64,000 nucleotides of DNA from Arcobacteraceae bacterium (GCA_048268245.1 JBLWVX010000008.1:17127-81126), one strand, 5' to 3'. Numbered from the stretch's first letter, positions 1 through 64,000 are shown. A program made the numbers and translations. The notes: generated by a model not told the origin, from the sequence alone.

Positions 1-551
1 TCAAAATATAAAAATCTTAAATTCTCAGGAAATAAAGAGGGAAAAAATACGACAAATGTCGAATAAAAATAAGCAGCACTTGTACCTAAAGCTACCAATA
101 CATTCATATCATAGTTATTATTTTTCACAGACTTATAAGAGAGTTTATAAAATCTAGCTCCTGTATAAAACTGAACTATTGTAGCTATTAAAAATATTAA
201 ATAATTATTTGTAGGTTCATTAAATAAACTTGAAAAAGCAATGATAAATATAAGGATAGTTAAAGATATAGATATAAAAAAGAGTTTTCTTAATTTTTTA
301 AAAGCTATTAACTGTTCTTTTTCTAAGGCTTGAAGATTTTCCTCTACTTTATATCCAAGATCTTGTATTGAATTAATTAGTTTATTTTCATCAAATTTAT
401 TTTCATCAATCTCGAAGTAACCTTGGGAAGAAGCAAAACTTACCTTAGAAGAAATGACACCTTCTTGTTTATTTAAAAATTTTTCTATTCCATTAGAACA
501 ATTTACACATGTCATTCCTAAAATATTCAAATTTACTTTTTTTTTAGACAT
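1..551 (-). CDS. copA: Heavy-metal (Cu+) translocating P1B-type ATPase, N-terminal part (runs off window start)
   Basis: Own translation from ATG 551: MSKKKVNLNILGMTCVNCSNGIEKFL (GMTCxxC HMA motif), then TM segments and YDMNVLVALGTSAAYFYS, typical of Cu-ATPases. Confidence 0.9.
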   Translation of the reverse strand, partial: MSKKKVNLNILGMTCVNCSNGIEKFLNKQEGVISSKVSFASSQGYFEIDENKFDENKLINSIQDLGYKVEENLQALEKEQLIAFKKLRKLFFISISLTILIFIIAFSSLFNEPTNNYLIFLIATIVQFYTGARFYKLSYKSVKNNNYDMNVLVALGTSAAYFYSTFVVFFPSLFPENLRFLYF

Positions 552-579
552 CTTATATCCTTATTAATTTCAATATTTG

Positions 580-783
580 TTATTCTATAATTTCAAAATC
601 TAATTCTTTCATTTCTTTTTTAAAAACCTCTTCTTGATTTTTATTTTCGATGTTCACAGAAACCTCTCTAGGTTCAACTTCTAAATTAACTTCTATTTCT
701 CCAAAATTATTTTTTAAAGTACTTTTAATTAAATTAGCACAATTATTACATGAAATATTTCTTGCTTTATATATTTTTTTCAT
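580..783 (-). CDS. HMA-domain copper chaperone (CopZ-like)
   Basis: 67 aa, ISCNNC CxxC motif, AAAGGA RBS, directly upstream of the Cu-ATPase. Confidence 0.8.
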   Translation of the reverse strand: MKKIYKARNISCNNCANLIKSTLKNNFGEIEVNLEVEPREVSVNIENKNQEEVFKKEMKELDFEIIE

Positions 784-799
784 TTAAAATCCTTTCATT

Positions 800-825
800 A
801 TCATGTCTCTTAATTGAGACATGAT
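800..825. terminator. 10-bp perfect inverted repeat between the small secreted protein and copZ (terminator, mRNA stabiliser or operator)
   Basis: ATCATGTCTC-ttaatt-GAGACATGAT. Confidence 0.5.
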
Positions 826-833
826 TAATTTAT

Positions 834-1037
834 TTATCTATCTAAATTATCATCTGGATAGATTGTATCTAATACACTTTGAGGAATTAAAGATTTTTCA
901 ACTTTCTTACTTTCACTTTTATGAAATTCTTTATGCATATTCATACATTTTTCTTTGCTCATATTATGACTATCATTTGCATATAAACTTCCTGCTACTA
1001 AACCTAAAGCTAAAACTGATAATACTAACTTTTTCAT
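834..1037 (-). CDS. Small secreted His/Met-rich protein, first gene of the copper locus
   Basis: Signal peptide MKKLVLSVLALGLVAGSLYA, then DSHNMSKEKCMNMHKEFH; AAAGGA RBS. Confidence 0.75.
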   Translation of the reverse strand: MKKLVLSVLALGLVAGSLYANDSHNMSKEKCMNMHKEFHKSESKKVEKSLIPQSVLDTIYPDDNLDR

Positions 1038-1066
1038 TATTTGTCCTTTATTTTTTGATTTAACGT

Positions 1067-1099
1067 ATTATAAATAACAAAGATGGAAGCAATGTGGAA
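1067..1099 (-). promoter_or_regulatory. Copper-locus promoter with OmpR-type direct-repeat box
   Basis: Minus strand TTCCAC-attgc-TTCCAT-N10-TATAAT (11-bp period). Confidence 0.55.
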
Positions 1100-1223
1100 T
1101 ATTAATCATAATTTTAAAAAAAAATAAATTATTTTTTTAGATTTATTTGTTTTATAACAATATTTATAACTAAAACAAGGGTTTTTATTGGTATAATTTA
1201 ACATAATGCAAGAAAGGATTAAT

Positions 1224-3635
1224 ATGGAAAAGAAATCTAGCTTTGGTAAAAAGCTTTTACTTCAAGTTTTAGGTGCAACAATACTTGTTTTTTCAATTAC
1301 AATGTATTTTGTATCAAGCTATTCATATAAAACATCACAACAAGATGCAGAAAAATACTTACAAGAACTGTCAGGTAAACATGCAGAAAGTATTAAAGGT
1401 CAAATTGAGCAATCAATTACTGTTACAAGAGGTTTAGCTTCAAAATTTGAACAAGCAATCAATCATGATACAAGAATGAATGAAGAAGAAACTATTGAGT
1501 ATTTCAAATCTATTTTAAATTACAATAAAAGTATTATTGGGGTTTGGTTTAAAGTCAAAGAAAAAGGACAATTCTTTGATGTTTTACCAGAAGGTCAAAC
1601 AAAACAAGGTTATGATAAAACAGGTCAATTTAATCCTTATGTAGTTAGATCAAAAGATTCTTATGCAGTTGATACAGGTTCAGTTTATAACGATGATTTA
1701 GAATGGATTAGAGGTCCTAGAGAAGCTGGTAAAACTTTTATCACTAAACCATATAAATATCCTGTTGATGGAGTAGAAGTTCTTATGACAACTATTGCTT
1801 TACCTATGTATAAAGATGGTGTATTCTTAGGAACTATTGGTGTTGATATTGTACTTGACACTTTTGCAAAAATGTCAAACTCTATAAAAGTTTTTGATAC
1901 AGGATATACATTTTTACTTGATAATTATGGAATTATGTTAGGACATGGAAATAAAGATTATTTAGGAAAAGATATATTAGATATTACTAATAATTCTCAA
2001 GACTATATAAATTTATTAGAAAACTCAAAACAAAACAAATCATACTCATTTACAAAAGTATCTGAAAATACTGGAAATGAATCTTTTTACTACTCTACAC
2101 CTTTTGAATTAAAAGGAACTGGTAAGTATTGGAACTTTGTTGTAATGGCACCAACGACTGAGTATTTAGGAAATGCTATTTTTATTAGAGATTTCTCAAT
2201 AATTGCAAGTATAATTGGTCTTATTTTAATAGCTGGGGTTATTTATCTATCTGTTAGAAAATTAAATACAAATCTAAGTAGTATTTCAATTGGGCTTGAA
2301 GGTTTCTTCAAATACTTAAATAAAGAATCAACTACTACAAATGAAATTACTATAAAAAGTAATGATGAATTTGGTGTAATGGCTTATTCAATCAATACAA
2401 ATATTGAAAAAATTAAAGCAAACATTGAACAAGACAATTCATTAATTGAAAATGTAAAAACTGTTGTAAATACTGTAAGTCAAGGTTATTTAGATAAAAG
2501 AATTATAAACTCAACGACTACAGAATCATTAAATGAATTAAAAGAGCTTTTAAACTCTATGCTTGATACACTTGAAAGCCTTGTTGGTCAAGATTTAAAT
2601 AAAATCAGTGATGTATTAGGAAGTTATACAAATAGAGACTTTACAGCTAAACTTAACTCTTCAAACTGTGGTAAGATTGGTAATGAAATTATTGAAATGA
2701 ATAGAATGATAACAGGAATGCTACAAGATAGTGAAGAAGATGGTATCTCATTACAAAATAGTTCAACTGAATTAACTCAAAATGTAAGAACATTAAGTAA
2801 CAATGCAACTTCACAAGCAAGTTCACTTGAACAAACAGCTGCTTCTATTGATGAAATTACTAGTAATATTGAACAAACTAATCAAAAAGCTCAACAAATG
2901 CTTAGTATCTCAAATGAAACAAAATCATCTGCAGCTGAGGGACAAAATCTAGCAAACCAAACTGTAAAATCAATGGATGAAATAAATGACACAGTTGTTG
3001 CCATCAACGATGCTATTTCTGTTATTGATCAAATTGCATTCCAAACAAATATCCTTTCACTTAATGCGGCTGTAGAAGCTGCAACTGCAGGTGAAGCAGG
3101 TAAAGGGTTTGCTGTTGTTGCACAAGAAGTAAGAAACCTTGCAAGTAGATCAGCTGAAGCTGCTAAAGAGATTAAAGATTTAGTTGAAACAGCTACTATA
3201 AAAGCAAATACTGGGAAAAGAATAAGTAGTAAAATGATTGAAGGGTTTAATCAACTAGATGAAAAGATTGTAGAAACAAGTAAACTAATTGATGATGTTA
3301 CACATGCAGCAAATGAGCAAACAATAGGTATGACTCAAATTGCTGATGCAGTAGGACAATTAGATCAATTTACACAACAAAATGCTGCAATTGCGGATAA
3401 AACAAACTCTATTGCTCAAGAAACAAATACAATTGCTCAAGAAGTAGTTGAAGCTGTAAATAAAAACAATTTTGATGGAAAAGGCACAGCTAAAGTAAAA
3501 CAACCTATTTTTGACTCATCAGCCATTGAAATAAAAGAAGTAAAACCAATTAAGGTTAAAAAAACTACTCCTTCAAATAATACAACAATAAAAAGTAATA
3601 CAAATAGTTCAGATGATGAATGGGAAAGTTTCTAA
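1224..3635 (+). CDS. Methyl-accepting chemotaxis protein with periplasmic Cache sensor
   Basis: Two TM helices, Cache-like YKYPVDG region, signalling motif [31 protein letters not shown]-terminal EWESF CheR-docking pentapeptide; ATG 1224 follows AAAGGA (ORF open from 1206). Confidence 0.95.
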
Positions 3636-3638
3636 AAT

Positions 3639-3675
3639 AAAAAAGCCTTAGATACAATCTATCTAAGGCTTTTTT
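3639..3675. terminator. Bidirectional intrinsic terminator
   Basis: AAAAAAGCCTTAGATA-caatc-TATCTAAGGCTTTTTT between convergent genes. Confidence 0.85.
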
Positions 3676-3694
3676 ATATAGTAAGAAAAAGTGA

Positions 3695-3961
3695 CTAGTA
3701 TTGTCTTCTAGGTCTTTCTTCTCTTGGCTTAGCTTCATTAACTCTTAAAGTTCTACCTTGACAATCATTACCATTTAATGCTTCAATTGCTTCACTTCCA
3801 GCTTGTGCTGTTTGCATTTCAACGAAACCAAAACCTTTTGATCTTCCAGTTTCTCTATCCATGATAACTTTTGCACTTTTTACTTCGCCAAATTTAGCAA
3901 AAACTTCTTCTAAATCCTTATCTGCCATTTGGTATGACAGATTTCCAACATAAATGTTCAT
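3695..3961 (-). CDS. RRM (RNP) RNA-binding protein
   Basis: IYVGNL (RNP2) and KGFGFVEM (RNP1). Confidence 0.95.
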   Translation of the reverse strand: MNIYVGNLSYQMADKDLEEVFAKFGEVKSAKVIMDRETGRSKGFGFVEMQTAQAGSEAIEALNGNDCQGRTLRVNEAKPREERPRRQY

Positions 3962-4029
3962 CTTAATTCTTCCTTTATTTAAGTATAAACATTATGCCCT
4001 ATTATGAAATAATAATCAAGTAAAGAGAA

Positions 4030-5439
4030 CTACTCTTTTCCAAAATTTTGTGCTATTGCATTGTTTATTCTAGTTTTTACTTCATCAAATCCTAAAATTG
4101 CCATAATATCATATACAGAAGGAGCTTGTGTACCACCTGTTAAAGCAATTCTAATTGGTTGGAATAATTGAGGGAACTTTAAACCATTCTCTTCTATATA
4201 AGGTTTTGTTACAAGTTCATAATCAGGTGCTACATGTAAACTATCTTTATTTGCTTCTAATAAAGCTAAATAGTTTTCTAACATCTCAATTGTTCCCTCT
4301 TTTACAAACTTCTTAGAACCTTTTGCTTCATAAGATGAAGGAACTTGTACAATTTTATCAATTGCTTCTTTTAACTCAATCAAAGTTTGAGCTCTCTCTT
4401 TTGATAAGTCTAATAGCATCTCTTTCTTATCATGACCTTCTAAATTACATCCAAAGTACTCTAATTCTTTTGCTAATCTATCATTTGATACGTTTTTAAT
4501 ATAATGAGCATTTAACCATAAAAGTTTTTCTGCATTATATGCTGATGCTGATTTATTAATATTATTGGGATCAAATAGTTCTAACATTTCATCCATAGAG
4601 AAAATTTCTTGATCTCCATTTGACCATCCAAGTCTAACTAAAAAGTTTAGTAGTGCTTCTGGTAAATATCCATCTTCTTTATACTGCATAACATCCATAG
4701 CACCATCTCTTTTTGATAGTTTCTTACCTTGAGGGTTATTAATCATTGGCATATGATAAAATTTTGGTACATCAAAACCTAAAGCATTATAAATTACGAT
4801 TTGTTTTGGAGTATTTGATACATGGTCATCACCTCTTAATACATCACTTATTCCCATCAAGTGATCATCAATAGCAACAACAAAGTTATAAATAGGCATA
4901 CCATTACTTCTTGCAATTACAAAATCATCAACTTGAGAGGCATCAAAACTCATCTTTCCTTTTACACCGTCTTCAAATTCAATTTTTCCCTCTGTAGGAG
5001 CTTTAATTCTAATAACTGGTTCTACATCAGCAGGAATTTCAGGTAATACTTTACCTTCTTCTGGTCTCCATGTTCCATCATATCTAGGATTTTGCTTAGC
5101 TGCTTCTTGTTTTGCTCGCAAGGCATCTAGCTCATCTCTACTCATATAACATTTATATGCTTTACCCTCTTCTAATAATTGAGCGATATATTTTTTGTAA
5201 ATATCTATTCTTTTTGATTGATACTCTATTTCACAGTCACTTGGCATTCCAACCCACTCAAAAGCTTCTAAAATAGCTCTTACTGCATCTTCATTATTTC
5301 TTGCATTATCTGTATCTTCAATTCTTAATTTAAACTCACCACCAGTTTTTTTAGCCCATAAATAGCTATATAAAGCTGTTCTTAGACCTCCAATATGTAA
5401 ATATCCTGTTGGGCTTGGTGCAAATCTTGTAATTGCCAT
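4030..5439 (-). CDS. gltX: Glutamate--tRNA ligase
   Basis: RFAPSPTGYLHIGG and KLSKR class I motifs. Confidence 0.97.
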   Translation of the reverse strand: MAITRFAPSPTGYLHIGGLRTALYSYLWAKKTGGEFKLRIEDTDNARNNEDAVRAILEAFEWVGMPSDCEIEYQSKRIDIYKKYIAQLLEEGKAYKCYMSRDELDALRAKQEAAKQNPRYDGTWRPEEGKVLPEIPADVEPVIRIKAPTEGKIEFEDGVKGKMSFDASQVDDFVIARSNGMPIYNFVVAIDDHLMGISDVLRGDDHVSNTPKQIVIYNALGFDVPKFYHMPMINNPQGKKLSKRDGAMDVMQYKEDGYLPEALLNFLVRLGWSNGDQEIFSMDEMLELFDPNNINKSASAYNAEKLLWLNAHYIKNVSNDRLAKELEYFGCNLEGHDKKEMLLDLSKERAQTLIELKEAIDKIVQVPSSYEAKGSKKFVKEGTIEMLENYLALLEANKDSLHVAPDYELVTKPYIEENGLKFPQLFQPIRIALTGGTQAPSVYDIMAILGFDEVKTRINNAIAQNFGKE

Positions 5440-5445
5440 TTTAAA

Positions 5446-5553
5446 TTAATTCTCCTCTTCTTTATCTTCTTTATTACTTATATAAAAACCTATTGCTGAA
5501 ACTACTACCACTACTACTATAAAAGTTAAAAGTGCTATCTCAAGTGTTGCCAT
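5446..5553 (-). CDS. Unannotated 35-aa single-pass membrane protein
   Basis: MATLEIALLTFIVVVVVVSAIGFYISNKEDKEEEN*; AAGGA RBS within the rlmN 3' end; fills the rlmN-gltX gap. Confidence 0.7.
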   Translation of the reverse strand: MATLEIALLTFIVVVVVVSAIGFYISNKEDKEEEN

Positions 5554-6622
5554 TTGTTTCCTTTTCTTTTAACTGCCCACATGCAGCTGAAATATCAAGC
5601 CCCTTTGACTCTCTTATAGTACAAATAAGTCCCCTATCGTTTAAAAAGTCTTTGAATTTTATCATATCTTTTTCTTCTGGTCGCTGATATGTAGTTCCTG
5701 GATATGGATTAAAGTAAATTAAATTTACTTTTGCATGAATTCCATTTAATAAAACAAGTAGTTTTCTTGCTGCTTCAATAGAATCATTTTTACCTTTTAT
5801 TACAAGATATTCAAACATAACTTTTTTTCTTGTATCAACTGGGAATTTTTTAACTGCATCAATAATTGAAGCAATATTATAAGCTTTATTCATAGGAATA
5901 AGTTCACTTCTTAAGTCATCATCAACAGCATGTAAAGAAATAGCAAGTTGTATTCCTAAATCTTTTTCACCAAGTTTTTCAATTTTTGAAGCAATCCCTG
6001 ATGTTGAAACTGTTTGTCTTCTTCTATTTATAGATAAACCATCTTCTTCTGAGAATATTTCAACAGCTTTAGTAAAGTTATTGAAATTATCAAGAGGTTC
6101 ACCCATTCCCATATATACTATGTTTAAAGACTTATTTTCAGGAATATCATTATCTCTTTTGATATTTACAATTTGAGCTATATACTCTCCAACAGTAAGG
6201 TTTCTTACAAATCCACCTTTAGCTGTAAGACAGAAAGTACACCCTACTTTACATCCTACTTGTGAAGAAATACAAACTGTATACTGCTCACTTCTTTGGA
6301 TATTTCCATCTTCATCAATTTTTTTCTTTTTCATTAAAAGAAGTACAGCCTCAACTGTATGACCATCTCTTAATTTAAATAGATATTTAATACTTCCATC
6401 TCTACTTTGTTCTTTTTTTACAATTTCCATAATATCTATTGGATATTCATTTTGTAATGTTTGCTTTAAGTCATTAGGAATATTTTTCATTTCATCATAT
6501 GATGAAGCATAGTTTTTATATAACCAGTTATATACTTGTTTTGCTCTAAATGCTGGTTTTAAAGTCTCTTTTAATTCATCTAAAGTAAAGTCATATATAG
6601 ATGGTTCTGCAAATTTTGACAT
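5540..6622 (-). CDS. rlmN: 23S rRNA/tRNA m2A methyltransferase (radical SAM)
   Basis: CISSQVGCKVGCTFC, MGMGEPL, AACGQL. Confidence 0.97.
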   Translation of the reverse strand: MSKFAEPSIYDFTLDELKETLKPAFRAKQVYNWLYKNYASSYDEMKNIPNDLKQTLQNEYPIDIMEIVKKEQSRDGSIKYLFKLRDGHTVEAVLLLMKKKKIDEDGNIQRSEQYTVCISSQVGCKVGCTFCLTAKGGFVRNLTVGEYIAQIVNIKRDNDIPENKSLNIVYMGMGEPLDNFNNFTKAVEIFSEEDGLSINRRRQTVSTSGIASKIEKLGEKDLGIQLAISLHAVDDDLRSELIPMNKAYNIASIIDAVKKFPVDTRKKVMFEYLVIKGKNDSIEAARKLLVLLNGIHAKVNLIYFNPYPGTTYQRPEEKDMIKFKDFLNDRGLICTIRESKGLDISAACGQLKEKETNGNT

Positions 6623-6633
6623 ATTTTCTACTC

Positions 6634-7170
6634 TTATTTTATAATTTGTTTTTCTACTAAATAATTAGTTAATTTTTCCATTGCTACCTTATGATTTTTC
6701 ATAAAGTCTTCATGGGCATTTTTATCTGTAAAGTTAGTAACTGCAAAGATACCAGCAACAGGGATTTCAAACTGCTTTGCAACTTGAAGTACAGAGAAGT
6801 ACTCCATGTTTTCAATACCAATACCATACTCTTTAAAGTTTTTTGTAAGTTCACTGTTTGTTGAAATATAGTTTGATGAGTTCACAATAGTATCATTTCT
6901 AGCAAACTTATTTTCTGATTCTAAAACATTATCTAAAGGAGTGTATGAACTATTTGTTAAAAAACTTAGTTCAATATTTGAAGCTCTTTTAGATTCAACT
7001 ATATCAAATATTTTATGCTCACCATACGAACCTGCACTTCCTATAAATAGTAAAAAATCAGGCTTATCAAATAAACATTGTCTTGTAAGATTTATAGCAG
7101 ACTCTACAAGCCCTACTCCAATTGGTGTTGCAAAAGGAAATACTTCATTTCTTCCAGCACATATAATCAT
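6634..7170 (-). CDS. Purine nucleoside phosphorylase/nucleosidase-family protein
   Basis: IGVG, FIGSAGSY, ENMEYFSV and VTN motifs of the PNP_UDP fold. Confidence 0.7.
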   Translation of the reverse strand: MIICAGRNEVFPFATPIGVGLVESAINLTRQCLFDKPDFLLFIGSAGSYGEHKIFDIVESKRASNIELSFLTNSSYTPLDNVLESENKFARNDTIVNSSNYISTNSELTKNFKEYGIGIENMEYFSVLQVAKQFEIPVAGIFAVTNFTDKNAHEDFMKNHKVAMEKLTNYLVEKQIIK

Positions 7171-7857
7171 TTATTTACACTCCATTAAAAAGTTTGGGTT
7201 TAAAGAAATAGTTTTATCACTATTTACAGGGGCTAAATCTGAAGCAGCTTTTGCACTCATTGGCATAGCTTCACTTCTTAAAAAATTGTTTCTAGAAATA
7301 TTGTTTATATTAATATTCTTTACTTCACAGTTTTTTAAAAGTTTTGTACTTAAAGTTTTACTATATTTACTTGCCCAAGTAATAACTTCTATTCTTAATA
7401 AATCAACTGATTTTTCATATAACTCTTCACTTATTTTCCAAGATAAGTTTGAAATATTTACTTTTACTTTTCTTGTATCAACTCTTTTCTTTAAAGCGAT
7501 TAAGTCCTCAATAAATTTATTGATTTTTTTAGCATCAGTTGATTGAATTTCATACCTTAAAGTTCCCACATACCCCATAAACTCTTGTTTATTTTTATAG
7601 TATCTATATTTTGGGTTTAAAATATATGAACCATTTTTCTTAATAACACTATCATTATCTTTTATAAAATTGTTAAATCTATCTATATTATTATTTATAA
7701 AGTTTTCATCATCCCCTTCAACATTTACAGAAATAAATGTCTTTAACACATCAGGAGTTACTACACTTGAAAACTTTTTATTAAAACTTATATCATATGC
7801 AAATAATTGTAATGGTAATAAAGTAAATATTGCTATTATCATCATTTTTCTTATCAT
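7171..7857 (-). CDS. Periplasmic SIMPL/DUF541-like protein
   Basis: Signal peptide; PD...PKY...GY pattern and C-terminal beta-strand typical of SIMPL proteins. Confidence 0.6.
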   Translation of the reverse strand: MIRKMMIIAIFTLLPLQLFAYDISFNKKFSSVVTPDVLKTFISVNVEGDDENFINNNIDRFNNFIKDNDSVIKKNGSYILNPKYRYYKNKQEFMGYVGTLRYEIQSTDAKKINKFIEDLIALKKRVDTRKVKVNISNLSWKISEELYEKSVDLLRIEVITWASKYSKTLSTKLLKNCEVKNININNISRNNFLRSEAMPMSAKAASDLAPVNSDKTISLNPNFLMECK

Positions 7858-7859
7858 AA

Positions 7860-8621
7860 TTAAATCCTTACGGGAATATTGTTATCTCTTAAATATCTTT
7901 TTAAATCCATAATATCAATCTCTTTGAAATGGAAAATTGATGCAGCTAATGCAGCACTTGCTCCATGATCAAAAGCCTCTTTCATATGCTCCATAGTTCC
8001 AGCTCCACCACTTGCAATAACAGGAATATCAACTAATGATGATACTTGCTCTGTAATATTAAGCTCAAAGCCTGTTTTAGCTCCATCTGTGTCCATAGAA
8101 GTTAATAGGATTTCACCAGCTCCTCTATCGTAAACCTCTTTAGCCCATTGCAATGCGTCAATTCCAGTATCTTCTCTACCACCTTTTACAAAAACATGGT
8201 AAGAGCCATCTTCTACTTTCTTAACATCTATTGCAACTACAATACACTGAGAACCGAATCTCTTTGCACCTTCATTGATAAAATCAGGGTTTGTAACAGC
8301 TGAAGAGTTGATTGAAACTTTATCACAACCAACATTTAAAAGTTTATAAATATCATCTAGTTTTCTAATCCCACCACCAACTGTTAAGGGAATAAAAACC
8401 TCTTTTGCTACTTCTTTTACTATATCAACTATAGTTCCTCTATTTTCATGACTTGCTGTAATATCTAAAAATGTAATCTCATCAGCACCTTCATTGTTGT
8501 ACCTTTTAGCTACTTCTACAGGATCACCCGCATCTCTTAAACCTACAAAGTTTACACCTTTTACTACTCTTCCGTTATCAACATCCAAACATGGTATTAT
8601 TCTTTTTGCAAAATTACTCAA
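7860..8621 (-). CDS. hisF: Imidazole glycerol phosphate synthase cyclase subunit
   Basis: [28 protein letters not shown]; likely start TTG 8621 after AAGGAA (the ORF-track extension to 8783 overlaps rsmA). Confidence 0.97.
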
Positions 8622-8694
8622 ATAAATTCCTTTACTATAACTAGTAATTATCTTATCTAATTGTAAGTTAAAAACAGATATACTCTTCGGAATA

Positions 8695-9489
8695 ATGGAA
8701 AAAGTAAAAGCAAAGAAAAAATACGGACAAAATTTTTTAATAGATTCATCGATTTTAGGAAAGATCATCCAATCGATGCCCAATAACAGTAATCACGTTG
8801 TAGAAATTGGGCCTGGATTAGGTGATTTGACTAAATACTTAGTCAAGTACAAAGATACAACTGCTTATGAAGTAGATACCGATCTAATTGGTATTTTAGA
8901 ATCGAAATTTAAAGAGCAAATAGAGCAGGGGAAACTAAAACTGATCCACACTGACGTTTTAGAGGCTTGGGATAAGCAAGGAACCCTGTATGATGGTAAA
9001 TATGACATGATTGCAAACTTGCCATACTATATTGCAACAAATATTATATTAAGAGCGTTAGAAGATAACAACTGTGAACATATCATGGTAATGATTCAAA
9101 AAGAGGTTGCTTTAAAATTTACTTCAAAAGTAAATGATAAAGAGTACTCATCTTTAGGGATTATAAGCGAGCTTTTATCAATTGAGTCAAGGATACTATT
9201 TGATGTACCTCCTGAATCATTTGATCCTCCACCAAAAGTTATGTCTTCTATACTTTATATAAAAAAAGATATGAGTAAATCTATTGATAAGGAATTTAAA
9301 AAGTTTTTAAAATCTTGTTTTACACAACCAAGAAAAAAGCTTTCAAAAAACCTATCATCAGTATTTGACAAACAAACTCTGTCTTCTATATATGAAGAGC
9401 TAGAAATAGATTCTAATATAAGACCTCATGAAGTTAGTTCATCTTTGTATAGCCAAATGTATACAAAGGTTAAAAATGGAAGAGACTAA
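8695..9489 (+). CDS. rsmA: 16S rRNA m6(2)A dimethyltransferase
   Basis: [25 protein letters not shown]. Confidence 0.96.
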
Positions 9490-11419
9490 GCACGAAGAAA
9501 CTAAGCACGAAGAAACTGTTGTAGCAAAAGAAGAAACTAAATCTGAAGAGAATACTTCAGAAGAAAACAAATCTGCTCCTAAAAATCAAGAAAAAAAAGA
9601 ACAAAGAAAACCAAATCCACAAAATAAAAAAAGAAAACCTAGGCCAAAACAGCCATTAAAAGGTCAAGGATGGGTAAATGATCTTAAGAAAGCACATGCT
9701 ATCAATGAAAAAATTCAAAAAGATAGATTAAATCCACACTATAAATTAAATCTAAATACTAGTGCCAAAGTTAGAATTACTCCACTTGGAGGATTAGGTG
9801 AAATTGGTGGTAATATGATGGTAATGGAGACTGATAAGTCTGCAATTATTATTGATGTTGGTATGAGTTTCCCTGATGATGATATGCATGGTGTTGATAT
9901 TTTAATACCTGATTTTACTTACATTAGACAAATCAAAGATAAAATTGCTGGTATTGTTATTACTCACGGTCACGAAGATCATATTGGTGCAATGCCTTAT
10001 TTATTTAAAGAAATGCAATTCCCTGTTTATGGAACATCATTACCATTAGAAATGATTGGTTCAAAATTTGATGAACATAAAATGAGAGAACATAGAAAAC
10101 TATTTAGAGCTATTCAAAAAAGAACACCTATCAAAATAGGGGACTTTGAAGTTGAGTGGATGCATATTACTCACTCTATTATTGATTCGTCTGCTATTGC
10201 TGTTACAACTGAAGCTGGTACGATTATTCACACAGGTGACTTTAAAATTGACCACACTCCAATTGATGGATACCCAACTGACTTACATAGATTAGCTCAT
10301 TATGGGGAGAAGGGTGTTTTATTATTAACATCTGATTCAACTAACTCTCATTCACCAGGTTTTACAAAAACTGAAAAAACTGTTGGACCAACATTTGAAA
10401 GAATTTTTGCAAGTGCAAAAGGAAGAGTTATTATGTCAACATTCTCTTCAAATATTCATAGAGTTTCTCAAGCAATTGAAAAAGGTTTAAAATACAATAG
10501 AAAAATCTGTGTTATTGGAAGATCAATGGAGAAAAACCTTGATTTAGCAATGAGTTTAGGTTATATCAAATTCCCTAAAGATCAATTTATTGATCCACAT
10601 GAAGTAAATAAATATAAAGATGATGAAGTACTAATTGTTACGACTGGTTCTCAGGGTGAATCAATGTCAGCACTTTATAGAATGGCTATTCACGAGCATA
10701 GACATATTAAGATTAAACCAACTGATCAAATTATTTTATCAGCAAAAGCAATTCCTGGAAATGAAGGAAGTGTATCTGGTATCATTAATCACTTATTAAA
10801 AGCTGGTGCAAAAGTTGCTTATCAAGATTATGCAGATATTCACGTTTCAGGTCATGCTGCACAAGAAGAGCAAAAACTAATGCTAAGACTTGTTAAACCA
10901 AAATTCTTTATGCCAGTTCATGGTGAATATAATCATGCACTTAAACATGGTCAAACTGGTATTGACTGTGGTATTTTAGAAAGAAACTTATATATTATGA
11001 GTGATGGTGAACAAGTAGAAGTATCACCTAAATATCTTAAGAAAGTAAAAACTGTTAAAACAGGTAAAGTTTACATTGATAACCAATTAAATCACAAAAT
11101 TTCTGATGATATTGTAATTGATAGACAAACTATGGCAAACGAGGGTGTTGTTATGATTGTTGCACAAATCAATGAAAATGATAGAACTTTAGCACAAAAA
11201 CCAAAAGTAGCTTCATTTGGTCTTGTTCCTGATAAACAAGATAGATTCTTTGCAAAAGAGATTGAAGACTTATTAAATACATTCTTAGTAAATGCTAAAC
11301 CTGGTATCTTTAAAAATACTAGAGTTTTAGAAGATGAATTAAGAAAAGTAGTAAGAAAACACTGTATTAGAAAATACAAAAAATATCCTATGATTGTTCC
11401 AACAGTATTTGTACAATAA
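9476..11419 (+). CDS. rnj: Ribonuclease J with charged N-terminal extension
   Basis: PLGGLGEIGGN, THGHEDHIG, HVSGHA, PVHGE; start placed at ATG 9476. Confidence 0.96.
   Translation: MEETKHEETKHEETVVAKEETKSEENTSEENKSAPKNQEKKEQRKPNPQNKKRKPRPKQPLKGQGWVNDLKKAHAINEKIQKDRLNPHYKLNLNTSAKVRITPLGGLGEIGGNMMVMETDKSAIIIDVGMSFPDDDMHGVDILIPDFTYIRQIKDKIAGIVITHGHEDHIGAMPYLFKEMQFPVYGTSLPLEMIGSKFDEHKMREHRKLFRAIQKRTPIKIGDFEVEWMHITHSIIDSSAIAVTTEAGTIIHTGDFKIDHTPIDGYPTDLHRLAHYGEKGVLLLTSDSTNSHSPGFTKTEKTVGPTFERIFASAKGRVIMSTFSSNIHRVSQAIEKGLKYNRKICVIGRSMEKNLDLAMSLGYIKFPKDQFIDPHEVNKYKDDEVLIVTTGSQGESMSALYRMAIHEHRHIKIKPTDQIILSAKAIPGNEGSVSGIINHLLKAGAKVAYQDYADIHVSGHAAQEEQKLMLRLVKPKFFMPVHGEYNHALKHGQTGIDCGILERNLYIMSDGEQVEVSPKYLKKVKTVKTGKVYIDNQLNHKISDDIVIDRQTMANEGVVMIVAQINENDRTLAQKPKVASFGLVPDKQDRFFAKEIEDLLNTFLVNAKPGIFKNTRVLEDELRKVVRKHCIRKYKKYPMIVPTVFVQ
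9485..9517 (+). repeat. 15-bp tandem repeat (~2.2 copies) at the start of rnj
   Basis: ACTAAGCACGAAGAA x2 + ACT, encoding [11 protein letters not shown]. Confidence 0.85.
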
Positions 11420-11439
11420 TAATTAAGGAGTAGGGCAAT

Positions 11440-12399
11440 ATGAATTTTAATGAGATTATTAAAGATGTTTTATTAACAGAAGCAAAAGAGATAGAAAAAG
11501 CAGCAGCTAATCTATCTTTTGATATCGATAAAGCTGTTGATATGATAGTTAACACTAAAGGTAAACTAATTGTTACAGGTGTTGGGAAATCAGGCCTTGT
11601 AGGTTCAAAAATTGCTGCTACTCTTGCAAGTACAGGAACTTCATCATTCTTTTTACATCCAACTGAAGCTATGCATGGAGATTTAGGAATGATAGGTGAG
11701 AATGACATCGTTCTTGGAATTTCATATAGTGGAGAGAGTGAAGAACTTGTACAAATTCTTCCTCATTTAAAAAGATTTAATATTCCTTTAATTGCTATGG
11801 CAAAAAATGAAAACTCTACTTTAGCTAAGTACTCTGATATATTTATAAATATCAGTGTTGAAAAAGAAGCTTGTCCTCTTGATACAGCACCTACTTCGTC
11901 AACTACATTGACAATGGCAATGGGTGATGCCCTTGCAGTATGTCTTATGAAAAAAAGAGACTTTAAAAAAGAAGACTTTGCATCATTCCACCCAGGTGGA
12001 AGCTTAGGGAAAAAACTTTTTGTAAAAGTTGATGATTTATTAAGAAAAGAGAATCTTCCTATAGTTTCACGTGAAACTAAACTAAAAGATGCAATTGTAG
12101 TTATGAGTGAAGGTAGACTTGGAAATGTTATTATTACAGACAATAACAAAGTAATTGGTTTATTAAGTGATGGTGACTTAAGAAGAGCCCTAATGAATGA
12201 TAGTTTTAGTTTAGATTGTAATGTAGAAGATATTGCAACACTAAATCCTAGAACTTTAAAAAACAAGAACTTATTAGCTAGTGATGCCTTATCTATTATA
12301 GAAGATTATAAAATCCAACTATTAGTAGTTACTCAAGAGAATGATGAGCTTGTAGGTGTATTACATATACATGACCTAATTGAAGCAGGAATAAAATAA
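11440..12399 (+). CDS. kdsD: Arabinose-5-phosphate isomerase (KpsF/GutQ, SIS+CBS)
   Basis: GVGKSG, HPTEAMHGDLG, APTSSTT, FHPGGSLG, C-terminal CBS pair. Confidence 0.92.
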   Translation: MNFNEIIKDVLLTEAKEIEKAAANLSFDIDKAVDMIVNTKGKLIVTGVGKSGLVGSKIAATLASTGTSSFFLHPTEAMHGDLGMIGENDIVLGISYSGESEELVQILPHLKRFNIPLIAMAKNENSTLAKYSDIFINISVEKEACPLDTAPTSSTTLTMAMGDALAVCLMKKRDFKKEDFASFHPGGSLGKKLFVKVDDLLRKENLPIVSRETKLKDAIVVMSEGRLGNVIITDNNKVIGLLSDGDLRRALMNDSFSLDCNVEDIATLNPRTLKNKNLLASDALSIIEDYKIQLLVVTQENDELVGVLHIHDLIEAGIK

Positions 12400-13223
12400 T
12401 GAAAGAAAACAATAACTGGATTAGTACAAAAGAAGAATCTACTGAACCTGTAAGACTAAATAAATTTATATCTCATAATAGTAACTTCTCAAGAAGAGAA
12501 GCTGATAAGCTAATAGAAGAGGGTAGAGTTAAAGTAAACGGTAAAGTAGTAAATAACTTAGCTACTAAAGTTTTACCAAGTGATAAAGTACAAATTGGTA
12601 AACAAAATGTAAAACATGAAAAAGACAAATTAATCACAGCAATAGTTTACAATAAACCAAAAGGTGAAATTGTTTCAAAAAATGATCCTCAAGGAAGAAA
12701 AACTATATTTGATTCATTAGGAAAGAAATATAAGCACTTTTTACCTGTAGGTAGACTTGACTATGCCAGTGAAGGTTTATTGCTTTTGACAGACTCTGTA
12801 GAGGCTTTAAATGCACTAGTTCACTCTAATCTTGAAAGAGTTTATAAAATCAAAGTAAATGGTGAAATCAGTAAACAAGTTGAAGATGCTATGCAAAATG
12901 GTTTAGAACTTGAAGATGCAACTGTTGGAGCACATAAAAATTCGAAAATTAAAGAAATGACTTTTAAACCATTTTTAGCTTATGATATTCAAAGAAATGA
13001 ATCAAACTTTTCAAGAATCAAAGTAGTAATTAATGAAGGTAAAAACAGGGAATTAAGAAGATTCTTTGGACATTTTGGATTAGATGTTTTAGACTTAAAA
13101 AGATTAGAATTTGGTGGAGTATCGTTAAATAATTTACCAACAGGAAAATCTAGATTTTTAACAAGAGAAGAGTATAGAAACCTAAGACACTTTTTAAACG
13201 AAGATGACAGATCTAGCAAATAA
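12399..13223 (+). CDS. rluB: rRNA pseudouridine synthase (RluB/RsuA family)
   Basis: S4 domain SRREAD, VGRLD catalytic motif, EGKNRELRR. Confidence 0.85.
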   Translation: MKENNNWISTKEESTEPVRLNKFISHNSNFSRREADKLIEEGRVKVNGKVVNNLATKVLPSDKVQIGKQNVKHEKDKLITAIVYNKPKGEIVSKNDPQGRKTIFDSLGKKYKHFLPVGRLDYASEGLLLLTDSVEALNALVHSNLERVYKIKVNGEISKQVEDAMQNGLELEDATVGAHKNSKIKEMTFKPFLAYDIQRNESNFSRIKVVINEGKNRELRRFFGHFGLDVLDLKRLEFGGVSLNNLPTGKSRFLTREEYRNLRHFLNEDDRSSK

Positions 13224-14388
13224 ACTAAGACCAACAAGTTTAGAAACTTTTGTTGGTCAATCTCATATAATTTCAAAAGACAAAGCCCTTTATAAACTTA
13301 TAAAACAAAAAGATATACCCCACTTATTTTTTTATGGAAAACCAGGAACTGGAAAAACAACACTAGCAAAAATTATTGCAAAAGAAATAAATACTGACTA
13401 CTATTATTTCAATGCTACATCTATAAAGGTTGAAGACTTAAGAAAAGTATTTGATAGATATAAAAATGCTTTAATAAAACCCTTAGTTTTTATAGATGAA
13501 GTACATAGATTATCAAAAAATCAACAAGAAGTTTTACTACCAATAATGGAAAACTATGATGCTATAATTATTGGTGCTAGTACAGAAAATCCATTTTTTA
13601 CTCTAACAAATGCTATAAGGTCAAGATCTTTTCTTTATGAATTTAAAGCTTTTACAAAAATAGAAATGGAAAAAATACTTTTCATAGCCACAGATGAAGT
13701 AGATATAAAACTATCAAATGAAGCTAAGGAGTATCTAATAGTCTCAAGTAGTGGTGATGCAAGAGCGATGTTGACACTTTTAAATTTTTCATATAAAGTA
13801 TCAAAAAATATTGATGTGTCTTTATTAAAAGAATTAAGAGAGAATGTAATAGGGGATGGGGTATCATCTTCTGATACACATTATGACTTAGCAAGTGCTA
13901 TGATAAAATCTATTAGAGGCTCAAATGTTGATGCAGCACTATACTACTTGGCAAGACTAATAAATGGAGGGGAGAGTGTAGACTTTATTACAAGAAGACT
14001 TGTGATATTTGCTAGTGAAGATATTGGAAATGCAAACCCAAATGCTTTAAATTTAGCAGTAAGTACTATGCATGCTTGTAATAAGATAGGTTATCCAGAA
14101 TCAAGAATTATGTTAGGTCAATGTATTATATACCTAGCAAGCTCCCCTAAGTCAAATAGTGCATATAAAGCGATAAATAAAGCCCTTAGTGAAGTTAAAA
14201 ATGGTAGAATACTAGAAATACCAAAACATTTAGATTCACAGCATATAGGCTATAAATATCCTCATGATTATGGTGGTTATGTAGAACAACAGTATCTAGA
14301 TAAACCTTTAGAATTATATGAGAGTTTAAATATAGGCTTTGAAAAAACCTTAAATGACTGGTTAGAAAAAATAAAAAATATAAAATAA
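13204..14388 (+). CDS. rarA: Replication-associated recombination protein A (AAA+)
   Basis: GKPGTGKTT, FIDEVHR, STENPFF, KSIRGS, ASEDIG. Confidence 0.93.
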   Translation: MTDLANKLRPTSLETFVGQSHIISKDKALYKLIKQKDIPHLFFYGKPGTGKTTLAKIIAKEINTDYYYFNATSIKVEDLRKVFDRYKNALIKPLVFIDEVHRLSKNQQEVLLPIMENYDAIIIGASTENPFFTLTNAIRSRSFLYEFKAFTKIEMEKILFIATDEVDIKLSNEAKEYLIVSSSGDARAMLTLLNFSYKVSKNIDVSLLKELRENVIGDGVSSSDTHYDLASAMIKSIRGSNVDAALYYLARLINGGESVDFITRRLVIFASEDIGNANPNALNLAVSTMHACNKIGYPESRIMLGQCIIYLASSPKSNSAYKAINKALSEVKNGRILEIPKHLDSQHIGYKYPHDYGGYVEQQYLDKPLELYESLNIGFEKTLNDWLEKIKNIK

Positions 14389-14399
14389 AAGGAATAGAT

Positions 14400-14915
14400 T
14401 TGGAATATTATACTTGGATACTTACTTTTCACGTTGTAGCATTTATGTCATGGATGGCAATGCTATTTTACCTTCCTAGACTTTTCGTTTATCATGTTGA
14501 AAACTATGAGAAAAAAGAGTTTGTTGAAATAGTAAAAATTCAAGAATTTAAAATCTATAAATATATAGGTGCTCCTGCAATGTGGGCAACTATTGCTAGT
14601 GGTGCACTAATGTTAGCACTTAATAGCTCAATTTTAAGTTCTGGTGGTTGGATGCATGCAAAACTAACTGTATTAGCTTTCTTAATTGTATACTCATTTT
14701 CATTAGAAAAATATAGAAAAGAACTAGCAACTGATACTTGTAAAAAAAGTGGCAAATTCTTTAGAATGTATAATGAAATACCAACAATGCTAGCAATTTT
14801 GATTGTAGGTTATGTTATTACAAAATCAGTATCAGTAATCTTTACAGTAGCAACAATTGCTTTATTTGCCTTTGTAGGATATATGATAATGAAACCTAAA
14901 AAGGATAAAAACTAA
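14400..14915 (+). CDS. hemJ: Protoporphyrinogen IX oxidase
   Basis: FHVVAFMSWMAMLFYLPRLFVYH, WMHAKL, FRMYNEIP; TTG start. Confidence 0.92.
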   Translation: MEYYTWILTFHVVAFMSWMAMLFYLPRLFVYHVENYEKKEFVEIVKIQEFKIYKYIGAPAMWATIASGALMLALNSSILSSGGWMHAKLTVLAFLIVYSFSLEKYRKELATDTCKKSGKFFRMYNEIPTMLAILIVGYVITKSVSVIFTVATIALFAFVGYMIMKPKKDKN

Positions 14916-16315
14916 TGTCTTTTGATAAATACTATGTATTAGATACAAATATCTTACTAGAAGATGCAAATAACATCTTTAAATTATCACAAGAGGGTAC
15001 AAACCTTATTATACTTCCTGAAACAGTATTAGATGAAATTGATACTAAAAAAAGTGGATTTGACGAAATAAACTTTCAAGCAAGAGAGTTTGCTAGAATA
15101 CTTGAAAACTCTAAAATCAACTTCTCGAAAAGTCAAAATGAATACAAAATCATAAGACTAACAATAAATGAAAATACAAATATTGATGTAATTTCAAAAA
15201 ATACTTATGATGTTAAAACTAATAGTACATCACTAAATATCATCAATGACAGAAAGATATTAGAAGTGGCAACTTTTGCCAAAGAGTATTATAAAAAAGA
15301 CATAGAGTTTATATCACTTGATATAATGGCTAGAACAAGAGCTATATCACTTGATATAAAAACTGACTCATTAACAGCTTCTGAAAAAGGGGAGTTTGAT
15401 TATAGATTTGTTAAAGAGATTACAATAGACTTTAATCAACAAGAAGATCTAGATAATGAAGAAATTATAAAATTTGATAAAGAATATGAACCTCATAATT
15501 ATTCATATTGCTTCAAAATAAAATCATCTGATCAAATAATATTAGCAACAATACAAAACAAAAGAATTAGACTTTTAGATGAAGGTGATGTAAGAAATCA
15601 AATAATAACACCTTTAAATAAAGAACAACTATTCTTTTCAAATGCATTATTAAACCACTTTTATAATGTACTAATAGTTGAAGCAAAAGCAGGTTCAGGT
15701 AAAACTTTACTTGCATTAAGTGCAGCATTAAGACTTGTTAGGCAAAAGAACTATCAAAGAGTTATATATATAAGAAACTCTGTGGAATCACTTGATAAAG
15801 GTGAAGATGTAGGATACTTACCTGGACTTGAAGAAAAATTTAAAATTTATAATCATCCACTTATGGATAGTTTAGACTATATAATAAGAAGTGAATATAA
15901 AAAGAAAAAATCAAAAAAGAATCCAGAAAACATCCCAGAATTGGATGAAAATGAAGTAACTACAAGAATAGAGCAGATGATTAGTAACTATAGTATTGAA
16001 ACTATGTGGGTAGGAGAAATGAGAGGTAGAACTTTATCTAATGCTTTTGTAATTATAGATGAAGCTCAAAATATGTCTAATAAAACTATGCAAATGGTTC
16101 TATCTAGAATAGATAACTCTTGTAAAGTAGTTGTATTAGGTTCAAACAAACAGATTGATAACTTCTATGTAAATAAATATACCAACTCACTAACCACTCT
16201 ATTAAAGGCTACAAGACACGAAAATAGTTTAGTTAATACTTTTGCCATTAAATTAGAGAAAGTCCTTAGAGGGCCAATTACTGAATGGGCTGAGCAAATT
16301 TTTTCAAATAAATAA
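14915..16315 (+). CDS. PIN domain + PhoH-family ATPase (PhoH2-like)
   Basis: VLDTNILL PIN start, AGSGKT Walker A, GYLPG, MRGRTL, IDEAQN. Confidence 0.9.
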   Translation: MSFDKYYVLDTNILLEDANNIFKLSQEGTNLIILPETVLDEIDTKKSGFDEINFQAREFARILENSKINFSKSQNEYKIIRLTINENTNIDVISKNTYDVKTNSTSLNIINDRKILEVATFAKEYYKKDIEFISLDIMARTRAISLDIKTDSLTASEKGEFDYRFVKEITIDFNQQEDLDNEEIIKFDKEYEPHNYSYCFKIKSSDQIILATIQNKRIRLLDEGDVRNQIITPLNKEQLFFSNALLNHFYNVLIVEAKAGSGKTLLALSAALRLVRQKNYQRVIYIRNSVESLDKGEDVGYLPGLEEKFKIYNHPLMDSLDYIIRSEYKKKKSKKNPENIPELDENEVTTRIEQMISNYSIETMWVGEMRGRTLSNAFVIIDEAQNMSNKTMQMVLSRIDNSCKVVVLGSNKQIDNFYVNKYTNSLTTLLKATRHENSLVNTFAIKLEKVLRGPITEWAEQIFSNK

Positions 16316-16328
16316 AAATGTATAATAA

Positions 16329-16358
16329 AGTGTATTAAAAAACATAATTTAATACACT
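16329..16358. terminator. Inverted repeat just after the PIN-PhoH gene
   Basis: AGTGTATTAAA-N8-TTTAATACACT. Confidence 0.5.
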
Positions 16359-16552
16359 CTATTTATCAATATAATATATCTCCAATCTAAAATCTTTCAC
16401 ATCAAAATTCTTAAGCTTAGTATGACTTTTAAATCAAATATATATACATATATTTATTAGTTGAGCATTACTGTTACTATAGTTAAGTTAGTAGTCTAAC
16501 TAATACCATTACAAAATAAAATTATAAAACTAATACTCTAATTTGTGTTATA

Positions 16553-16572
16553 ATACATACTATAATATGTAT
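16553..16572. promoter_or_regulatory. Palindromic putative operator over the -10 of the Phd-like gene
   Basis: ATACATA-ctataa-TATGTAT enclosing a TATAAT, immediately before the AGGAG RBS. Confidence 0.45.
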
Positions 16573-16582
16573 AGGAGTTATA

Positions 16583-16969
16583 ATGAACTTATTACAATAC
16601 ACATCAAAAGAGATGTTTTCATCTACAGAATTAATCAGAAAAAGTAAAATGATTTTTGATAAATTATCTGATGAAGAAATAGAAAAAGCAGTAATATTAA
16701 GAGATGGAAAGCCAAGTTTTATTCTTTTAGATTTTGATAAATATGAATCAATAATTGAAGAGTATGATAACTTAATAAAAGAGAATAAGAAATTAAAAGA
16801 AAAAAAGAAAAATGAAACAACATCAAAAGATATAAATAAAAAAGAAGATGAGATTAGTAGTGATGAATTAGAAGAAGCACTAGCACAAATTGAGCAGTTA
16901 GATATATCATTAAATAAAAAAGATGAGTCTATAAAAAAACAAGAAGCACTTAAAGACTTTTGGGAATAA
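16583..16969 (+). CDS. Phd/YefM-like antitoxin-fold protein with acidic tail
   Basis: FSSTELIRK...IFDKL...AVILRDGKPSFILLDFDKYE resembles the Phd N-terminal pattern; AGGAG RBS. Confidence 0.6.
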   Translation: MNLLQYTSKEMFSSTELIRKSKMIFDKLSDEEIEKAVILRDGKPSFILLDFDKYESIIEEYDNLIKENKKLKEKKKNETTSKDINKKEDEISSDELEEALAQIEQLDISLNKKDESIKKQEALKDFWE

Positions 16970-16971
16970 AT

Positions 16972-18582
16972 ATGCAATATGATGTAATAGTTATTGGAGC
17001 AGGGGCTTCAGGTCTAACAGCTGCATTAAATGCAAAAAAAAATGGAGCAAAAGTAGCAGTTATAACAAAAACACTTCCTACTCATTCTCAAACTGTACAA
17101 GCACAAGGTGGTATAAATGCTGTTTTATATGAAGACGATGATAGTATAGAACAACATGTAGATGATACTTATAAAGGATCATACAATATATCAAATAAGC
17201 AAAATATTCAATTCATGTGTGAAAATGCTAAAGATACTATTACCTGGCTTGATAGTATTGGTGTTCCATTTAATAGAAATGAAAAAAATCAAATTGCTCA
17301 AAGAAAGTTTGGAGGAACAAAAAAAATACGAACTTGTTATAGTAGTGACTATACAGGCTTAAAGATAGTTCATACACTTTATGATCAATGTATATCTAAT
17401 GATATAAAGTTTTATAATGAGCATCAAGTACTAGAACTAATTGTATCTAAAAACCAATGTTATGGATGTATTGCTTATGATATAGTTGATGGTAAAGTTA
17501 AAGAATTTTTATCAACAAGTACTATACTAGCAACAGGTGGATATGCAGGTATATATAAAAATTATACAACAAACTCTTTATCAACTACTGCTGATGGAAT
17601 CGCAATTGCTTTTAAAGCAGGAGCAAATTTATCTAATATGGAATTTATTCAATTCCATCCAACAACATTAGAAAATACAAATATTCTTATTAGTGAAAGT
17701 GCTAGAGGAGAGGGCGGTTTTTTACTAGATCAAAATGAAAAAAGATTTATTGATGAACTATCTACAAGAGATGAAATATCAAGAGAGATATTTAAGAGAA
17801 CTGTAAAAGGTGAAAAAGTATATCTAGATTTAAGACATATTAAAAAAGAAAAACTTGAAGAATTAATTCCACAAGAAATGAGACTTGCAAGTGAGTTTTC
17901 AAATGTAGATATATCAAAAGAGCTTTTACCTATTACACCTGCAGCGCATTATTCAATGGGTGGAATCAAAACAGATTTAAATACAAATACTTCTATAAAA
18001 TCACTTTATGCTTGTGGAGAGTGTGCTCAAATTGATGTTCATGGTGCAAATAGACTAGGGGGCAACTCACTACTTGAAATAGTGACTTTTGGAAAAGTTG
18101 CAGGACTTAATGCAGCAAGAAATACAAATGACACATCAATAGATAAAGAAATCATAAATACATTTATAAATCAAAATAAATCGAAAATAAAGACTTTACT
18201 ACAAAGAGATAAATCAAGTAAATCAATATATAAACTAAAAAATACCCTAGGGAATTCACTCTTTATAAAAGCAGGTTTATTTAGAAATGAAGAGACTTTA
18301 TTGTCACTAAATAAAGAACTAAAGCTTATTGAAACTTCACTTGATACAGTTCATATTGAAGATAAATCAATTATATATAATAAAAATCTTGTAGAGTATT
18401 TTGAATTAGAAAACTCAGTTGCTATCTCTAAGATATTAGTATTTAGTGCTTTAAAAAGAAAAGAGAGTAGAGGCTCTCACTATAGAGAAGACTTTAATAA
18501 AGTAGATGAACTTTATGAGAAAGCTTCTATAGTTAGTAGAAAGAACAATGAATTAAAACTTACATTTGAGGATATAAAATGA
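16972..18582 (+). CDS. Succinate dehydrogenase/fumarate reductase-family flavoprotein subunit
   Basis: GAGASG, AQGG, QFHPT, ESARGEGG, RDEISR, HYSMGG, HGANRLGGNSL, ESRGSHYR. Confidence 0.9.
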   Translation: MQYDVIVIGAGASGLTAALNAKKNGAKVAVITKTLPTHSQTVQAQGGINAVLYEDDDSIEQHVDDTYKGSYNISNKQNIQFMCENAKDTITWLDSIGVPFNRNEKNQIAQRKFGGTKKIRTCYSSDYTGLKIVHTLYDQCISNDIKFYNEHQVLELIVSKNQCYGCIAYDIVDGKVKEFLSTSTILATGGYAGIYKNYTTNSLSTTADGIAIAFKAGANLSNMEFIQFHPTTLENTNILISESARGEGGFLLDQNEKRFIDELSTRDEISREIFKRTVKGEKVYLDLRHIKKEKLEELIPQEMRLASEFSNVDISKELLPITPAAHYSMGGIKTDLNTNTSIKSLYACGECAQIDVHGANRLGGNSLLEIVTFGKVAGLNAARNTNDTSIDKEIINTFINQNKSKIKTLLQRDKSSKSIYKLKNTLGNSLFIKAGLFRNEETLLSLNKELKLIETSLDTVHIEDKSIIYNKNLVEYFELENSVAISKILVFSALKRKESRGSHYREDFNKVDELYEKASIVSRKNNELKLTFEDIK

Positions 18583-19310
18583 AGTTAAAAATAAATAGAC
18601 TCAATAAAGATACAAATGACTTTAATACTTTTGAATTTGAAGTATCCCAAGAAAATCTTTTAAAAGCATTAGAAGAAATTAAAACAAATGATGACTCAAC
18701 TTTAACATATAGATGTGGTTGTAAAAGTGGTGTTTGTGGTTCATGTACTGTGAGAGTAAATGGTGTAGAAAAACTAGCTTGTAGAACAAATATAAAAGAG
18801 GGTGATTTAGTTGAACCTCTAAGAAATTCAAAAGTTATAAAAGATTTAGTTGTAGATGTTTCACATGAAACATTGCTAATTAAAAAAACAAATATAGGCA
18901 TAAAAGAGTCATCTACTCTAAATATATCTCAATCAGATGTACTGAAAATAGATATACAAAGTAATTGTATTTTATGTAATGCTTGTTATAGTTCTTGTCC
19001 AGTGTACGATATAAATAAAGAGTTCTTAGGACCATTTGCATTAACAAAAGCACTTAGATATGAAAATGATGTAAAGTCACAAAATGAAGAAATTATAAAT
19101 AGTGTTCAAACAAATGCTATTTGGGATTGTACATTATGTAGTGCTTGTACATTTGTATGTCCACAAGGGATAGACCCTAAAATGGATATTATGCAATTAC
19201 AAAATATATCTTCACAAAAAGGATATACTAATCCTTATATGAATAGTTTTGATAATAGTATGGGATTTGACAGTAATAATTTTGGATTTGATCCAAATGG
19301 AAGCTTTTAA
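18579..19310 (+). CDS. SdhB/FrdB-family iron-sulfur subunit
   Basis: CKSGVCGSC...LAC [2Fe-2S]; CILCNACYSSCP; CTLCSACTFVCP. Confidence 0.9.
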   Translation: MKLKINRLNKDTNDFNTFEFEVSQENLLKALEEIKTNDDSTLTYRCGCKSGVCGSCTVRVNGVEKLACRTNIKEGDLVEPLRNSKVIKDLVVDVSHETLLIKKTNIGIKESSTLNISQSDVLKIDIQSNCILCNACYSSCPVYDINKEFLGPFALTKALRYENDVKSQNEEIINSVQTNAIWDCTLCSACTFVCPQGIDPKMDIMQLQNISSQKGYTNPYMNSFDNSMGFDSNNFGFDPNGSF

Positions 19311-19311
19311 T

Positions 19312-19339
19312 ATTTAAGAGCAGAAAACTGCTCTTAAAT
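19312..19339. terminator. Bidirectional terminator
   Basis: ATTTAAGAGCAG-aaaa-CTGCTCTTAAAT between convergent genes. Confidence 0.8.
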
Positions 19340-19345
19340 TTAATA

Positions 19346-20413
19346 TTATAAATTATCTTTTAAATATAAATAATCAGACATTTTAGTCCACTCTCTAGCT
19401 TTTTTCATATAAGCATCTTGTGAATCTAATACCTCTTTTAATAAAGGGCTTTTAGCTGACATCTCTTCTCTTAACTCTTGATTTGCTTTTTTCATAGCAT
19501 CCATAATCTCTTTTGGAAAAGTTTTAACTTTAATATTTGGTTGCTCTTTTTTCATCTTTGCCCATGCTGTTGCATTCATATCATAGTTCTGAATGTACAT
19601 GTCATAAGCACTAACTCTAATAGCAGTAGTTAAAATAATTTGTAAATCTTTTGGTAGTTTATTAAACTTTCTTTTATTTACTATAACTTGTAATTCTGAT
19701 GCTGGCTCATGCCAACCTGTATAGTAATAAGGAGCAATTTTATGAAATCCCATATTTATATCCATTGATGGTCCTACCCACTCAAGTGCATCAATTGTAT
19801 TTCTATCTAAAGCTGTATATAATTCACCTGGAGCTATGTTAGTAACTTGAATACCAAGTTTAGCCATAACTTCTCCTGCAAATCCTGGAATTCTCATCTT
19901 AAGACCTTTTAAATCTTCAAGTGTCCTAATCTCTTTTCTAAAGAAACCACCCATTTGAACACCTGTATTTCCACCAGGGAAAGATAAGATATTATGTTTA
20001 GAGTAAACTTTTTGCATTAATTCTAAACCACCACCATAATAGAACCATGCATATTGTTCAGGTGCAGTTAAACCAAAAGGCATTGAAGTAAATGGTAAAG
20101 TGTTTATATCTTTACCTTTCCAATAGTAAGAAGCAGTATGACCCATGTCATATTGTCCACCTTTTACCATATCAAGAACACCTAAAGGTGCTTTATGTTT
20201 ATTTGCTGAATCAACTTTAATAAGTAATCTTCCATTTGACATTTCATTTGCCATTTTAGATATGTTGTTTGCAGTATCAATAAGTGGAGTTGCAGTTTTA
20301 CCCCATGTTGTAGCCATCTTTAATTTATAAACTTTCTCTTTTGCTTGTGCAGACATTGACATTGCAATAAGTATTACAGATGTTACACCTAATTTTCCTA
20401 TCATTTTTTTCAT
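19346..20413 (-). CDS. dctP: TRAP transporter substrate-binding protein (DctP/TakP-like), orphan
   Basis: Signal peptide, YYWKGK, GLKMRIPG, DALEWVGP, GWHEP. Confidence 0.9.
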   Translation of the reverse strand: MKKMIGKLGVTSVILIAMSMSAQAKEKVYKLKMATTWGKTATPLIDTANNISKMANEMSNGRLLIKVDSANKHKAPLGVLDMVKGGQYDMGHTASYYWKGKDINTLPFTSMPFGLTAPEQYAWFYYGGGLELMQKVYSKHNILSFPGGNTGVQMGGFFRKEIRTLEDLKGLKMRIPGFAGEVMAKLGIQVTNIAPGELYTALDRNTIDALEWVGPSMDINMGFHKIAPYYYTGWHEPASELQVIVNKRKFNKLPKDLQIILTTAIRVSAYDMYIQNYDMNATAWAKMKKEQPNIKVKTFPKEIMDAMKKANQELREEMSAKSPLLKEVLDSQDAYMKKAREWTKMSDYLYLKDNL

Positions 20414-20493
20414 AAATACTCCTATATATAAATTTTGTTTTGAATTATATATTTATAGCAGTATTATTTAGCTTATGTGATAGTGTGAGTTAT

Positions 20494-21111
20494 TTATATG
20501 ATACAGTCTTTTATTTTATTAGTTTTGTTCCAGTTGATAGTTTTAAATTCAGGCTCATCGTAAAACTCATTAACATAACCAAAACATAAGTATCCAATAA
20601 ACTTATACTCTTTTTTATCTATATCAAGAATTTTATTTACTTTTTTTGGCTTTAAGATAGAAACCCATCCCATTCCAATATTCATAGCTCTTGCAGTTAG
20701 CCACATATTTAGAATTGCACAAACAACAGAATATTCTCCTGTTCTTTTCATATATGTTTGTCCTAATACATTGTTCTTAGGCTTTTTATAATATACAGCA
20801 ATATTAATATTAGATTCTTTGATACCTTCAAGTTTTAAAGAGTTATATATAGGTCTGTCTTTAAATTTTGATTTACTTTTATCAAAAGAGTTTTTAAAGT
20901 GTTTATATACTTTATCTTTTTGTTTATCATCAACAATAACAAATCTCCAAGGTTGAGAGTATCCAACAGATGGAGCATGTAATGCAGCATTTAAAATTCT
21001 ATTTAGTTTTTTTTGTGAGATTTTTTTTGAAGTAAAACTATTGCCTCTAACATCTCGTCTAGAAGCAATAATTTTTTCAAGAGCTTTTAGCTCTTTTTTT
21101 GTAAAGTTCAT
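20494..21111 (-). CDS. bluB: 5,6-dimethylbenzimidazole synthase (nitroreductase fold)
   Basis: RRDVRG, APSVGYSQPWRF, LKLEGIKE, YSVVCAILNMWLTARA, GWVS. Confidence 0.88.
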   Translation of the reverse strand: MNFTKKELKALEKIIASRRDVRGNSFTSKKISQKKLNRILNAALHAPSVGYSQPWRFVIVDDKQKDKVYKHFKNSFDKSKSKFKDRPIYNSLKLEGIKESNINIAVYYKKPKNNVLGQTYMKRTGEYSVVCAILNMWLTARAMNIGMGWVSILKPKKVNKILDIDKKEYKFIGYLCFGYVNEFYDEPEFKTINWNKTNKIKDCII

Positions 21112-21413
21112 TAAACAGTAAAATCGTGTAAGTCTTTAAATAAAAAGGCTTCAACAATTTCATCTATACTTTTTTGTGTTGGAGCAATTAAAGCAATAAT
21201 TCCTTCATCCATAAAAGGCCATACATACTCTTTATCATTTATTACAACAACAGCATCAATCCACTCTAAAATATCTTCTCTTCTATCATAAAATTCAACA
21301 TCAGAAATTTTACCTTCATCTAAAGTAATAAAAGCCCATGCTTTATTCTCTTCAATAGATGCGATATTACATTCATGTCTACTTTTATTATCAACAGGTA
21401 TTAGTACTGTCAT
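21111..21413 (-). CDS. Hypothetical protein, possibly NifX/NifB-like fold
   Basis: 100-aa ORF with AAAGAGGA RBS, TAATG-coupled to bluB; fold call is tentative. Confidence 0.6.
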   Translation of the reverse strand: MTVLIPVDNKSRHECNIASIEENKAWAFITLDEGKISDVEFYDRREDILEWIDAVVVINDKEYVWPFMDEGIIALIAPTQKSIDEIVEAFLFKDLHDFTV

Positions 21414-21461
21414 AAATCCTCTTTTCTTTTTTATATTCTTAGGATTTTACAATTTTTTATC

Positions 21462-23252
21462 TTAAGATAAAAACTCTTTTTTATACCATAAAGAGAAAAC
21501 AAACAATGAGTAAAGATGCTGTTTAAATTTTCTTTGTTTTGATAGCTCATAAATATGTTTTACATATTCATCATTAAAAAGGTTTGTATGTTTATTTACA
21601 TCAAGAATTGTTTCTAAAATCGAGTTTCCATACTCTTGATTTAGCCACTCATTAAAAGGAGAGTTAAAACCTTTTTTTGTTCTATTTATGATTTGTTTTG
21701 GTATATACGTTGAAGCAATTTTCTTTAATAAATATTTATTTGTATTTCCAACTTTAATATCTGATTGAATACTAAACATATAATTCACTAAATTAAAATC
21801 TAAAAATGGAGTTCGCACTTCCAAAGAGTTTCTCATAGAAATTCTATCAACCTTTGAAAGTAATCCTTCGCCTAACCAAATTTTTAAATCAATATAACTC
21901 ATCCAATCAACTGGATCTTTTTTTGCTTTCTCATTTTTAAAAGTTGGAACTTTTTTAAAAAGTCTCTTTTTTTGAATATCTGTATATATTTCCCCAAAAG
22001 AGTTATAAAGATTTTGTTTTTTAACAATTCTTCTTAGATACTCACTCTCTTTAGTATTGTTTTGCAGTGCACCAATAATATCATCCAAAAATTCATTTTG
22101 ATCATTTGATAGAGTTTTCTCAAAATCATAGTATTTTAAAAATTTTGCATAATTATCATAACCTAAAAAAATCTCATCACTACCTTCACCTGATAAAACA
22201 GTTTTTATTCCACTTTGATGAATCTTTTTAGTAAGAATATTCAAAGGAATTGCAGCAGAATCACCATGTGGCTCTTCTAAAGCTTCTAAACTATCTTCAA
22301 AATGCTCAATAAAGTCTTTTTTAGATATCTCAACTGGATTATGATTTGAACCTATATGTTCTGCTGTAATCTTTGCATAATCTAATTCACAATAGTTTTT
22401 ATACTCATTGTATCCAACAGAAAAAGTATTTATTTTCTTCCCTGATATTTTTGTATATAAAGCAGATACAAGTGAGCTATCAATTCCACCACTTAAAAGT
22501 GAGGCAACTTCAACATCAGATGTTAGTCTTGATTCAACTGCATTAAATAAAAGCTCTTCAATCTTCTCTAAAGCCTCATTTTCGTCTTTTACTGCTTTAT
22601 AAGTGTTTATCTTATAGAAACGCTTCTTTTTAAGCTGTGAGTCTTTATTTGGCTCATAAACCATATATGTTGCAGCATCAAGTTTAAAAATGTCTTGAAA
22701 GAAAGTATCTTCACCAAAAGATACAAAATATTGCATATATTTAGAAAGTGCTACTTTATTTAGTTTTGGTTTGGAATCAAGTAGATTTACAACAGATTTA
22801 ATAGAAGAAGAAAAAATAAACTTTTTATCTTTAAAGTAATAGAAGAATGGTTTTTTTCCATATCTATCCCTAGCACAAAAATATCTATTCTTTTTTATAT
22901 CATAAAGTGTAAAAGAAAACATTCCATTTAGCTTATTTAAAAAATCAAATTCATATTTTTGATAAAGTCTTATTAAAACTTCACTATCACTTTTTGTTTT
23001 ACATTCAAGCTGTTCATCAATAATTAATTGTTTATAATTGTAAATCTCACCATTGAAAACTAAAACTATATCATCAAAAAACATAGGCTGATTAGCTTCT
23101 TGGTCTAAATCAATAATAGCAAGTCTTGTATGTCCAAACTCTTTATCTTCAATTTTTATTGAATTTTGATAATCTGGACCTCTATTATTTAACATTTTCA
23201 AAGAAGAAGCAAAATTTTCACTTATAAAATTTGTTCCTAAAATTCCACACAT
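21462..23252 (-). CDS. asnB: Asparagine synthase (glutamine-hydrolysing) family amidotransferase
   Basis: MCGI Ntn start at 23252, RGPD, HTRLAIID, FNGEIYN, LSGGIDSS, SGEGSDE. Confidence 0.92.
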   Translation of the reverse strand: MCGILGTNFISENFASSLKMLNNRGPDYQNSIKIEDKEFGHTRLAIIDLDQEANQPMFFDDIVLVFNGEIYNYKQLIIDEQLECKTKSDSEVLIRLYQKYEFDFLNKLNGMFSFTLYDIKKNRYFCARDRYGKKPFFYYFKDKKFIFSSSIKSVVNLLDSKPKLNKVALSKYMQYFVSFGEDTFFQDIFKLDAATYMVYEPNKDSQLKKKRFYKINTYKAVKDENEALEKIEELLFNAVESRLTSDVEVASLLSGGIDSSLVSALYTKISGKKINTFSVGYNEYKNYCELDYAKITAEHIGSNHNPVEISKKDFIEHFEDSLEALEEPHGDSAAIPLNILTKKIHQSGIKTVLSGEGSDEIFLGYDNYAKFLKYYDFEKTLSNDQNEFLDDIIGALQNNTKESEYLRRIVKKQNLYNSFGEIYTDIQKKRLFKKVPTFKNEKAKKDPVDWMSYIDLKIWLGEGLLSKVDRISMRNSLEVRTPFLDFNLVNYMFSIQSDIKVGNTNKYLLKKIASTYIPKQIINRTKKGFNSPFNEWLNQEYGNSILETILDVNKHTNLFNDEYVKHIYELSKQRKFKQHLYSLFVFSLWYKKEFLS

Positions 23253-23253
23253 A

Positions 23254-24153
23254 TTACAATCCAAAAAAACTATTTATAATTAAAATATAAAAATACATTA
23301 AAGCAACAAAGAAAAACGAACTAACTAAAACAGAAAATGTTGTATCAATTGGTTTACAGTTATATAAAGCTGATAAATTTACATTATTTACAGCAAGTGG
23401 TACTATTAACTCTAAAAAGATTATTGCTGAAACAAAAGGATCTATATTAAATAATAAAATAATATATAAACCAATAATTGGTAAAATAACATGTTTAAAT
23501 AAAGTAATATTTAGTGATAACTTCCAATTAGCAGTTTTTATTCTAACTTGAGACATAAATATTCCAAAGATTACAAGCTGCATAACAATAGCTGCATAAG
23601 CACCCATAGTAAATACTTTATCAAAGTTATCACTTAATTCAAAGCCGTTATAGTTAAAAGTAAGAGCAGCAACAGCAAACCAAATAGCAGGTATTTTAAA
23701 TATCTCTTTTAAAGCATCACTAAATTTAAATTTATCTCCTGCAAAGAAGTACACAGAGAAAATGTAAATAAAGAATATATTTGCAATATTTAAAATAGAA
23801 GTATAAGGAACACTTGCCTCTCCAAATAAAGCAATACCTAAAGGAATACCAAGATTACCAGTATTTCCTACAAGGGCTGAAGCCATAAATATAGATTTAT
23901 CTTGATAATTATTTCTAAAAAGCTTTAAAGAGTAAAAAAAAGCTATTCCCATAGTAATAAAAATGGCAATGAAATATATAATTGGAGAGATAATAAACTC
24001 ATCATTTATAGGTGCTCTAGTTAATCCCCAAAAAATTAGTATAGGTTGTAAAAAATACAAGTTTAAAATTACAAAACTTCTTTCATTCACTTCATTTTTA
24101 AAAATACGTTTAAAGGTAAAACCAATAAGAATAAAGATGTATATAGTTGCCAC
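23254..24153 (-). CDS. AEC (auxin efflux carrier) family transporter
   Basis: Multi-TM protein, GNTGNLGIPLG; start uncertain (GTG 24153 or ATC 24171). Confidence 0.85.
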   Translation of the reverse strand: MATIYIFILIGFTFKRIFKNEVNERSFVILNLYFLQPILIFWGLTRAPINDEFIISPIIYFIAIFITMGIAFFYSLKLFRNNYQDKSIFMASALVGNTGNLGIPLGIALFGEASVPYTSILNIANIFFIYIFSVYFFAGDKFKFSDALKEIFKIPAIWFAVAALTFNYNGFELSDNFDKVFTMGAYAAIVMQLVIFGIFMSQVRIKTANWKLSLNITLFKHVILPIIGLYIILLFNIDPFVSAIIFLELIVPLAVNNVNLSALYNCKPIDTTFSVLVSSFFFVALMYFYILIINSFFGL

Positions 24154-24237
24154 AGAGACTAATGCTTCGATAGTATATCCTAAATTATTTTTTCGAATTT
24201 TATCATAATGTAATATAATCTTAGCTATATTTTCTAA

Positions 24238-24624
24238 ATGTATGAAAATTTAAAAAACAAAACGGTTTTATATATTGAAGATGATAAATTTATTAGAGAA
24301 CAAACTTCTTCTCTATTAAATGTTGTATTTGGAAATGTACATACTGCGGAAAATGGACAAGAAGGCCTTACTTTATTTAAAGAACACTCAAGTAATATAG
24401 ATGCTATTATTACTGATATAAATATGCCTATTCTAACAGGTATTCAAATGTGTAAGGAACTTAGAAGTTGTAGTAGTTTTGATACCCCAATTATTGGAGT
24501 ATCAGCATATTCAGATGATGATAATATGCTAAATGAATCAAAAAACTTATTTACTTTGTATCTTAGAAAACCTATTGAGATAAAAGATTTAATTGACTCA
24601 ATTGAAGAGGTTATTACAGGATAA
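24238..24624 (+). CDS. Single-domain response regulator
   Basis: YIEDD, ITDINMP, SAY, KP. Confidence 0.88.
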   Translation: MYENLKNKTVLYIEDDKFIREQTSSLLNVVFGNVHTAENGQEGLTLFKEHSSNIDAIITDINMPILTGIQMCKELRSCSSFDTPIIGVSAYSDDDNMLNESKNLFTLYLRKPIEIKDLIDSIEEVITG

Positions 24625-24628
24625 TAAA

Positions 24629-26209
24629 TTATCCCATAATACCTTTAATCATAAAGAAGATAGCAGCACTTAGCATTGCAGCAGCTGGTACTGTAATAAT
24701 CCAAGCAGCTACAATTTTCTTAACTGCATCTCTTTTTACATATTTTGTACTTTTTGCTTCTTTTACATCTTTTTTCTCTTGCTTAACAACTTCTTGTTTT
24801 TCTTCAATACCTTTGTATAATTCGACAATTCTCACATAATCAGATTTAGATTTTTTCTCAATAGCTTCTAATTCATCTAACTCAGCTGTCATAGAGTCAA
24901 GCTCTTTTTTATGCTTTTTAAATTTCTTTCTTAATTGTTGAACAGCTCTTGTTTCATGGTTATCTAAATACTCTCTTAAGAAACCAACACCAAATACACC
25001 ACCAACTGCAATATGAGTTGATGAAACAGGTAATCCTAATTGAGAAGCAATAATTACTGTAATAGCAGCAGCCATAGCAATAGAAAATGCTCTCATTTGA
25101 TCAAGTTCAGTAATCTCAGAACCAACAGTTTTAATAAGCTTAGGACCGAATAGGGCAAGACCAACAGCAATACCAAGAGCACCAACAGCCATAACCCAAA
25201 AAGGAATATCAACTTTAGAGTTAATACCATTACTCATAATTGCATCATTAATAGCAGCTAATGGTCCAATTGCATTAGCAACATCATTTGCACCATGGGC
25301 AAAAGAAAGAAGTGCAGCAGCAAAAATTAAAGGAATTGTAAATAAACTATTTACAGAGGCTCTATCATTTTCTAATTTATCAGAAGCTTTTGCAATCATT
25401 GGTTTTACTACAAAATAAACAATAGCAGCAATTATTAAACCAATAATTGAAGCTGTAATAAAATCTAATTTAATGATTTTTTTAATTCCTTTTAGAATTA
25501 AGTAAGTAGAGAATGACCAAGTCATAATGGCTATTAAATAAGGAACAACAACTTTAGCAGAATTAATCATATCTTTTTTAAAGACTATTTTGCTCTTAAT
25601 CAAATACAAGAACCCAGCTGCAATTAAACCTCCAAGAACTGGTGAAATAACCCAAGAAGCAGCAATTTTTCCCATAGTTCCCCATGAAACAATAGCAAAA
25701 CCAGCAGCAGCAATACCAGCACCCATTACTCCACCAACAATAGAGTGAGTAGTTGATACAGGAGCTCCAATAGAAGTAGCGAAGTTAAGCCATAAAGCAG
25801 CCGATAGTAACGCAGCTGTCATAGCCCAAATAAAGATTTGAGGATCAGCAATTAAAGCTGGATCAATAATACCTTTTTTAATTGTTTTTACAACATCTCC
25901 ACCTGCAATAAAAGCACCCAGTGCTTCAAAAATTGCAGCTATTATGATAGCCCACATAAGTGTAAGTGCCTTAGAACCAACAGCAGGTCCTACGTTATTT
26001 GCAACATCATTTGCACCTATATTCATAGCCATATATGCACCAAATACAGCACCAATAATCAGAAATGAATTATTAGGAACATCTCCATGAGATGTGTAAG
26101 ACCATAAGAATACTAATGCTACGAATAGCAATGCTAATGAAACTTTTGCAAAACCAGGAAGTGTCTTGTCAGTAGCTTTTTCAAGCTTGTTATATGTTTT
26201 AATGTCCAA
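24629..26209 (-). CDS. PiT-family inorganic phosphate transporter
   Basis: Two GANDVAN signatures, PVSTTH and PVSSTH; probable TTG start 26209. Confidence 0.92.
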   Translation of the reverse strand: MDIKTYNKLEKATDKTLPGFAKVSLALLFVALVFLWSYTSHGDVPNNSFLIIGAVFGAYMAMNIGANDVANNVGPAVGSKALTLMWAIIIAAIFEALGAFIAGGDVVKTIKKGIIDPALIADPQIFIWAMTAALLSAALWLNFATSIGAPVSTTHSIVGGVMGAGIAAAGFAIVSWGTMGKIAASWVISPVLGGLIAAGFLYLIKSKIVFKKDMINSAKVVVPYLIAIMTWSFSTYLILKGIKKIIKLDFITASIIGLIIAAIVYFVVKPMIAKASDKLENDRASVNSLFTIPLIFAAALLSFAHGANDVANAIGPLAAINDAIMSNGINSKVDIPFWVMAVGALGIAVGLALFGPKLIKTVGSEITELDQMRAFSIAMAAAITVIIASQLGLPVSSTHIAVGGVFGVGFLREYLDNHETRAVQQLRKKFKKHKKELDSMTAELDELEAIEKKSKSDYVRIVELYKGIEEKQEVVKQEKKDVKEAKSTKYVKRDAVKKIVAAWIITVPAAAMLSAAIFFMIKGIMG

Positions 26210-26468
26210 TGTAACCCTTTTAGAAACCATTTTGTAACTTAAATTTATTAATATTTTAATGGATAGTTCCTTACTTATCATTTAAGAAAACTTAAAGTTA
26301 TTATGACTAAAATACCTATATTACAGCATATCTCTATATTATATTCCTGATTTTTTTTCAAATTCTTTTTAAATCTTATTTATTTAGTGTTATATCCAAA
26401 TTTGACAAAAATATTTTTTTTATATATAATAGTCATATAATATAGATAAAATATATAAAGGAGATAAA

Positions 26469-26684
26469 ATGAGAGTAACAATTCTTTCTAAAAAAGATCT
26501 TCCAAATATCGAAAAAATACAAGATGAGTTTGATATTTTTAGAGTAGTAAAAGTAAAAACTAGAGAAAAGCTTGATATGATTGAGTTTTTTAATAAAGAT
26601 GGTGTATTTAGAGGTTTTGGTAAAGATACAAAAGCAGCTTATAAAAAAGCTAAGAAAGCTTTAAAAAGCTATTATAATCAATAG
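26469..26684 (+). CDS. Hypothetical basic 71-aa protein
   Basis: AAAGGAG RBS, upstream TATAAT, host-like codon usage. Confidence 0.7.
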   Translation: MRVTILSKKDLPNIEKIQDEFDIFRVVKVKTREKLDMIEFFNKDGVFRGFGKDTKAAYKKAKKALKSYYNQ

Positions 26685-26693
26685 AAGAAGAGA

Positions 26694-28199
26694 TTAATCT
26701 CTTCTTCTATTTCTGCTTCCACCACTTGAGTTTCCACCTCTTGAACCTCTAGAGTCTCTATTTCTAGAATCTCTTCTTCCATTGTTTCCACCTCTTGAAC
26801 CATTTCTTGATCCACCTCTGTGTCCACCTCTTGAGTTTCTATTTCCGCCTCTTTTATCAGAACCGCTACTATTTTTAGCTCTTTCAATTAATCTTTCAAT
26901 ATCATTTTCAGATTTACCTATCTTATTGTTACCTTTAACATAAGTAGACTCCGAAATCATTGAAGCTAATTTAAATGCAATAGTTGAAATATCAAACTCT
27001 TCTTTTAAATCTTCAACAAGTTGTAAAGCATGATCTTTAACATCTTGGTTTGTAATCTTTTGTTTTAAATCAGTTACTTTTTTCTCTTTTACAGAAGAGA
27101 TATTAGGAACTTGTTTACCTTCAAGTTTAGAACCTGTAGTTTTTTCAATTTTTTGAAGCATTCTAAATTCGTGTGGAGTTACAATTGAAACTGCCATACC
27201 TTCTTTTCCTGCTCTACCTGTTCTACCAATTCTATGTACATAAGACTCAGAATCAAATGGTAAATGGTAATTAAATACGTGAGTTACATCACTTACATCA
27301 AGTCCTCTTGCAGCAACGTCTGTTGCAATTAAGATTTCTAATTTAGATGTTTTAAAAGCTCTAATAGCTTCTTCTCTTTGTCTTTGCTCCATATCACCAT
27401 GAAGACCTTTAGCCATGTATCCTTGAGATACTAAAAATGTAGATAATCTATCAACTTCTTTTTTTGTTCTACAGAAAATGATTGATTTATCAGGGTTTTT
27501 AAAATCAAATAGTCTGATTAAAGCATCATCTCTTTCATGCTCATCAACTACGTAATATGTTTGAGTAATTTTTGAATTCGTTACTTCTTTTTTTGTAATA
27601 GTAATAAACTCAGGCTCAACTAAAATTGTTCTAGCTAAATTTTTAATTGCTGTAGGCATAGTAGCAGAGAAAAGAACTGTTTGTCTTGTTGCTGGCATAA
27701 AAGTGAAAATCTCTTTAATGTCGTCTAAGAATCCCATATCTAACATCTCATCAGCTTCATCTAAAACTACATAAGATGGTTTAATATCAATTTTCTTATC
27801 TCTTAATAAATCTAAAAATCTACCTGGTGTTGCAATAATTACACTTGCATTTGCAATGTGTTTTAATTGTCTTGAATATGATTGTCCACCATAAACAGTT
27901 GCTGTATTAATACCTAAAAATTTTCCAAACCTAAAAATTTCATCAGAAACTTGCATCGCAAGCTCTCTTGTTGGAACTATTATAACTGCTTCAACCGAAC
28001 CATCACACTTGATCATATTTAATATTGGAAGACCAAAAGCAGCTGTCTTTCCAGTACCAGTTTGAGCTTGTCCTACAATATCCTTACCGCTTAAAACAAC
28101 AGGAATTGCTTTCTCTTGAATAGGACTTGGCTCTTGAAATCCAGCACTGTCTATCGCCTTTTGTAAATCTTCTTTTAAATTAAATTCGTTAAATGTCAT
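26694..28199 (-). CDS. DEAD-box RNA helicase with RGG-rich tail
   Basis: Q motif, AQTGTGKT, PTRELA, DEAD, SAT, HRIGRTGR. Confidence 0.96.
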   Translation of the reverse strand: MTFNEFNLKEDLQKAIDSAGFQEPSPIQEKAIPVVLSGKDIVGQAQTGTGKTAAFGLPILNMIKCDGSVEAVIIVPTRELAMQVSDEIFRFGKFLGINTATVYGGQSYSRQLKHIANASVIIATPGRFLDLLRDKKIDIKPSYVVLDEADEMLDMGFLDDIKEIFTFMPATRQTVLFSATMPTAIKNLARTILVEPEFITITKKEVTNSKITQTYYVVDEHERDDALIRLFDFKNPDKSIIFCRTKKEVDRLSTFLVSQGYMAKGLHGDMEQRQREEAIRAFKTSKLEILIATDVAARGLDVSDVTHVFNYHLPFDSESYVHRIGRTGRAGKEGMAVSIVTPHEFRMLQKIEKTTGSKLEGKQVPNISSVKEKKVTDLKQKITNQDVKDHALQLVEDLKEEFDISTIAFKLASMISESTYVKGNNKIGKSENDIERLIERAKNSSGSDKRGGNRNSRGGHRGGSRNGSRGGNNGRRDSRNRDSRGSRGGNSSGGSRNRRRD

Positions 28200-28415
28200 T
28201 CGTTACCTTAGTATAATTTGTAAAATTGATACACAGGATTATATAGTTATCTTCTCAATAATTGAACATAAACATTTGTACTAATGTGTTGTTTTTTGTG
28301 AGTAGGTCAGCTTATTATAATATTCTTTTCGTATAAAAGAATTAATAGGGTATATAAAATGTGTATAATTTGAAGTCATTATACTTAATTTTATATAAAT
28401 TTAAGCTTTAAGGAT

Positions 28416-28440
28416 AAAAGAGGCTATTTTAGCCTCTTTT
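28416..28440 (-). terminator. Intrinsic terminator after accC
   Basis: AAAAGAGGCTA-ttt-TAGCCTCTTTT. Confidence 0.8.
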
Positions 28441-28441
28441 A

Positions 28442-29794
28442 TTATAAATCTTCTAGGCTTTTGTAACCTTCAAGATATTTAGTGTCATAGTTATTTGAAA
28501 TAAAGTCTTCATTTTCCATCATTTTTTGGTGGAATGGAATAGTTGTTTTAATTCCTTCTACTTCAAACTCATTTAAAGCTCTTTTCATAATGTTAATAGC
28601 TTTATTTCTATCTCTTCCCCAAACAATTAGTTTACCAATCATTGAGTCGTAATATGGTGGTACTACATAACCAGCATATACATGAGAATCAACCCTTACA
28701 TTTCTTCCACCTGGAACAAACCATTGTTTTACTTTTCCAGGACAAGGTAAGAATGAGTTTGGATCTTCAGCTGTAATTCTAACTTCAATAGAATGACCTC
28801 TGAACTTGATTTTTTCTTGAGGAGGTAACTCTTCACCTTCTGCAACTTTAATCATTAATTCAATAATGTCAATTCCTGATACCATTTCAGATACAGGGTG
28901 CTCAACTTGAAGTCTAGTATTCATTTCCATAAAGTAAATGTTTTGTTTATCATCTGCTAAAAATTCAAAAGTACCAGCACCTTCATATTTTAGGTATTTA
29001 GTAGCTTTTACTGCAACATCATGTAAATGTGCTCTTGTTTCATCATTTAATAAAATTGCAGGTGATTCTTCAATAACTTTTTGATGTCTTCTTTGTAATG
29101 AACAATCTCTCTCACCAATATGGATAGCGTTACCATGAGAATCTCCAACAACCTGAACTTCAATGTGTCTTGGGTTATTAATAAATCTCTCTAAATACAT
29201 TGTACCATCACCAAATGCAGCTAATGCTTCTGAAGATGCAGCCATAAATAATTGATCGAATTCAGACTCTTCCATGATAAGTCTCATTCCTCTACCACCA
29301 CCACCAGCAGATGCTTTAGCCATAATAGGGTAACCAATCTCCTGTGCAGCTTTTCTAGCTTCTTCAAGTGTATGTACTGCACCATCAGAACCAGGAACTA
29401 CAGGAACACCAGCTCTAATCATCTCTTCTTTTGCTTTAGATTTATCAGCCATTTTCTCCATTACATCAGTAGAAGGACCAATAAATTTAATACCATGTAG
29501 CTTACAAATTTCAACAAAGTCTTGGTTTTCAGATAAGAAACCATAACCTGGGAAGATTGCATCACATCCAGTCATTTCTGCTGCTGTAATAATTGCAGGA
29601 ATGTTTAAATATGAATCAGATGACTTAGCGCCACCAATACATACTGCTTCATCTGCATGCTTTAAATAAGAAGCATTTTTATCTCCAGCAGAGTAAACAG
29701 CAACAGACTTTTTACCCATCTCTCTAATAGTTCTAATAGCTCTTTGAACTATTTCACCTCTATTAGCGATTAATATTTTTTTAATTTCTGCCAT
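28442..29794 (-). CDS. accC: Acetyl-CoA carboxylase biotin carboxylase subunit
   Basis: IANRGEI, PGYGFLSEN, GGGGRGM, RDCSLQRRHQK, EMNTRLQVEH. Confidence 0.96.
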   Translation of the reverse strand: MAEIKKILIANRGEIVQRAIRTIREMGKKSVAVYSAGDKNASYLKHADEAVCIGGAKSSDSYLNIPAIITAAEMTGCDAIFPGYGFLSENQDFVEICKLHGIKFIGPSTDVMEKMADKSKAKEEMIRAGVPVVPGSDGAVHTLEEARKAAQEIGYPIMAKASAGGGGRGMRLIMEESEFDQLFMAASSEALAAFGDGTMYLERFINNPRHIEVQVVGDSHGNAIHIGERDCSLQRRHQKVIEESPAILLNDETRAHLHDVAVKATKYLKYEGAGTFEFLADDKQNIYFMEMNTRLQVEHPVSEMVSGIDIIELMIKVAEGEELPPQEKIKFRGHSIEVRITAEDPNSFLPCPGKVKQWFVPGGRNVRVDSHVYAGYVVPPYYDSMIGKLIVWGRDRNKAINIMKRALNEFEVEGIKTTIPFHQKMMENEDFISNNYDTKYLEGYKSLEDL

Positions 29795-29806
29795 AATTAG
29801 CTCTTA

Positions 29807-30262
29807 TTATAATTTTTCAACAACAAAAATTGGCATATCATATTCAACAGGGTCACCGTCTTTTACTAATACTTCAACAATCTTACAATCAAACTCTGCT
29901 TCAACTTCATTCATAATTTTCATTGCTTCTAAGATACATAAAGTTTGACCTTTTTTAACAGTATCTCCAACTTTTACAAATGCTGGTGCTTCAGGAGATG
30001 GAGAAGCGTAGAAAGTTCCTACCATTGGTGATTTAATACTTTCACCTGCTAAAGCAGCAGCTGGTGTAGCTTGTGCTACAGGTGCTGCAACTGGTGCTGC
30101 AGGAGCAGCTTGTACTAATGCTGGCTCACTTGAAGTAACAATAGTACCAGATTCAAAACCTTTTTGCATAGCAATTTCAAACTCACCTTCTTTTACTTTA
30201 AGTTTGTTAAGCTCACTCTTATCAAATACTCTTATTAGTTCTTTTATTTCTTTAAAATCCAT
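29807..30262 (-). CDS. accB: Biotin carboxyl carrier protein
   Basis: Ala/Pro linker, SPMVGTFY, EAMK biotinylation motif. Confidence 0.97.
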   Translation of the reverse strand: MDFKEIKELIRVFDKSELNKLKVKEGEFEIAMQKGFESGTIVTSSEPALVQAAPAAPVAAPVAQATPAAALAGESIKSPMVGTFYASPSPEAPAFVKVGDTVKKGQTLCILEAMKIMNEVEAEFDCKIVEVLVKDGDPVEYDMPIFVVEKL

Positions 30263-30433
30263 AATCAGCCTTTTAATTCGTCAAATTTTTTAGATATATT
30301 ATCAAAAGTTAGATTATAACTAAATTTTTAACATATAATAAAAGCTTCCTTTAAGGAAAAAACTAATTTTTTTTATAAATTTAATATTATTCAATTAAAT
30401 TTGCTATAATTTAAAAAATTTTATAGGAATAAA

Positions 30434-30874
30434 ATGCTTAATGATCAAACATTTATAAATATAGCACATGAGATTGCAAGTGCTTCAAAATGTGTATCTA
30501 AACAAGTTGGTGCAGTAATTGTAAAAGATGGAAGAATTCTATCAACTGGTTACAATGGTACTCCATCAGGATATACAAACTGTACTGACCACTGGAAAGG
30601 TGAATATACAAAAGATCATCACGACTGGTCTAAAACATATGAAATACATGCTGAAATGAATGCAATAATTTGGGCAGCAAGAAAAGGTATCAGTATTGAA
30701 GAGGCTACTATTTATGTAACATTAGAGCCGTGTAGTGAGTGTTCAAAAAACTTAATAGCTGCAGGTATTAAAAGAATAGTTTATGATAGAGCATATGAAC
30801 ATACAAATTCAGAAGTAGTGTCAAAGTTTATAAAAGACAATAATGTAGTAATAGAACAGGTACAGAAAAATTAG
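30434..30874 (+). CDS. dCMP deaminase family protein
   Basis: TGYNG, HAEMNA, PCSEC zinc motif. Confidence 0.92.
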   Translation: MLNDQTFINIAHEIASASKCVSKQVGAVIVKDGRILSTGYNGTPSGYTNCTDHWKGEYTKDHHDWSKTYEIHAEMNAIIWAARKGISIEEATIYVTLEPCSECSKNLIAAGIKRIVYDRAYEHTNSEVVSKFIKDNNVVIEQVQKN

Positions 30875-31472
30875 TTTTAACAGAAAATACAAAATTGGTA
30901 GTAAATATAACCATTCTTTCTATAATCATGTAATTAAAAAACATGGAATAAGTCATGAAGCAGTACACTGGCAATCAAAATATACTCAATACAAAAGATT
31001 TGAGATTTTAACATCTTTTATAATTGATGACATAAAACAAAGTAGTATTGTAGATGCAGGTTGTGGCTTTGCAGAATTCTATATTTATCTTAAAAAAAAC
31101 TCTTTAGAACCTAAAGAGTATATAGGTTTAGATATGGAAGAAGATATGATTAAACTTGCAAAAAAAAGACTTAATCATTTAGATTTAAAAGTATCAAATA
31201 TTCTAAAAGAAACCCTTTTAATAAAAGACTACTATATATGTAGTGGGGCATTAAATATTCTAACAAAAGAAGAAACACTAATTTTTATAAGTAAATGTTT
31301 CAATAACTCAAGTAAAGGTTTTATTTTTAATTTTTTAAAAAAAGACACTCTTAACAATGTCGACTACAATGATATTATCGAGTTTTGCAGGGAACTTCCA
31401 TGTGAGATAAAAGTACAAAATGGTTACTTGGATAATGACATAAGTGTGTACTTAAAGAAATCACTTGACTAA
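30870..31472 (+). CDS. Class I SAM-dependent methyltransferase lacking a canonical start codon
   Basis: Frame open from 30855: ...FYNHVIKKHGISHEAVHWQSKYTQYKRFEIL...IVDAGCGF...YIGLDM; first ATG (31134) lies downstream of motif I; start 30870 (ATT) is a guess. Confidence 0.7.
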   Translation: MSFNRKYKIGSKYNHSFYNHVIKKHGISHEAVHWQSKYTQYKRFEILTSFIIDDIKQSSIVDAGCGFAEFYIYLKKNSLEPKEYIGLDMEEDMIKLAKKRLNHLDLKVSNILKETLLIKDYYICSGALNILTKEETLIFISKCFNNSSKGFIFNFLKKDTLNNVDYNDIIEFCRELPCEIKVQNGYLDNDISVYLKKSLD

Positions 31473-31493
31473 TTAGTTAAGTAAAACTCAAAA

Positions 31494-31526
31494 TATCATA
31501 CATATTTCATACGCAAATTATAGAAT
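31494..31526 (+). promoter_or_regulatory. lutA promoter with direct-repeat box
   Basis: TATCAT-acata-TTTCAT-acgcaaatta-TAGAAT. Confidence 0.65.
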
Positions 31527-31552
31527 TAGTCTATAACAACAAAGGAGTATGT

Positions 31553-32302
31553 ATGAAAGTTGGTCTATTTATTCCATGTTTTATGAATGAACTTTACCCA
31601 GACATTTGTAAAGCAACATATAAAGTATTAAAAAAACAAGGTTTAGAGATTGATTATCCAATAAATCAAACTTGCTGTGGTCAACCTATGGCAAACTCAG
31701 GATGTTCAAGAGATATAGAAACTTTAGCAAAACAATTCGTAAAAAACTTCAAAGACTATGACTATATAGTTGCCCCTAGTGGATCATGTGTTGCAATGGT
31801 AAAAGAACATTATACACCATTTTTCAATAATGACTCAGACTACAATAAAGTAAAAGCTTCTATTTATGAAGTATGTGAATTTTTACATGATGTAATAGGT
31901 ATTGAAAATCTGAAAATTGATGTAAGTTTTGCTCATAAAGTAGGTCTTCATAATTCATGTCATGGACACAGAGCTTTAAAACTTGGAACTGCAAGTGAAC
32001 TTAATGTTCCTTATAACTCAAAATTAGAAAACATCTTAAATATAGTAAAAGACATTGAACTAGTTGAACTTAAAAGAAAAGATGAATGTTGTGGATTTGG
32101 TGGAACATTCTCAGTTGCCCAAGAAGATATATCAGTAGCAATGGGAAAAGATAGAATTAAAGATCATTTAGATTCAGATGCAAAAGTTATGACAGGTGCA
32201 GATATGTCATGCCTTATGCATATGGATGGACTAATAAATAGAAACAACTACCCAATAAAAGTAATGCATATTACACAAATTTTAGCAGGAGAAGAACTAT
32301 GA
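31553..32302 (+). CDS. lutA: L-lactate dehydrogenase complex CCG subunit (LutA/LldE)
   Basis: QTCCGQPMANSG, PSGSC, HNSCH, ECCGFGGTFSV. Confidence 0.92.
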   Translation: MKVGLFIPCFMNELYPDICKATYKVLKKQGLEIDYPINQTCCGQPMANSGCSRDIETLAKQFVKNFKDYDYIVAPSGSCVAMVKEHYTPFFNNDSDYNKVKASIYEVCEFLHDVIGIENLKIDVSFAHKVGLHNSCHGHRALKLGTASELNVPYNSKLENILNIVKDIELVELKRKDECCGFGGTFSVAQEDISVAMGKDRIKDHLDSDAKVMTGADMSCLMHMDGLINRNNYPIKVMHITQILAGEEL

Positions 32303-33669
32303 GTACACATCCAGAGAATGCAAAAAAATTCGTAGCTAATGATGAGAGAATGCACTGGCATGATGAAGCTTTATGGTTTGTAAGAGCAAAAAGAGATTTA
32401 GCTTCTAAATCTATTCCTGAATGGGAACAATTAAGAGAGTATGCAAGTCAAATAAAAACTCATACAATGGCAAATCTTGATAAATATCTTTTAGAATTTG
32501 AAAAAAATGCAAATGCTAAAGGTATTAAAGTTCACTGGGCATCTGACGCTCAAGAGCACAATGAAATTGCATACAGACTTCTAAAAGAAAAAGGCGTAAA
32601 AAAACTTGTAAAATCAAAATCGATGCTAACAGAAGAGTGTCATTTAAATCCTTTCTTAGAGCAAAGAGGAATCGAAGTAATTGATACAGACTTAGGTGAA
32701 AGAATTGTTCAATTAAGAAATGAACCACCTTCACATATTGTACTTCCTGCAATTCACTTAAAGAAAATGGATGTTTCAGATACATTCCATGAAAAATTAG
32801 GTACCCAAAAAGGAAATGATGATCCAACTTATTTAACAAGAGCTGCAAGAGCAAGTCTTAGAGAAGATTTCTTAACAGCAGATGCAGGTATGACAGGAGT
32901 TAACTTTGCTATTGCAAATACAGGTGGAGTTGTTGTTTGTACCAACGAAGGGAATGCAGATATGGGTGCTTCAGTTCCAAAGTTACATATAGCTTCAATG
33001 GGAATGGAAAAAATCATTCCAAGATTAGAAGACTTATCAGTATTTACAAGATTACTTGCAAGAAGTGCAACAGGTCAGCCTATTACTTCATATACTTCAC
33101 ATTTCCATGCACCTATTGAGGGTGGAGAAATGCATATAATTATTGTAGATAATAAAAGAAGTGAATTTTTAAGTTCTTCAAAATACAAAAAAGCTCTAAA
33201 CTGTATTAGATGTGGAGCATGTATGAATACTTGTCCTGTATATAGAAGAAGTGGAGGGCACTCTTATGAATATACTATTCCTGGACCAATTGGTTCTATT
33301 TTAGGTGCAGTAAAAGAACCTGAAAAACATAGTAGTTTACCTTTTGCTTGTACATTATGTGGATCATGTTCTCATGTTTGTCCTGCAAAAATTGATTTAG
33401 ACTCTCAACTTTATGCAAGAAGACAAGACTTAAGTGAAATGAAACTTATAGATCCTAAGAAAAAAATGGCAATGAAAGTTACTGCATGGCTTATGAGTAA
33501 ACCAAGTTTATTTAATCTAGCTGGAAAAATTGCAAGAAAAGTTGTTCCTAAACTTCCAAATTCACTTGTATACAATAAATCAAATGTATGGGGAAGACAA
33601 AGAGACTTACCTAAAATGCCAGAGAAGAGCTTTAAAGAGATGTTTGAACAAGGAGAATTAGATGACTAG
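32299..33669 (+). CDS. lutB: L-lactate utilisation Fe-S subunit (LutB/LldF)
   Basis: KSKSM, TDLGE, PSHIVLPAIH, TNEGN, CIRCGACMNTCP, CTLCGSCSHVCP. Confidence 0.94.
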   Translation: MSTHPENAKKFVANDERMHWHDEALWFVRAKRDLASKSIPEWEQLREYASQIKTHTMANLDKYLLEFEKNANAKGIKVHWASDAQEHNEIAYRLLKEKGVKKLVKSKSMLTEECHLNPFLEQRGIEVIDTDLGERIVQLRNEPPSHIVLPAIHLKKMDVSDTFHEKLGTQKGNDDPTYLTRAARASLREDFLTADAGMTGVNFAIANTGGVVVCTNEGNADMGASVPKLHIASMGMEKIIPRLEDLSVFTRLLARSATGQPITSYTSHFHAPIEGGEMHIIIVDNKRSEFLSSSKYKKALNCIRCGACMNTCPVYRRSGGHSYEYTIPGPIGSILGAVKEPEKHSSLPFACTLCGSCSHVCPAKIDLDSQLYARRQDLSEMKLIDPKKKMAMKVTAWLMSKPSLFNLAGKIARKVVPKLPNSLVYNKSNVWGRQRDLPKMPEKSFKEMFEQGELDD

Positions 33670-34252
33670 TAAAGAAAAAATTTTAAATAGCATTAGAAAA
33701 AACAATGTAGTTGAAAATGTTGAACTTCCAAATTCATATGAAAACTTTGGTTTAACTTTTGAAGATAAGTTCGAAAAATTCTCTACTATGATTGAATCAG
33801 TAGGAGGAAAAGCCTTATTAATTGATAAAGCTGATTTAGAAAAAACAATAAGTGAACTTTATCCTGATGAAAAAATAATAGCTTCAAATGTTGAAGGCTT
33901 ATCATTAAAAAACTTTGATGCAAATGAAAAAGATGATGCTCATGAACTAAAAGATATTGATTTAGCAGTTGTAAAAGGCAATTTTGCAATAGCTGAAAAT
34001 GGTGCTGTATGGATGAAAAATGAAGATAATAGACATAGAGCTTTATACTTTATAGCACAAAATATTGTAACAGTTTTAGACGAAAAAGATATTTTAAATA
34101 ATATGCATGAAGCATATACTAAAATCAATTTTGAAGACAAAGGTTATGGTGTATTTATTTCAGGACCATCAAAAACTGCTGATATTGAACAATCGTTGGT
34201 AATTGGTGCCCACGGACCTAAATCTGGATATGTAATTTTTACTAAATCTTGA
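33662..34252 (+). CDS. lutC: LUD-domain lactate utilisation protein (LutC/LldG)
   Basis: IAENG, ISGPSKTADIEQSLVIGAHGP. Confidence 0.92.
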   Translation: MTSKEKILNSIRKNNVVENVELPNSYENFGLTFEDKFEKFSTMIESVGGKALLIDKADLEKTISELYPDEKIIASNVEGLSLKNFDANEKDDAHELKDIDLAVVKGNFAIAENGAVWMKNEDNRHRALYFIAQNIVTVLDEKDILNNMHEAYTKINFEDKGYGVFISGPSKTADIEQSLVIGAHGPKSGYVIFTKS

Positions 34253-34279
34253 TATAATAGCCAAATAGAAGGGTCTTTA

Positions 34280-36472
34280 ATGAAAAAACTTATACTATTT
34301 AGCTTATTAATAATCAATTTTTTATATGCAAATAATACAAAAGAGGTGTTATTACTTCACTCATATCATAAAGGATATATTTGGAGTGATGACATTTCAA
34401 AAACTATAGAACAAGCATTTTCAAAATACAAGAATATCGAACTTACTACAGTTTATATGGATACAAAACATGTAGCAGATCCAATTTACTTGGATAAACT
34501 AGCAGCTTTATATAAAGAGCAATTTAAAACAAGAAACTTTGATCTAATAATTGCTAGTGATAATAATGCTTTTGATTTTACTATTAGATACCATGACTAC
34601 CTTTTCAAAGACTTACCTGTACTTTTTTGTGGAATAAATAATTTTGATGAAGCATTACTTGATGAAAACAATATGAAAAAGTATATGACAGGAGTAGTTG
34701 AGCAAGTAGATTTAGAAAAAAACTTTGAACTTATAAAAGATTTACACCCAAATATCAATAAACTTCTAATTATAAATGATAGATCAAAAACAGGTTTAGC
34801 GGTAAAAAGAGACCTAAGAAATATAATAAAGAAATATGAAAAACAGTTCAAAGTAGAGTATGTTGATAAAATGGAGATTGAAAATTTAAAAGATAAAGTC
34901 TCTAAACTAGGAAAAAATGATGTTATTTTGTTTGTTCTTTTATTTAAAGATACTACAGAAAAATACTTCACATATAAACAAAGTTTTTTAGAGATAAAAG
35001 CAGTTAGTAATGTTCCTATATATGGACTTTGGGATTTTTATCTAAATTATGGGATTGTTGGGGGACTTTTAACATCAGCAATTGCACAAGGAGAATCTGT
35101 ATCAAGAATGGCTATAGATGTTTTAAATGGTAAAAAAATTAAAGATATTCCAGTTATAGATAAGTCTCCTAATAGATATATGTTTGATTATAATGAAGTT
35201 GAAAAATTTGACATCCAAATTGACAATTATTTAAGTGACTATATTTTAATAAATGAACCAAATGCTGTATATAGAAAGTTTATAAAGTTTATTGTTCTAG
35301 CTATTATTATAATCATGGTTTTAAGTATTATAGTTGTAGTTTTAAGAGCAAATATAAAAAGAAGAAAAAAACTAGAACTTGCATTATCAAATCAACTTGA
35401 ATTTGACAAAGTACTGCTTGATACTATTCCAAATCCTATTTATTATAAAAATGTTGAAGGTAAATTTTTAGGTTGTAACCTAAGTTTTGCAAACTTAGTA
35501 AGCAAAGATAGAAATGAAATTATAGGAAAAAGTGCTTTTGACTTTTTCCCATATGAAGTTGCCTTAAAAAATACAAATATTGACCAAGAGTTAATGCAAA
35601 CTTTTAGTACAAGTACTTCTGAATTTACTTTTTATACTTCATCTAGTCATATGAAACATATCATTTTAAATAAAGCTGTTTATAAAAATATAGATGGAAG
35701 CGTAGGTGGAATTGTATGTATTATGGATGATATTACTGAAAGAGTTCAACAAAAACAGTTTTTAATCCAACAAAGTAAATTAGCTGAAATGGGTGATATG
35801 ATTGCAGCAATTGCCCACCAATGGAATGAGCCATTAATAGAACTATCAGCACAAGTACAAGATATTCAAACTTCGTATCTTTTAAATGAACTAAAAGATA
35901 CAGATGTAAAAGACTTTGTAAATGACTCAATGATTCAAATAAAATACATGTCAAAAACGCTAAGTGACTTTAGAAATTTCCTAAAACCATCAACAAAGAA
36001 AAAGCTATTCTCAATTTCAAAAGCTTTAAATGAAATAAATGAGATTATTGGAAAACAAATATTCTACTCAAATATAAATATGTCATTTAACTACAAAAAC
36101 AATAATGAAGAGCTTTTAATATATGGATATGAAAATGAGTTTAAACAAGTTTTATTAAATCTTATCAATAATTCAAAAAACAAAATTCTTGAAAAAAACA
36201 ACCCTCACACACAAAAAGGAAATATTGATATAAATATTCAAAGGGATGATAATTATAATATAATAGAGATATGTGATGATGGTGGAGCCATTGAAGAAAA
36301 AATCATAAATTCAATTTTCCAACCTTATTTTACTACTAAAAAAGATGGTACAGGAATTGGTTTATATATGGCAAAAGTTATAATTGAAGACAAAATGAGA
36401 GGTTCTATTACAGTGAAAAATGACCATAATAATGTTATCTTTACAATAAAACTTCCCAATAAAAAGGTTTAA
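34280..36472 (+). CDS. Membrane sensor histidine kinase (periplasmic binding-protein-like domain, TM, PAS, kinase)
   Basis: LLLHSYHKG extracytoplasmic domain, TM, PNPIYYK PAS, AHQWNEPL H-box, FTTK, GTGIGL. Confidence 0.93.
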   Translation: MKKLILFSLLIINFLYANNTKEVLLLHSYHKGYIWSDDISKTIEQAFSKYKNIELTTVYMDTKHVADPIYLDKLAALYKEQFKTRNFDLIIASDNNAFDFTIRYHDYLFKDLPVLFCGINNFDEALLDENNMKKYMTGVVEQVDLEKNFELIKDLHPNINKLLIINDRSKTGLAVKRDLRNIIKKYEKQFKVEYVDKMEIENLKDKVSKLGKNDVILFVLLFKDTTEKYFTYKQSFLEIKAVSNVPIYGLWDFYLNYGIVGGLLTSAIAQGESVSRMAIDVLNGKKIKDIPVIDKSPNRYMFDYNEVEKFDIQIDNYLSDYILINEPNAVYRKFIKFIVLAIIIIMVLSIIVVVLRANIKRRKKLELALSNQLEFDKVLLDTIPNPIYYKNVEGKFLGCNLSFANLVSKDRNEIIGKSAFDFFPYEVALKNTNIDQELMQTFSTSTSEFTFYTSSSHMKHIILNKAVYKNIDGSVGGIVCIMDDITERVQQKQFLIQQSKLAEMGDMIAAIAHQWNEPLIELSAQVQDIQTSYLLNELKDTDVKDFVNDSMIQIKYMSKTLSDFRNFLKPSTKKKLFSISKALNEINEIIGKQIFYSNINMSFNYKNNNEELLIYGYENEFKQVLLNLINNSKNKILEKNNPHTQKGNIDINIQRDDNYNIIEICDDGGAIEEKIINSIFQPYFTTKKDGTGIGLYMAKVIIEDKMRGSITVKNDHNNVIFTIKLPNKKV

Positions 36473-36473
36473 A

Positions 36474-37115
36474 GTGAAAATTTTACTTTTAGAAGACAAC
36501 AAAAAACTAAATGAAACAATAAAAAAAAGACTTAAACTTAAAGGTTATGCAGTTGAAGCATATACAGATGGAGCAGAAGTTTATGAAAAAATTACAGATG
36601 GATATAGCTGTTTTATCTTAGATATAAATGTTCCAAATGTTGATGGAATAAAAATCCTAAAAAGAATTAGAGAATTTTATGAAACTATTCCTGTGATTAT
36701 AATTTCAGCAAGTGTAGAACTAGATGTAATTAAGGAGTCTTATGACTTTGGATGTAATGATTATCTAAAAAAACCTTTCTTTATAGATGAACTTGAAATA
36801 AAAATTGAGAAGTTATGTAACATTCAAGATGATTATTTACATTTTGACAAAGATTGTTATTTTGATTATAAATCCTCAACTGTTGTTATAGACAAGCAAG
36901 AGTATAGACTTACAAAAAAAGAAAGACTTTTAATGAACTTATTTTTAACTAAAAAAAATCAGGTTTTATCTTATGAAAGTATTGAAAATTACGTATGGGA
37001 AGGAAGTTTTGCTTCTTTAGAGTCCATAAGAAGTTTAATAAGAAGACTAAGAAAAGTTCTTCAAAGAGACTATATCCAAACAGTAGTAGATACGGGGTAT
37101 ATTTTTAAAACTTAA
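36474..37115 (+). CDS. OmpR-family response regulator
   Basis: LLEDN, ILDINVP, KP, winged-helix IRRLRK; GTG start. Confidence 0.93.
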   Translation: MKILLLEDNKKLNETIKKRLKLKGYAVEAYTDGAEVYEKITDGYSCFILDINVPNVDGIKILKRIREFYETIPVIIISASVELDVIKESYDFGCNDYLKKPFFIDELEIKIEKLCNIQDDYLHFDKDCYFDYKSSTVVIDKQEYRLTKKERLLMNLFLTKKNQVLSYESIENYVWEGSFASLESIRSLIRRLRKVLQRDYIQTVVDTGYIFKT

Positions 37116-37120
37116 ACTCT

Positions 37121-37639
37121 CTAAAGTCTCAAAGAGGCTTTCATTTGAGAATATAACTCTTCATATTCATCCTTACTTAATACCCTTCCATGGGATAAAA
37201 AAAGAAGTTCCAAACTCTCTTGTTCTTTTCTAAAAGGCACTTGATAGTGTTTAAAATCATTTACTTTAAAATCAAATTTTTCATAAAACCTTAATCTTTT
37301 TTTACTAATTTCATCCCTTATCAACTCTATTTCTAAAACCACTTGTTTATTTCTATCTAATAAACTGTTCAAAATTTTTGAACCATAAGACTTTCCTCTA
37401 AAGCCTGATTCAACGGCAAAGTGCTCAATAAATCTAAATTTATCAAAATCCCAATAAAATACTATTCCCACAAAATCATTTTCATCTAAATAAGCATATG
37501 TTTTATACCTACTATCATTTTGAATTTGTTTTTGTTCATCTATATTTCTTCTCTCAATTTTGGGAAAAGAAGTTTCATAAAGTTCCCAAGCTTTATAAAA
37601 TAAATCACTATTTTTTATATCCATAGCTACCAATGGCAT
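37121..37639 (-). CDS. GNAT acetyltransferase
   Basis: FIEHFAV..FRGKSYGS motif A, RLRFYEKFDF. Confidence 0.85.
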   Translation of the reverse strand: MPLVAMDIKNSDLFYKAWELYETSFPKIERRNIDEQKQIQNDSRYKTYAYLDENDFVGIVFYWDFDKFRFIEHFAVESGFRGKSYGSKILNSLLDRNKQVVLEIELIRDEISKKRLRFYEKFDFKVNDFKHYQVPFRKEQESLELLFLSHGRVLSKDEYEELYSQMKASLRL

Positions 37640-37647
37640 TATAAGTC

Positions 37648-38292
37648 CTAACTATTATTTAATAATAGATAATAGCCTCTATTAGATGAAGCTTTAATTG
37701 TAAGAGGGATTTTTTTTCTTAATCTTCTAATTAATGTTCTTATTGCATCAATAGAAGCATACTCACCTTTCCATACATAGTTTTGAATATTCTCATAAGT
37801 AACTAGCTTATTTAAATTTATCGCAAAAAGATTTACAAGTAAACTTTCTTTCTCAGTTAAATTATTTCTCTTATCATTTACTGTTAAAATACTCTCTTTA
37901 AAATTAAAGATGCAAGAGCCTAATATAATTTCATTACTTGGGATATTACATAATTTATCAATTTTTATTTCAAGTTCATCTATAAAAAAAGGTTTTTTTA
38001 GATAATCATTACATCCAAAGTCATAAGACTCCTTAATTACATCTAGTTCAACTGTAGATGAAATTATAATAACAGGGCAGCTCTCATAAAAGTCTCTAAT
38101 TTTTTTTAATATTTTTATACCATCAACATTTGGAACATGAATATCTAAAAGAAAGCATGAATAGCCATTTGTTATATTATCATAAGCCTCTTGTCCACAT
38201 GTATAAGAGTGTACTTTATATCCTTTTAACTCTAGTTTTAGTTTGATTGTCTCATTTAAAGTTTCATTATCTTCTAAAAGTAATATTTTCAT
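37648..38292 (-). CDS. OmpR-family response regulator (paralog of 36474..37115)
   Basis: Shares VELDVIKESYDFGCNDYLKKPFFIDELEIKI with the first regulator. Confidence 0.93.
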   Translation of the reverse strand: MKILLLEDNETLNETIKLKLELKGYKVHSYTCGQEAYDNITNGYSCFLLDIHVPNVDGIKILKKIRDFYESCPVIIISSTVELDVIKESYDFGCNDYLKKPFFIDELEIKIDKLCNIPSNEIILGSCIFNFKESILTVNDKRNNLTEKESLLVNLFAINLNKLVTYENIQNYVWKGEYASIDAIRTLIRRLRKKIPLTIKASSNRGYYLLLNNS

Positions 38293-38300
38293 TTTATACC

Positions 38301-39404
38301 TTATTTGTGTGGAAGTTCTATAGAAAAGATTGCATGCTCACCATTATTTTTAGCAGAAACTTTTCCTGACATCTTATCTTCTATAATAGTTTTTACCATA
38401 TATAAACCAAATCCTGTGCCATTTTCTTTTGTAGTAAAAAAAGGATCAAATATCTGTCCTATTATTTCATCTTTTATAGGTCCTGCATTATCCATAATTT
38501 CCATTACTGTTAAATCTTTTTTATTTCTTAACTTTATTGTAATAGTCCCTTCAAAATCACTGTTTTCATAGGCAGTTGTAATCTTATTTTTTGCATTATT
38601 TATAATATTTAATATAACTTGTTTTAATTGATTTTTGTAGCCAAATATTTTAAATTCTTCATTTTTATCATAATCAAAATCAACTTTTATATTAAAATAA
38701 AAGATCTGTTTACCAACAATATCAAAAATCTCTAAAATTGCTTTTTTCAAGTCAAACTCTTTTTTAACAGTTGAAGGTTTTAAGAAATTTCTAAAATCAC
38801 TTAATGTCTCTGACATATATTGAATAGGAATCATTGAATCAGAAACAAAATTAGAAACTTTTTCTTTATCTATTTGATTAGTAGAATAATAAAGTTCCAT
38901 TTTCTGTACTTGAGCTGAAAGTTCAACCAATGGCTCATTCCATTGATGGGCTATTGAAGCAATCATCTCTCCCATTTCAGCAAACTTACTTTGTTGTATC
39001 AAAATCTCTTTTTCTTTAATTCTTTGAGTTATATCTGTCATTATGCAAACAATACCTTTTACAACGCCTAATTTATCTTGACAAACAGCTTTACTTAAAT
39101 TGTAATATCTAACTTCCCCATCATCTTTTATAAAATGAACTTCATCTTCATAAGGTTGAAGTGTTTTCATTATTTCCTTATCAATTAATTTATTTCTATC
39201 TGCAGCACTTTTAGGAAAGAACTCATAAGCAGATTTGCCTATGATTTCTTTTTTGCATGTATTTGTAAGTTCTGAAAATCGAGTATTACATCTAATAAAA
39301 TCACCCTTTACATCTTTATAATATATAGGGTTAGGTAAAGCATCCAATAAAACATCCTCAAAATTTAATTTCTTCTCTAAATCATAATAGTATTTCTTAT
39401 TCAT
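38301..39404 (-). CDS. Soluble PAS-domain histidine kinase (paralog of the C-terminal half of 34280..36472)
   Basis: No TM; PNPIYYK PAS, AHQWNEPLVELSAQVQ, FTTK, GTGFGL. Confidence 0.92.
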   Translation of the reverse strand: MNKKYYYDLEKKLNFEDVLLDALPNPIYYKDVKGDFIRCNTRFSELTNTCKKEIIGKSAYEFFPKSAADRNKLIDKEIMKTLQPYEDEVHFIKDDGEVRYYNLSKAVCQDKLGVVKGIVCIMTDITQRIKEKEILIQQSKFAEMGEMIASIAHQWNEPLVELSAQVQKMELYYSTNQIDKEKVSNFVSDSMIPIQYMSETLSDFRNFLKPSTVKKEFDLKKAILEIFDIVGKQIFYFNIKVDFDYDKNEEFKIFGYKNQLKQVILNIINNAKNKITTAYENSDFEGTITIKLRNKKDLTVMEIMDNAGPIKDEIIGQIFDPFFTTKENGTGFGLYMVKTIIEDKMSGKVSAKNNGEHAIFSIELPHK

Positions 39405-39450
39405 ATTTATTCCTATATAATTTATAAAAATTATATCATTATATATAAAA

Positions 39451-40647
39451 TTATTCTATGTTTTTAACTAAAATTGCTGTTCCCATTCCTCCACCGATAC
39501 ATAATGAAGCTAATCCATACTCTAATTCTTGTTTTTTCATTTCATGTACTAATGAAACAATTATTCTATTAGCACTAGCACCAACAGGGTGACCTAAAGC
39601 GATTCCACTACCATTAACATTAATTTTTTTCTGAAGTATCTCATCAGTTAAATTAACTTTTTCTTTTAATAACTCAAATACTCCTAAGATTTGTGATGCA
39701 AAAGCTTCATTGATTTCAATAAGATCAATTTCATCAATTGACATATTAGTCTTTTCTAATAGCTTTTCAATAGCATATGCAGGACTAAGTCCCATAATAG
39801 ATGGATCAATACCTACTTGTGATACATCAATAATTTCAACTAATGGTTTTAGATTATATTTTTTTACAGCCTCTTCTGAAGCAATTAAAGTAAAACTTGC
39901 TCCATCATTTATTCCAGAAGCATTACCAGCTGTAACAGTTCCATCTTTTTTAAATGCAGGTCTAAGTTTTTGTAGTTTCTCAAGCGAAGTATTTCTATTT
40001 ATATACTCATCTTTATCAAAAATAATATCACCCTTTCTAGTTTTAACTGTTACAGGAGTAATCTCATCAACAAATTTTTTTTCATCATCAGCTATTGCTG
40101 CTTTTTCTTGTGAAAATATTGCATATTCATCTTGCATTTCTCTTGTAATGTTAAATTTCTCAGCTATATTTTCAGCTGTTATTCCCATATGATAACCTTC
40201 AAAAGCATCAACTAAAGCATCACTCATTGAGTCAACAAGTTTACTATCACCTAAACTCATTCCTGCTCTTATTTTTGAAGAGACTAAAAAAGGTGCTGAA
40301 GACATATTTTCAACACCTCCTGCAATAATTACATCCTTTTCTCCTGCTTTTATTTCAGAAATTGCATTCATTACAGCTTTCATTCCGGAACCACACAGCA
40401 TATTAATAGAATATGCAACCGTAGATTTAGGTAAACCTCCATAAATTGATGCTTGTCTTCCAATACCTTGAGAATGACCAGCTGATAAGATATTTCCAAC
40501 TATAACCTCATCAACAATTGTGTTATCAATATCCTTTATTAGGTCTTTTATTACTTGTCCAGCTAAATCACCTGGCTTTACATCCTTTAAAGTTCCTAGA
40601 AAACTTCCAATTGCACTTCTTTTTGCTTCAACTATATATACTTTCAT
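39451..40647 (-). CDS. atoB: Acetyl-CoA C-acetyltransferase (thiolase)
   Basis: NMLCGSG, NEAF, GHPVGASA, CIGGGMG. Confidence 0.93.
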   Translation of the reverse strand: MKVYIVEAKRSAIGSFLGTLKDVKPGDLAGQVIKDLIKDIDNTIVDEVIVGNILSAGHSQGIGRQASIYGGLPKSTVAYSINMLCGSGMKAVMNAISEIKAGEKDVIIAGGVENMSSAPFLVSSKIRAGMSLGDSKLVDSMSDALVDAFEGYHMGITAENIAEKFNITREMQDEYAIFSQEKAAIADDEKKFVDEITPVTVKTRKGDIIFDKDEYINRNTSLEKLQKLRPAFKKDGTVTAGNASGINDGASFTLIASEEAVKKYNLKPLVEIIDVSQVGIDPSIMGLSPAYAIEKLLEKTNMSIDEIDLIEINEAFASQILGVFELLKEKVNLTDEILQKKINVNGSGIALGHPVGASANRIIVSLVHEMKKQELEYGLASLCIGGGMGTAILVKNIE

Positions 40648-40660
40648 TTATTTCCTTATA

Positions 40661-41296
40661 TTATTTTTTAAGAGCAACTTTATAAGTTGCAGGGGTAAGC
40701 TCTTTTATTTGCTCTAAAGATGTATCACCTATTAATTCTGTTAAATGTAGTTTTCCATCAATATATTCAAAAACACCTAATTCAGTAATAATCATATCTA
40801 TCACGCTTTTTCCTGTAAGAGGTAATGTACACTCTTTAAGTATTTTAGGAAGTCCTTTTGCCGTATGCTGCATAGCTACAATAACTTTTTTTACACCACT
40901 TACTAAATCCATAGAGCCACCCATTCCTGGTACAAACTTCCCAGGAATATTCCAACTTGCTAAACTACCATTCTCATCTACTTCTAATGCTCCTAATACT
41001 GTAATATCAATATGTCCACCTCTTATAATTTCAAAAGATGTTGAAGAATCAAAAAAAACACCACCTGGTTTTAGATTTACATGTGTTCCTCCTGCATCTA
41101 TAACATCTATATCCTTATTGCTATCACTAGCCTTATCCCATACTCCAGCAAAACCATTTTCTGAATGTAAAACTATTTTTACATCAGAAGGTATGTAGTT
41201 AGGTATTAAAGTAGGAAGTCCTATTCCAAGATTAATAAAATCACCATTACTAAACTCTTTTACAACTCTTTGTGCAATTATTTCTTTTGCTGACAT
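40661..41296 (-). CDS. atoA: Acetate/3-oxoacid CoA-transferase subunit B
   Basis: NLGIGLPT, HSENG catalytic Glu, IRGGH, PGMGGSMDL. Confidence 0.88.
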   Translation of the reverse strand: MSAKEIIAQRVVKEFSNGDFINLGIGLPTLIPNYIPSDVKIVLHSENGFAGVWDKASDSNKDIDVIDAGGTHVNLKPGGVFFDSSTSFEIIRGGHIDITVLGALEVDENGSLASWNIPGKFVPGMGGSMDLVSGVKKVIVAMQHTAKGLPKILKECTLPLTGKSVIDMIITELGVFEYIDGKLHLTELIGDTSLEQIKELTPATYKVALKK

Positions 41297-41298
41297 TT

Positions 41299-41946
41299 TT
41301 ATACCTTTACAATATGATTAATATATACAAATGGAGTATGTACAAAACTAGGATCTAGTTCTCCATCCTCAACTATTTCTTCCACTTCTGCAATTGTTAT
41401 TTTTGCTGCACCTGCCATAGGAACATTAAAGTTTCTTGTTGCACCTTTATATAATAAATTTCCTGCTTTGTCTGATTTGTGGGCTTTTAAAATTGCCAAA
41501 TCTACATGTATAGGCTTTTCTAATATATACTCTTGATCATCTACTGTAACAACATCTTTACCTTCTTGAACTAGGGTCCCTAAACCAGTTCTTGTTAAAA
41601 CTCCTCCAAGTCCAGCAGCAGCTGATCTTAACCTTTCTGCTAATGTACCTTGTGGAACAAGTTCAACTTCAATAAATCCATCATTTACTTGTTGTTGAGT
41701 ATCTTTATTTGTACCAATATGACTAGCCATTAGTTTGGATACCCTTTTATTTGTAATTAACTTGCCCACTCCTTCTCCCTCAAAGAAAGTGTCTGTAGCG
41801 ACTAATGTTAAATCTTTAACATCTGTTTTTAAAATCTCATCAATAATATTATGAGCATTTCCACAGCCTAAAAATCCACCAATGGAGATTGTCATACCAT
41901 CTGTAAGAAATTTTCCAATTTCTCCTATTTCAATTTTCTTATCCAT
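41299..41946 (-). CDS. atoD: Acetate/3-oxoacid CoA-transferase subunit A
   Basis: IGGFLGCG, ASHIGTN, PQGTLAER, GLGT, RNFN. Confidence 0.88.
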   Translation of the reverse strand: MDKKIEIGEIGKFLTDGMTISIGGFLGCGNAHNIIDEILKTDVKDLTLVATDTFFEGEGVGKLITNKRVSKLMASHIGTNKDTQQQVNDGFIEVELVPQGTLAERLRSAAAGLGGVLTRTGLGTLVQEGKDVVTVDDQEYILEKPIHVDLAILKAHKSDKAGNLLYKGATRNFNVPMAGAAKITIAEVEEIVEDGELDPSFVHTPFVYINHIVKV

Positions 41947-41988
41947 TCTAGTATCCTTTTTTAAGTTAGATTAATTACCTACAGTGAA

Positions 41989-42021
41989 AGTATATGAATA
42001 AATAATGATAAAATTATGGCA
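41989..42021 (-). promoter_or_regulatory. CoA-transferase operon promoter with direct-repeat box
   Basis: Minus strand TGCCAT-aattt-TATCAT-tatttattca-TATACT. Confidence 0.7.
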
Positions 42022-42079
42022 ATGATAAAAGTAAAATATTAATTTATAAAATAAGTTTTGGATTAAAATTTTTATAAAA

Positions 42080-42114
42080 ACAATAGCTATGCGGAGACAT
42101 TTCATAGCTATTGT
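42080..42114 (-). terminator. Hairpin ending the acyl-CoA dehydrogenase/ETF operon
   Basis: ACAATAGCTATG-N11-CATAGCTATTGT, followed by a T-run on the minus strand. Confidence 0.75.
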
Positions 42115-42127
42115 ATTAATTGTATTG

Positions 42128-42502
42128 TTAGATTTTTTTTAATATATTAAAGATATTATCAGGTATTTTTATAGCTTTATAGTCTTTTACATAGACTAAC
42201 ACTACTTTAAAAGAACAAATAAGTTCTGTATCCTTTAATATATCTTGCTTTAGTATCACCGAAGAGTTTTTTCTCTCCAGAATATGAGTCCGTATTTCTA
42301 ATAAATCTCCTAAAAATGCAACTTGCACAAAGTCACAAATTATATTTCTTACTACAAAATGTTCTTTTTTTAATTCATCATGGGAAGATAAACCTTCTTT
42401 AAAAAACACTTCAGACCTAGCTCTCTCACAAAACTTTATAAAGTTTGCATGATAGACAATTCCTGCGGCATCTGTATCTTCATAATATACTCTTACTTTC
42501 AT
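42128..42502 (-). CDS. YbgC/FadM-family acyl-CoA thioesterase
   Basis: RVYYEDTDAAGIVYHANFIKFCERAR. Confidence 0.9.
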   Translation of the reverse strand: MKVRVYYEDTDAAGIVYHANFIKFCERARSEVFFKEGLSSHDELKKEHFVVRNIICDFVQVAFLGDLLEIRTHILERKNSSVILKQDILKDTELICSFKVVLVYVKDYKAIKIPDNIFNILKKI

Positions 42503-42505
42503 ATC

Positions 42506-42928
42506 TTACTCTTTTACAACTGCTATTGTTAATCTTGAAGTACAAACTAATTTTCCACTTTCTTTATGACTGATTTTAATATCCCATACTTGTGTACTTC
42601 TACCTATATGAATAGCACTAGCTATACCTTTTACTATTCCATCTTTTACTCCTTTTAAGTGATTTGCATTAATCTCTAAGCCAACTGCTGTAAAACCTTT
42701 TTTACAAGCCATAACAGCAGCTAAACTTCCCAATGTTTCAGCAAACAAAACTGATGCTCCACCATGTAATATTCCATGAATTTGATGGGTTTTTGAATTA
42801 ACTGGCATTTCTCCTACTAAAGTATCATTTCCTATTTCAGTAAGTTTAATACCTAAATTCTCAATTGCTGTATTTTTACTCATAGCATTTAATTCATCTA
42901 AACTAAGCTCTTTATTCCAAATACTCAT
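42506..42928 (-). CDS. PaaI/MenI-type hotdog thioesterase
   Basis: QIHGILHGGASVLFAETLGS, VGLEINANH. Confidence 0.9.
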   Translation of the reverse strand: MSIWNKELSLDELNAMSKNTAIENLGIKLTEIGNDTLVGEMPVNSKTHQIHGILHGGASVLFAETLGSLAAVMACKKGFTAVGLEINANHLKGVKDGIVKGIASAIHIGRSTQVWDIKISHKESGKLVCTSRLTIAVVKE

Positions 42929-42946
42929 AGTTTTCTCCTAGAAATC

Positions 42947-43804
42947 TTATTTCTTAGGGTAATCGTAAAACCCTTTACCTGACTTAACTCCATACCAACC
43001 AGCTTCAACATATTTAACTAATAAGGGAGAAGGACTATATTTAGGATTACCAAACCCTTCATGTAATACATTCATAATAGCTAAGCAAGTATCAAGACCA
43101 ATAAAATCAGCTAATGCTAAAGGTCCCATGGGATGTCCCATACCAAGTTTCATAGCAGTATCTATTGACTCAACATCACCTACACCTTCATATAAAGCAC
43201 AAATAGCTTCATTTATCATAGGCATCAAAATACGATTTGCAATAAATGCAGGATAATCTTTTGAAGTTGCTACAGTTTTACCTAAAGACTGAGCAAATGT
43301 TTTTGTAGTTTCATACATTTCATCACTTGTAGCAATTCCAGGAATAAGTTCAACTAATTTCATAACTGGAACAGGATTCATAAAATGTAAACCTATAAAT
43401 CTATCTGGTCTATTTGTTGCAGCAGCTAATTTAGTAATAGACATACTTGAAGTATTTGTAGATAATAAACAATCATCTTTAATATGTTCTAATAAACCTT
43501 GAAATATTTTTATTTTTAAATCCAAGTTTTCTGTTGCAGCTTCTATAATAAGATCTGCACTATTTAATGTACTAGAATCTGTACCAGTAGATATTCTGTT
43601 TAATGAACTATTCATATCTTCTTGAGTAATTTTTCCTTTTTGTACTTGTCTACTAAGATTTTTATTAATAACTTCCATAGCCTTATCTAGTGCTTCTTGA
43701 GCAATATCAATTAAAATTACTTTATATCCTGACAGGGCACAAACATGAGCAATTCCATTACCCATTTGCCCAGAGCCTATAATTCCAACTTCTTTTATTT
43801 CCAT
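42947..43804 (-). CDS. hbd: 3-hydroxybutyryl-CoA dehydrogenase
   Basis: GSGQMG, EAATEN, TNTSS, GLHFMNPVPVM, HPMGPL..D.IGLD. Confidence 0.94.
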   Translation of the reverse strand: MEIKEVGIIGSGQMGNGIAHVCALSGYKVILIDIAQEALDKAMEVINKNLSRQVQKGKITQEDMNSSLNRISTGTDSSTLNSADLIIEAATENLDLKIKIFQGLLEHIKDDCLLSTNTSSMSITKLAAATNRPDRFIGLHFMNPVPVMKLVELIPGIATSDEMYETTKTFAQSLGKTVATSKDYPAFIANRILMPMINEAICALYEGVGDVESIDTAMKLGMGHPMGPLALADFIGLDTCLAIMNVLHEGFGNPKYSPSPLLVKYVEAGWYGVKSGKGFYDYPKK

Positions 43805-43834
43805 TTTTTTGCCTTTTATAAATTTTTATATTTT

Positions 43835-44476
43835 CTAACTATTTTCTAATATGAAAACAGTTTCAATAGCCTGAGATTTACGCTTTAATCCACTAGGGAT
43901 ATCAATATTTTCATTTAATAATGTAATCTCATAATAATCACTATAATGATGTTCTATTTCTGATAATGGTACAGAAAAAGGAGGTCCATTCATAATATTT
44001 TGATCATAGTCATAACTAATTAGTAATTGAGGTACAGCGTTTGTAATGTTTAACAAATGGCTTACATACTCTATTCTCATTTCCAAAGGAAGAGCAACTA
44101 ATGCCGCTCTATCATAAATAGCATCAATAGGTTTTAATATTTCAGCACTCATGTCAAAAAAATCTCCAACATAAATATCAATATTTTTTGCTTTATATCT
44201 AATAAAGTTATTCTCTTTTGATATTGTAGGAGTAATATTCAACTCTTTAAAAAGTAGGTCAATTGCCTCTTTATTTAACTCAATACCAACAAGATTGTAA
44301 TCCTTTTTCAATAACCATGCTATGTCTAAAGTTTTACCACATAAAGGAAGAAATATACGCTTCTTTTTGGGTAGATTTAATTTATGGAAATATTTAATTA
44401 ACATAGGATTTACTTCTTTTATATGAAAAGCTATTTGATTTTTTTCCCATCTTTCATTCCAAAAATCTATATGCAC
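43835..44476 (-). CDS. tpm: Thiopurine S-methyltransferase family protein
   Basis: FWNERWEKNQIAFH, PLCGKTLD, GDFF, YDRAALVALP, GPPFSV; GTG start. Confidence 0.9.
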   Translation of the reverse strand: MHIDFWNERWEKNQIAFHIKEVNPMLIKYFHKLNLPKKKRIFLPLCGKTLDIAWLLKKDYNLVGIELNKEAIDLLFKELNITPTISKENNFIRYKAKNIDIYVGDFFDMSAEILKPIDAIYDRAALVALPLEMRIEYVSHLLNITNAVPQLLISYDYDQNIMNGPPFSVPLSEIEHHYSDYYEITLLNENIDIPSGLKRKSQAIETVFILENS

Positions 44477-44497
44477 GCTATATCTCCACTTTAATTT

Positions 44498-45409
44498 TTA
44501 TGCTAATTTATTAGTTAATTCTGGTACAAATTGAAGTACATCTGCTACTACTAAAATATCAGCAACCTCATTTATTGGAGCATCTTTATCTGTATTAACA
44601 GCAACAATAAATTCTGATTTTTTCATTCCTGCTAAATGTTGAATAGCTCCTGAAACTCCACAAGCTATATATAATTTAGGTGAAACTGTTTGTCCTGTTG
44701 TTCCTACTTGGTGGCTTTGATCAACCCATGCATTATCAGCAACTGGTCTACTTGCACCCAATTCACCACCTAATTTATCAGCTAGAGCTTGAATAATTGG
44801 AATATTATCTTTCTTCCCAACTCCACGACCAGCTGTTACAATAACTTCAGCTTTTGTTAAATCTAAACCTTTAGCTTCAGCTTCTTCATAAGCTACAAAG
44901 TTTACATTTGACGAAGCATCTGCTGACATATTTTCAATAGAAGGCATACCTTGAGGCTCAGAAAGAGGAGTGAAAGCTCCTGCTTGAATAGTAATAACTG
45001 TTTTATCCGTTTTCGATTTTAATTCTCTTCTTAGTTTTGAGTTACAAGAAGGAACAATAAAAGAGTTATCTTTATAATCAATTACTTCTGTAAATTGTGT
45101 AGCTTTTAATGAAGTAGCAACTCTAGGCGCTAAATCCCAACCAAAAGAAGAGTGTATAAATACAATTAAATCTGGGTTCTCTTTTTCAACTACATCTAAA
45201 ACTAATTGTTTATGTGCACTTGGGTTATACTCACCAAGAGTTTTAGCATCTGCTAAATAAAGTTTTCCATCAAATTTTGGAATATCTTCTTCATAACCAA
45301 CTGCTAACATCACTTTATCTGCTTCTAATTTATCCGCAAATCCTATTAATTCATATGTTACATCTAATAACTTATTTTCTCTATACTCACCAACTAATAA
45401 TATTTTCAT
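44498..45409 (-). CDS. etfA: Electron transfer flavoprotein alpha subunit
   Basis: GASRP, QVGTTG, GVSGAIQHLAGM, AVNTDKDAPI. Confidence 0.94.
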   Translation of the reverse strand: MKILLVGEYRENKLLDVTYELIGFADKLEADKVMLAVGYEEDIPKFDGKLYLADAKTLGEYNPSAHKQLVLDVVEKENPDLIVFIHSSFGWDLAPRVATSLKATQFTEVIDYKDNSFIVPSCNSKLRRELKSKTDKTVITIQAGAFTPLSEPQGMPSIENMSADASSNVNFVAYEEAEAKGLDLTKAEVIVTAGRGVGKKDNIPIIQALADKLGGELGASRPVADNAWVDQSHQVGTTGQTVSPKLYIACGVSGAIQHLAGMKKSEFIVAVNTDKDAPINEVADILVVADVLQFVPELTNKLA

Positions 45410-45422
45410 AATACTTTCCTTT

Positions 45423-46190
45423 CTAAAGAACCGAAGTTTTTTCTTTTAATATTGCAATTAATTTATCTGCAAGCTCTGGAACATCACCTTCTAATACTAG
45501 ACTACCACCACTTTTTTGTGGATAGTAAAAATTAAGTGTTTCATTTAAACTATCACCGCTTGATAACTCTAAACTATCAATAGTTATTAATTCTTTCTTT
45601 TTTGCTTTCATAATATTTGGTAAAGTAGGGTATCTTGGAGTATTAAGTCCTAATTGACAAGTTAATACAACAGGAGTATCTACTTTGATAATAGATTTTA
45701 ATCCACCTTCAAGCTCTCTTTTAACTGTAATACCATCAGAATATTCAAAGTCTGCAATTGTAGATACACAAGCGAAATTTAATAGTTCAGAAACAATAAC
45801 ACCAACTTGAGCAGAACCCCTATCTTGCGACTGCATTCCAGTAAAGATAATGTCAAAACTTTTATCTTTAGCAAAATCAGCAATTAAACTAGCAACTTGT
45901 GAAGAATCTTTTATATAAGACTCTTCATCTTCAATGTGAACAGCTCTATCACATCCCATTGCTAAAGCTTTTTTTAAAGCTTCTTTCACTCTTGCAGGTC
46001 CCACACATAAAACAGTAATGTCAACATCTGATAATTGTTCTTTTAATTGAACTGCTTGCTCAATAGCATATTCATCATATTCATTAATACGATAAGCTAG
46101 ATCATTTTCATCAAACCAATTATTTTGAGTATTTACTTTGAATTTTGATTCCATATCTGGAACTTGTTTAATACATACAAGTACTTTCAT
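45423..46190 (-). CDS. etfB: Electron transfer flavoprotein beta subunit
   Basis: VCIKQVPD, NEYDEYAIE, ALAMG, PRYPTL. Confidence 0.94.
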   Translation of the reverse strand: MKVLVCIKQVPDMESKFKVNTQNNWFDENDLAYRINEYDEYAIEQAVQLKEQLSDVDITVLCVGPARVKEALKKALAMGCDRAVHIEDEESYIKDSSQVASLIADFAKDKSFDIIFTGMQSQDRGSAQVGVIVSELLNFACVSTIADFEYSDGITVKRELEGGLKSIIKVDTPVVLTCQLGLNTPRYPTLPNIMKAKKKELITIDSLELSSGDSLNETLNFYYPQKSGGSLVLEGDVPELADKLIAILKEKTSVL

Positions 46191-46205
46191 CTATATATCC
46201 TTTTA

Positions 46206-48227
46206 TTATTTTTTTAGTCTTTCAACTATAATTTCTGATAAATCTTTTACAACTAAACTATCTTCACACTCTGCCATTTTAATTCCATCTTCAAACATTG
46301 TAAGACAAAATGGACAGTTAGAGATTAGAGTAGGAGCTCCTGTTTCTTGAGCCATGTTAACTCTATCCACATTGATTTTTTTATTTCCTAAATGCTCTTC
46401 TGCAAGGATTCTTCCTCCCCCAGCACCACAACAAGAAGTATCTTTTTTACTTTTTGCCATTTCAATGATATTTGCACCAGCTGAGTCTAAAAGTGATCTT
46501 GGTTCTAAATCAATATCATTGTGTCTTACTAAATAACAAGAGTCATGGTAAGTACAGTCAAACTCTTTTTCTTCCATTGGGATACGCTTTTCTTTTTCTA
46601 ATCTATCTAGGAAAACTGTGTAATGTTCAACTTCTGTTTTTAAACCTAAATCCCTATAGTCTTTATTTAAAGTATTAAAACAATGTGGACAAGTAGTTAC
46701 AATTTTTAAAACATTATATTTATGAAGGTTTTCAATATTTTCTTTTGCTAACTCTTGATATAAATACTCATTACCCATTTTACGAATAGGCTCACCACAA
46801 CATTTTTCTTCTTTTCCTAAAATTCCTACTTTAATGCCAGAAGCATTACAAATTTCAACAAAATTTCTTGCAATTTTTTGGTTTCTTGCATCAAATGAAG
46901 CATAACAACCAACATAATAAAGAACATCTACTGGATTTTTTAAAATATCAGTAGTATCACTCATAATTACAACATCTAAACCTTTTGTCCAATCTCCTCT
47001 TGAAGCTAATGCTAATCCCATAGGGTTTCCATTTACCTCTACATTATCCATAGCTTTCATCACTTCTTCGCCAGCAAATTCACCTTCCATTAAAACAAGG
47101 TTTCTTCTAATATCTACAATCTTACTTACATGTTCATTTGCTGATGGACAAATATCTTCACAAGCTCTACATGTTGTACATGACCAAATAGCATCTTGTC
47201 CAATATCATCAACCAGATTTCTATCAGGGTCATTAAAAGCAGCATCACCAATTTTATGAATTACACTCATAGGAGATAAGGGTTTACCTGTTGCGTTAGC
47301 AGGACAAATATCTTCACATCTATTACAGCTAATACAAGCATCTGCATCAAATATATCTTTCCATGTAAAATCTTTTACAGTTGAAGCACCAAATGATTCA
47401 ATATTTTCATCTTCCATATCTAAAGTAACTAATTTTCCTGTAGGACCTTTATCTTTAAACACATAATTAGCACTAATTGTAAACATATGTCTTAATTTAG
47501 TTAAAGGAATCACTACAAAAAAGGCAAGAACAATTACAAGGTGAAACCACCATAATATTTTATGTGATAATAATAAAGATACTTGACTAACGTCCGAAAG
47601 CATTTTTGCAATAACCATTCCTACAGGAGAGAAAATCATCCATTCTGGATTAGTCTTAAGCTCAGTAGCAGCCATTCTTAAACCTTCAATTAAAAATCCA
47701 GTTATCAAGATAATATACAACAGCACATGAATAATTGTATCTTCACGTGACGTTATTAAATTTTCAGGTTTAAAAACAAATCTTCTTATAAATAAAGCTG
47801 TCATCATAATAATTCCAACAAGTCCAGCAATATCTAAAGATAAAGAGTAAATCTTATAAAAATCCCCTTTTAAAAAGACATAATCAAATAATACTCCTGT
47901 AACATCTGTTTGAACAAAAATTAAGAATGTTCCAATAAATAAGATTATAAATGACCAAAAAAATAAACTGTGAGCAATACCAGGTCTACTATTTCTTCTA
48001 ACTCTAATTTGACCCATCATATTAGTCAACATATATTTTATTCTTTCACCAATATTATCTGTTCTATTTATAGGTCTTCCTAATTGATATACTTTATATC
48101 TTCTATAAAAAAGATATATTACTAACCCCATTGCTAAAAAAGTAAGAAAATACATCAATCCAACAGTTGTTGCAGTCTTTCCTATATTCCAATATACTTC
48201 TCTAGTTATTTCAGTAGTAGCTTCCAT
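46206..48227 (-). CDS. Membrane-anchored Fe-S oxidoreductase (FadF/DUF224; putative ETF:menaquinone oxidoreductase)
   Basis: N-terminal TM domain with several His, two CxxCxxCxxxCP motifs, two CCG domains; lies between the acyl-CoA dehydrogenase and etfB. Confidence 0.85.
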   Translation of the reverse strand: MEATTEITREVYWNIGKTATTVGLMYFLTFLAMGLVIYLFYRRYKVYQLGRPINRTDNIGERIKYMLTNMMGQIRVRRNSRPGIAHSLFFWSFIILFIGTFLIFVQTDVTGVLFDYVFLKGDFYKIYSLSLDIAGLVGIIMMTALFIRRFVFKPENLITSREDTIIHVLLYIILITGFLIEGLRMAATELKTNPEWMIFSPVGMVIAKMLSDVSQVSLLLSHKILWWFHLVIVLAFFVVIPLTKLRHMFTISANYVFKDKGPTGKLVTLDMEDENIESFGASTVKDFTWKDIFDADACISCNRCEDICPANATGKPLSPMSVIHKIGDAAFNDPDRNLVDDIGQDAIWSCTTCRACEDICPSANEHVSKIVDIRRNLVLMEGEFAGEEVMKAMDNVEVNGNPMGLALASRGDWTKGLDVVIMSDTTDILKNPVDVLYYVGCYASFDARNQKIARNFVEICNASGIKVGILGKEEKCCGEPIRKMGNEYLYQELAKENIENLHKYNVLKIVTTCPHCFNTLNKDYRDLGLKTEVEHYTVFLDRLEKEKRIPMEEKEFDCTYHDSCYLVRHNDIDLEPRSLLDSAGANIIEMAKSKKDTSCCGAGGGRILAEEHLGNKKINVDRVNMAQETGAPTLISNCPFCLTMFEDGIKMAECEDSLVVKDLSEIIVERLKK

Positions 48228-48241
48228 AATACTCCCTAAAC

Positions 48242-48260
48242 AAGCCTTTAAAAAAGGCTT
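48242..48260. terminator. Intergenic hairpin between the acyl-CoA dehydrogenase and Fe-S oxidoreductase genes
   Basis: AAGCCTTT-aaa-AAAGGCTT. Confidence 0.45.
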
Positions 48261-48278
48261 TTATTCTTCATTCATTTT

Positions 48279-49421
48279 TTATTTAAATAACATCTTTCCA
48301 ATAATCACACGTTGTATTTCACTTGTACCTTCATATATTTCTGTGATTTTTGCATCTCTATACATTCTTTCAACTTCATACTCACAAATAAACCCATATC
48401 CACCATGAACCTGAATAGCATCTTTTGTAACAAATGTTGCTGTTTCAGAAGCAGATAATTTTGCCATTGCTGATTCCATAATATATGGCTTATTATTTTG
48501 TTTTAACCATGCAGCTTTATAAATTAGAATTTTACTTTGTTCAATTCTTAGTTTCATTTCTGCAAGTTTCATTGATACTGCTTGAAATGCTGAAAGAGGT
48601 TTGTTAAATTGTTTTCTTTCTTGTGTATATTCAACTGATCTTTCTAATGCTCCTTCTGCAATACCTAAAGCTTGGGCACCAATACTAATTCTTCCTGCAT
48701 TTAAAGTTTCCATAGCAATTTTAAAACCATCACCTTCTTTTCCTAACATATTTTCTTTAGGAACTTTAACTCCATCCAAAGCAAATGCTGTTGTATAACT
48801 TCCTCTGATTCCCATTTTTACTTCATTTTTTATGATTTCTACGCCAGGACTTTCTAAATCAATAATAAATGCCGATAAACCTTTATGTCCTAAAGTCTTA
48901 TCTTTTGTTGCAATTACAATTCCAGTACCTTTATATGCACCATTTGTAATAAATATTTTTGATCCACTAATTACATAACAATCATCTTCTTCTTTATATT
49001 TAGTATCAATATTTGATACATCACTACCTGCATTTGGTTCTGTTTGTAAAAAACAACCAATTTTTTCACCACTTGCCAATGCAGGAAGATATTTTTCCTT
49101 TTGTTCTTGCGTTCCATAAGATAAAATTGGTCCACAACATAACGAAGTATGTGCTGCAATTAAAACTCCTGTTGAAGCACAAGCTTTTGATACTTCTGCA
49201 ACAGTTAAAATATACGAGAAATAATCCATTCCAGCTCCACCATACTCTTCAGGGATATAAGTACCCATAAATCCTAATTCACTTATTTGAGAAATTAAAG
49301 ATGAAGGGATTTCATGTTTCTCATCAATCTCAACAGCCAAAGGTTTAATTTCATTATTAACAAAGTCCTTAAGACTATCTATTAATACTTTATGATCTTC
49401 ACTTAATTCAAAATTCATCAT
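48279..49421 (-). CDS. bcd: Short-chain (butyryl-CoA-type) acyl-CoA dehydrogenase
   Basis: TEPNAGSD, GSKIFITN, KMGIRG, RKQF, HGGYG, IYEGTSEIQR. Confidence 0.85.
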   Translation of the reverse strand: MMNFELSEDHKVLIDSLKDFVNNEIKPLAVEIDEKHEIPSSLISQISELGFMGTYIPEEYGGAGMDYFSYILTVAEVSKACASTGVLIAAHTSLCCGPILSYGTQEQKEKYLPALASGEKIGCFLQTEPNAGSDVSNIDTKYKEEDDCYVISGSKIFITNGAYKGTGIVIATKDKTLGHKGLSAFIIDLESPGVEIIKNEVKMGIRGSYTTAFALDGVKVPKENMLGKEGDGFKIAMETLNAGRISIGAQALGIAEGALERSVEYTQERKQFNKPLSAFQAVSMKLAEMKLRIEQSKILIYKAAWLKQNNKPYIMESAMAKLSASETATFVTKDAIQVHGGYGFICEYEVERMYRDAKITEIYEGTSEIQRVIIGKMLFK

Positions 49422-49448
49422 ATACTCCTAGTTAAATTTTATAAAAGT

Positions 49449-49481
49449 AGTATAATTAGAAAAGATGACATAAAAATGTCA
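49449..49481 (-). promoter_or_regulatory. Acyl-CoA dehydrogenase operon promoter with direct-repeat box
   Basis: Minus strand TGACAT-tttta-TGTCAT-cttttctaat-TATACT. Confidence 0.7.
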
Positions 49482-49534
49482 TTAGATATATAATTAGATT
49501 ATTAATATTTAGAAAATTCTTTTGTAAAAGTATT

Positions 49535-49576
49535 TATCTCTTGTAAGCACTTTATATAGTACTTACAAAAGAGATA
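49535..49576 (-). terminator. Imperfect hairpin after the permease gene
   Basis: TATCTCTTGTAAGCAC...GTACTTACAAAAGAGATA. Confidence 0.55.
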
Positions 49577-49586
49577 TTCAGTTTAT

Positions 49587-50987
49587 TTAACTTGCAGTTT
49601 TTTCTTTAGGGGCTTCTTCTGAGTCCAGAATACTATTTTCCCCATCATGTTTACCTAAAAGCTTAGGTCTTTCAAGTAAAAAGTATAATATTAATCCAAT
49701 GATAACTGCATATAGTGTAGATTTTGGATCAGGCATAGATAAAGTAATTGCTACAATACCAGCAACTCCCCTTTCAGTAGAATTTTTTAACTGTTCCATT
49801 CCTACTAAAATACAAATATATGCAGTAAGAATTAAAGTAAGTGATAGTGCAATAGGAAGAACTGGTTTAAAAAAACTTACCAATGGCAGCATAAATAAAG
49901 CTATCATTCCACTAATCCAGAATGTTCCCCCACCACTATAAATAGATTCCATAGACTTTTTGCCCATTGCATACCTTTCAGCTACTGTTGCATGAACTGC
50001 TGTAAATAAAGGCCCTGATAGTCCAGGCCAAGGTGCAAAGAAAGCATGTAAACCATTTCTAATTGATGTAACTAAATGTACTCTATCAACATTTTCTTCA
50101 ATTTTTTCATCTTGTCTAATATGATCAACTCTTTTTACTAATGTAAATCCAATAATAATATCACCAAAAGCAATTACATAAGCAATTAAAGCTGTAGGTA
50201 TTGCTAATAAAAAAACATCATATGATGGTAATCCATTTGCAAATATCAAATAATTCCACATTAAAGCAAAATCAGGCTGTGTAATTCCCATTTGTATATC
50301 TGGTAAAGGATATTCCCCAACAGCCCAACCAACAAAAATTGCAATAATCAAACCTGTAACCAAACCAAAGTTTGCAATTTGTTTTGCAAAAGGGTTATTC
50401 TGTATCACATTTTTGAAAGATAAAGAAAACAGTACATAAGCGGAAACTAATGAACCTATTATAATTGAGATTGGTGTTGTATCTATTCTTCCTCCAACTT
50501 TTAACTCACCCATTAAAGCTGCAACTCCTGCACCAATAATAACACCTGATTTTAAAGAGTTTGGAATTGCATTAACTAATTTACTTCCTAATCTTGTTAT
50601 TCCTAAAAATAGGAAAATAAGTGTTACTTCAATTTGTAAGGCAAACATAGCTTTAATAGCTTCAGGACCTGGTTCAAAACCTTTTAAGTAAAGTAAAACA
50701 ACTGGAATAGCAGGAGTAATCCATCCTGGCACTAAAGGAACTCCTAAAAGAGAAGGAAGTATATATCCTATTCCTGCAATAAATGTAAATGCCAATGCTG
50801 CTTCATAAGGCATACCTAAATAAGTTTGGAGCAATGGAATCATTGCTAACCCTACTACAAACATAAAAAATCCTTGTATCATCTCAGGTAATTCCCAACG
50901 ATAATGAACAAAAGGTAGTCTAATTTTAAATGGACCTATAGGCCAACAAGGTTGTTCTTCACCATCTTTTCTTTTATAAACTGGCAT
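49587..50987 (-). CDS. Uncharacterised polytopic permease (distantly NCS2/SLC23-like)
   Basis: 466 aa, many hydrophobic helices, PGWITPAIP and YVIAFGD motifs; AAAGGA RBS. Confidence 0.75.
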   Translation of the reverse strand: MPVYKRKDGEEQPCWPIGPFKIRLPFVHYRWELPEMIQGFFMFVVGLAMIPLLQTYLGMPYEAALAFTFIAGIGYILPSLLGVPLVPGWITPAIPVVLLYLKGFEPGPEAIKAMFALQIEVTLIFLFLGITRLGSKLVNAIPNSLKSGVIIGAGVAALMGELKVGGRIDTTPISIIIGSLVSAYVLFSLSFKNVIQNNPFAKQIANFGLVTGLIIAIFVGWAVGEYPLPDIQMGITQPDFALMWNYLIFANGLPSYDVFLLAIPTALIAYVIAFGDIIIGFTLVKRVDHIRQDEKIEENVDRVHLVTSIRNGLHAFFAPWPGLSGPLFTAVHATVAERYAMGKKSMESIYSGGGTFWISGMIALFMLPLVSFFKPVLPIALSLTLILTAYICILVGMEQLKNSTERGVAGIVAITLSMPDPKSTLYAVIIGLILYFLLERPKLLGKHDGENSILDSEEAPKEKTAS

Positions 50988-51030
50988 AAAAAATCCTTTC
51001 CGTAGCTGTGTAAATTAAATTAATATTCAT
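50974..51030 (-). CDS. Putative 18-aa leader ORF overlapping the permease start
   Basis: MNINLIYTATERIFYASL* with AAGGAGAG RBS just downstream of the boxed promoter. Confidence 0.4.
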   Translation of the reverse strand: MNINLIYTATERIFYASL

Positions 51031-51055
51031 AGTTCTCTCCTTATTAATTTAAAAA

Positions 51056-51088
51056 AGTATATTTGGAAAAAATGACAATTTAATGATA
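51056..51088 (-). promoter_or_regulatory. Permease promoter with direct-repeat box
   Basis: Minus strand TATCAT-taaat-TGTCAT-tttttccaaa-TATACT. Confidence 0.7.
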
Positions 51089-51177
51089 ATGAAAGTTTTT
51101 TTTTAATAAAGAATATGATTTTTTATTCTCTTTTAAATTAGTTTTATAAAATATTTTTGAGGCTTATTTAGAGAGTT

Positions 51178-51211
51178 AAAAGCTATAAATTATTTGTAAA
51201 TTATAGCTTTT
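51178..51211 (-). terminator. Terminator after the MaoC gene
   Basis: AAAAGCTATAA-N12-TTATAGCTTTT. Confidence 0.6.
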
Positions 51212-51233
51212 ATTAAATGAGATTTATTTAAGA

Positions 51234-51668
51234 TTATTGTTTTGGAACAAAAGCTTCTGACTCACCATCAATAACAATTTCCCCTTTTACAATACAAATA
51301 GATTGTAAAAAAACTCTTCTTCTTTCTGGGTCAATATCAGTTACAATTAATTTTGCCGTTACAGTATCTCCAATATATACTGGCTTTAAAAACTTTATAG
51401 TTTGAGAAACCCAAACACAGCCAATACCAGGAAGTTTTGTACCCATAAGACCTGAAAAAAAAGATACAGAAATTAATCCATGTGCAATTCTTCTTTCCCA
51501 TCTTGTATTTTGTGCATATTCATCACTAATATGTACAGGATTATGATCTCCTGAAAGACCTGCAAAAGTCTTAATATCACAATCTGTTATTGTTTGAGTA
51601 TAACTAACTTCCATTCCTCTTTTTATATCTTCAAACAATAGCGTATCAAAATTAACTAATTTAGACAT
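51234..51668 (-). CDS. MaoC/PhaJ-type (R)-specific enoyl-CoA hydratase
   Basis: FAGLSGDHNPVH (D-x4-H), IAHGL, FLKPVYIGDTV. Confidence 0.88.
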   Translation of the reverse strand: MSKLVNFDTLLFEDIKRGMEVSYTQTITDCDIKTFAGLSGDHNPVHISDEYAQNTRWERRIAHGLISVSFFSGLMGTKLPGIGCVWVSQTIKFLKPVYIGDTVTAKLIVTDIDPERRRVFLQSICIVKGEIVIDGESEAFVPKQ

Positions 51669-51698
51669 GTTACTTCTCCTATTTATTTATTTGAATTT

Positions 51699-51731
51699 AG
51701 TATATATTTATTAAATGACAAAAAAATGGCA
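51699..51731 (-). promoter_or_regulatory. MaoC promoter with direct-repeat box
   Basis: Minus strand TGCCAT-ttttt-TGTCAT-ttaataaata-TATACT. Confidence 0.7.
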
Positions 51732-51739
51732 ACTAAATA

Positions 51740-52909
51740 CTACTTTACGCTAAGCTTTTTAAATTTCATTTTATGCATATAAGTTACAAAATGCTTAATA
51801 AAATGTGCAAGATAACCTTTCACAAATAAAGTATTAAAAATTAAACCAATGGCATATGAACCACCCAATGAAATTAAAACACCATTTGATTTAGGTATAA
51901 AATTTTTATTAACTTTATTATTAATTTTATTACTTATAAATCTTGCAACAAATGTACCTGCTTGTATAGCTAATTGTGCTGTAGGTGGAACATATTTATT
52001 ATCACACATAATCTGTGCTGCATCTCCAATAACAAAAACATTTTTCTCTCCCTCTAATTGGAGGTATTCATTTACAATATATTGATTTAATTTATTAACA
52101 CGATAAGATTTTGTTGAATCTATCGTTATACCTCTAATACCTCCAGTAAAAATAAAACAGTTATAATCAATAACATCCCCATTATCTAAATAAATTTTAT
52201 TTTCATCTACATCTTTAATAAACGTTCCTAAAAAAGTCTTAACATCTAAGTTTTTAAGTCTTTCCTCACAAGCAGTAATTAGCCTTTCATCCATATTAGG
52301 TAGAACTGTTTTCATACCATCCACAATATAAACTTTCATATTAGTTGCTTTAGAAGAAGGTATTACTTCTTTTATCAAAGCAGCCATTTCACTAGCTACT
52401 TCAACACCAGAAAGTCCTGCACCTCCTATAACAATATTATAAGAAGCACTATCTTCATCTTTTTGTTTTAAAACTGTTTTACTTATTAAAGAATCAAAAG
52501 ACTGGTTAACAATTGTCGCTTTTTGAAGAGTTTTGATTCCAATAGAATACTTCTTAATATTAGGAACTTGAGGAGGAAAGTTTGTAAGTGCACCTGTTGC
52601 AATTATTAAATCATCATATTTGTATTTAATATTATTAGATGATGTCACTTCTTTTTTCTCTGAATCAAAATGTATAATTACTTCTTTATAAAATCTTATA
52701 TTAGAATTAATATCATCAATATATCTACTAATATTTATTGTTACATCTGAAATACTATATTTTGTAGCTACAAAGCCATATGATTCAACCTGTATATAAT
52801 GATAATTCTTTTTGTCAAAAAGCAAAATCTCTATATCTTTATTCTTAGATAACTCTTTTATTGCATAAAGTCCTGCATAACTAGCCCCAATAATAATAAC
52901 TTTTCTCAT
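51740..52909 (-). CDS. Type II NADH:quinone oxidoreductase-like flavoprotein
   Basis: IIGASYAGL, LIIATGA, GGAGLSGVEVASE, FVIGD, PPTAQLAIQAG. Confidence 0.8.
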   Translation of the reverse strand: MRKVIIIGASYAGLYAIKELSKNKDIEILLFDKKNYHYIQVESYGFVATKYSISDVTINISRYIDDINSNIRFYKEVIIHFDSEKKEVTSSNNIKYKYDDLIIATGALTNFPPQVPNIKKYSIGIKTLQKATIVNQSFDSLISKTVLKQKDEDSASYNIVIGGAGLSGVEVASEMAALIKEVIPSSKATNMKVYIVDGMKTVLPNMDERLITACEERLKNLDVKTFLGTFIKDVDENKIYLDNGDVIDYNCFIFTGGIRGITIDSTKSYRVNKLNQYIVNEYLQLEGEKNVFVIGDAAQIMCDNKYVPPTAQLAIQAGTFVARFISNKINNKVNKNFIPKSNGVLISLGGSYAIGLIFNTLFVKGYLAHFIKHFVTYMHKMKFKKLSVK

Positions 52910-52936
52910 ACTTTCTTCTCCAAAAATATTTTTATA

Positions 52937-52969
52937 ATGTTACATATAAATAATGATAAAAATATGGCA
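52937..52969 (-). promoter_or_regulatory. NDH-2-like gene promoter with direct-repeat box
   Basis: Minus strand TGCCAT-atttt-TATCAT-tatttatatg-TAACAT. Confidence 0.6.
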
Positions 52970-53063
52970 AGAGGCTTAATATATAATTTAACAAATTATA
53001 TAAACACAAAATAAAAATATTTGTATAAAAATATACATAAAAAGTACATTTTGTCAGTGAAAA

Positions 53064-53096
53064 TATCATATCATTATCATTTCTAAAGGTTAGAAT
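53064..53096 (+). promoter_or_regulatory. TRAP operon promoter with direct-repeat box
   Basis: TATCAT-atcat-TATCAT-ttctaaaggt-TAGAAT. Confidence 0.7.
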
Positions 53097-53122
53097 TTAA
53101 CCATAACAAATCAAAGGAGAGA

Positions 53123-54196
53123 ATGATGATGTTAAAAAAAACAACAAAACTACTTTTAACTTCTGCATTAATTGCAGGTTTAAGTACGGCTGCTGTAGCA
53201 AAAGAAAAAGTTTACAAATGGAAACTTGCAACAACTTGGGGTTCAACATTAACACCATTTATTGATGCACCTAAAAATATGGCAAAAATGGTTGAAGAAA
53301 TGTCTGATGGTAGACTTGTTATTAGAGTAGACGCTTCAAATAAACATAAAGCTGCATTTGGTATCTTAGATATGGTTAAAGGTGGTCAATATGATATGGG
53401 TCACTCAGCATCATATTACTGGAAAGGTAAAGATATTAATACTATGCCTTTTAGTACAATGCCATTTGGTATGACTACACCTGAGCAATATGCATGGTTC
53501 TACCACGGTGGCGGAATGGAACTTATGAAAAAAGTTTATAAAAAACATAAAGTATTATCTTTCCCTGGTGGATCGACTGGAAACCAAATGGGTGGATGGT
53601 TCAGAAAAGAGATTAATACAGTTGAAGACTTAAAAGGTCTTAAAATGAGAATTCCTGGATTTGCTGGTGAGGTTATGGCAAAATTAGGATTAACAGTTAC
53701 TAATATCGCACCAGGTGAATTATATACATCACTTGAAAGAGGTACATTAGATGCATTAGAATGGGTTGGACCTGGAATGGATATCAAAATGGGATTCAAC
53801 AAAATTGCACCTTACTACTACACAGGATGGCATGAACCAGGTTTAGATTTACAATACCTAGTTAATGAAAGAAAATTCAATAAATTACCAAAAGATTTAC
53901 AACAAATCTTAATTACAGCTATGAGAGTTTCTGCATATGATATGTATATTCAAAACTATCACATGAGTTCTGAAGCATGGGCAAAAATTGAAAAAGATTT
54001 CCCAAACATCAAAATCAAAACTTTCCCAAAAGAAGTTATGGACGCTATGAAGAAAGCAAATGCTGACCTTAAAGCAGAAAAAACTAAAAACAACCCATTA
54101 TTAAAAGAAATTTTAGATTCTCAAGAAGCTTACCAAAAGAAAGCTAGAGAGTGGACTAAAATGTCAGATTACTTATACTTAAAAGATAACTTATAA
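53123..54196 (+). CDS. dctP: TRAP transporter substrate-binding protein (likely lactate/monocarboxylate)
   Basis: Signal peptide, YYWKGK, GLKMRIPG, GWHEP; upstream of dctQM and the D-lactate dehydrogenase. Confidence 0.92.
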   Translation: MMMLKKTTKLLLTSALIAGLSTAAVAKEKVYKWKLATTWGSTLTPFIDAPKNMAKMVEEMSDGRLVIRVDASNKHKAAFGILDMVKGGQYDMGHSASYYWKGKDINTMPFSTMPFGMTTPEQYAWFYHGGGMELMKKVYKKHKVLSFPGGSTGNQMGGWFRKEINTVEDLKGLKMRIPGFAGEVMAKLGLTVTNIAPGELYTSLERGTLDALEWVGPGMDIKMGFNKIAPYYYTGWHEPGLDLQYLVNERKFNKLPKDLQQILITAMRVSAYDMYIQNYHMSSEAWAKIEKDFPNIKIKTFPKEVMDAMKKANADLKAEKTKNNPLLKEILDSQEAYQKKAREWTKMSDYLYLKDNL

Positions 54197-54205
54197 GATA
54201 TATGG

Positions 54206-54234
54206 TATAACTCCTCTTCTAAAGAGGGGTTATA
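54206..54234 (+). terminator. Hairpin after dctP (partial terminator or mRNA stabiliser)
   Basis: TATAACTCCTCTT-cta-AAGAGGGGTTATA. Confidence 0.6.
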
Positions 54235-54324
54235 TTCTTCAAAATGAACTTAACTAATGGGTAATGTAAATATATATGGGAAGCTTATGTTTATATGACC
54301 TATTCATGAATCAAAAGGATTTTT

Positions 54325-54921
54325 ATGCTGTTAAAACTAGAAAGGGCATTTGATAAATTTGCCGATATTATAGGATATACTACTGCATTTGTTATGGTGC
54401 TTATGATATTAAATGTATTCTATGATGTAATTATGAGATACTTTTTTAATACAGGAAGTATTGCTATGCAAGAGATGGAGTGGCACCTATTCTCTGTAAT
54501 TATTCTTTTAGGTATTTCATATACATTAAAAGAAGATGGTCACGTTAGAGTTGACTTAATCTATGATAGGTTAACTGATAAGAAAAAAGCAATCATTAAT
54601 ATGGTTGGTGTAGTTACATTTATTTTACCAATTGCTTTACTAATTGGTATTGGTTCAATTGATTATGTAATAGAATCTTACATATCAAATGAGCAAAGTG
54701 GTGATCCAGGTGGATTAACAAATAGATGGATAGTAAAAGCACTAATTCCATTATCATTTTTCTTACTGATTATCACATCAGTTGGTTTCTTTATTAAAAA
54801 CCTTAATATTTTTAAAGGTTTACATCAATACAACGAAAGTGGTTTAAAAAGTGAAATTGATCACTTAAGACAAGATATTCAAGACCACATGCACAATATC
54901 GAAGAAGGAGATAAAAAATGA
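54325..54921 (+). CDS. dctQ: TRAP small permease
   Basis: 4 TM, QEMEWHLF, GHVRVD. Confidence 0.92.
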   Translation: MLLKLERAFDKFADIIGYTTAFVMVLMILNVFYDVIMRYFFNTGSIAMQEMEWHLFSVIILLGISYTLKEDGHVRVDLIYDRLTDKKKAIINMVGVVTFILPIALLIGIGSIDYVIESYISNEQSGDPGGLTNRWIVKALIPLSFFLLIITSVGFFIKNLNIFKGLHQYNESGLKSEIDHLRQDIQDHMHNIEEGDKK

Positions 54922-56291
54922 TTGGTATTATAATGTTCTTTACTGCATTGTTTATGCTTCTTCTTGGATTTCCAGTAGCATTTACTTTTGCAGCAGTATC
55001 AGTAATATTTGGACTTATTGCTGGTGTTTACGAAATCATGTCTTATGCAGATGAGGGTGCTGAACTTATACCTTTACTAGCTGAGGGTATTGATGAAGGT
55101 ATCGCAATGTTCGACTTTATGCCATTTAGAATTATGTCAATTATGCAAAATACAATTCTAATGGCTGTTCCAATGTTTATTTTCATGGGTATTGTTTTAC
55201 AAAAAACAGGACTTGCTGAAAGATTATTAGAATCTATGGGATTCTTATTTGGAGAGATTAGAGGTGGAGTTGCTATCTCAACTGTATTAGTTGGTGCATT
55301 ACTTGCTGCTTCTACTGGTGTTGTTGGGGCTTCAGTTGTTGCAATGGGTGTTATTTCACTTCCTGTAATGATGAAGTATAAATATAATGTTCCACTAGCC
55401 TGTGGTACGATTTGTGCTTCTGGTACACTAGGTCAGATTATTCCTCCTTCAATTGTTTTAATCATCTTAGGGGATGTTTTCCAAGTTCCTGTTGGTGATT
55501 TATTTAAAGCAGCTGTATGGCCAGGCTTAGCTTTAGTTGGAGCATATATTTTATATATTGTTGTTCTAGCATTTATCAATAAAGAAACTGCACCTGCTAT
55601 TCCACCTGATCCATCAAGAGGTTCAAAAGGTAAGCAAGTAGTTAGAGCTTTAATTGATATTATTCCATCATTAACACTAATTTTATTAGTTCTTGGTTCA
55701 ATTTTTGCAGGTGTTGCAACACCTACTGAATCAGCAGCTGTAGGATGTTTAGGTGCAGTTGGATTATCACTAATTTATAGAACATTCTCTATTGGTATGG
55801 TTAAAGAAGCATCACTAGAGTCTGTAAAAATTACATCTATGGTATTTGGTATCTTAATTGGTGCTACAGCATTCTCTATGGTATTCTCATATACAGGTGG
55901 AGAAGAAATTGTTGAACACTTTATGTTAAGCTTACCTGGTGATGAGAAATGGGGATTCATTATCTTTACAATGATTGCAATTTTAATTTTAGGATTCTTT
56001 ATTGATTTCGTTGAGATTTCATATATTATTGTTCCTATTTTAGTTCCAATTGCTATGAATCTAGATATTAACCCTGTATGGTTCGCAATTTTAATTGCTA
56101 TGAACTTACAAACATCGTTCTTAACACCGCCATTTGGATTCTCATTGTTCTACTTAAAAGGAGTTGCACCAGCAACTGTAAGAACAATACAAATCTATAA
56201 AGGTGTGTTACCGTTTATTGCAATACAAATAATAGTTCTTCTATTAGTTGCGTTCTATCCAGAGGTATTTGGTATTAATCCAAATGCTTAA
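54918..56291 (+). CDS. dctM: TRAP large permease
   Basis: AVPMFIFMG, SGTLGQIIPPS, ATPTESA, LTPPFG. Confidence 0.94.
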   Translation: MIGIIMFFTALFMLLLGFPVAFTFAAVSVIFGLIAGVYEIMSYADEGAELIPLLAEGIDEGIAMFDFMPFRIMSIMQNTILMAVPMFIFMGIVLQKTGLAERLLESMGFLFGEIRGGVAISTVLVGALLAASTGVVGASVVAMGVISLPVMMKYKYNVPLACGTICASGTLGQIIPPSIVLIILGDVFQVPVGDLFKAAVWPGLALVGAYILYIVVLAFINKETAPAIPPDPSRGSKGKQVVRALIDIIPSLTLILLVLGSIFAGVATPTESAAVGCLGAVGLSLIYRTFSIGMVKEASLESVKITSMVFGILIGATAFSMVFSYTGGEEIVEHFMLSLPGDEKWGFIIFTMIAILILGFFIDFVEISYIIVPILVPIAMNLDINPVWFAILIAMNLQTSFLTPPFGFSLFYLKGVAPATVRTIQIYKGVLPFIAIQIIVLLLVAFYPEVFGINPNA

Positions 56292-56301
56292 GGATAATTA
56301 G

Positions 56302-56327
56302 AAGTAAAAGCTTAGGCTTTTACTTTT
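56302..56327 (+). terminator. Intrinsic terminator after dctM
   Basis: AAGTAAAAGC-ttag-GCTTTTACTTTT. Confidence 0.7.
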
Positions 56328-56343
56328 ATATAGGAGTTAGCCT

Positions 56344-56460
56344 ATGAAAAAAGAGTTAAAAAAACTAATCTTAAATATCGTCTTAAAAGTAAGAGATAAA
56401 ATGTTTGGATTTATTGATGATCCACAACAAAGAATCTATACTGTTCCACGCCTTGAATAA
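56344..56460 (+). CDS. Unannotated 38-aa basic protein
   Basis: MKKELKKLILNIVLKVRDKMFGFIDDPQQRIYTVPRLE*; TAGGAG RBS. Confidence 0.6.
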   Translation: MKKELKKLILNIVLKVRDKMFGFIDDPQQRIYTVPRLE

Positions 56461-56517
56461 TACGTATTCCTTTTATTAAAAAAAACTATATAATAAAAAA
56501 CTACAAAAGGATACAAA

Positions 56518-59358
56518 ATGTTAGAAGGTAAATATCAAGATTTCTATACACAAATTAGTACTCAAATTAAAAAAGAGAATATTTTCACAGATAAGTTACA
56601 TACATTAGCGTATGGAACTGACGCCTCTTTTTATAGGCTAATTCCTAAAATTGTTATCAAAACTGATAATGCAGATGAAGTTCACAAAATAGTAACTTTA
56701 GCAAACCAAATGGAATTAAGTGTAACTTTTAGAGCAGCTGGAACTTCACTTTCAGGGCAAGCTATTTCTGATTCTATTTTAATAGTTACTTCAAGAAAAT
56801 TCTCTGATTTTAGAATTTCAGATGACAAAAGTGCAATTTCTTTACAACCAGCTCTTACAGGAGCTCAAACAAATAACTTACTTGCACCATTTGGCAAAAA
56901 AATAGGTCCAGATCCAGCTTCAATAAATGCAGCTATGATTGGTGGTATTGCTGCAAATAATGCTTCTGGTATGTGTTGTGGTATTGCAGATAACTCATAT
57001 AAAACTTTAAAATCTATGAAATTAATCTTTGTTGATGGAACAAGATTAGATACAGCTGATGAAGAGAGCAAAAATGCTTTTAGAAAATCTCATTCAGAGT
57101 TTTTAGCAGGGTTAAAAAATATTGCAAATGAGACTAAAGCTGACAAAGAATTATCAGATTTAATCAAAAAGAAATTTAAAATCAAAAATACATGTGGTTA
57201 CTCAATTAACTCACTTGTTGATTTTGATGATGAGTTTGAGATTTTACAACACTTAATCATCGGTTCTGAAGGAACTTTAGCATTTATTGAAGAGATTACA
57301 TACTATACAGTTGAAGACTTAAAAGATAAAGCCTCTGCACTTATTTATTTCAAAGATGTAAAAGAAGCCTGTAATGCGGTTACAAAAATCAAACTAGCAA
57401 GAGAAGCAAAAACTATTACAGTTGATGCTGTTGAATTAATGGATAGAGCAGGTCTTAGATCAATTGAAAATGACCCAGCAATGCCTGAGTTTATTAAAGA
57501 CTTCGATGAAAATGTAACAGCTTTATTAATCGAAACAAGAGCTGTAAATGATGAGACTTTAGATGTTCAAATTAAACAACTTGAAGAGTTATTAGAAGAG
57601 TTTAAAGTAGAAAGAGATATTTACTTTACAAAAGATGTAGCAGAATATACACTTTACTGGAAAATTAGAAAAGGTTTATTCCCAGCAGTAGGAGCAGTTA
57701 GAAAAGTAGGAACTACAGTAATTATTGAAGATGTTGCTTATCCTATTGAGTCTTTAGCTGAGGCTACTTTAGAGCTTCAAGCCCTATTTAAAAAGCATAA
57801 TTATAGTGAAGCACTTATCTTTGGTCATGCATTAGAGGGTAACTTCCACTTTGTATTTACTCAAGACTTCTCAATTCAAGAAGAAGTAGATAGATATGAT
57901 GCATTTATGAATGATGTTGTTCAATCTGTTGCAGTAAAATATCAAGGAAGCTTAAAAGCTGAACATGGAACAGGTAGAAATATGGCTGCATTTATTGAAG
58001 TAGAGTGGGGTAAAACTGCTTACTCAATGATGAAAAGAATTAAAGAACTATTTGACCCTAAAGGTTTATTAAATCCTGGTGTTATTATCAATGATGACGC
58101 AGAAGCACACCTTAAAAACCTAAAAGCAATGCCTGCAACAAATGATATTGTTGATAAATGTATTGAGTGTGGTTTCTGTGAGCCTACTTGTCCTTCAAAT
58201 GATTTAACATTAACGCCAAGACAAAGAATTGTAATCAATAGAGAGATTTCTGAACTTAAAAGAAATGGAAAAGATGAAGAAGCTCAAGAATACTTAGACC
58301 TTTATCAATACGATGGTATTGAAACATGTGCTACATGTTCTTTATGTTCTACTGCTTGTCCTGTTAAAATTGACACAGGAAGCCTAACTAAACACCTAAG
58401 AGCAGAGCAAAATAGCCAAAGAGCAAATGGTGTTGCAAACTTTGTAGCAAATAATTTCTCAACTACACTTACAGGTATGAAGTTTGGTCTTCATGGGGCA
58501 AATTTAATGCACAAACTAATTGGAACTGCAAGCATGGAGAGTGTAACAGACACTATTAGAGACTGGACTAAAGGTAAAAGTGCAAAATGGTCTACATCTA
58601 TGCCAAAAGCAATTACAATAAACACTAAATTTGAACAAAAATCTAGAGATAAAAAAGTAGTTTATTTCCCATCTTGTATCAACAGAACTATGGGTAGAAG
58701 TTCAGTATCACAAGAAGAGAAAGAACTATTTGATGTGACAGTTGAATTACTTCAAAAAGCTCAATATGAAATAATCTTCCCGGAAGATTTAGGAAACCTA
58801 TGTTGTGGTATGCCATTTAGTTCAAAAGGCTTTAATGATGCTTCAAAACAAAAGTCACAAGAGCTTGAAAAAGCTTTAAATAAAGCAAGTAAAAATGGTG
58901 AATACCCAGTACTATGTGATACAAGTCCATGTACTAAAAAAATGATGGAAAGCTTTGAAAGTGATATTAATATTTATGAACCAATTGAGTTTGCATTAGA
59001 ATTTTTAGCTAAAGATTTAGAGTTTACAGCGATAAATGAACCAATTACAATCCATACAACTTGTAGTTCAAGAAAAATGGGTCTTGAAGCTAAATTTAAA
59101 GAGTTAGCAAGCTTATGTTCTACAGAAGTTATTATTCCTGCTGATGTACAATGTTGTGGTTTTGCTGGAGATAGAGGATTTAATTTCCCTGAGCTTAATA
59201 AATCTGCATTAAGAAGTTTAAAGACTCAAACAGCAGGTGCTAAAATGGCATTTTCAACTTCAAAAACTTGTGAAATTGGATTAAGTGACGAGTCAGGACT
59301 TGATTATAACTCAATCTTCTACCTAGTAAATAAAGTTACAAAATCTAAAAATTTATAA
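56518..59358 (+). CDS. dld: FAD/Fe-S quinone-dependent D-lactate dehydrogenase (Dld-II type)
   Basis: FAD_binding_4 (RAAGTSLSGQ, GPDPAS, ANNASGMCCG), GHALEGNFHF, KAEHGTGRN, two 4Fe-4S motifs, CCG domains. Confidence 0.88.
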   Translation: MLEGKYQDFYTQISTQIKKENIFTDKLHTLAYGTDASFYRLIPKIVIKTDNADEVHKIVTLANQMELSVTFRAAGTSLSGQAISDSILIVTSRKFSDFRISDDKSAISLQPALTGAQTNNLLAPFGKKIGPDPASINAAMIGGIAANNASGMCCGIADNSYKTLKSMKLIFVDGTRLDTADEESKNAFRKSHSEFLAGLKNIANETKADKELSDLIKKKFKIKNTCGYSINSLVDFDDEFEILQHLIIGSEGTLAFIEEITYYTVEDLKDKASALIYFKDVKEACNAVTKIKLAREAKTITVDAVELMDRAGLRSIENDPAMPEFIKDFDENVTALLIETRAVNDETLDVQIKQLEELLEEFKVERDIYFTKDVAEYTLYWKIRKGLFPAVGAVRKVGTTVIIEDVAYPIESLAEATLELQALFKKHNYSEALIFGHALEGNFHFVFTQDFSIQEEVDRYDAFMNDVVQSVAVKYQGSLKAEHGTGRNMAAFIEVEWGKTAYSMMKRIKELFDPKGLLNPGVIINDDAEAHLKNLKAMPATNDIVDKCIECGFCEPTCPSNDLTLTPRQRIVINREISELKRNGKDEEAQEYLDLYQYDGIETCATCSLCSTACPVKIDTGSLTKHLRAEQNSQRANGVANFVANNFSTTLTGMKFGLHGANLMHKLIGTASMESVTDTIRDWTKGKSAKWSTSMPKAITINTKFEQKSRDKKVVYFPSCINRTMGRSSVSQEEKELFDVTVELLQKAQYEIIFPEDLGNLCCGMPFSSKGFNDASKQKSQELEKALNKASKNGEYPVLCDTSPCTKKMMESFESDINIYEPIEFALEFLAKDLEFTAINEPITIHTTCSSRKMGLEAKFKELASLCSTEVIIPADVQCCGFAGDRGFNFPELNKSALRSLKTQTAGAKMAFSTSKTCEIGLSDESGLDYNSIFYLVNKVTKSKNL

Positions 59359-59371
59359 TCTTTTTTTAGTC

Positions 59372-59412
59372 AAAACAGATATTTACCATTTTTTTGGTAA
59401 AATGTCTGTTTT
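59372..59412 (+). terminator. Imperfect hairpin after dld, overlapping a TAAAAT -10 for the next gene
   Basis: AAAACAGATATTTACCA...TGGTAAAATGTCTGTTTT. Confidence 0.5.
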
Positions 59413-59426
59413 ATTAAAAAGGATTT

Positions 59427-60254
59427 TTGATGTACAAACTTTTATTATCCCTACTAGTAGGTTCTACGCTTAGTTTTGCTGGTATTATAAACGGTATTGC
59501 AATTACAGTAAATGGCGAGCCTATAACTCTTTATGATATAGATAAACAAATGGTTCAAAAAGATGTATCTAAAAATAAGGCTGTAAATGACCTTATTGAT
59601 GAAATACTTTTTGAGCAATTAGTAAAAAAACATAATGTTACAGCAGATGTTTTTGATGTAAATAACTACGTTGAAAAACTAGCGGCTGCAAATGGTATGG
59701 ATGTTTACTCTTTTAAGTCTATTGTTAGACAACAATACAGCGACTATGAAGTTTTTGAACAAGAAGCTAAAAAAACTGTAATTAGACAAAAGCTAATTGA
59801 AAAACTTGTAAAAGGTCAATTAAAAATTGCTAATGAAGAAGATTTAAAAATCTATTATGATAATAATCAAAAGCAGTTTAAAACAGCAAAAACAATAGAA
59901 GTTATTCAATACTCATCAAAAAACAAAAAAGCTTTATTAGATACTATTAAAAATCCTTTATTAGTGTCAAATGAAGTAACAAGAAATGCTATTAGTTTAG
60001 ATAGTTCAAGACTTAATCCTCAATTACAATTTATTTTAAATAAAACTAAACAAAGTAGTTTTACACCTGTTTTTACAGCAAATAGAGTTTACAATACGCT
60101 TTATGTAAAAGAGAAAAAGGGTTCAACTACATTAGCTTTTGATGTTGTAAAAGGTAAAATCTTCAATGATGTGATGAAGATTAGAGAGAAAAAGTATTTA
60201 AAAGACTATTTTGAAAAAGAAAGATTAACAGCAAATATTAAAATAGTAAGATAA
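59427..60254 (+). CDS. SurA-like periplasmic chaperone/PPIase
   Basis: Signal peptide, IAITVNGEPITLYDI SurA-N motif. Confidence 0.8.
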   Translation: MMYKLLLSLLVGSTLSFAGIINGIAITVNGEPITLYDIDKQMVQKDVSKNKAVNDLIDEILFEQLVKKHNVTADVFDVNNYVEKLAAANGMDVYSFKSIVRQQYSDYEVFEQEAKKTVIRQKLIEKLVKGQLKIANEEDLKIYYDNNQKQFKTAKTIEVIQYSSKNKKALLDTIKNPLLVSNEVTRNAISLDSSRLNPQLQFILNKTKQSSFTPVFTANRVYNTLYVKEKKGSTTLAFDVVKGKIFNDVMKIREKKYLKDYFEKERLTANIKIVR

Positions 60255-60284
60255 AACAGGAAAAAATAAAAAGGATAAAAACTT

Positions 60285-61721
60285 ATGTCAGATATGTTTG
60301 AAGTAATTATTGGTTTAGAAGTACACGCTCAGTTAAATACAAAAAGTAAACTATTTTGTTCATGTGCAACAAGTTTTGGAGAAGAGCCAAACACAAATGT
60401 ATGTCCAACTTGTTTAGGACTTCCAGGAGCACTTCCTGTATTAAATAAAGAAGCTGTACATAAAGCTATTATGTTAGGAACAGCTTTAAAATCACAAATA
60501 AATAAAAAATCTATTTTCAATAGAAAAAATTACTTCTATCCTGATTTACCAAATGGATATCAAATCTCACAATTTGAAGTGCCTGTAGTTGGACTTGGTG
60601 AATTAGTTATTGATTTTGAAGATGGAACTTCTAAAACTATTGGTGTTACAAGAGCTCACTTAGAAAATGACGCAGGTAAAAGTATTCATGCTGGAAATGC
60701 TTCTCATGTTGATTTAAATAGAGCAGGAACTCCACTACTTGAAATCGTATCTGAACCAGATATGAGAAGTGCCGAAGAAGCTATTTTATATCTTAAAAAA
60801 CTTCACTCAATTGTAAGATATTTAGGTATTAGTGATGCAAATATGCAAGAAGGTTCATTTAGAGCTGATGTTAACGTATCAATTAGACCAAAAGGTGATA
60901 ATAAGTTATATACAAGATGTGAAATTAAAAATATGAACTCATTTAAATTCATCGAAAAAGCAATCAAATATGAAGTAAATAGACATATTGAAGCTTGGGA
61001 AGATGGTATTCATGATATTGAAATCGTTCAAGAAACAAGACTATTTGACCCTGAAAAAGGTGAAACTAGATCTATGAGAGGGAAAGAAGACGCAGCTGAT
61101 TATAGATACTTCCCAGACCCAGATTTATTACCTGTAGTTATTACAGATGAAATGATGGAGAAATACACACAAATTCCAGAACTTCCAGATGAGAAAAAAG
61201 CAAGATTTGTAAATGACTTTGGTATCAAAGAGTATGATGCATCAGTTATTACAGCAAACCTAGAAACTGCAAACTTCTTTGATGAAATGATGAAAGAGGG
61301 AATTACTGGTAAAAATGCTGCTACATGGTTAACAGTTGAGTTACCTGCAAGATTTGGTGAAGGAGTTACACTTGAAAACTCACCAGTTCAAGCTAAAAAA
61401 CTAGCAGAAGTTGTAAAAGCGATTGAAGAGGGAACAATCTCTGGAAAAGCCGCAAAAGAAGTACTTGATTACTTAATAGAAAAACCTGAAACTTCTGTTG
61501 ATGCTGTTATTGATGAACTTGGATTAAAACAAGTATCTGATGATGGAGCTATTTTAGAAATCATTGATGGTATCTTAGCTGCAAATGAAGATAAAGTAGA
61601 GCAATACAAAAGTGGAAAAGACAAACTATTTGGATTCTTTGTAGGTCAAACTATGAAAGCATCAAAAGGTAGTGCAAACCCACAAAAAGTAAATGAGCTA
61701 TTAAAGCAAAGATTATCGTAA
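60285..61721 (+). CDS. gatB: Asp/Glu-tRNA amidotransferase subunit B
   Basis: [42 protein letters not shown]. Confidence 0.98.
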
Positions 61722-61738
61722 ATAAAAAAGGTAATAAA

Positions 61739-63004
61739 ATGAAAAAAGCAACAACAATAAAAGAAATATACTCTGTTTTTGCACATGAAAAATTTTTAAA
61801 AGAAGATGATAAAGATTTTTATGTTGATTTATATGGAACTAATTTCAAAAGATTTGTTGTTGCACTAAAAAACAATGAAGTTAGAAGTAAAGCCTTTTTC
61901 ATTGCTGGACAAAGTGGTAATGGAAAAAGTACTGTATTAAATCTTCTAACTACTAACTATCCTGATTTAAAAGAAAACTTTGAATTTAACTATATTGCAG
62001 GTAGGACTATCTTCTTATATGAAGATATTGATATTGTAGATATTCTAATTATGATTGGAAATACTTTAACTAAAAACAATCCTGAATTAAAAGCAATGTT
62101 TTTTGAAAAACTTCAAAAACTAGAAGATATAAAAGATGGCTTATTAGAAGAAAGTTCTACTTCTTCTGATAAATCAGAAGAAAATCTAGGAATTAAAGCA
62201 AATATTGGAGTAGGAGCAAAGTTTTTATCAATTTTAAAAGCTAGTGTAGATTTAGAATCTTCATATAAAATAAATGAAGAAATTAGAAATGATGCTAGAA
62301 GATTCTTTAAAATAAAAAGAAAAGAATTAATTGATTTGATTAATGAAATCATATCTGAATACAAACTAATTAAAAATGATGGAAAAGAGTTAGTTATTGT
62401 AATTGATGATTTAGAGAAAAAAGATAATATTGACAATCTATTTTTAAAAGATATTACACTACTTAATGAACTAAATATCATCAAAATTATTACTATGCCA
62501 ATTCATATACATAGAAATGAGACATTTCCTAGTTCAGATGTAAGAGAATTTGGATTAAAACTTAAAACTTATGATAATCACCCTACACAAGATATAGAAC
62601 TTCTAAAAGAAGTTATAATAAAAAGATTAGATAGTAAAGATTTAATTACAGATGAAGCTATAGAACTTGCAATAGAATATAGTGGTGCAAACTTAAGACA
62701 ACTTATTAAAATAATTCACTTAGCAGCAGAAGAAGCACTAACATTTGACATAGAAGTAATTTCAGAAAAAGAAGTTCAAGAAGCAATACATAGACTGCAA
62801 AGAGATTACTCATCTAAAGCTATGAATATGAAAACTTTTCTAAATGATATTTTAAGTGATAAATTTTATGAAGATTCTGATACAAACTTAATAAATATAG
62901 CAAGAGCTACTAAAATGGAGCTTGTTTTTGCATATTTTAATGGTATAGTGTGGTACGAAGTAAATCCAATAATTAGAAATATTCTTAGTAAATATACTAA
63001 ATAA
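61739..63004 (+). CDS. P-loop (AAA/STAND-like) ATPase
   Basis: Walker A GQSGNGKST, Walker B LVIVIDDLEK, SGANLRQLI, C-terminal NGIVWYEVNP. Confidence 0.85.
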   Translation: MKKATTIKEIYSVFAHEKFLKEDDKDFYVDLYGTNFKRFVVALKNNEVRSKAFFIAGQSGNGKSTVLNLLTTNYPDLKENFEFNYIAGRTIFLYEDIDIVDILIMIGNTLTKNNPELKAMFFEKLQKLEDIKDGLLEESSTSSDKSEENLGIKANIGVGAKFLSILKASVDLESSYKINEEIRNDARRFFKIKRKELIDLINEIISEYKLIKNDGKELVIVIDDLEKKDNIDNLFLKDITLLNELNIIKIITMPIHIHRNETFPSSDVREFGLKLKTYDNHPTQDIELLKEVIIKRLDSKDLITDEAIELAIEYSGANLRQLIKIIHLAAEEALTFDIEVISEKEVQEAIHRLQRDYSSKAMNMKTFLNDILSDKFYEDSDTNLINIARATKMELVFAYFNGIVWYEVNPIIRNILSKYTK

Positions 63005-64000
63005 TGAAATCTTACCTAACAAGTGAAGAACACTTAAACTTTAAAAGAATAAATAATATATTAGAACTTAGAAAAAACTCTTCTGCATTAATACTGCTAG
63101 GTTCAAATACATACGAACTAGCCAATGAAATAGAAAAATATTTTTTAAGCAAAGATAATACATCAAAATACATTCCTATTTCAACAAATATCCTGCACGA
63201 ATTAATTAGTTATGAAAATGAAAATTATCATGTAATTAATCTTTATAAAAATGAAGACATTAACTCCATAATAAAAAACCTTCAATTCTATAGAGACTTC
63301 ATACCTGAACACAGTTTAAAACTTATATTTATTTTTGATTATGAAGCTTTAGAAAACTTAAAAGAAGAAGCTTTTGATTTTTTCTCTACGAATAGCTTTT
63401 CTTTTCAATTTACAGATCATTCATATAAGTTTGAAAAAAGTCATATAAAAGAAAATCAAAAAATAAAAGAACTACTAATTAAATATAAAAGCTATACGAC
63501 ATTACAACAAAATCCAGAACCAAAGATACTTGTTGAGATGCTTTTTAATATAGCAAAAGAAGCTTTTAAAAACTCGAATTTTGAATTAGCACTTGAAAAC
63601 TTTAATAAAGCATTAGATATTTGTAATGAGAATAATTTAAAATTTGAATATTCAGTTACGCTAGGTAATATTGGACTTATTTATAAAAATAAAGGTGATT
63701 TAATTTCTGCCTTAAAATATCAAAAAAAAACTCTCAAGATTCATGAAGAAATAGGATATATACAAGGTGTTGGCAGTACTCTAGGAAATATCGGTAATAT
63801 TTATAAAGATAAAGGAGACTTGGACTTTGCTTTAAAATATTATGAAGATGCTCTTAAAATTCATAAAGAAATTGGGTTTATACAAGGCATCGGTAATACT
63901 TTAGGAAACATAGGAATCATTTATCAAGATAAAGGTGATTTAGACTCTGCTTTAAAACACTATAAAGAAGCACTTGAAATTAGTAAAGATATTGGCTATA
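63004..64000 (+). CDS. TPR-repeat protein with non-TPR N-terminal domain (runs off window end)
   Basis: TAATG-coupled to the ATPase; own translation MKSYLTSEEHLNFKRINNIL...LQFYRDFIPEHSLKLIFIF...AFDFFS...LGNIGLIYKNKGDLISALKY; open to the edge. Confidence 0.88.
   Translation, partial: MKSYLTSEEHLNFKRINNILELRKNSSALILLGSNTYELANEIEKYFLSKDNTSKYIPISTNILHELISYENENYHVINLYKNEDINSIIKNLQFYRDFIPEHSLKLIFIFDYEALENLKEEAFDFFSTNSFSFQFTDHSYKFEKSHIKENQKIKELLIKYKSYTTLQQNPEPKILVEMLFNIAKEAFKNSNFELALENFNKALDICNENNLKFEYSVTLGNIGLIYKNKGDLISALKYQKKTLKIHEEIGYIQGVGSTLGNIGNIYKDKGDLDFALKYYEDALKIHKEIGFIQGIGNTLGNIGIIYQDKGDLDSALKHYKEALEISKDIGY
63661..64000 (+). repeat. 120-bp (40-aa) TPR-coding tandem repeats
   Basis: Units start at 63661, 63781 and 63901 (LGNIG.IY..KGDL..ALK). 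Confidence 0.9.

Follow-up and report, generated by a model that had tools for sequence, protein, structure and literature searches.

In Escherichia coli, PhoB activates transcription from the pho box, a consensus of two direct-repeat half-sites with an 11-bp period that replaces the -35 element and lies at a fixed distance of 10 bp from the -10 hexamer. Catabolism of acetoacetate and short-chain fatty acids is served in the same organism by AtoSC-atoDAEB, of which AtoC is an NtrC-type sigma-54 activator, and the lactate-utilisation genes of other bacteria are regulated by the GntR-type proteins LutR and LldR, which respond to lactate. Excerpts of published accounts indicate that two-component regulators are used at the lactate operon of Desulfovibrio (PMC6456213, PMC3333781), and that in Campylobacter jejuni, an organism without known genes of butyrate catabolism, the cytoplasmic sensor BumS bears a PAS domain at its N-terminus, responds to butyrate, isobutyrate and isovalerate and acts as a phosphatase only (PMC11796366).

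The locus described here lies in a 64-kb window, by which we mean the whole stretch of DNA that was analysed; the source is a marine Arcobacteraceae genome. It joins a lactate module to a fatty-acid island, each with its own sensor kinase and response regulator (Table 1). A preliminary description had taken the genes at 36474 and 37648 for OmpR-type regulators and the target genes for those of lactate and short-chain acyl-CoA catabolism; the domains of both regulators and the Pfam and NCBIfam assignments of the targets bear this out. The GNAT gene that follows RR2 is variable among relatives and is missing between RR2 and RR1 in loci L021-L024.

Table 1. Genes and direct-repeat boxes of the locus, in window coordinates.
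Feature	Coordinates	Strand	Basis or note
Class 1 box TATCAT-acata-TTTCAT, N10, TAGAAT	31494..31526	+	lutABC-HK1-RR1 promoter
lutA, lutB, lutC (lactate oxidation)	31553..34252	+	Pfam CCG, LUD_dom, Fer4, LutB_C
HK1 sensor kinase	34280..36472	+	ABC_sub_bind (binding-protein-like) domain, PAS, HATPase_c
RR1, OmpR/PhoB-type response regulator	36474..37115	+	REC + Trans_reg_C, tree, alignment to PhoB 1gxp
GNAT acetyltransferase, last gene after RR2	37121..37639	-	Pfam
RR2, OmpR/PhoB-type response regulator	37648..38292	-	REC + Trans_reg_C
HK2 short sensor kinase	38301..39404	-	PAS + HATPase_c, without N-terminal binding-protein-like domain
CoA-transferase subunits A, B and thiolase (ato-like)	39451..41946	-	One transcription unit with HK2-RR2
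Class 2 box TGCCAT-aattt-TATCAT, N10, TATACT	41989..42021	-	CoA-transferase-thiolase-HK2-RR2 promoter
Acyl-CoA dehydrogenase operon (acyl-CoA dehydrogenase, membrane FeS/CCG oxidoreductase, ETF beta and alpha, TPMT, 3-hydroxybutyryl-CoA dehydrogenase, two thioesterases)	42128..49421	-	Pfam
Class 2 box TGACAT-tttta-TGTCAT, N10, TATACT	49449..49481	-	Acyl-CoA dehydrogenase operon promoter
466-aa membrane protein, candidate carboxylate permease	49587..50987	-	BenE/DUF3360-like by language-model features
Mixed box TATCAT-taaat-TGTCAT, N10, TATACT	51056..51088	-	Permease promoter
MaoC-type enoyl-CoA hydratase	51234..51668	-	Pfam
Class 2 box TGCCAT-ttttt-TGTCAT, N10, TATACT	51699..51731	-	maoC promoter
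Pyr_redox_2 flavoprotein, NDH-2-like	51740..52909	-	Pfam
Class 2 box TGCCAT-atttt-TATCAT, N10, TAACAT	52937..52969	-	NDH-2-like flavoprotein gene promoter
Class 1 box TATCAT-atcat-TATCAT, N10, TAGAAT	53064..53096	+	dctPQM promoter
TRAP transporter dctP, dctQ, dctM (monocarboxylate/keto-acid type)	53123..56291	+	Pfam

The pattern TNNCAT-N5-TNTCAT-N10-TANNNT occurs seven times in the window, at the positions and on the strands given in the preliminary description, compared with a mean of 0.06 and a largest count of 1 in 100 dinucleotide shuffles; permitting one mismatch adds just two matches, both within genes. As that description also had it, the two lactate promoters pair TATCAT with TAGAAT; TATACT is found at four of the five promoters of the island and TAACAT at the fifth, that of the NDH-2-like gene. 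The whole genome of 2,681,560 bases contains 11 matches, seven of them inside one 22-kb stretch. Its intergenic-like DNA (222,676 bases, 76.8% A+T) contains 10, against a mean of 0.205 and a largest count of 3 in 200 dinucleotide shuffles, so that the motif is enriched over shuffled A+T-matched intergenic sequence, which answers the first refuting condition named in the preliminary description. When the two spacings were varied on a 5x5 grid, N5/N10 was the one combination with sites of its own in the locus (7 matches), three further matches at N5/N12 being the same sites with the frame shifted by two bases; the remaining half-site spacings are empty, and the 11-bp-period direct repeat is present at 7/7 sites. 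The interval of N10 to the TANNNT hexamer, likewise found at 7/7, gives the box a fixed position overlapping the -35 region. In their flanks, taken as the 40 bases before and the 30 bases after the motif, the seven sites are 36% identical to one another, where composition predicts 35%, and the sites are thus not copies of one cassette. With a G+C content of 28%, CAT-rich A+T words are common in this genome and loose PWM matches are abundant (959 at score 12 or more), as would be expected if the box were a general promoter feature of an organism rich in A+T or had arisen by chance from base composition. The rarity and clustering of the exact matches, their excess over shuffled intergenic DNA, the empty alternative spacings and the co-occurrence of the motif with specific regulators across genomes, described below, make that explanation extremely improbable.

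Comparison of orthologous promoters reveals that the boxes fall into two classes according to gene context. In the lactate-module set, comprising 13 lutA and 16 dctP-orthologue sites, half-site 1 is TATCAT in 29/29 (16/16 for dctP) and G is found at position 2 of either half-site in 0/29. In the island set (n=34; CoA-transferase 13, flavoprotein 6, maoC 5, permease 5, dehydrogenase 5) G occupies position 2 of one or both half-sites in 34/34, and that of half-site 1 in 27/34; half-site 1 reads TG[CTA]CAT in 13/13 CoA-transferase sites (8 distinct) and TG[CAT]CAT in 6/6 flavoprotein sites, and the 17-mer of the permease box is identical in 5/5 orthologous sites. The class 1 form is accordingly TATCAT-N5-T[A/T/C]TCAT, mostly with TAGAAT or TAAAAT as the -10, and the class 2 form contains TG[C/A/T]CAT and/or TGTCAT, mostly with TATACT. 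TATCAT is nevertheless common as half-site 2 of class 2 boxes and is half-site 1 of the permease box; these mixed boxes imply that the two specificities overlap.

Other Arcobacteraceae genera have the boxes at the orthologous promoters, as does Sulfurimonas in the case of dctP; where the lutABC-HK1-RR1-dctPQM module occurs in other genera, a box precedes both lutA and dctP. Upstream of lutA an exact-pattern site is present in 13/16 distinct relatives' loci, with the same geometry and one mismatch in the other three, and the box and the -10 are the only blocks at least 90% conserved before the ribosome-binding site in the 16 aligned regions. The end of the -10 lies 23-30 bases from the start codon in 12/13 of these sites and 70 bases from it in one. 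In four further species all seven sites stand in the same order and have the same half-sites. Class 1 boxes elsewhere fit a role in lactate metabolism: one lies upstream of a D-lactate-dehydrogenase-like gene in relative G020, a similar site is found ~190 bases upstream of such a gene in G007, and in G004 a class 1 box precedes a Cache chemoreceptor gene.

We then compared the two classes with the distribution of the two kinases in 41 relatives' genomes. The long HK1-type kinase is encoded in 17/41 and the short HK2-type in 5/41, each of the five also carrying the long kinase. The strict class 2 pattern has 14 matches in the five HK2-positive genomes versus 2 in the other 36, one each in two genomes, and the strict class 1 pattern is present in 15/17 HK1-positive genomes (29 matches; the exceptions are G008 and G015) versus 4/24 HK1-negative ones (7 matches); backward-pattern controls gave 0 matches in all genomes for both classes. 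Assignment of a regulator to a box is based on adjacency, co-occurrence and co-variation, with related genomes counting as non-independent samples. In four species of the same genus the lutABC-HK1-RR1-dctPQM module is present with two TATCAT boxes, but the island, the second system and strict class 2 matches are all absent.

These distributions bear on the idea, put forward in the preliminary description, that the boxes are the site of both regulators and place lactate oxidation and beta-oxidation under shared control. In a joint regulon of this kind both regulators, or their heterodimers, would act on all seven promoters and lactate and short-chain acid oxidation would be co-controlled, in keeping with the one geometry common to the sites, the conserved mixed half-sites at the permease and CoA-transferase promoters, the close relationship of the two regulators, with their retained recognition-helix arginines, and the presence of the long kinase in every genome that has the short one. 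The strict dependence of the position 2 G on gene context, the co-occurrence of each class with one system, the four island-free species and the divergence of the regulators at positions aligned to PhoB base contacts (see below) all speak against it, and we regard it as unlikely. The OmpR/PhoB-type activator geometry proposed at the same time does receive indirect support from the 11-bp direct repeat and the N10 interval; two parallel paralogous regulons fit the data better than a single joint one.

RR1 and RR2 are 65% identical and each adjoins a sensor kinase, and HK2 shares 52% identity with HK1 over the latter's C-terminal half. In a regulator tree, the neighbours of short kinases (14) and those of long kinases (18) are separated by one branch with support of 99/90. 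Among the alignment columns that discriminate fully between the two groups are two of the recognition helix (S184/A, S187/T) and columns 202-205 of the wing; a HMMER alignment places these opposite T194, V197 and the R219 region of PhoB, and R191 opposite PhoB R201; the recognition-helix arginines are retained in both regulators. For PhoB, an excerpt of PMC3973317 describes thymine contacts of T194 and V197, a bond from R201 to a guanine, and contacts of R219 with bases that lie between the two half-sites. The genome codes for more than 35 OmpR-type regulators, two of which are fairly close paralogues of RR1, and a different binder of the boxes is therefore conceivable.

The motif with its spacing and conservation, its division into two classes, the co-occurrence and the differences between the proteins are established; from these we infer the identity of the binder, activation upon binding and the signals sensed. 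The boxes are probably bound by two paralogous activators of the OmpR/PhoB type, each governing a self-activating regulon in parallel with the other, a prediction made from sequence. HK1, with its N-terminal binding-protein-like domain, would phosphorylate RR1, and RR1 would bind the class 1 boxes that drive lutABC-HK1-RR1 and dctPQM, providing lactate/pyruvate-type uptake and lactate oxidation. HK2, as a short PAS kinase, would phosphorylate RR2, whose binding to class 2 boxes would drive five units of the ~16-kb island: CoA-transferase-thiolase-HK2-RR2, the acyl-CoA dehydrogenase/ETF/3-hydroxybutyryl-CoA dehydrogenase operon, the permease, maoC and the flavoprotein, the products of which together serve the catabolism of C4/short-chain acids. 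A head-to-tail regulator dimer is envisaged on the 11-bp-period repeat at about -39 to -23, where it would replace the -35 element and recruit RNA polymerase in the manner of PhoB at pho boxes. As each two-component system ends an operon driven by its own box, self-amplification would follow, and there may be cross-talk at the mixed boxes.

A protein bound at about -39 to -23 could also block polymerase, and repression by the OmpR family is known, P-BumR of C. jejuni repressing peb3 in an excerpt of PMC12469816; the boxes could then be operators at which the local regulators or another protein over the -35 region repress the promoters until substrate is present. Against this, a generic sigma-70 scan of the region found 100 promoter-like sites, below the 116.5 of shuffles, and no TTGACA-like hexamer was seen by eye 16-18 bp from the -10 at any of the seven promoters. 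The 10-bp gap kept in all seven sites matches the PhoB activation arrangement, and it recurs in every pattern-matching orthologous site, although the pattern itself fixes that gap; catabolic operons that end in their own two-component system are, moreover, typically self-activating. We consider control by repression quite unlikely, and activation by the two regulators remains the preferred reading.

The resemblance to PhoB extends to the half-site TGTCAT, which is similar to the pho-box core, and to the regulators, which share its fold family, have its effector domain among their nearest solved DNA-binding domains and keep the R201-aligned arginine. They differ from it at the equivalents of T194, V197 and R219, and the targets here are lut, TRAP and acyl-CoA genes as opposed to those of phosphate acquisition; none of the 11 genome-wide matches of the exact pattern belongs to a phosphate gene. 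Neither regulator is a PhoB equivalog, RR1 scoring 89.9 and RR2 64.8 bits against the TIGR02154 cut-off of 296.2. As in AtoSC, a two-component system lies beside an operon for CoA-transferase A/B and thiolase as its presumed controller: on the same strand these genes immediately precede HK2-RR2, an arrangement kept in relatives' loci. Unlike AtoSC, the kinase and regulator genes are inside the catabolic operon, and RR2, of the winged-helix OmpR type, would act at a -10 of sigma-70-like form; an AtoC identity for RR2 was rejected on its Trans_reg_C output, the receiver alone matching AtoC (54.5 bits versus 714). AtoS is the best NCBIfam likeness of both kinases, at 146.5 bits for HK2 and 134.2 for HK1, well short of the equivalog cut-off of 646. 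The CoA-transferase is most like the acetate CoA-transferase alpha subunit (259.4 versus a cut-off of 315), and the 3-hydroxybutyryl-CoA dehydrogenase exceeds its cut-off (463.9 versus 420). The flavoprotein reaches the cut-off of no NCBIfam model, and the 466-aa membrane protein has no family in Pfam or NCBIfam.

BumSR comes from the same bacterial order, and HK2 resembles BumS in overall layout (PAS and catalytic core, no binding-protein-like domain at the N-terminus); the system here differs in sitting in a catabolic island, HK2-type kinases have many paralogues across the order, and no BumR binding consensus was found in the literature texts searched. On the lactate side, the solved binding proteins nearest to DctP are 4pet and 5cm6, with further matches to the TakP-like 2hzk and the lactate-binding TTHA0766 (2zzv). 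A Pfam scan of the 29 ORFs of 28442-56291 detected no GntR-type gene that could exert LutR/LldR-like control from beside lutABC, and the Desulfovibrio lactate regulators and operon are a different set from those here.

A bolder reading takes the duplicated pair as a natural minimal specificity switch, in which two substitutions in the recognition helix and a further change in the wing would shift the preference of a PhoB-like regulator from TATCAT boxes to TGNCAT boxes. Where a mixed box is conserved, as at the permease and in half-site 2 of the CoA-transferase, it would be recognised either by a heterodimer of RR1 and RR2 or by the homodimers of both, and the signals for lactate and for short-chain fatty acids would be integrated at these selected promoters. 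HK2 would then detect a C4 acid or acyl-CoA in the cytoplasm through its PAS domain, as the catabolic counterpart of the butyrate-responsive Campylobacter BumS, and the missing importer of short-chain fatty acids would be the permease that belongs to no family. This reading as a whole is unlikely.

Regulation in the Arcobacteraceae is almost unmapped, and full-text searches of the literature turned up neither this motif nor an account of lutABC being controlled by a two-component system in the family. The locus, in which seven promoters are combined with two sensors and two regulators, is a ready-made regulon system and a clean case of a duplicated two-component system insulated from its parent, in which one box base and a few residues aligned to PhoB base contacts change together. 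Lactate use is predicted to be switched here by a kinase fused to a binding-protein-like domain and not by a GntR repressor, and a membrane protein without a known family becomes a candidate permease for short-chain carboxylates. As no general principle is altered, what the locus contributes is a well-supported annotation together with a good system for experiments.

All seven copies of the direct-repeat box TNNCAT-N5-TNTCAT-N10-TANNNT, at the lutA, CoA-transferase, acyl-CoA dehydrogenase, permease, maoC, flavoprotein and dctP promoters, are present exactly as the preliminary description gave them, and each occupies the intergenic space immediately ahead of one of seven transcription units. 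The window holds seven matches, against a mean of 0.06 and a maximum of 1 in 100 dinucleotide-preserving shuffles; permitting one mismatch adds only two, both intragenic. Across the whole assembly (57 contigs, 2,681,560 bases, 28% G+C) there are 11 matches, and the clustering of seven of them within one 22-kb stretch has a chance of about 1e-12 by our own arithmetic, which assumes uniform placement. The preliminary description had made its case depend on the motif being rarer in shuffled intergenic sequence, and it is: the 222,676 bases of intergenic-like DNA (76.8% A+T) left after masking ORFs of at least 80 codons contain 10 matches, against a mean of 0.205 and a maximum of 3 in 200 dinucleotide shuffles of the same segments.

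The spacing is equally restricted. Over a grid of half-site spacings from 3 to 7 and box-to-hexamer distances from 8 to 12, N5/N10 is the sole populated combination in the locus, three N5/N12 matches being the same sites read two bases further. Outside the motif, pairwise identity of the seven promoters is 36%, with 35% expected from composition, and the sites are therefore independent and not one copied cassette. Less specific searches were run as well: a generic promoter scan of 37000-56800 was uninformative (100 promoter-like sites, 116.5 in shuffles), a generic terminator scan of the same interval gave 8 terminator-like sites against 5.9 in shuffles, and a loose position weight matrix returned 959 matches in the genome at a score of at least 12, mostly coding, with no convincing promoter beyond the seven training sites.

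Among the exact matches elsewhere in the genome, that at C14:1004 was set aside because it is inside an ORF, and that at C14:40699 is intergenic, of TTTCAT type, and at another gene. An intergenic triple direct repeat on contig C30 (TTTCAT-ttaag-TTTCAT-ttaat-TTCAC with TATAAT) precedes a transporter-like gene of 445 aa, is kept in four related genomes (G001-G003 and G041) and may serve another paralogous regulator. A TATCAT-atagt-TATCAT box at the end of contig C7 is kept in G001, where it faces a convergent gene from the 3' side; variant boxes of this type are listed for G002 and G003.

The gene assignments of the preliminary description were borne out by Pfam and NCBIfam (see table), the 3-hydroxybutyryl-CoA dehydrogenase exceeding its NCBIfam cut-off. 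The locus carries two kinase-regulator pairs, HK1/RR1 with lutABC and HK2/RR2 with the CoA-transferase and thiolase genes; the regulators are 65% identical to each other, and HK2 shares 52% identity with HK1 over the latter's C-terminal half. The gene orf112 upstream of lutA was considered as an alternative regulator and rejected, since it matches no family in Pfam or NCBIfam and shows no evident DNA-binding motif. Among solved structures, those nearest to DctP are TRAP binding proteins that belong to the keto-acid/lactate type. The 466-aa membrane protein lies near BenE/DUF3360 'benzoate transporter'-like clusters in language-model features, which makes it a candidate short-chain carboxylate permease.

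Features of the locus and other sites (window coordinates unless a contig, C, or a relative's locus, L, is named)
Feature	Position	Strand	Remarks
lutA, lutB, lutC		+	Pfam/NCBIfam
HK1, 730-aa kinase		+	ABC_sub_bind, PAS, HATPase_c
RR1, OmpR-type regulator		+	Pfam/NCBIfam
CoA-transferase A and B, thiolase, HK2 (367-aa PAS kinase), RR2 (OmpR-type), GNAT gene		-	
Acyl-CoA dehydrogenase operon		-	membrane FeS/CCG oxidoreductase, ETF beta and alpha, TPMT, 3-hydroxybutyryl-CoA dehydrogenase, two thioesterases
Thiopurine S-methyltransferase-family gene	43835-44476	-	middle of the acyl-CoA dehydrogenase/ETF operon
ETF-linked oxidoreductase	46206-48227	-	fusion of NarI-like membrane domain, 4Fe-4S clusters and two CCG domains
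466-aa multi-pass membrane protein	49587-50987	-	no Pfam/NCBIfam family; own conserved mixed box
MaoC hydratase		-	Pfam/NCBIfam
Pyr_redox_2 flavoprotein	starting at 52909	-	Pfam/NCBIfam
dctP, dctQ, dctM		+	Pfam/NCBIfam
38-codon ORF	56345-56461		between dctPQM and the D-lactate-dehydrogenase-like gene
D-lactate-dehydrogenase-like, 946-aa FAD-oxidase/FeS protein	56518-59358	+	after dctPQM in 16 loci; without own box in the window
Second DctP paralogue	19346-20413	-	75% identical to box-driven DctP; no box upstream
RR1 paralogues, window's genome (G000)	C2:131527-133262; C8:1559-2212		close paralogues by sequence
Triple direct repeat	C30:19900-19932		outside the window
Class 1-like box	C7:96253-96285; L001:3662-3694 in G001		
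Chemoreceptor box, G004	L019:5123-5155		class 1 box with TAGAAT

In the acyl-CoA dehydrogenase operon, the thiopurine S-methyltransferase-family gene is unusual company for beta-oxidation genes, and it holds the same operon place in four relatives at 59-89% identity. The ETF-linked oxidoreductase is not a classical ETF-quinone oxidoreductase, and we take it to resemble the membrane EtfD type.

Among named organisms, those with the most similar locus belong to Poseidonibacter (the HK2 of P. ostreae is 86% identical), followed by other Arcobacteraceae, and the motif clusters again among 41 related genomes, in whose loci genes were placed by tblastn. A module running from accC to orf112, then a box, lutABC-HK1-RR1, a second box, dctPQM and the D-lactate-dehydrogenase-like gene is found again in other genera and in Sulfurimonas. 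Of 16 distinct evaluable loci, 13 have the exact pattern upstream of lutA and the other three (L018, L036 and L037) the same geometry with one mismatch; a box also stands at all 16 orthologous dctP promoters. When the 16 lutA upstream regions are aligned, no block before the ribosome-binding site is conserved at 90% or more other than TATCATA...T.T.ATA and the -10. Four further species (G041-G044) retain the seven sites, unchanged in order and with their promoter-specific half-sites, and the permease box TATCATTAAATTGTCAT is found at 5/5 orthologous sites. The element is a real, conserved cis-element. In G002-G005, four species from the window's own genus, the stretch of about 16 kb that runs from RR2 to the flavoprotein gene is absent and the dctP box follows almost directly after RR1; the fatty-acid block thus behaves like an inserted island, positioned between RR1 and the dctP promoter.

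When sites were grouped by the gene they precede and not by their own sequence, they fell into two classes. All 29 sites at lutA (13) and dctP orthologues (16) have TATCAT as the first half-site and none has G at position 2 of either half-site (class 1); this count leaves out two TG-type dctP sites, one at a paralogue in G019 (L012) and one in G020 (L015) that is a second site downstream of the first dctP. The 34 island sites (CoA-transferase 13, flavoprotein 6, maoC 5, permease 5, dehydrogenase 5) all carry that G in at least one half-site (class 2), 27 of them in the first, the remaining seven having TATCAT there. The split persists down to about 60-70% protein identity, among sites that come from related genomes and are not independent. 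Mixed boxes, with TATCAT in one half-site and a G-type sequence in the other, as at the permease promoter, leave room for cross-talk between the two systems. A class 1 box also lies about 190-210 bases upstream of the D-lactate-dehydrogenase-like gene in G020, with a similar site some 190 bases ahead of it in G007, and class 2 boxes in other genera also precede TRAP/TAXI transporters and 3-hydroxyisobutyrate-dehydrogenase-like genes. In the window's genus, G004 has a class 1 box directly upstream of a Cache_3-Cache_2 methyl-accepting chemoreceptor, which hints at regulated taxis toward lactate.

The two classes largely follow the two kinases across genomes. Of the 41 genomes, 5 encode a short kinase of the HK2 type (open frame of 376-386 aa, identity of 64% or higher) and 17 a long kinase of the HK1 type (727-745 aa, 48-54% identical to HK2). 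The strict class 2 pattern, TGNCAT-N5-TNTCAT-N10-TATAMT, is found in 5/5 genomes with the short kinase (14 matches) and in 2/36 without it (G007 and G014, one each). The strict class 1 pattern, TATCAT-N5-THTCAT-N10-TANAAT, is found in 15/17 genomes with the long kinase (29 matches; none in G008 and G015) and in 4/24 without it (seven matches: G023 2, G028 3, G034 1, G036 1); both sites in G023, a genome of only 85% completeness, have the look of true boxes of the lutA or dctP type. As a control, the reversed pattern gave no match in any genome in either search.

A maximum-likelihood tree was built from the 32 distinct regulators of these loci and four outgroup paralogues. In it, one branch (99/90) divides the 14 regulators adjoining short kinases from the 18 adjoining long ones, and both groups are jointly set apart from the outgroups (96/99). 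This topology fits a duplication of the lactate system in which the kinase would have lost its N-terminal binding-protein-like domain. Eleven alignment columns fully discriminate the two groups. In the recognition helix these include S184 vs A and S187 vs T (one G), and in the C-terminal hairpin positions 202-205 (QTVV vs KASS). When HMMER aligns the effector domain of RR1 with E. coli PhoB (1gxp, 3t72), S184 falls on T194, S187 on V197, R191 on R201 and V205 on R219; the residue numbers were derived from motif spacing and are consistent with PMC3973317. In the PhoB-DNA crystal structure described there, thymines in each half-site are contacted by T194 and V197, a guanine is bonded by R201, and R219 reaches the bases that separate the half-sites (PMC3973317). 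The regulators therefore differ where bases are expected to be read, and the boxes differ by one base; this match is a correlation and not proof of contact. The genome encodes more than 35 OmpR-type regulators, and one further RR1 paralogue adjoins a kinase of 738 aa with 40% identity to HK2. A search with HK2 over 151 genomes of the order found the kinase type in 134, with many paralogues and often at least 13 matches each, an abundance that singled out no counterpart of BumS.

Taken together, these comparisons provide strong indirect evidence for two paralogous regulons. Their element is like the pho box in geometry and half-site, and is not part of a Pho regulon. The island is alike in logic to AtoSC-atoDAEB, but lacks two traits that define that system: its kinase is far below the AtoS cut-off and its regulator is not NtrC-type. 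BumSR of C. jejuni, from the same order, is a functional analogue, compared with HK2/RR2 on kinase domain layout. The listings and abstracts from a full-text literature search contained no description of the motif or of two-component control of lutABC in Arcobacteraceae.

A phosphorylated regulator dimer would bind head-to-tail on the 11-bp-period repeat, at about -39 to -23, replace the -35 element and recruit polymerase to the -10 lying 10 bp downstream, in the manner of PhoB. The pho box has this position relative to the promoter in PhoB activation. The boxes described here could, less probably, act in repression instead. With activation as the preferred reading, the lactate system would turn on uptake (TRAP) and oxidation (LutABC), extending in some relatives to the D-lactate-dehydrogenase-like gene or the Cache chemoreceptor, and the island system would turn on CoA-transfer activation, thiolysis, the putative permease, beta-oxidation of C4/short acyl-CoA and ETF-linked electron transfer. 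Both would self-amplify, because the two-component systems are the final genes of box-driven units.
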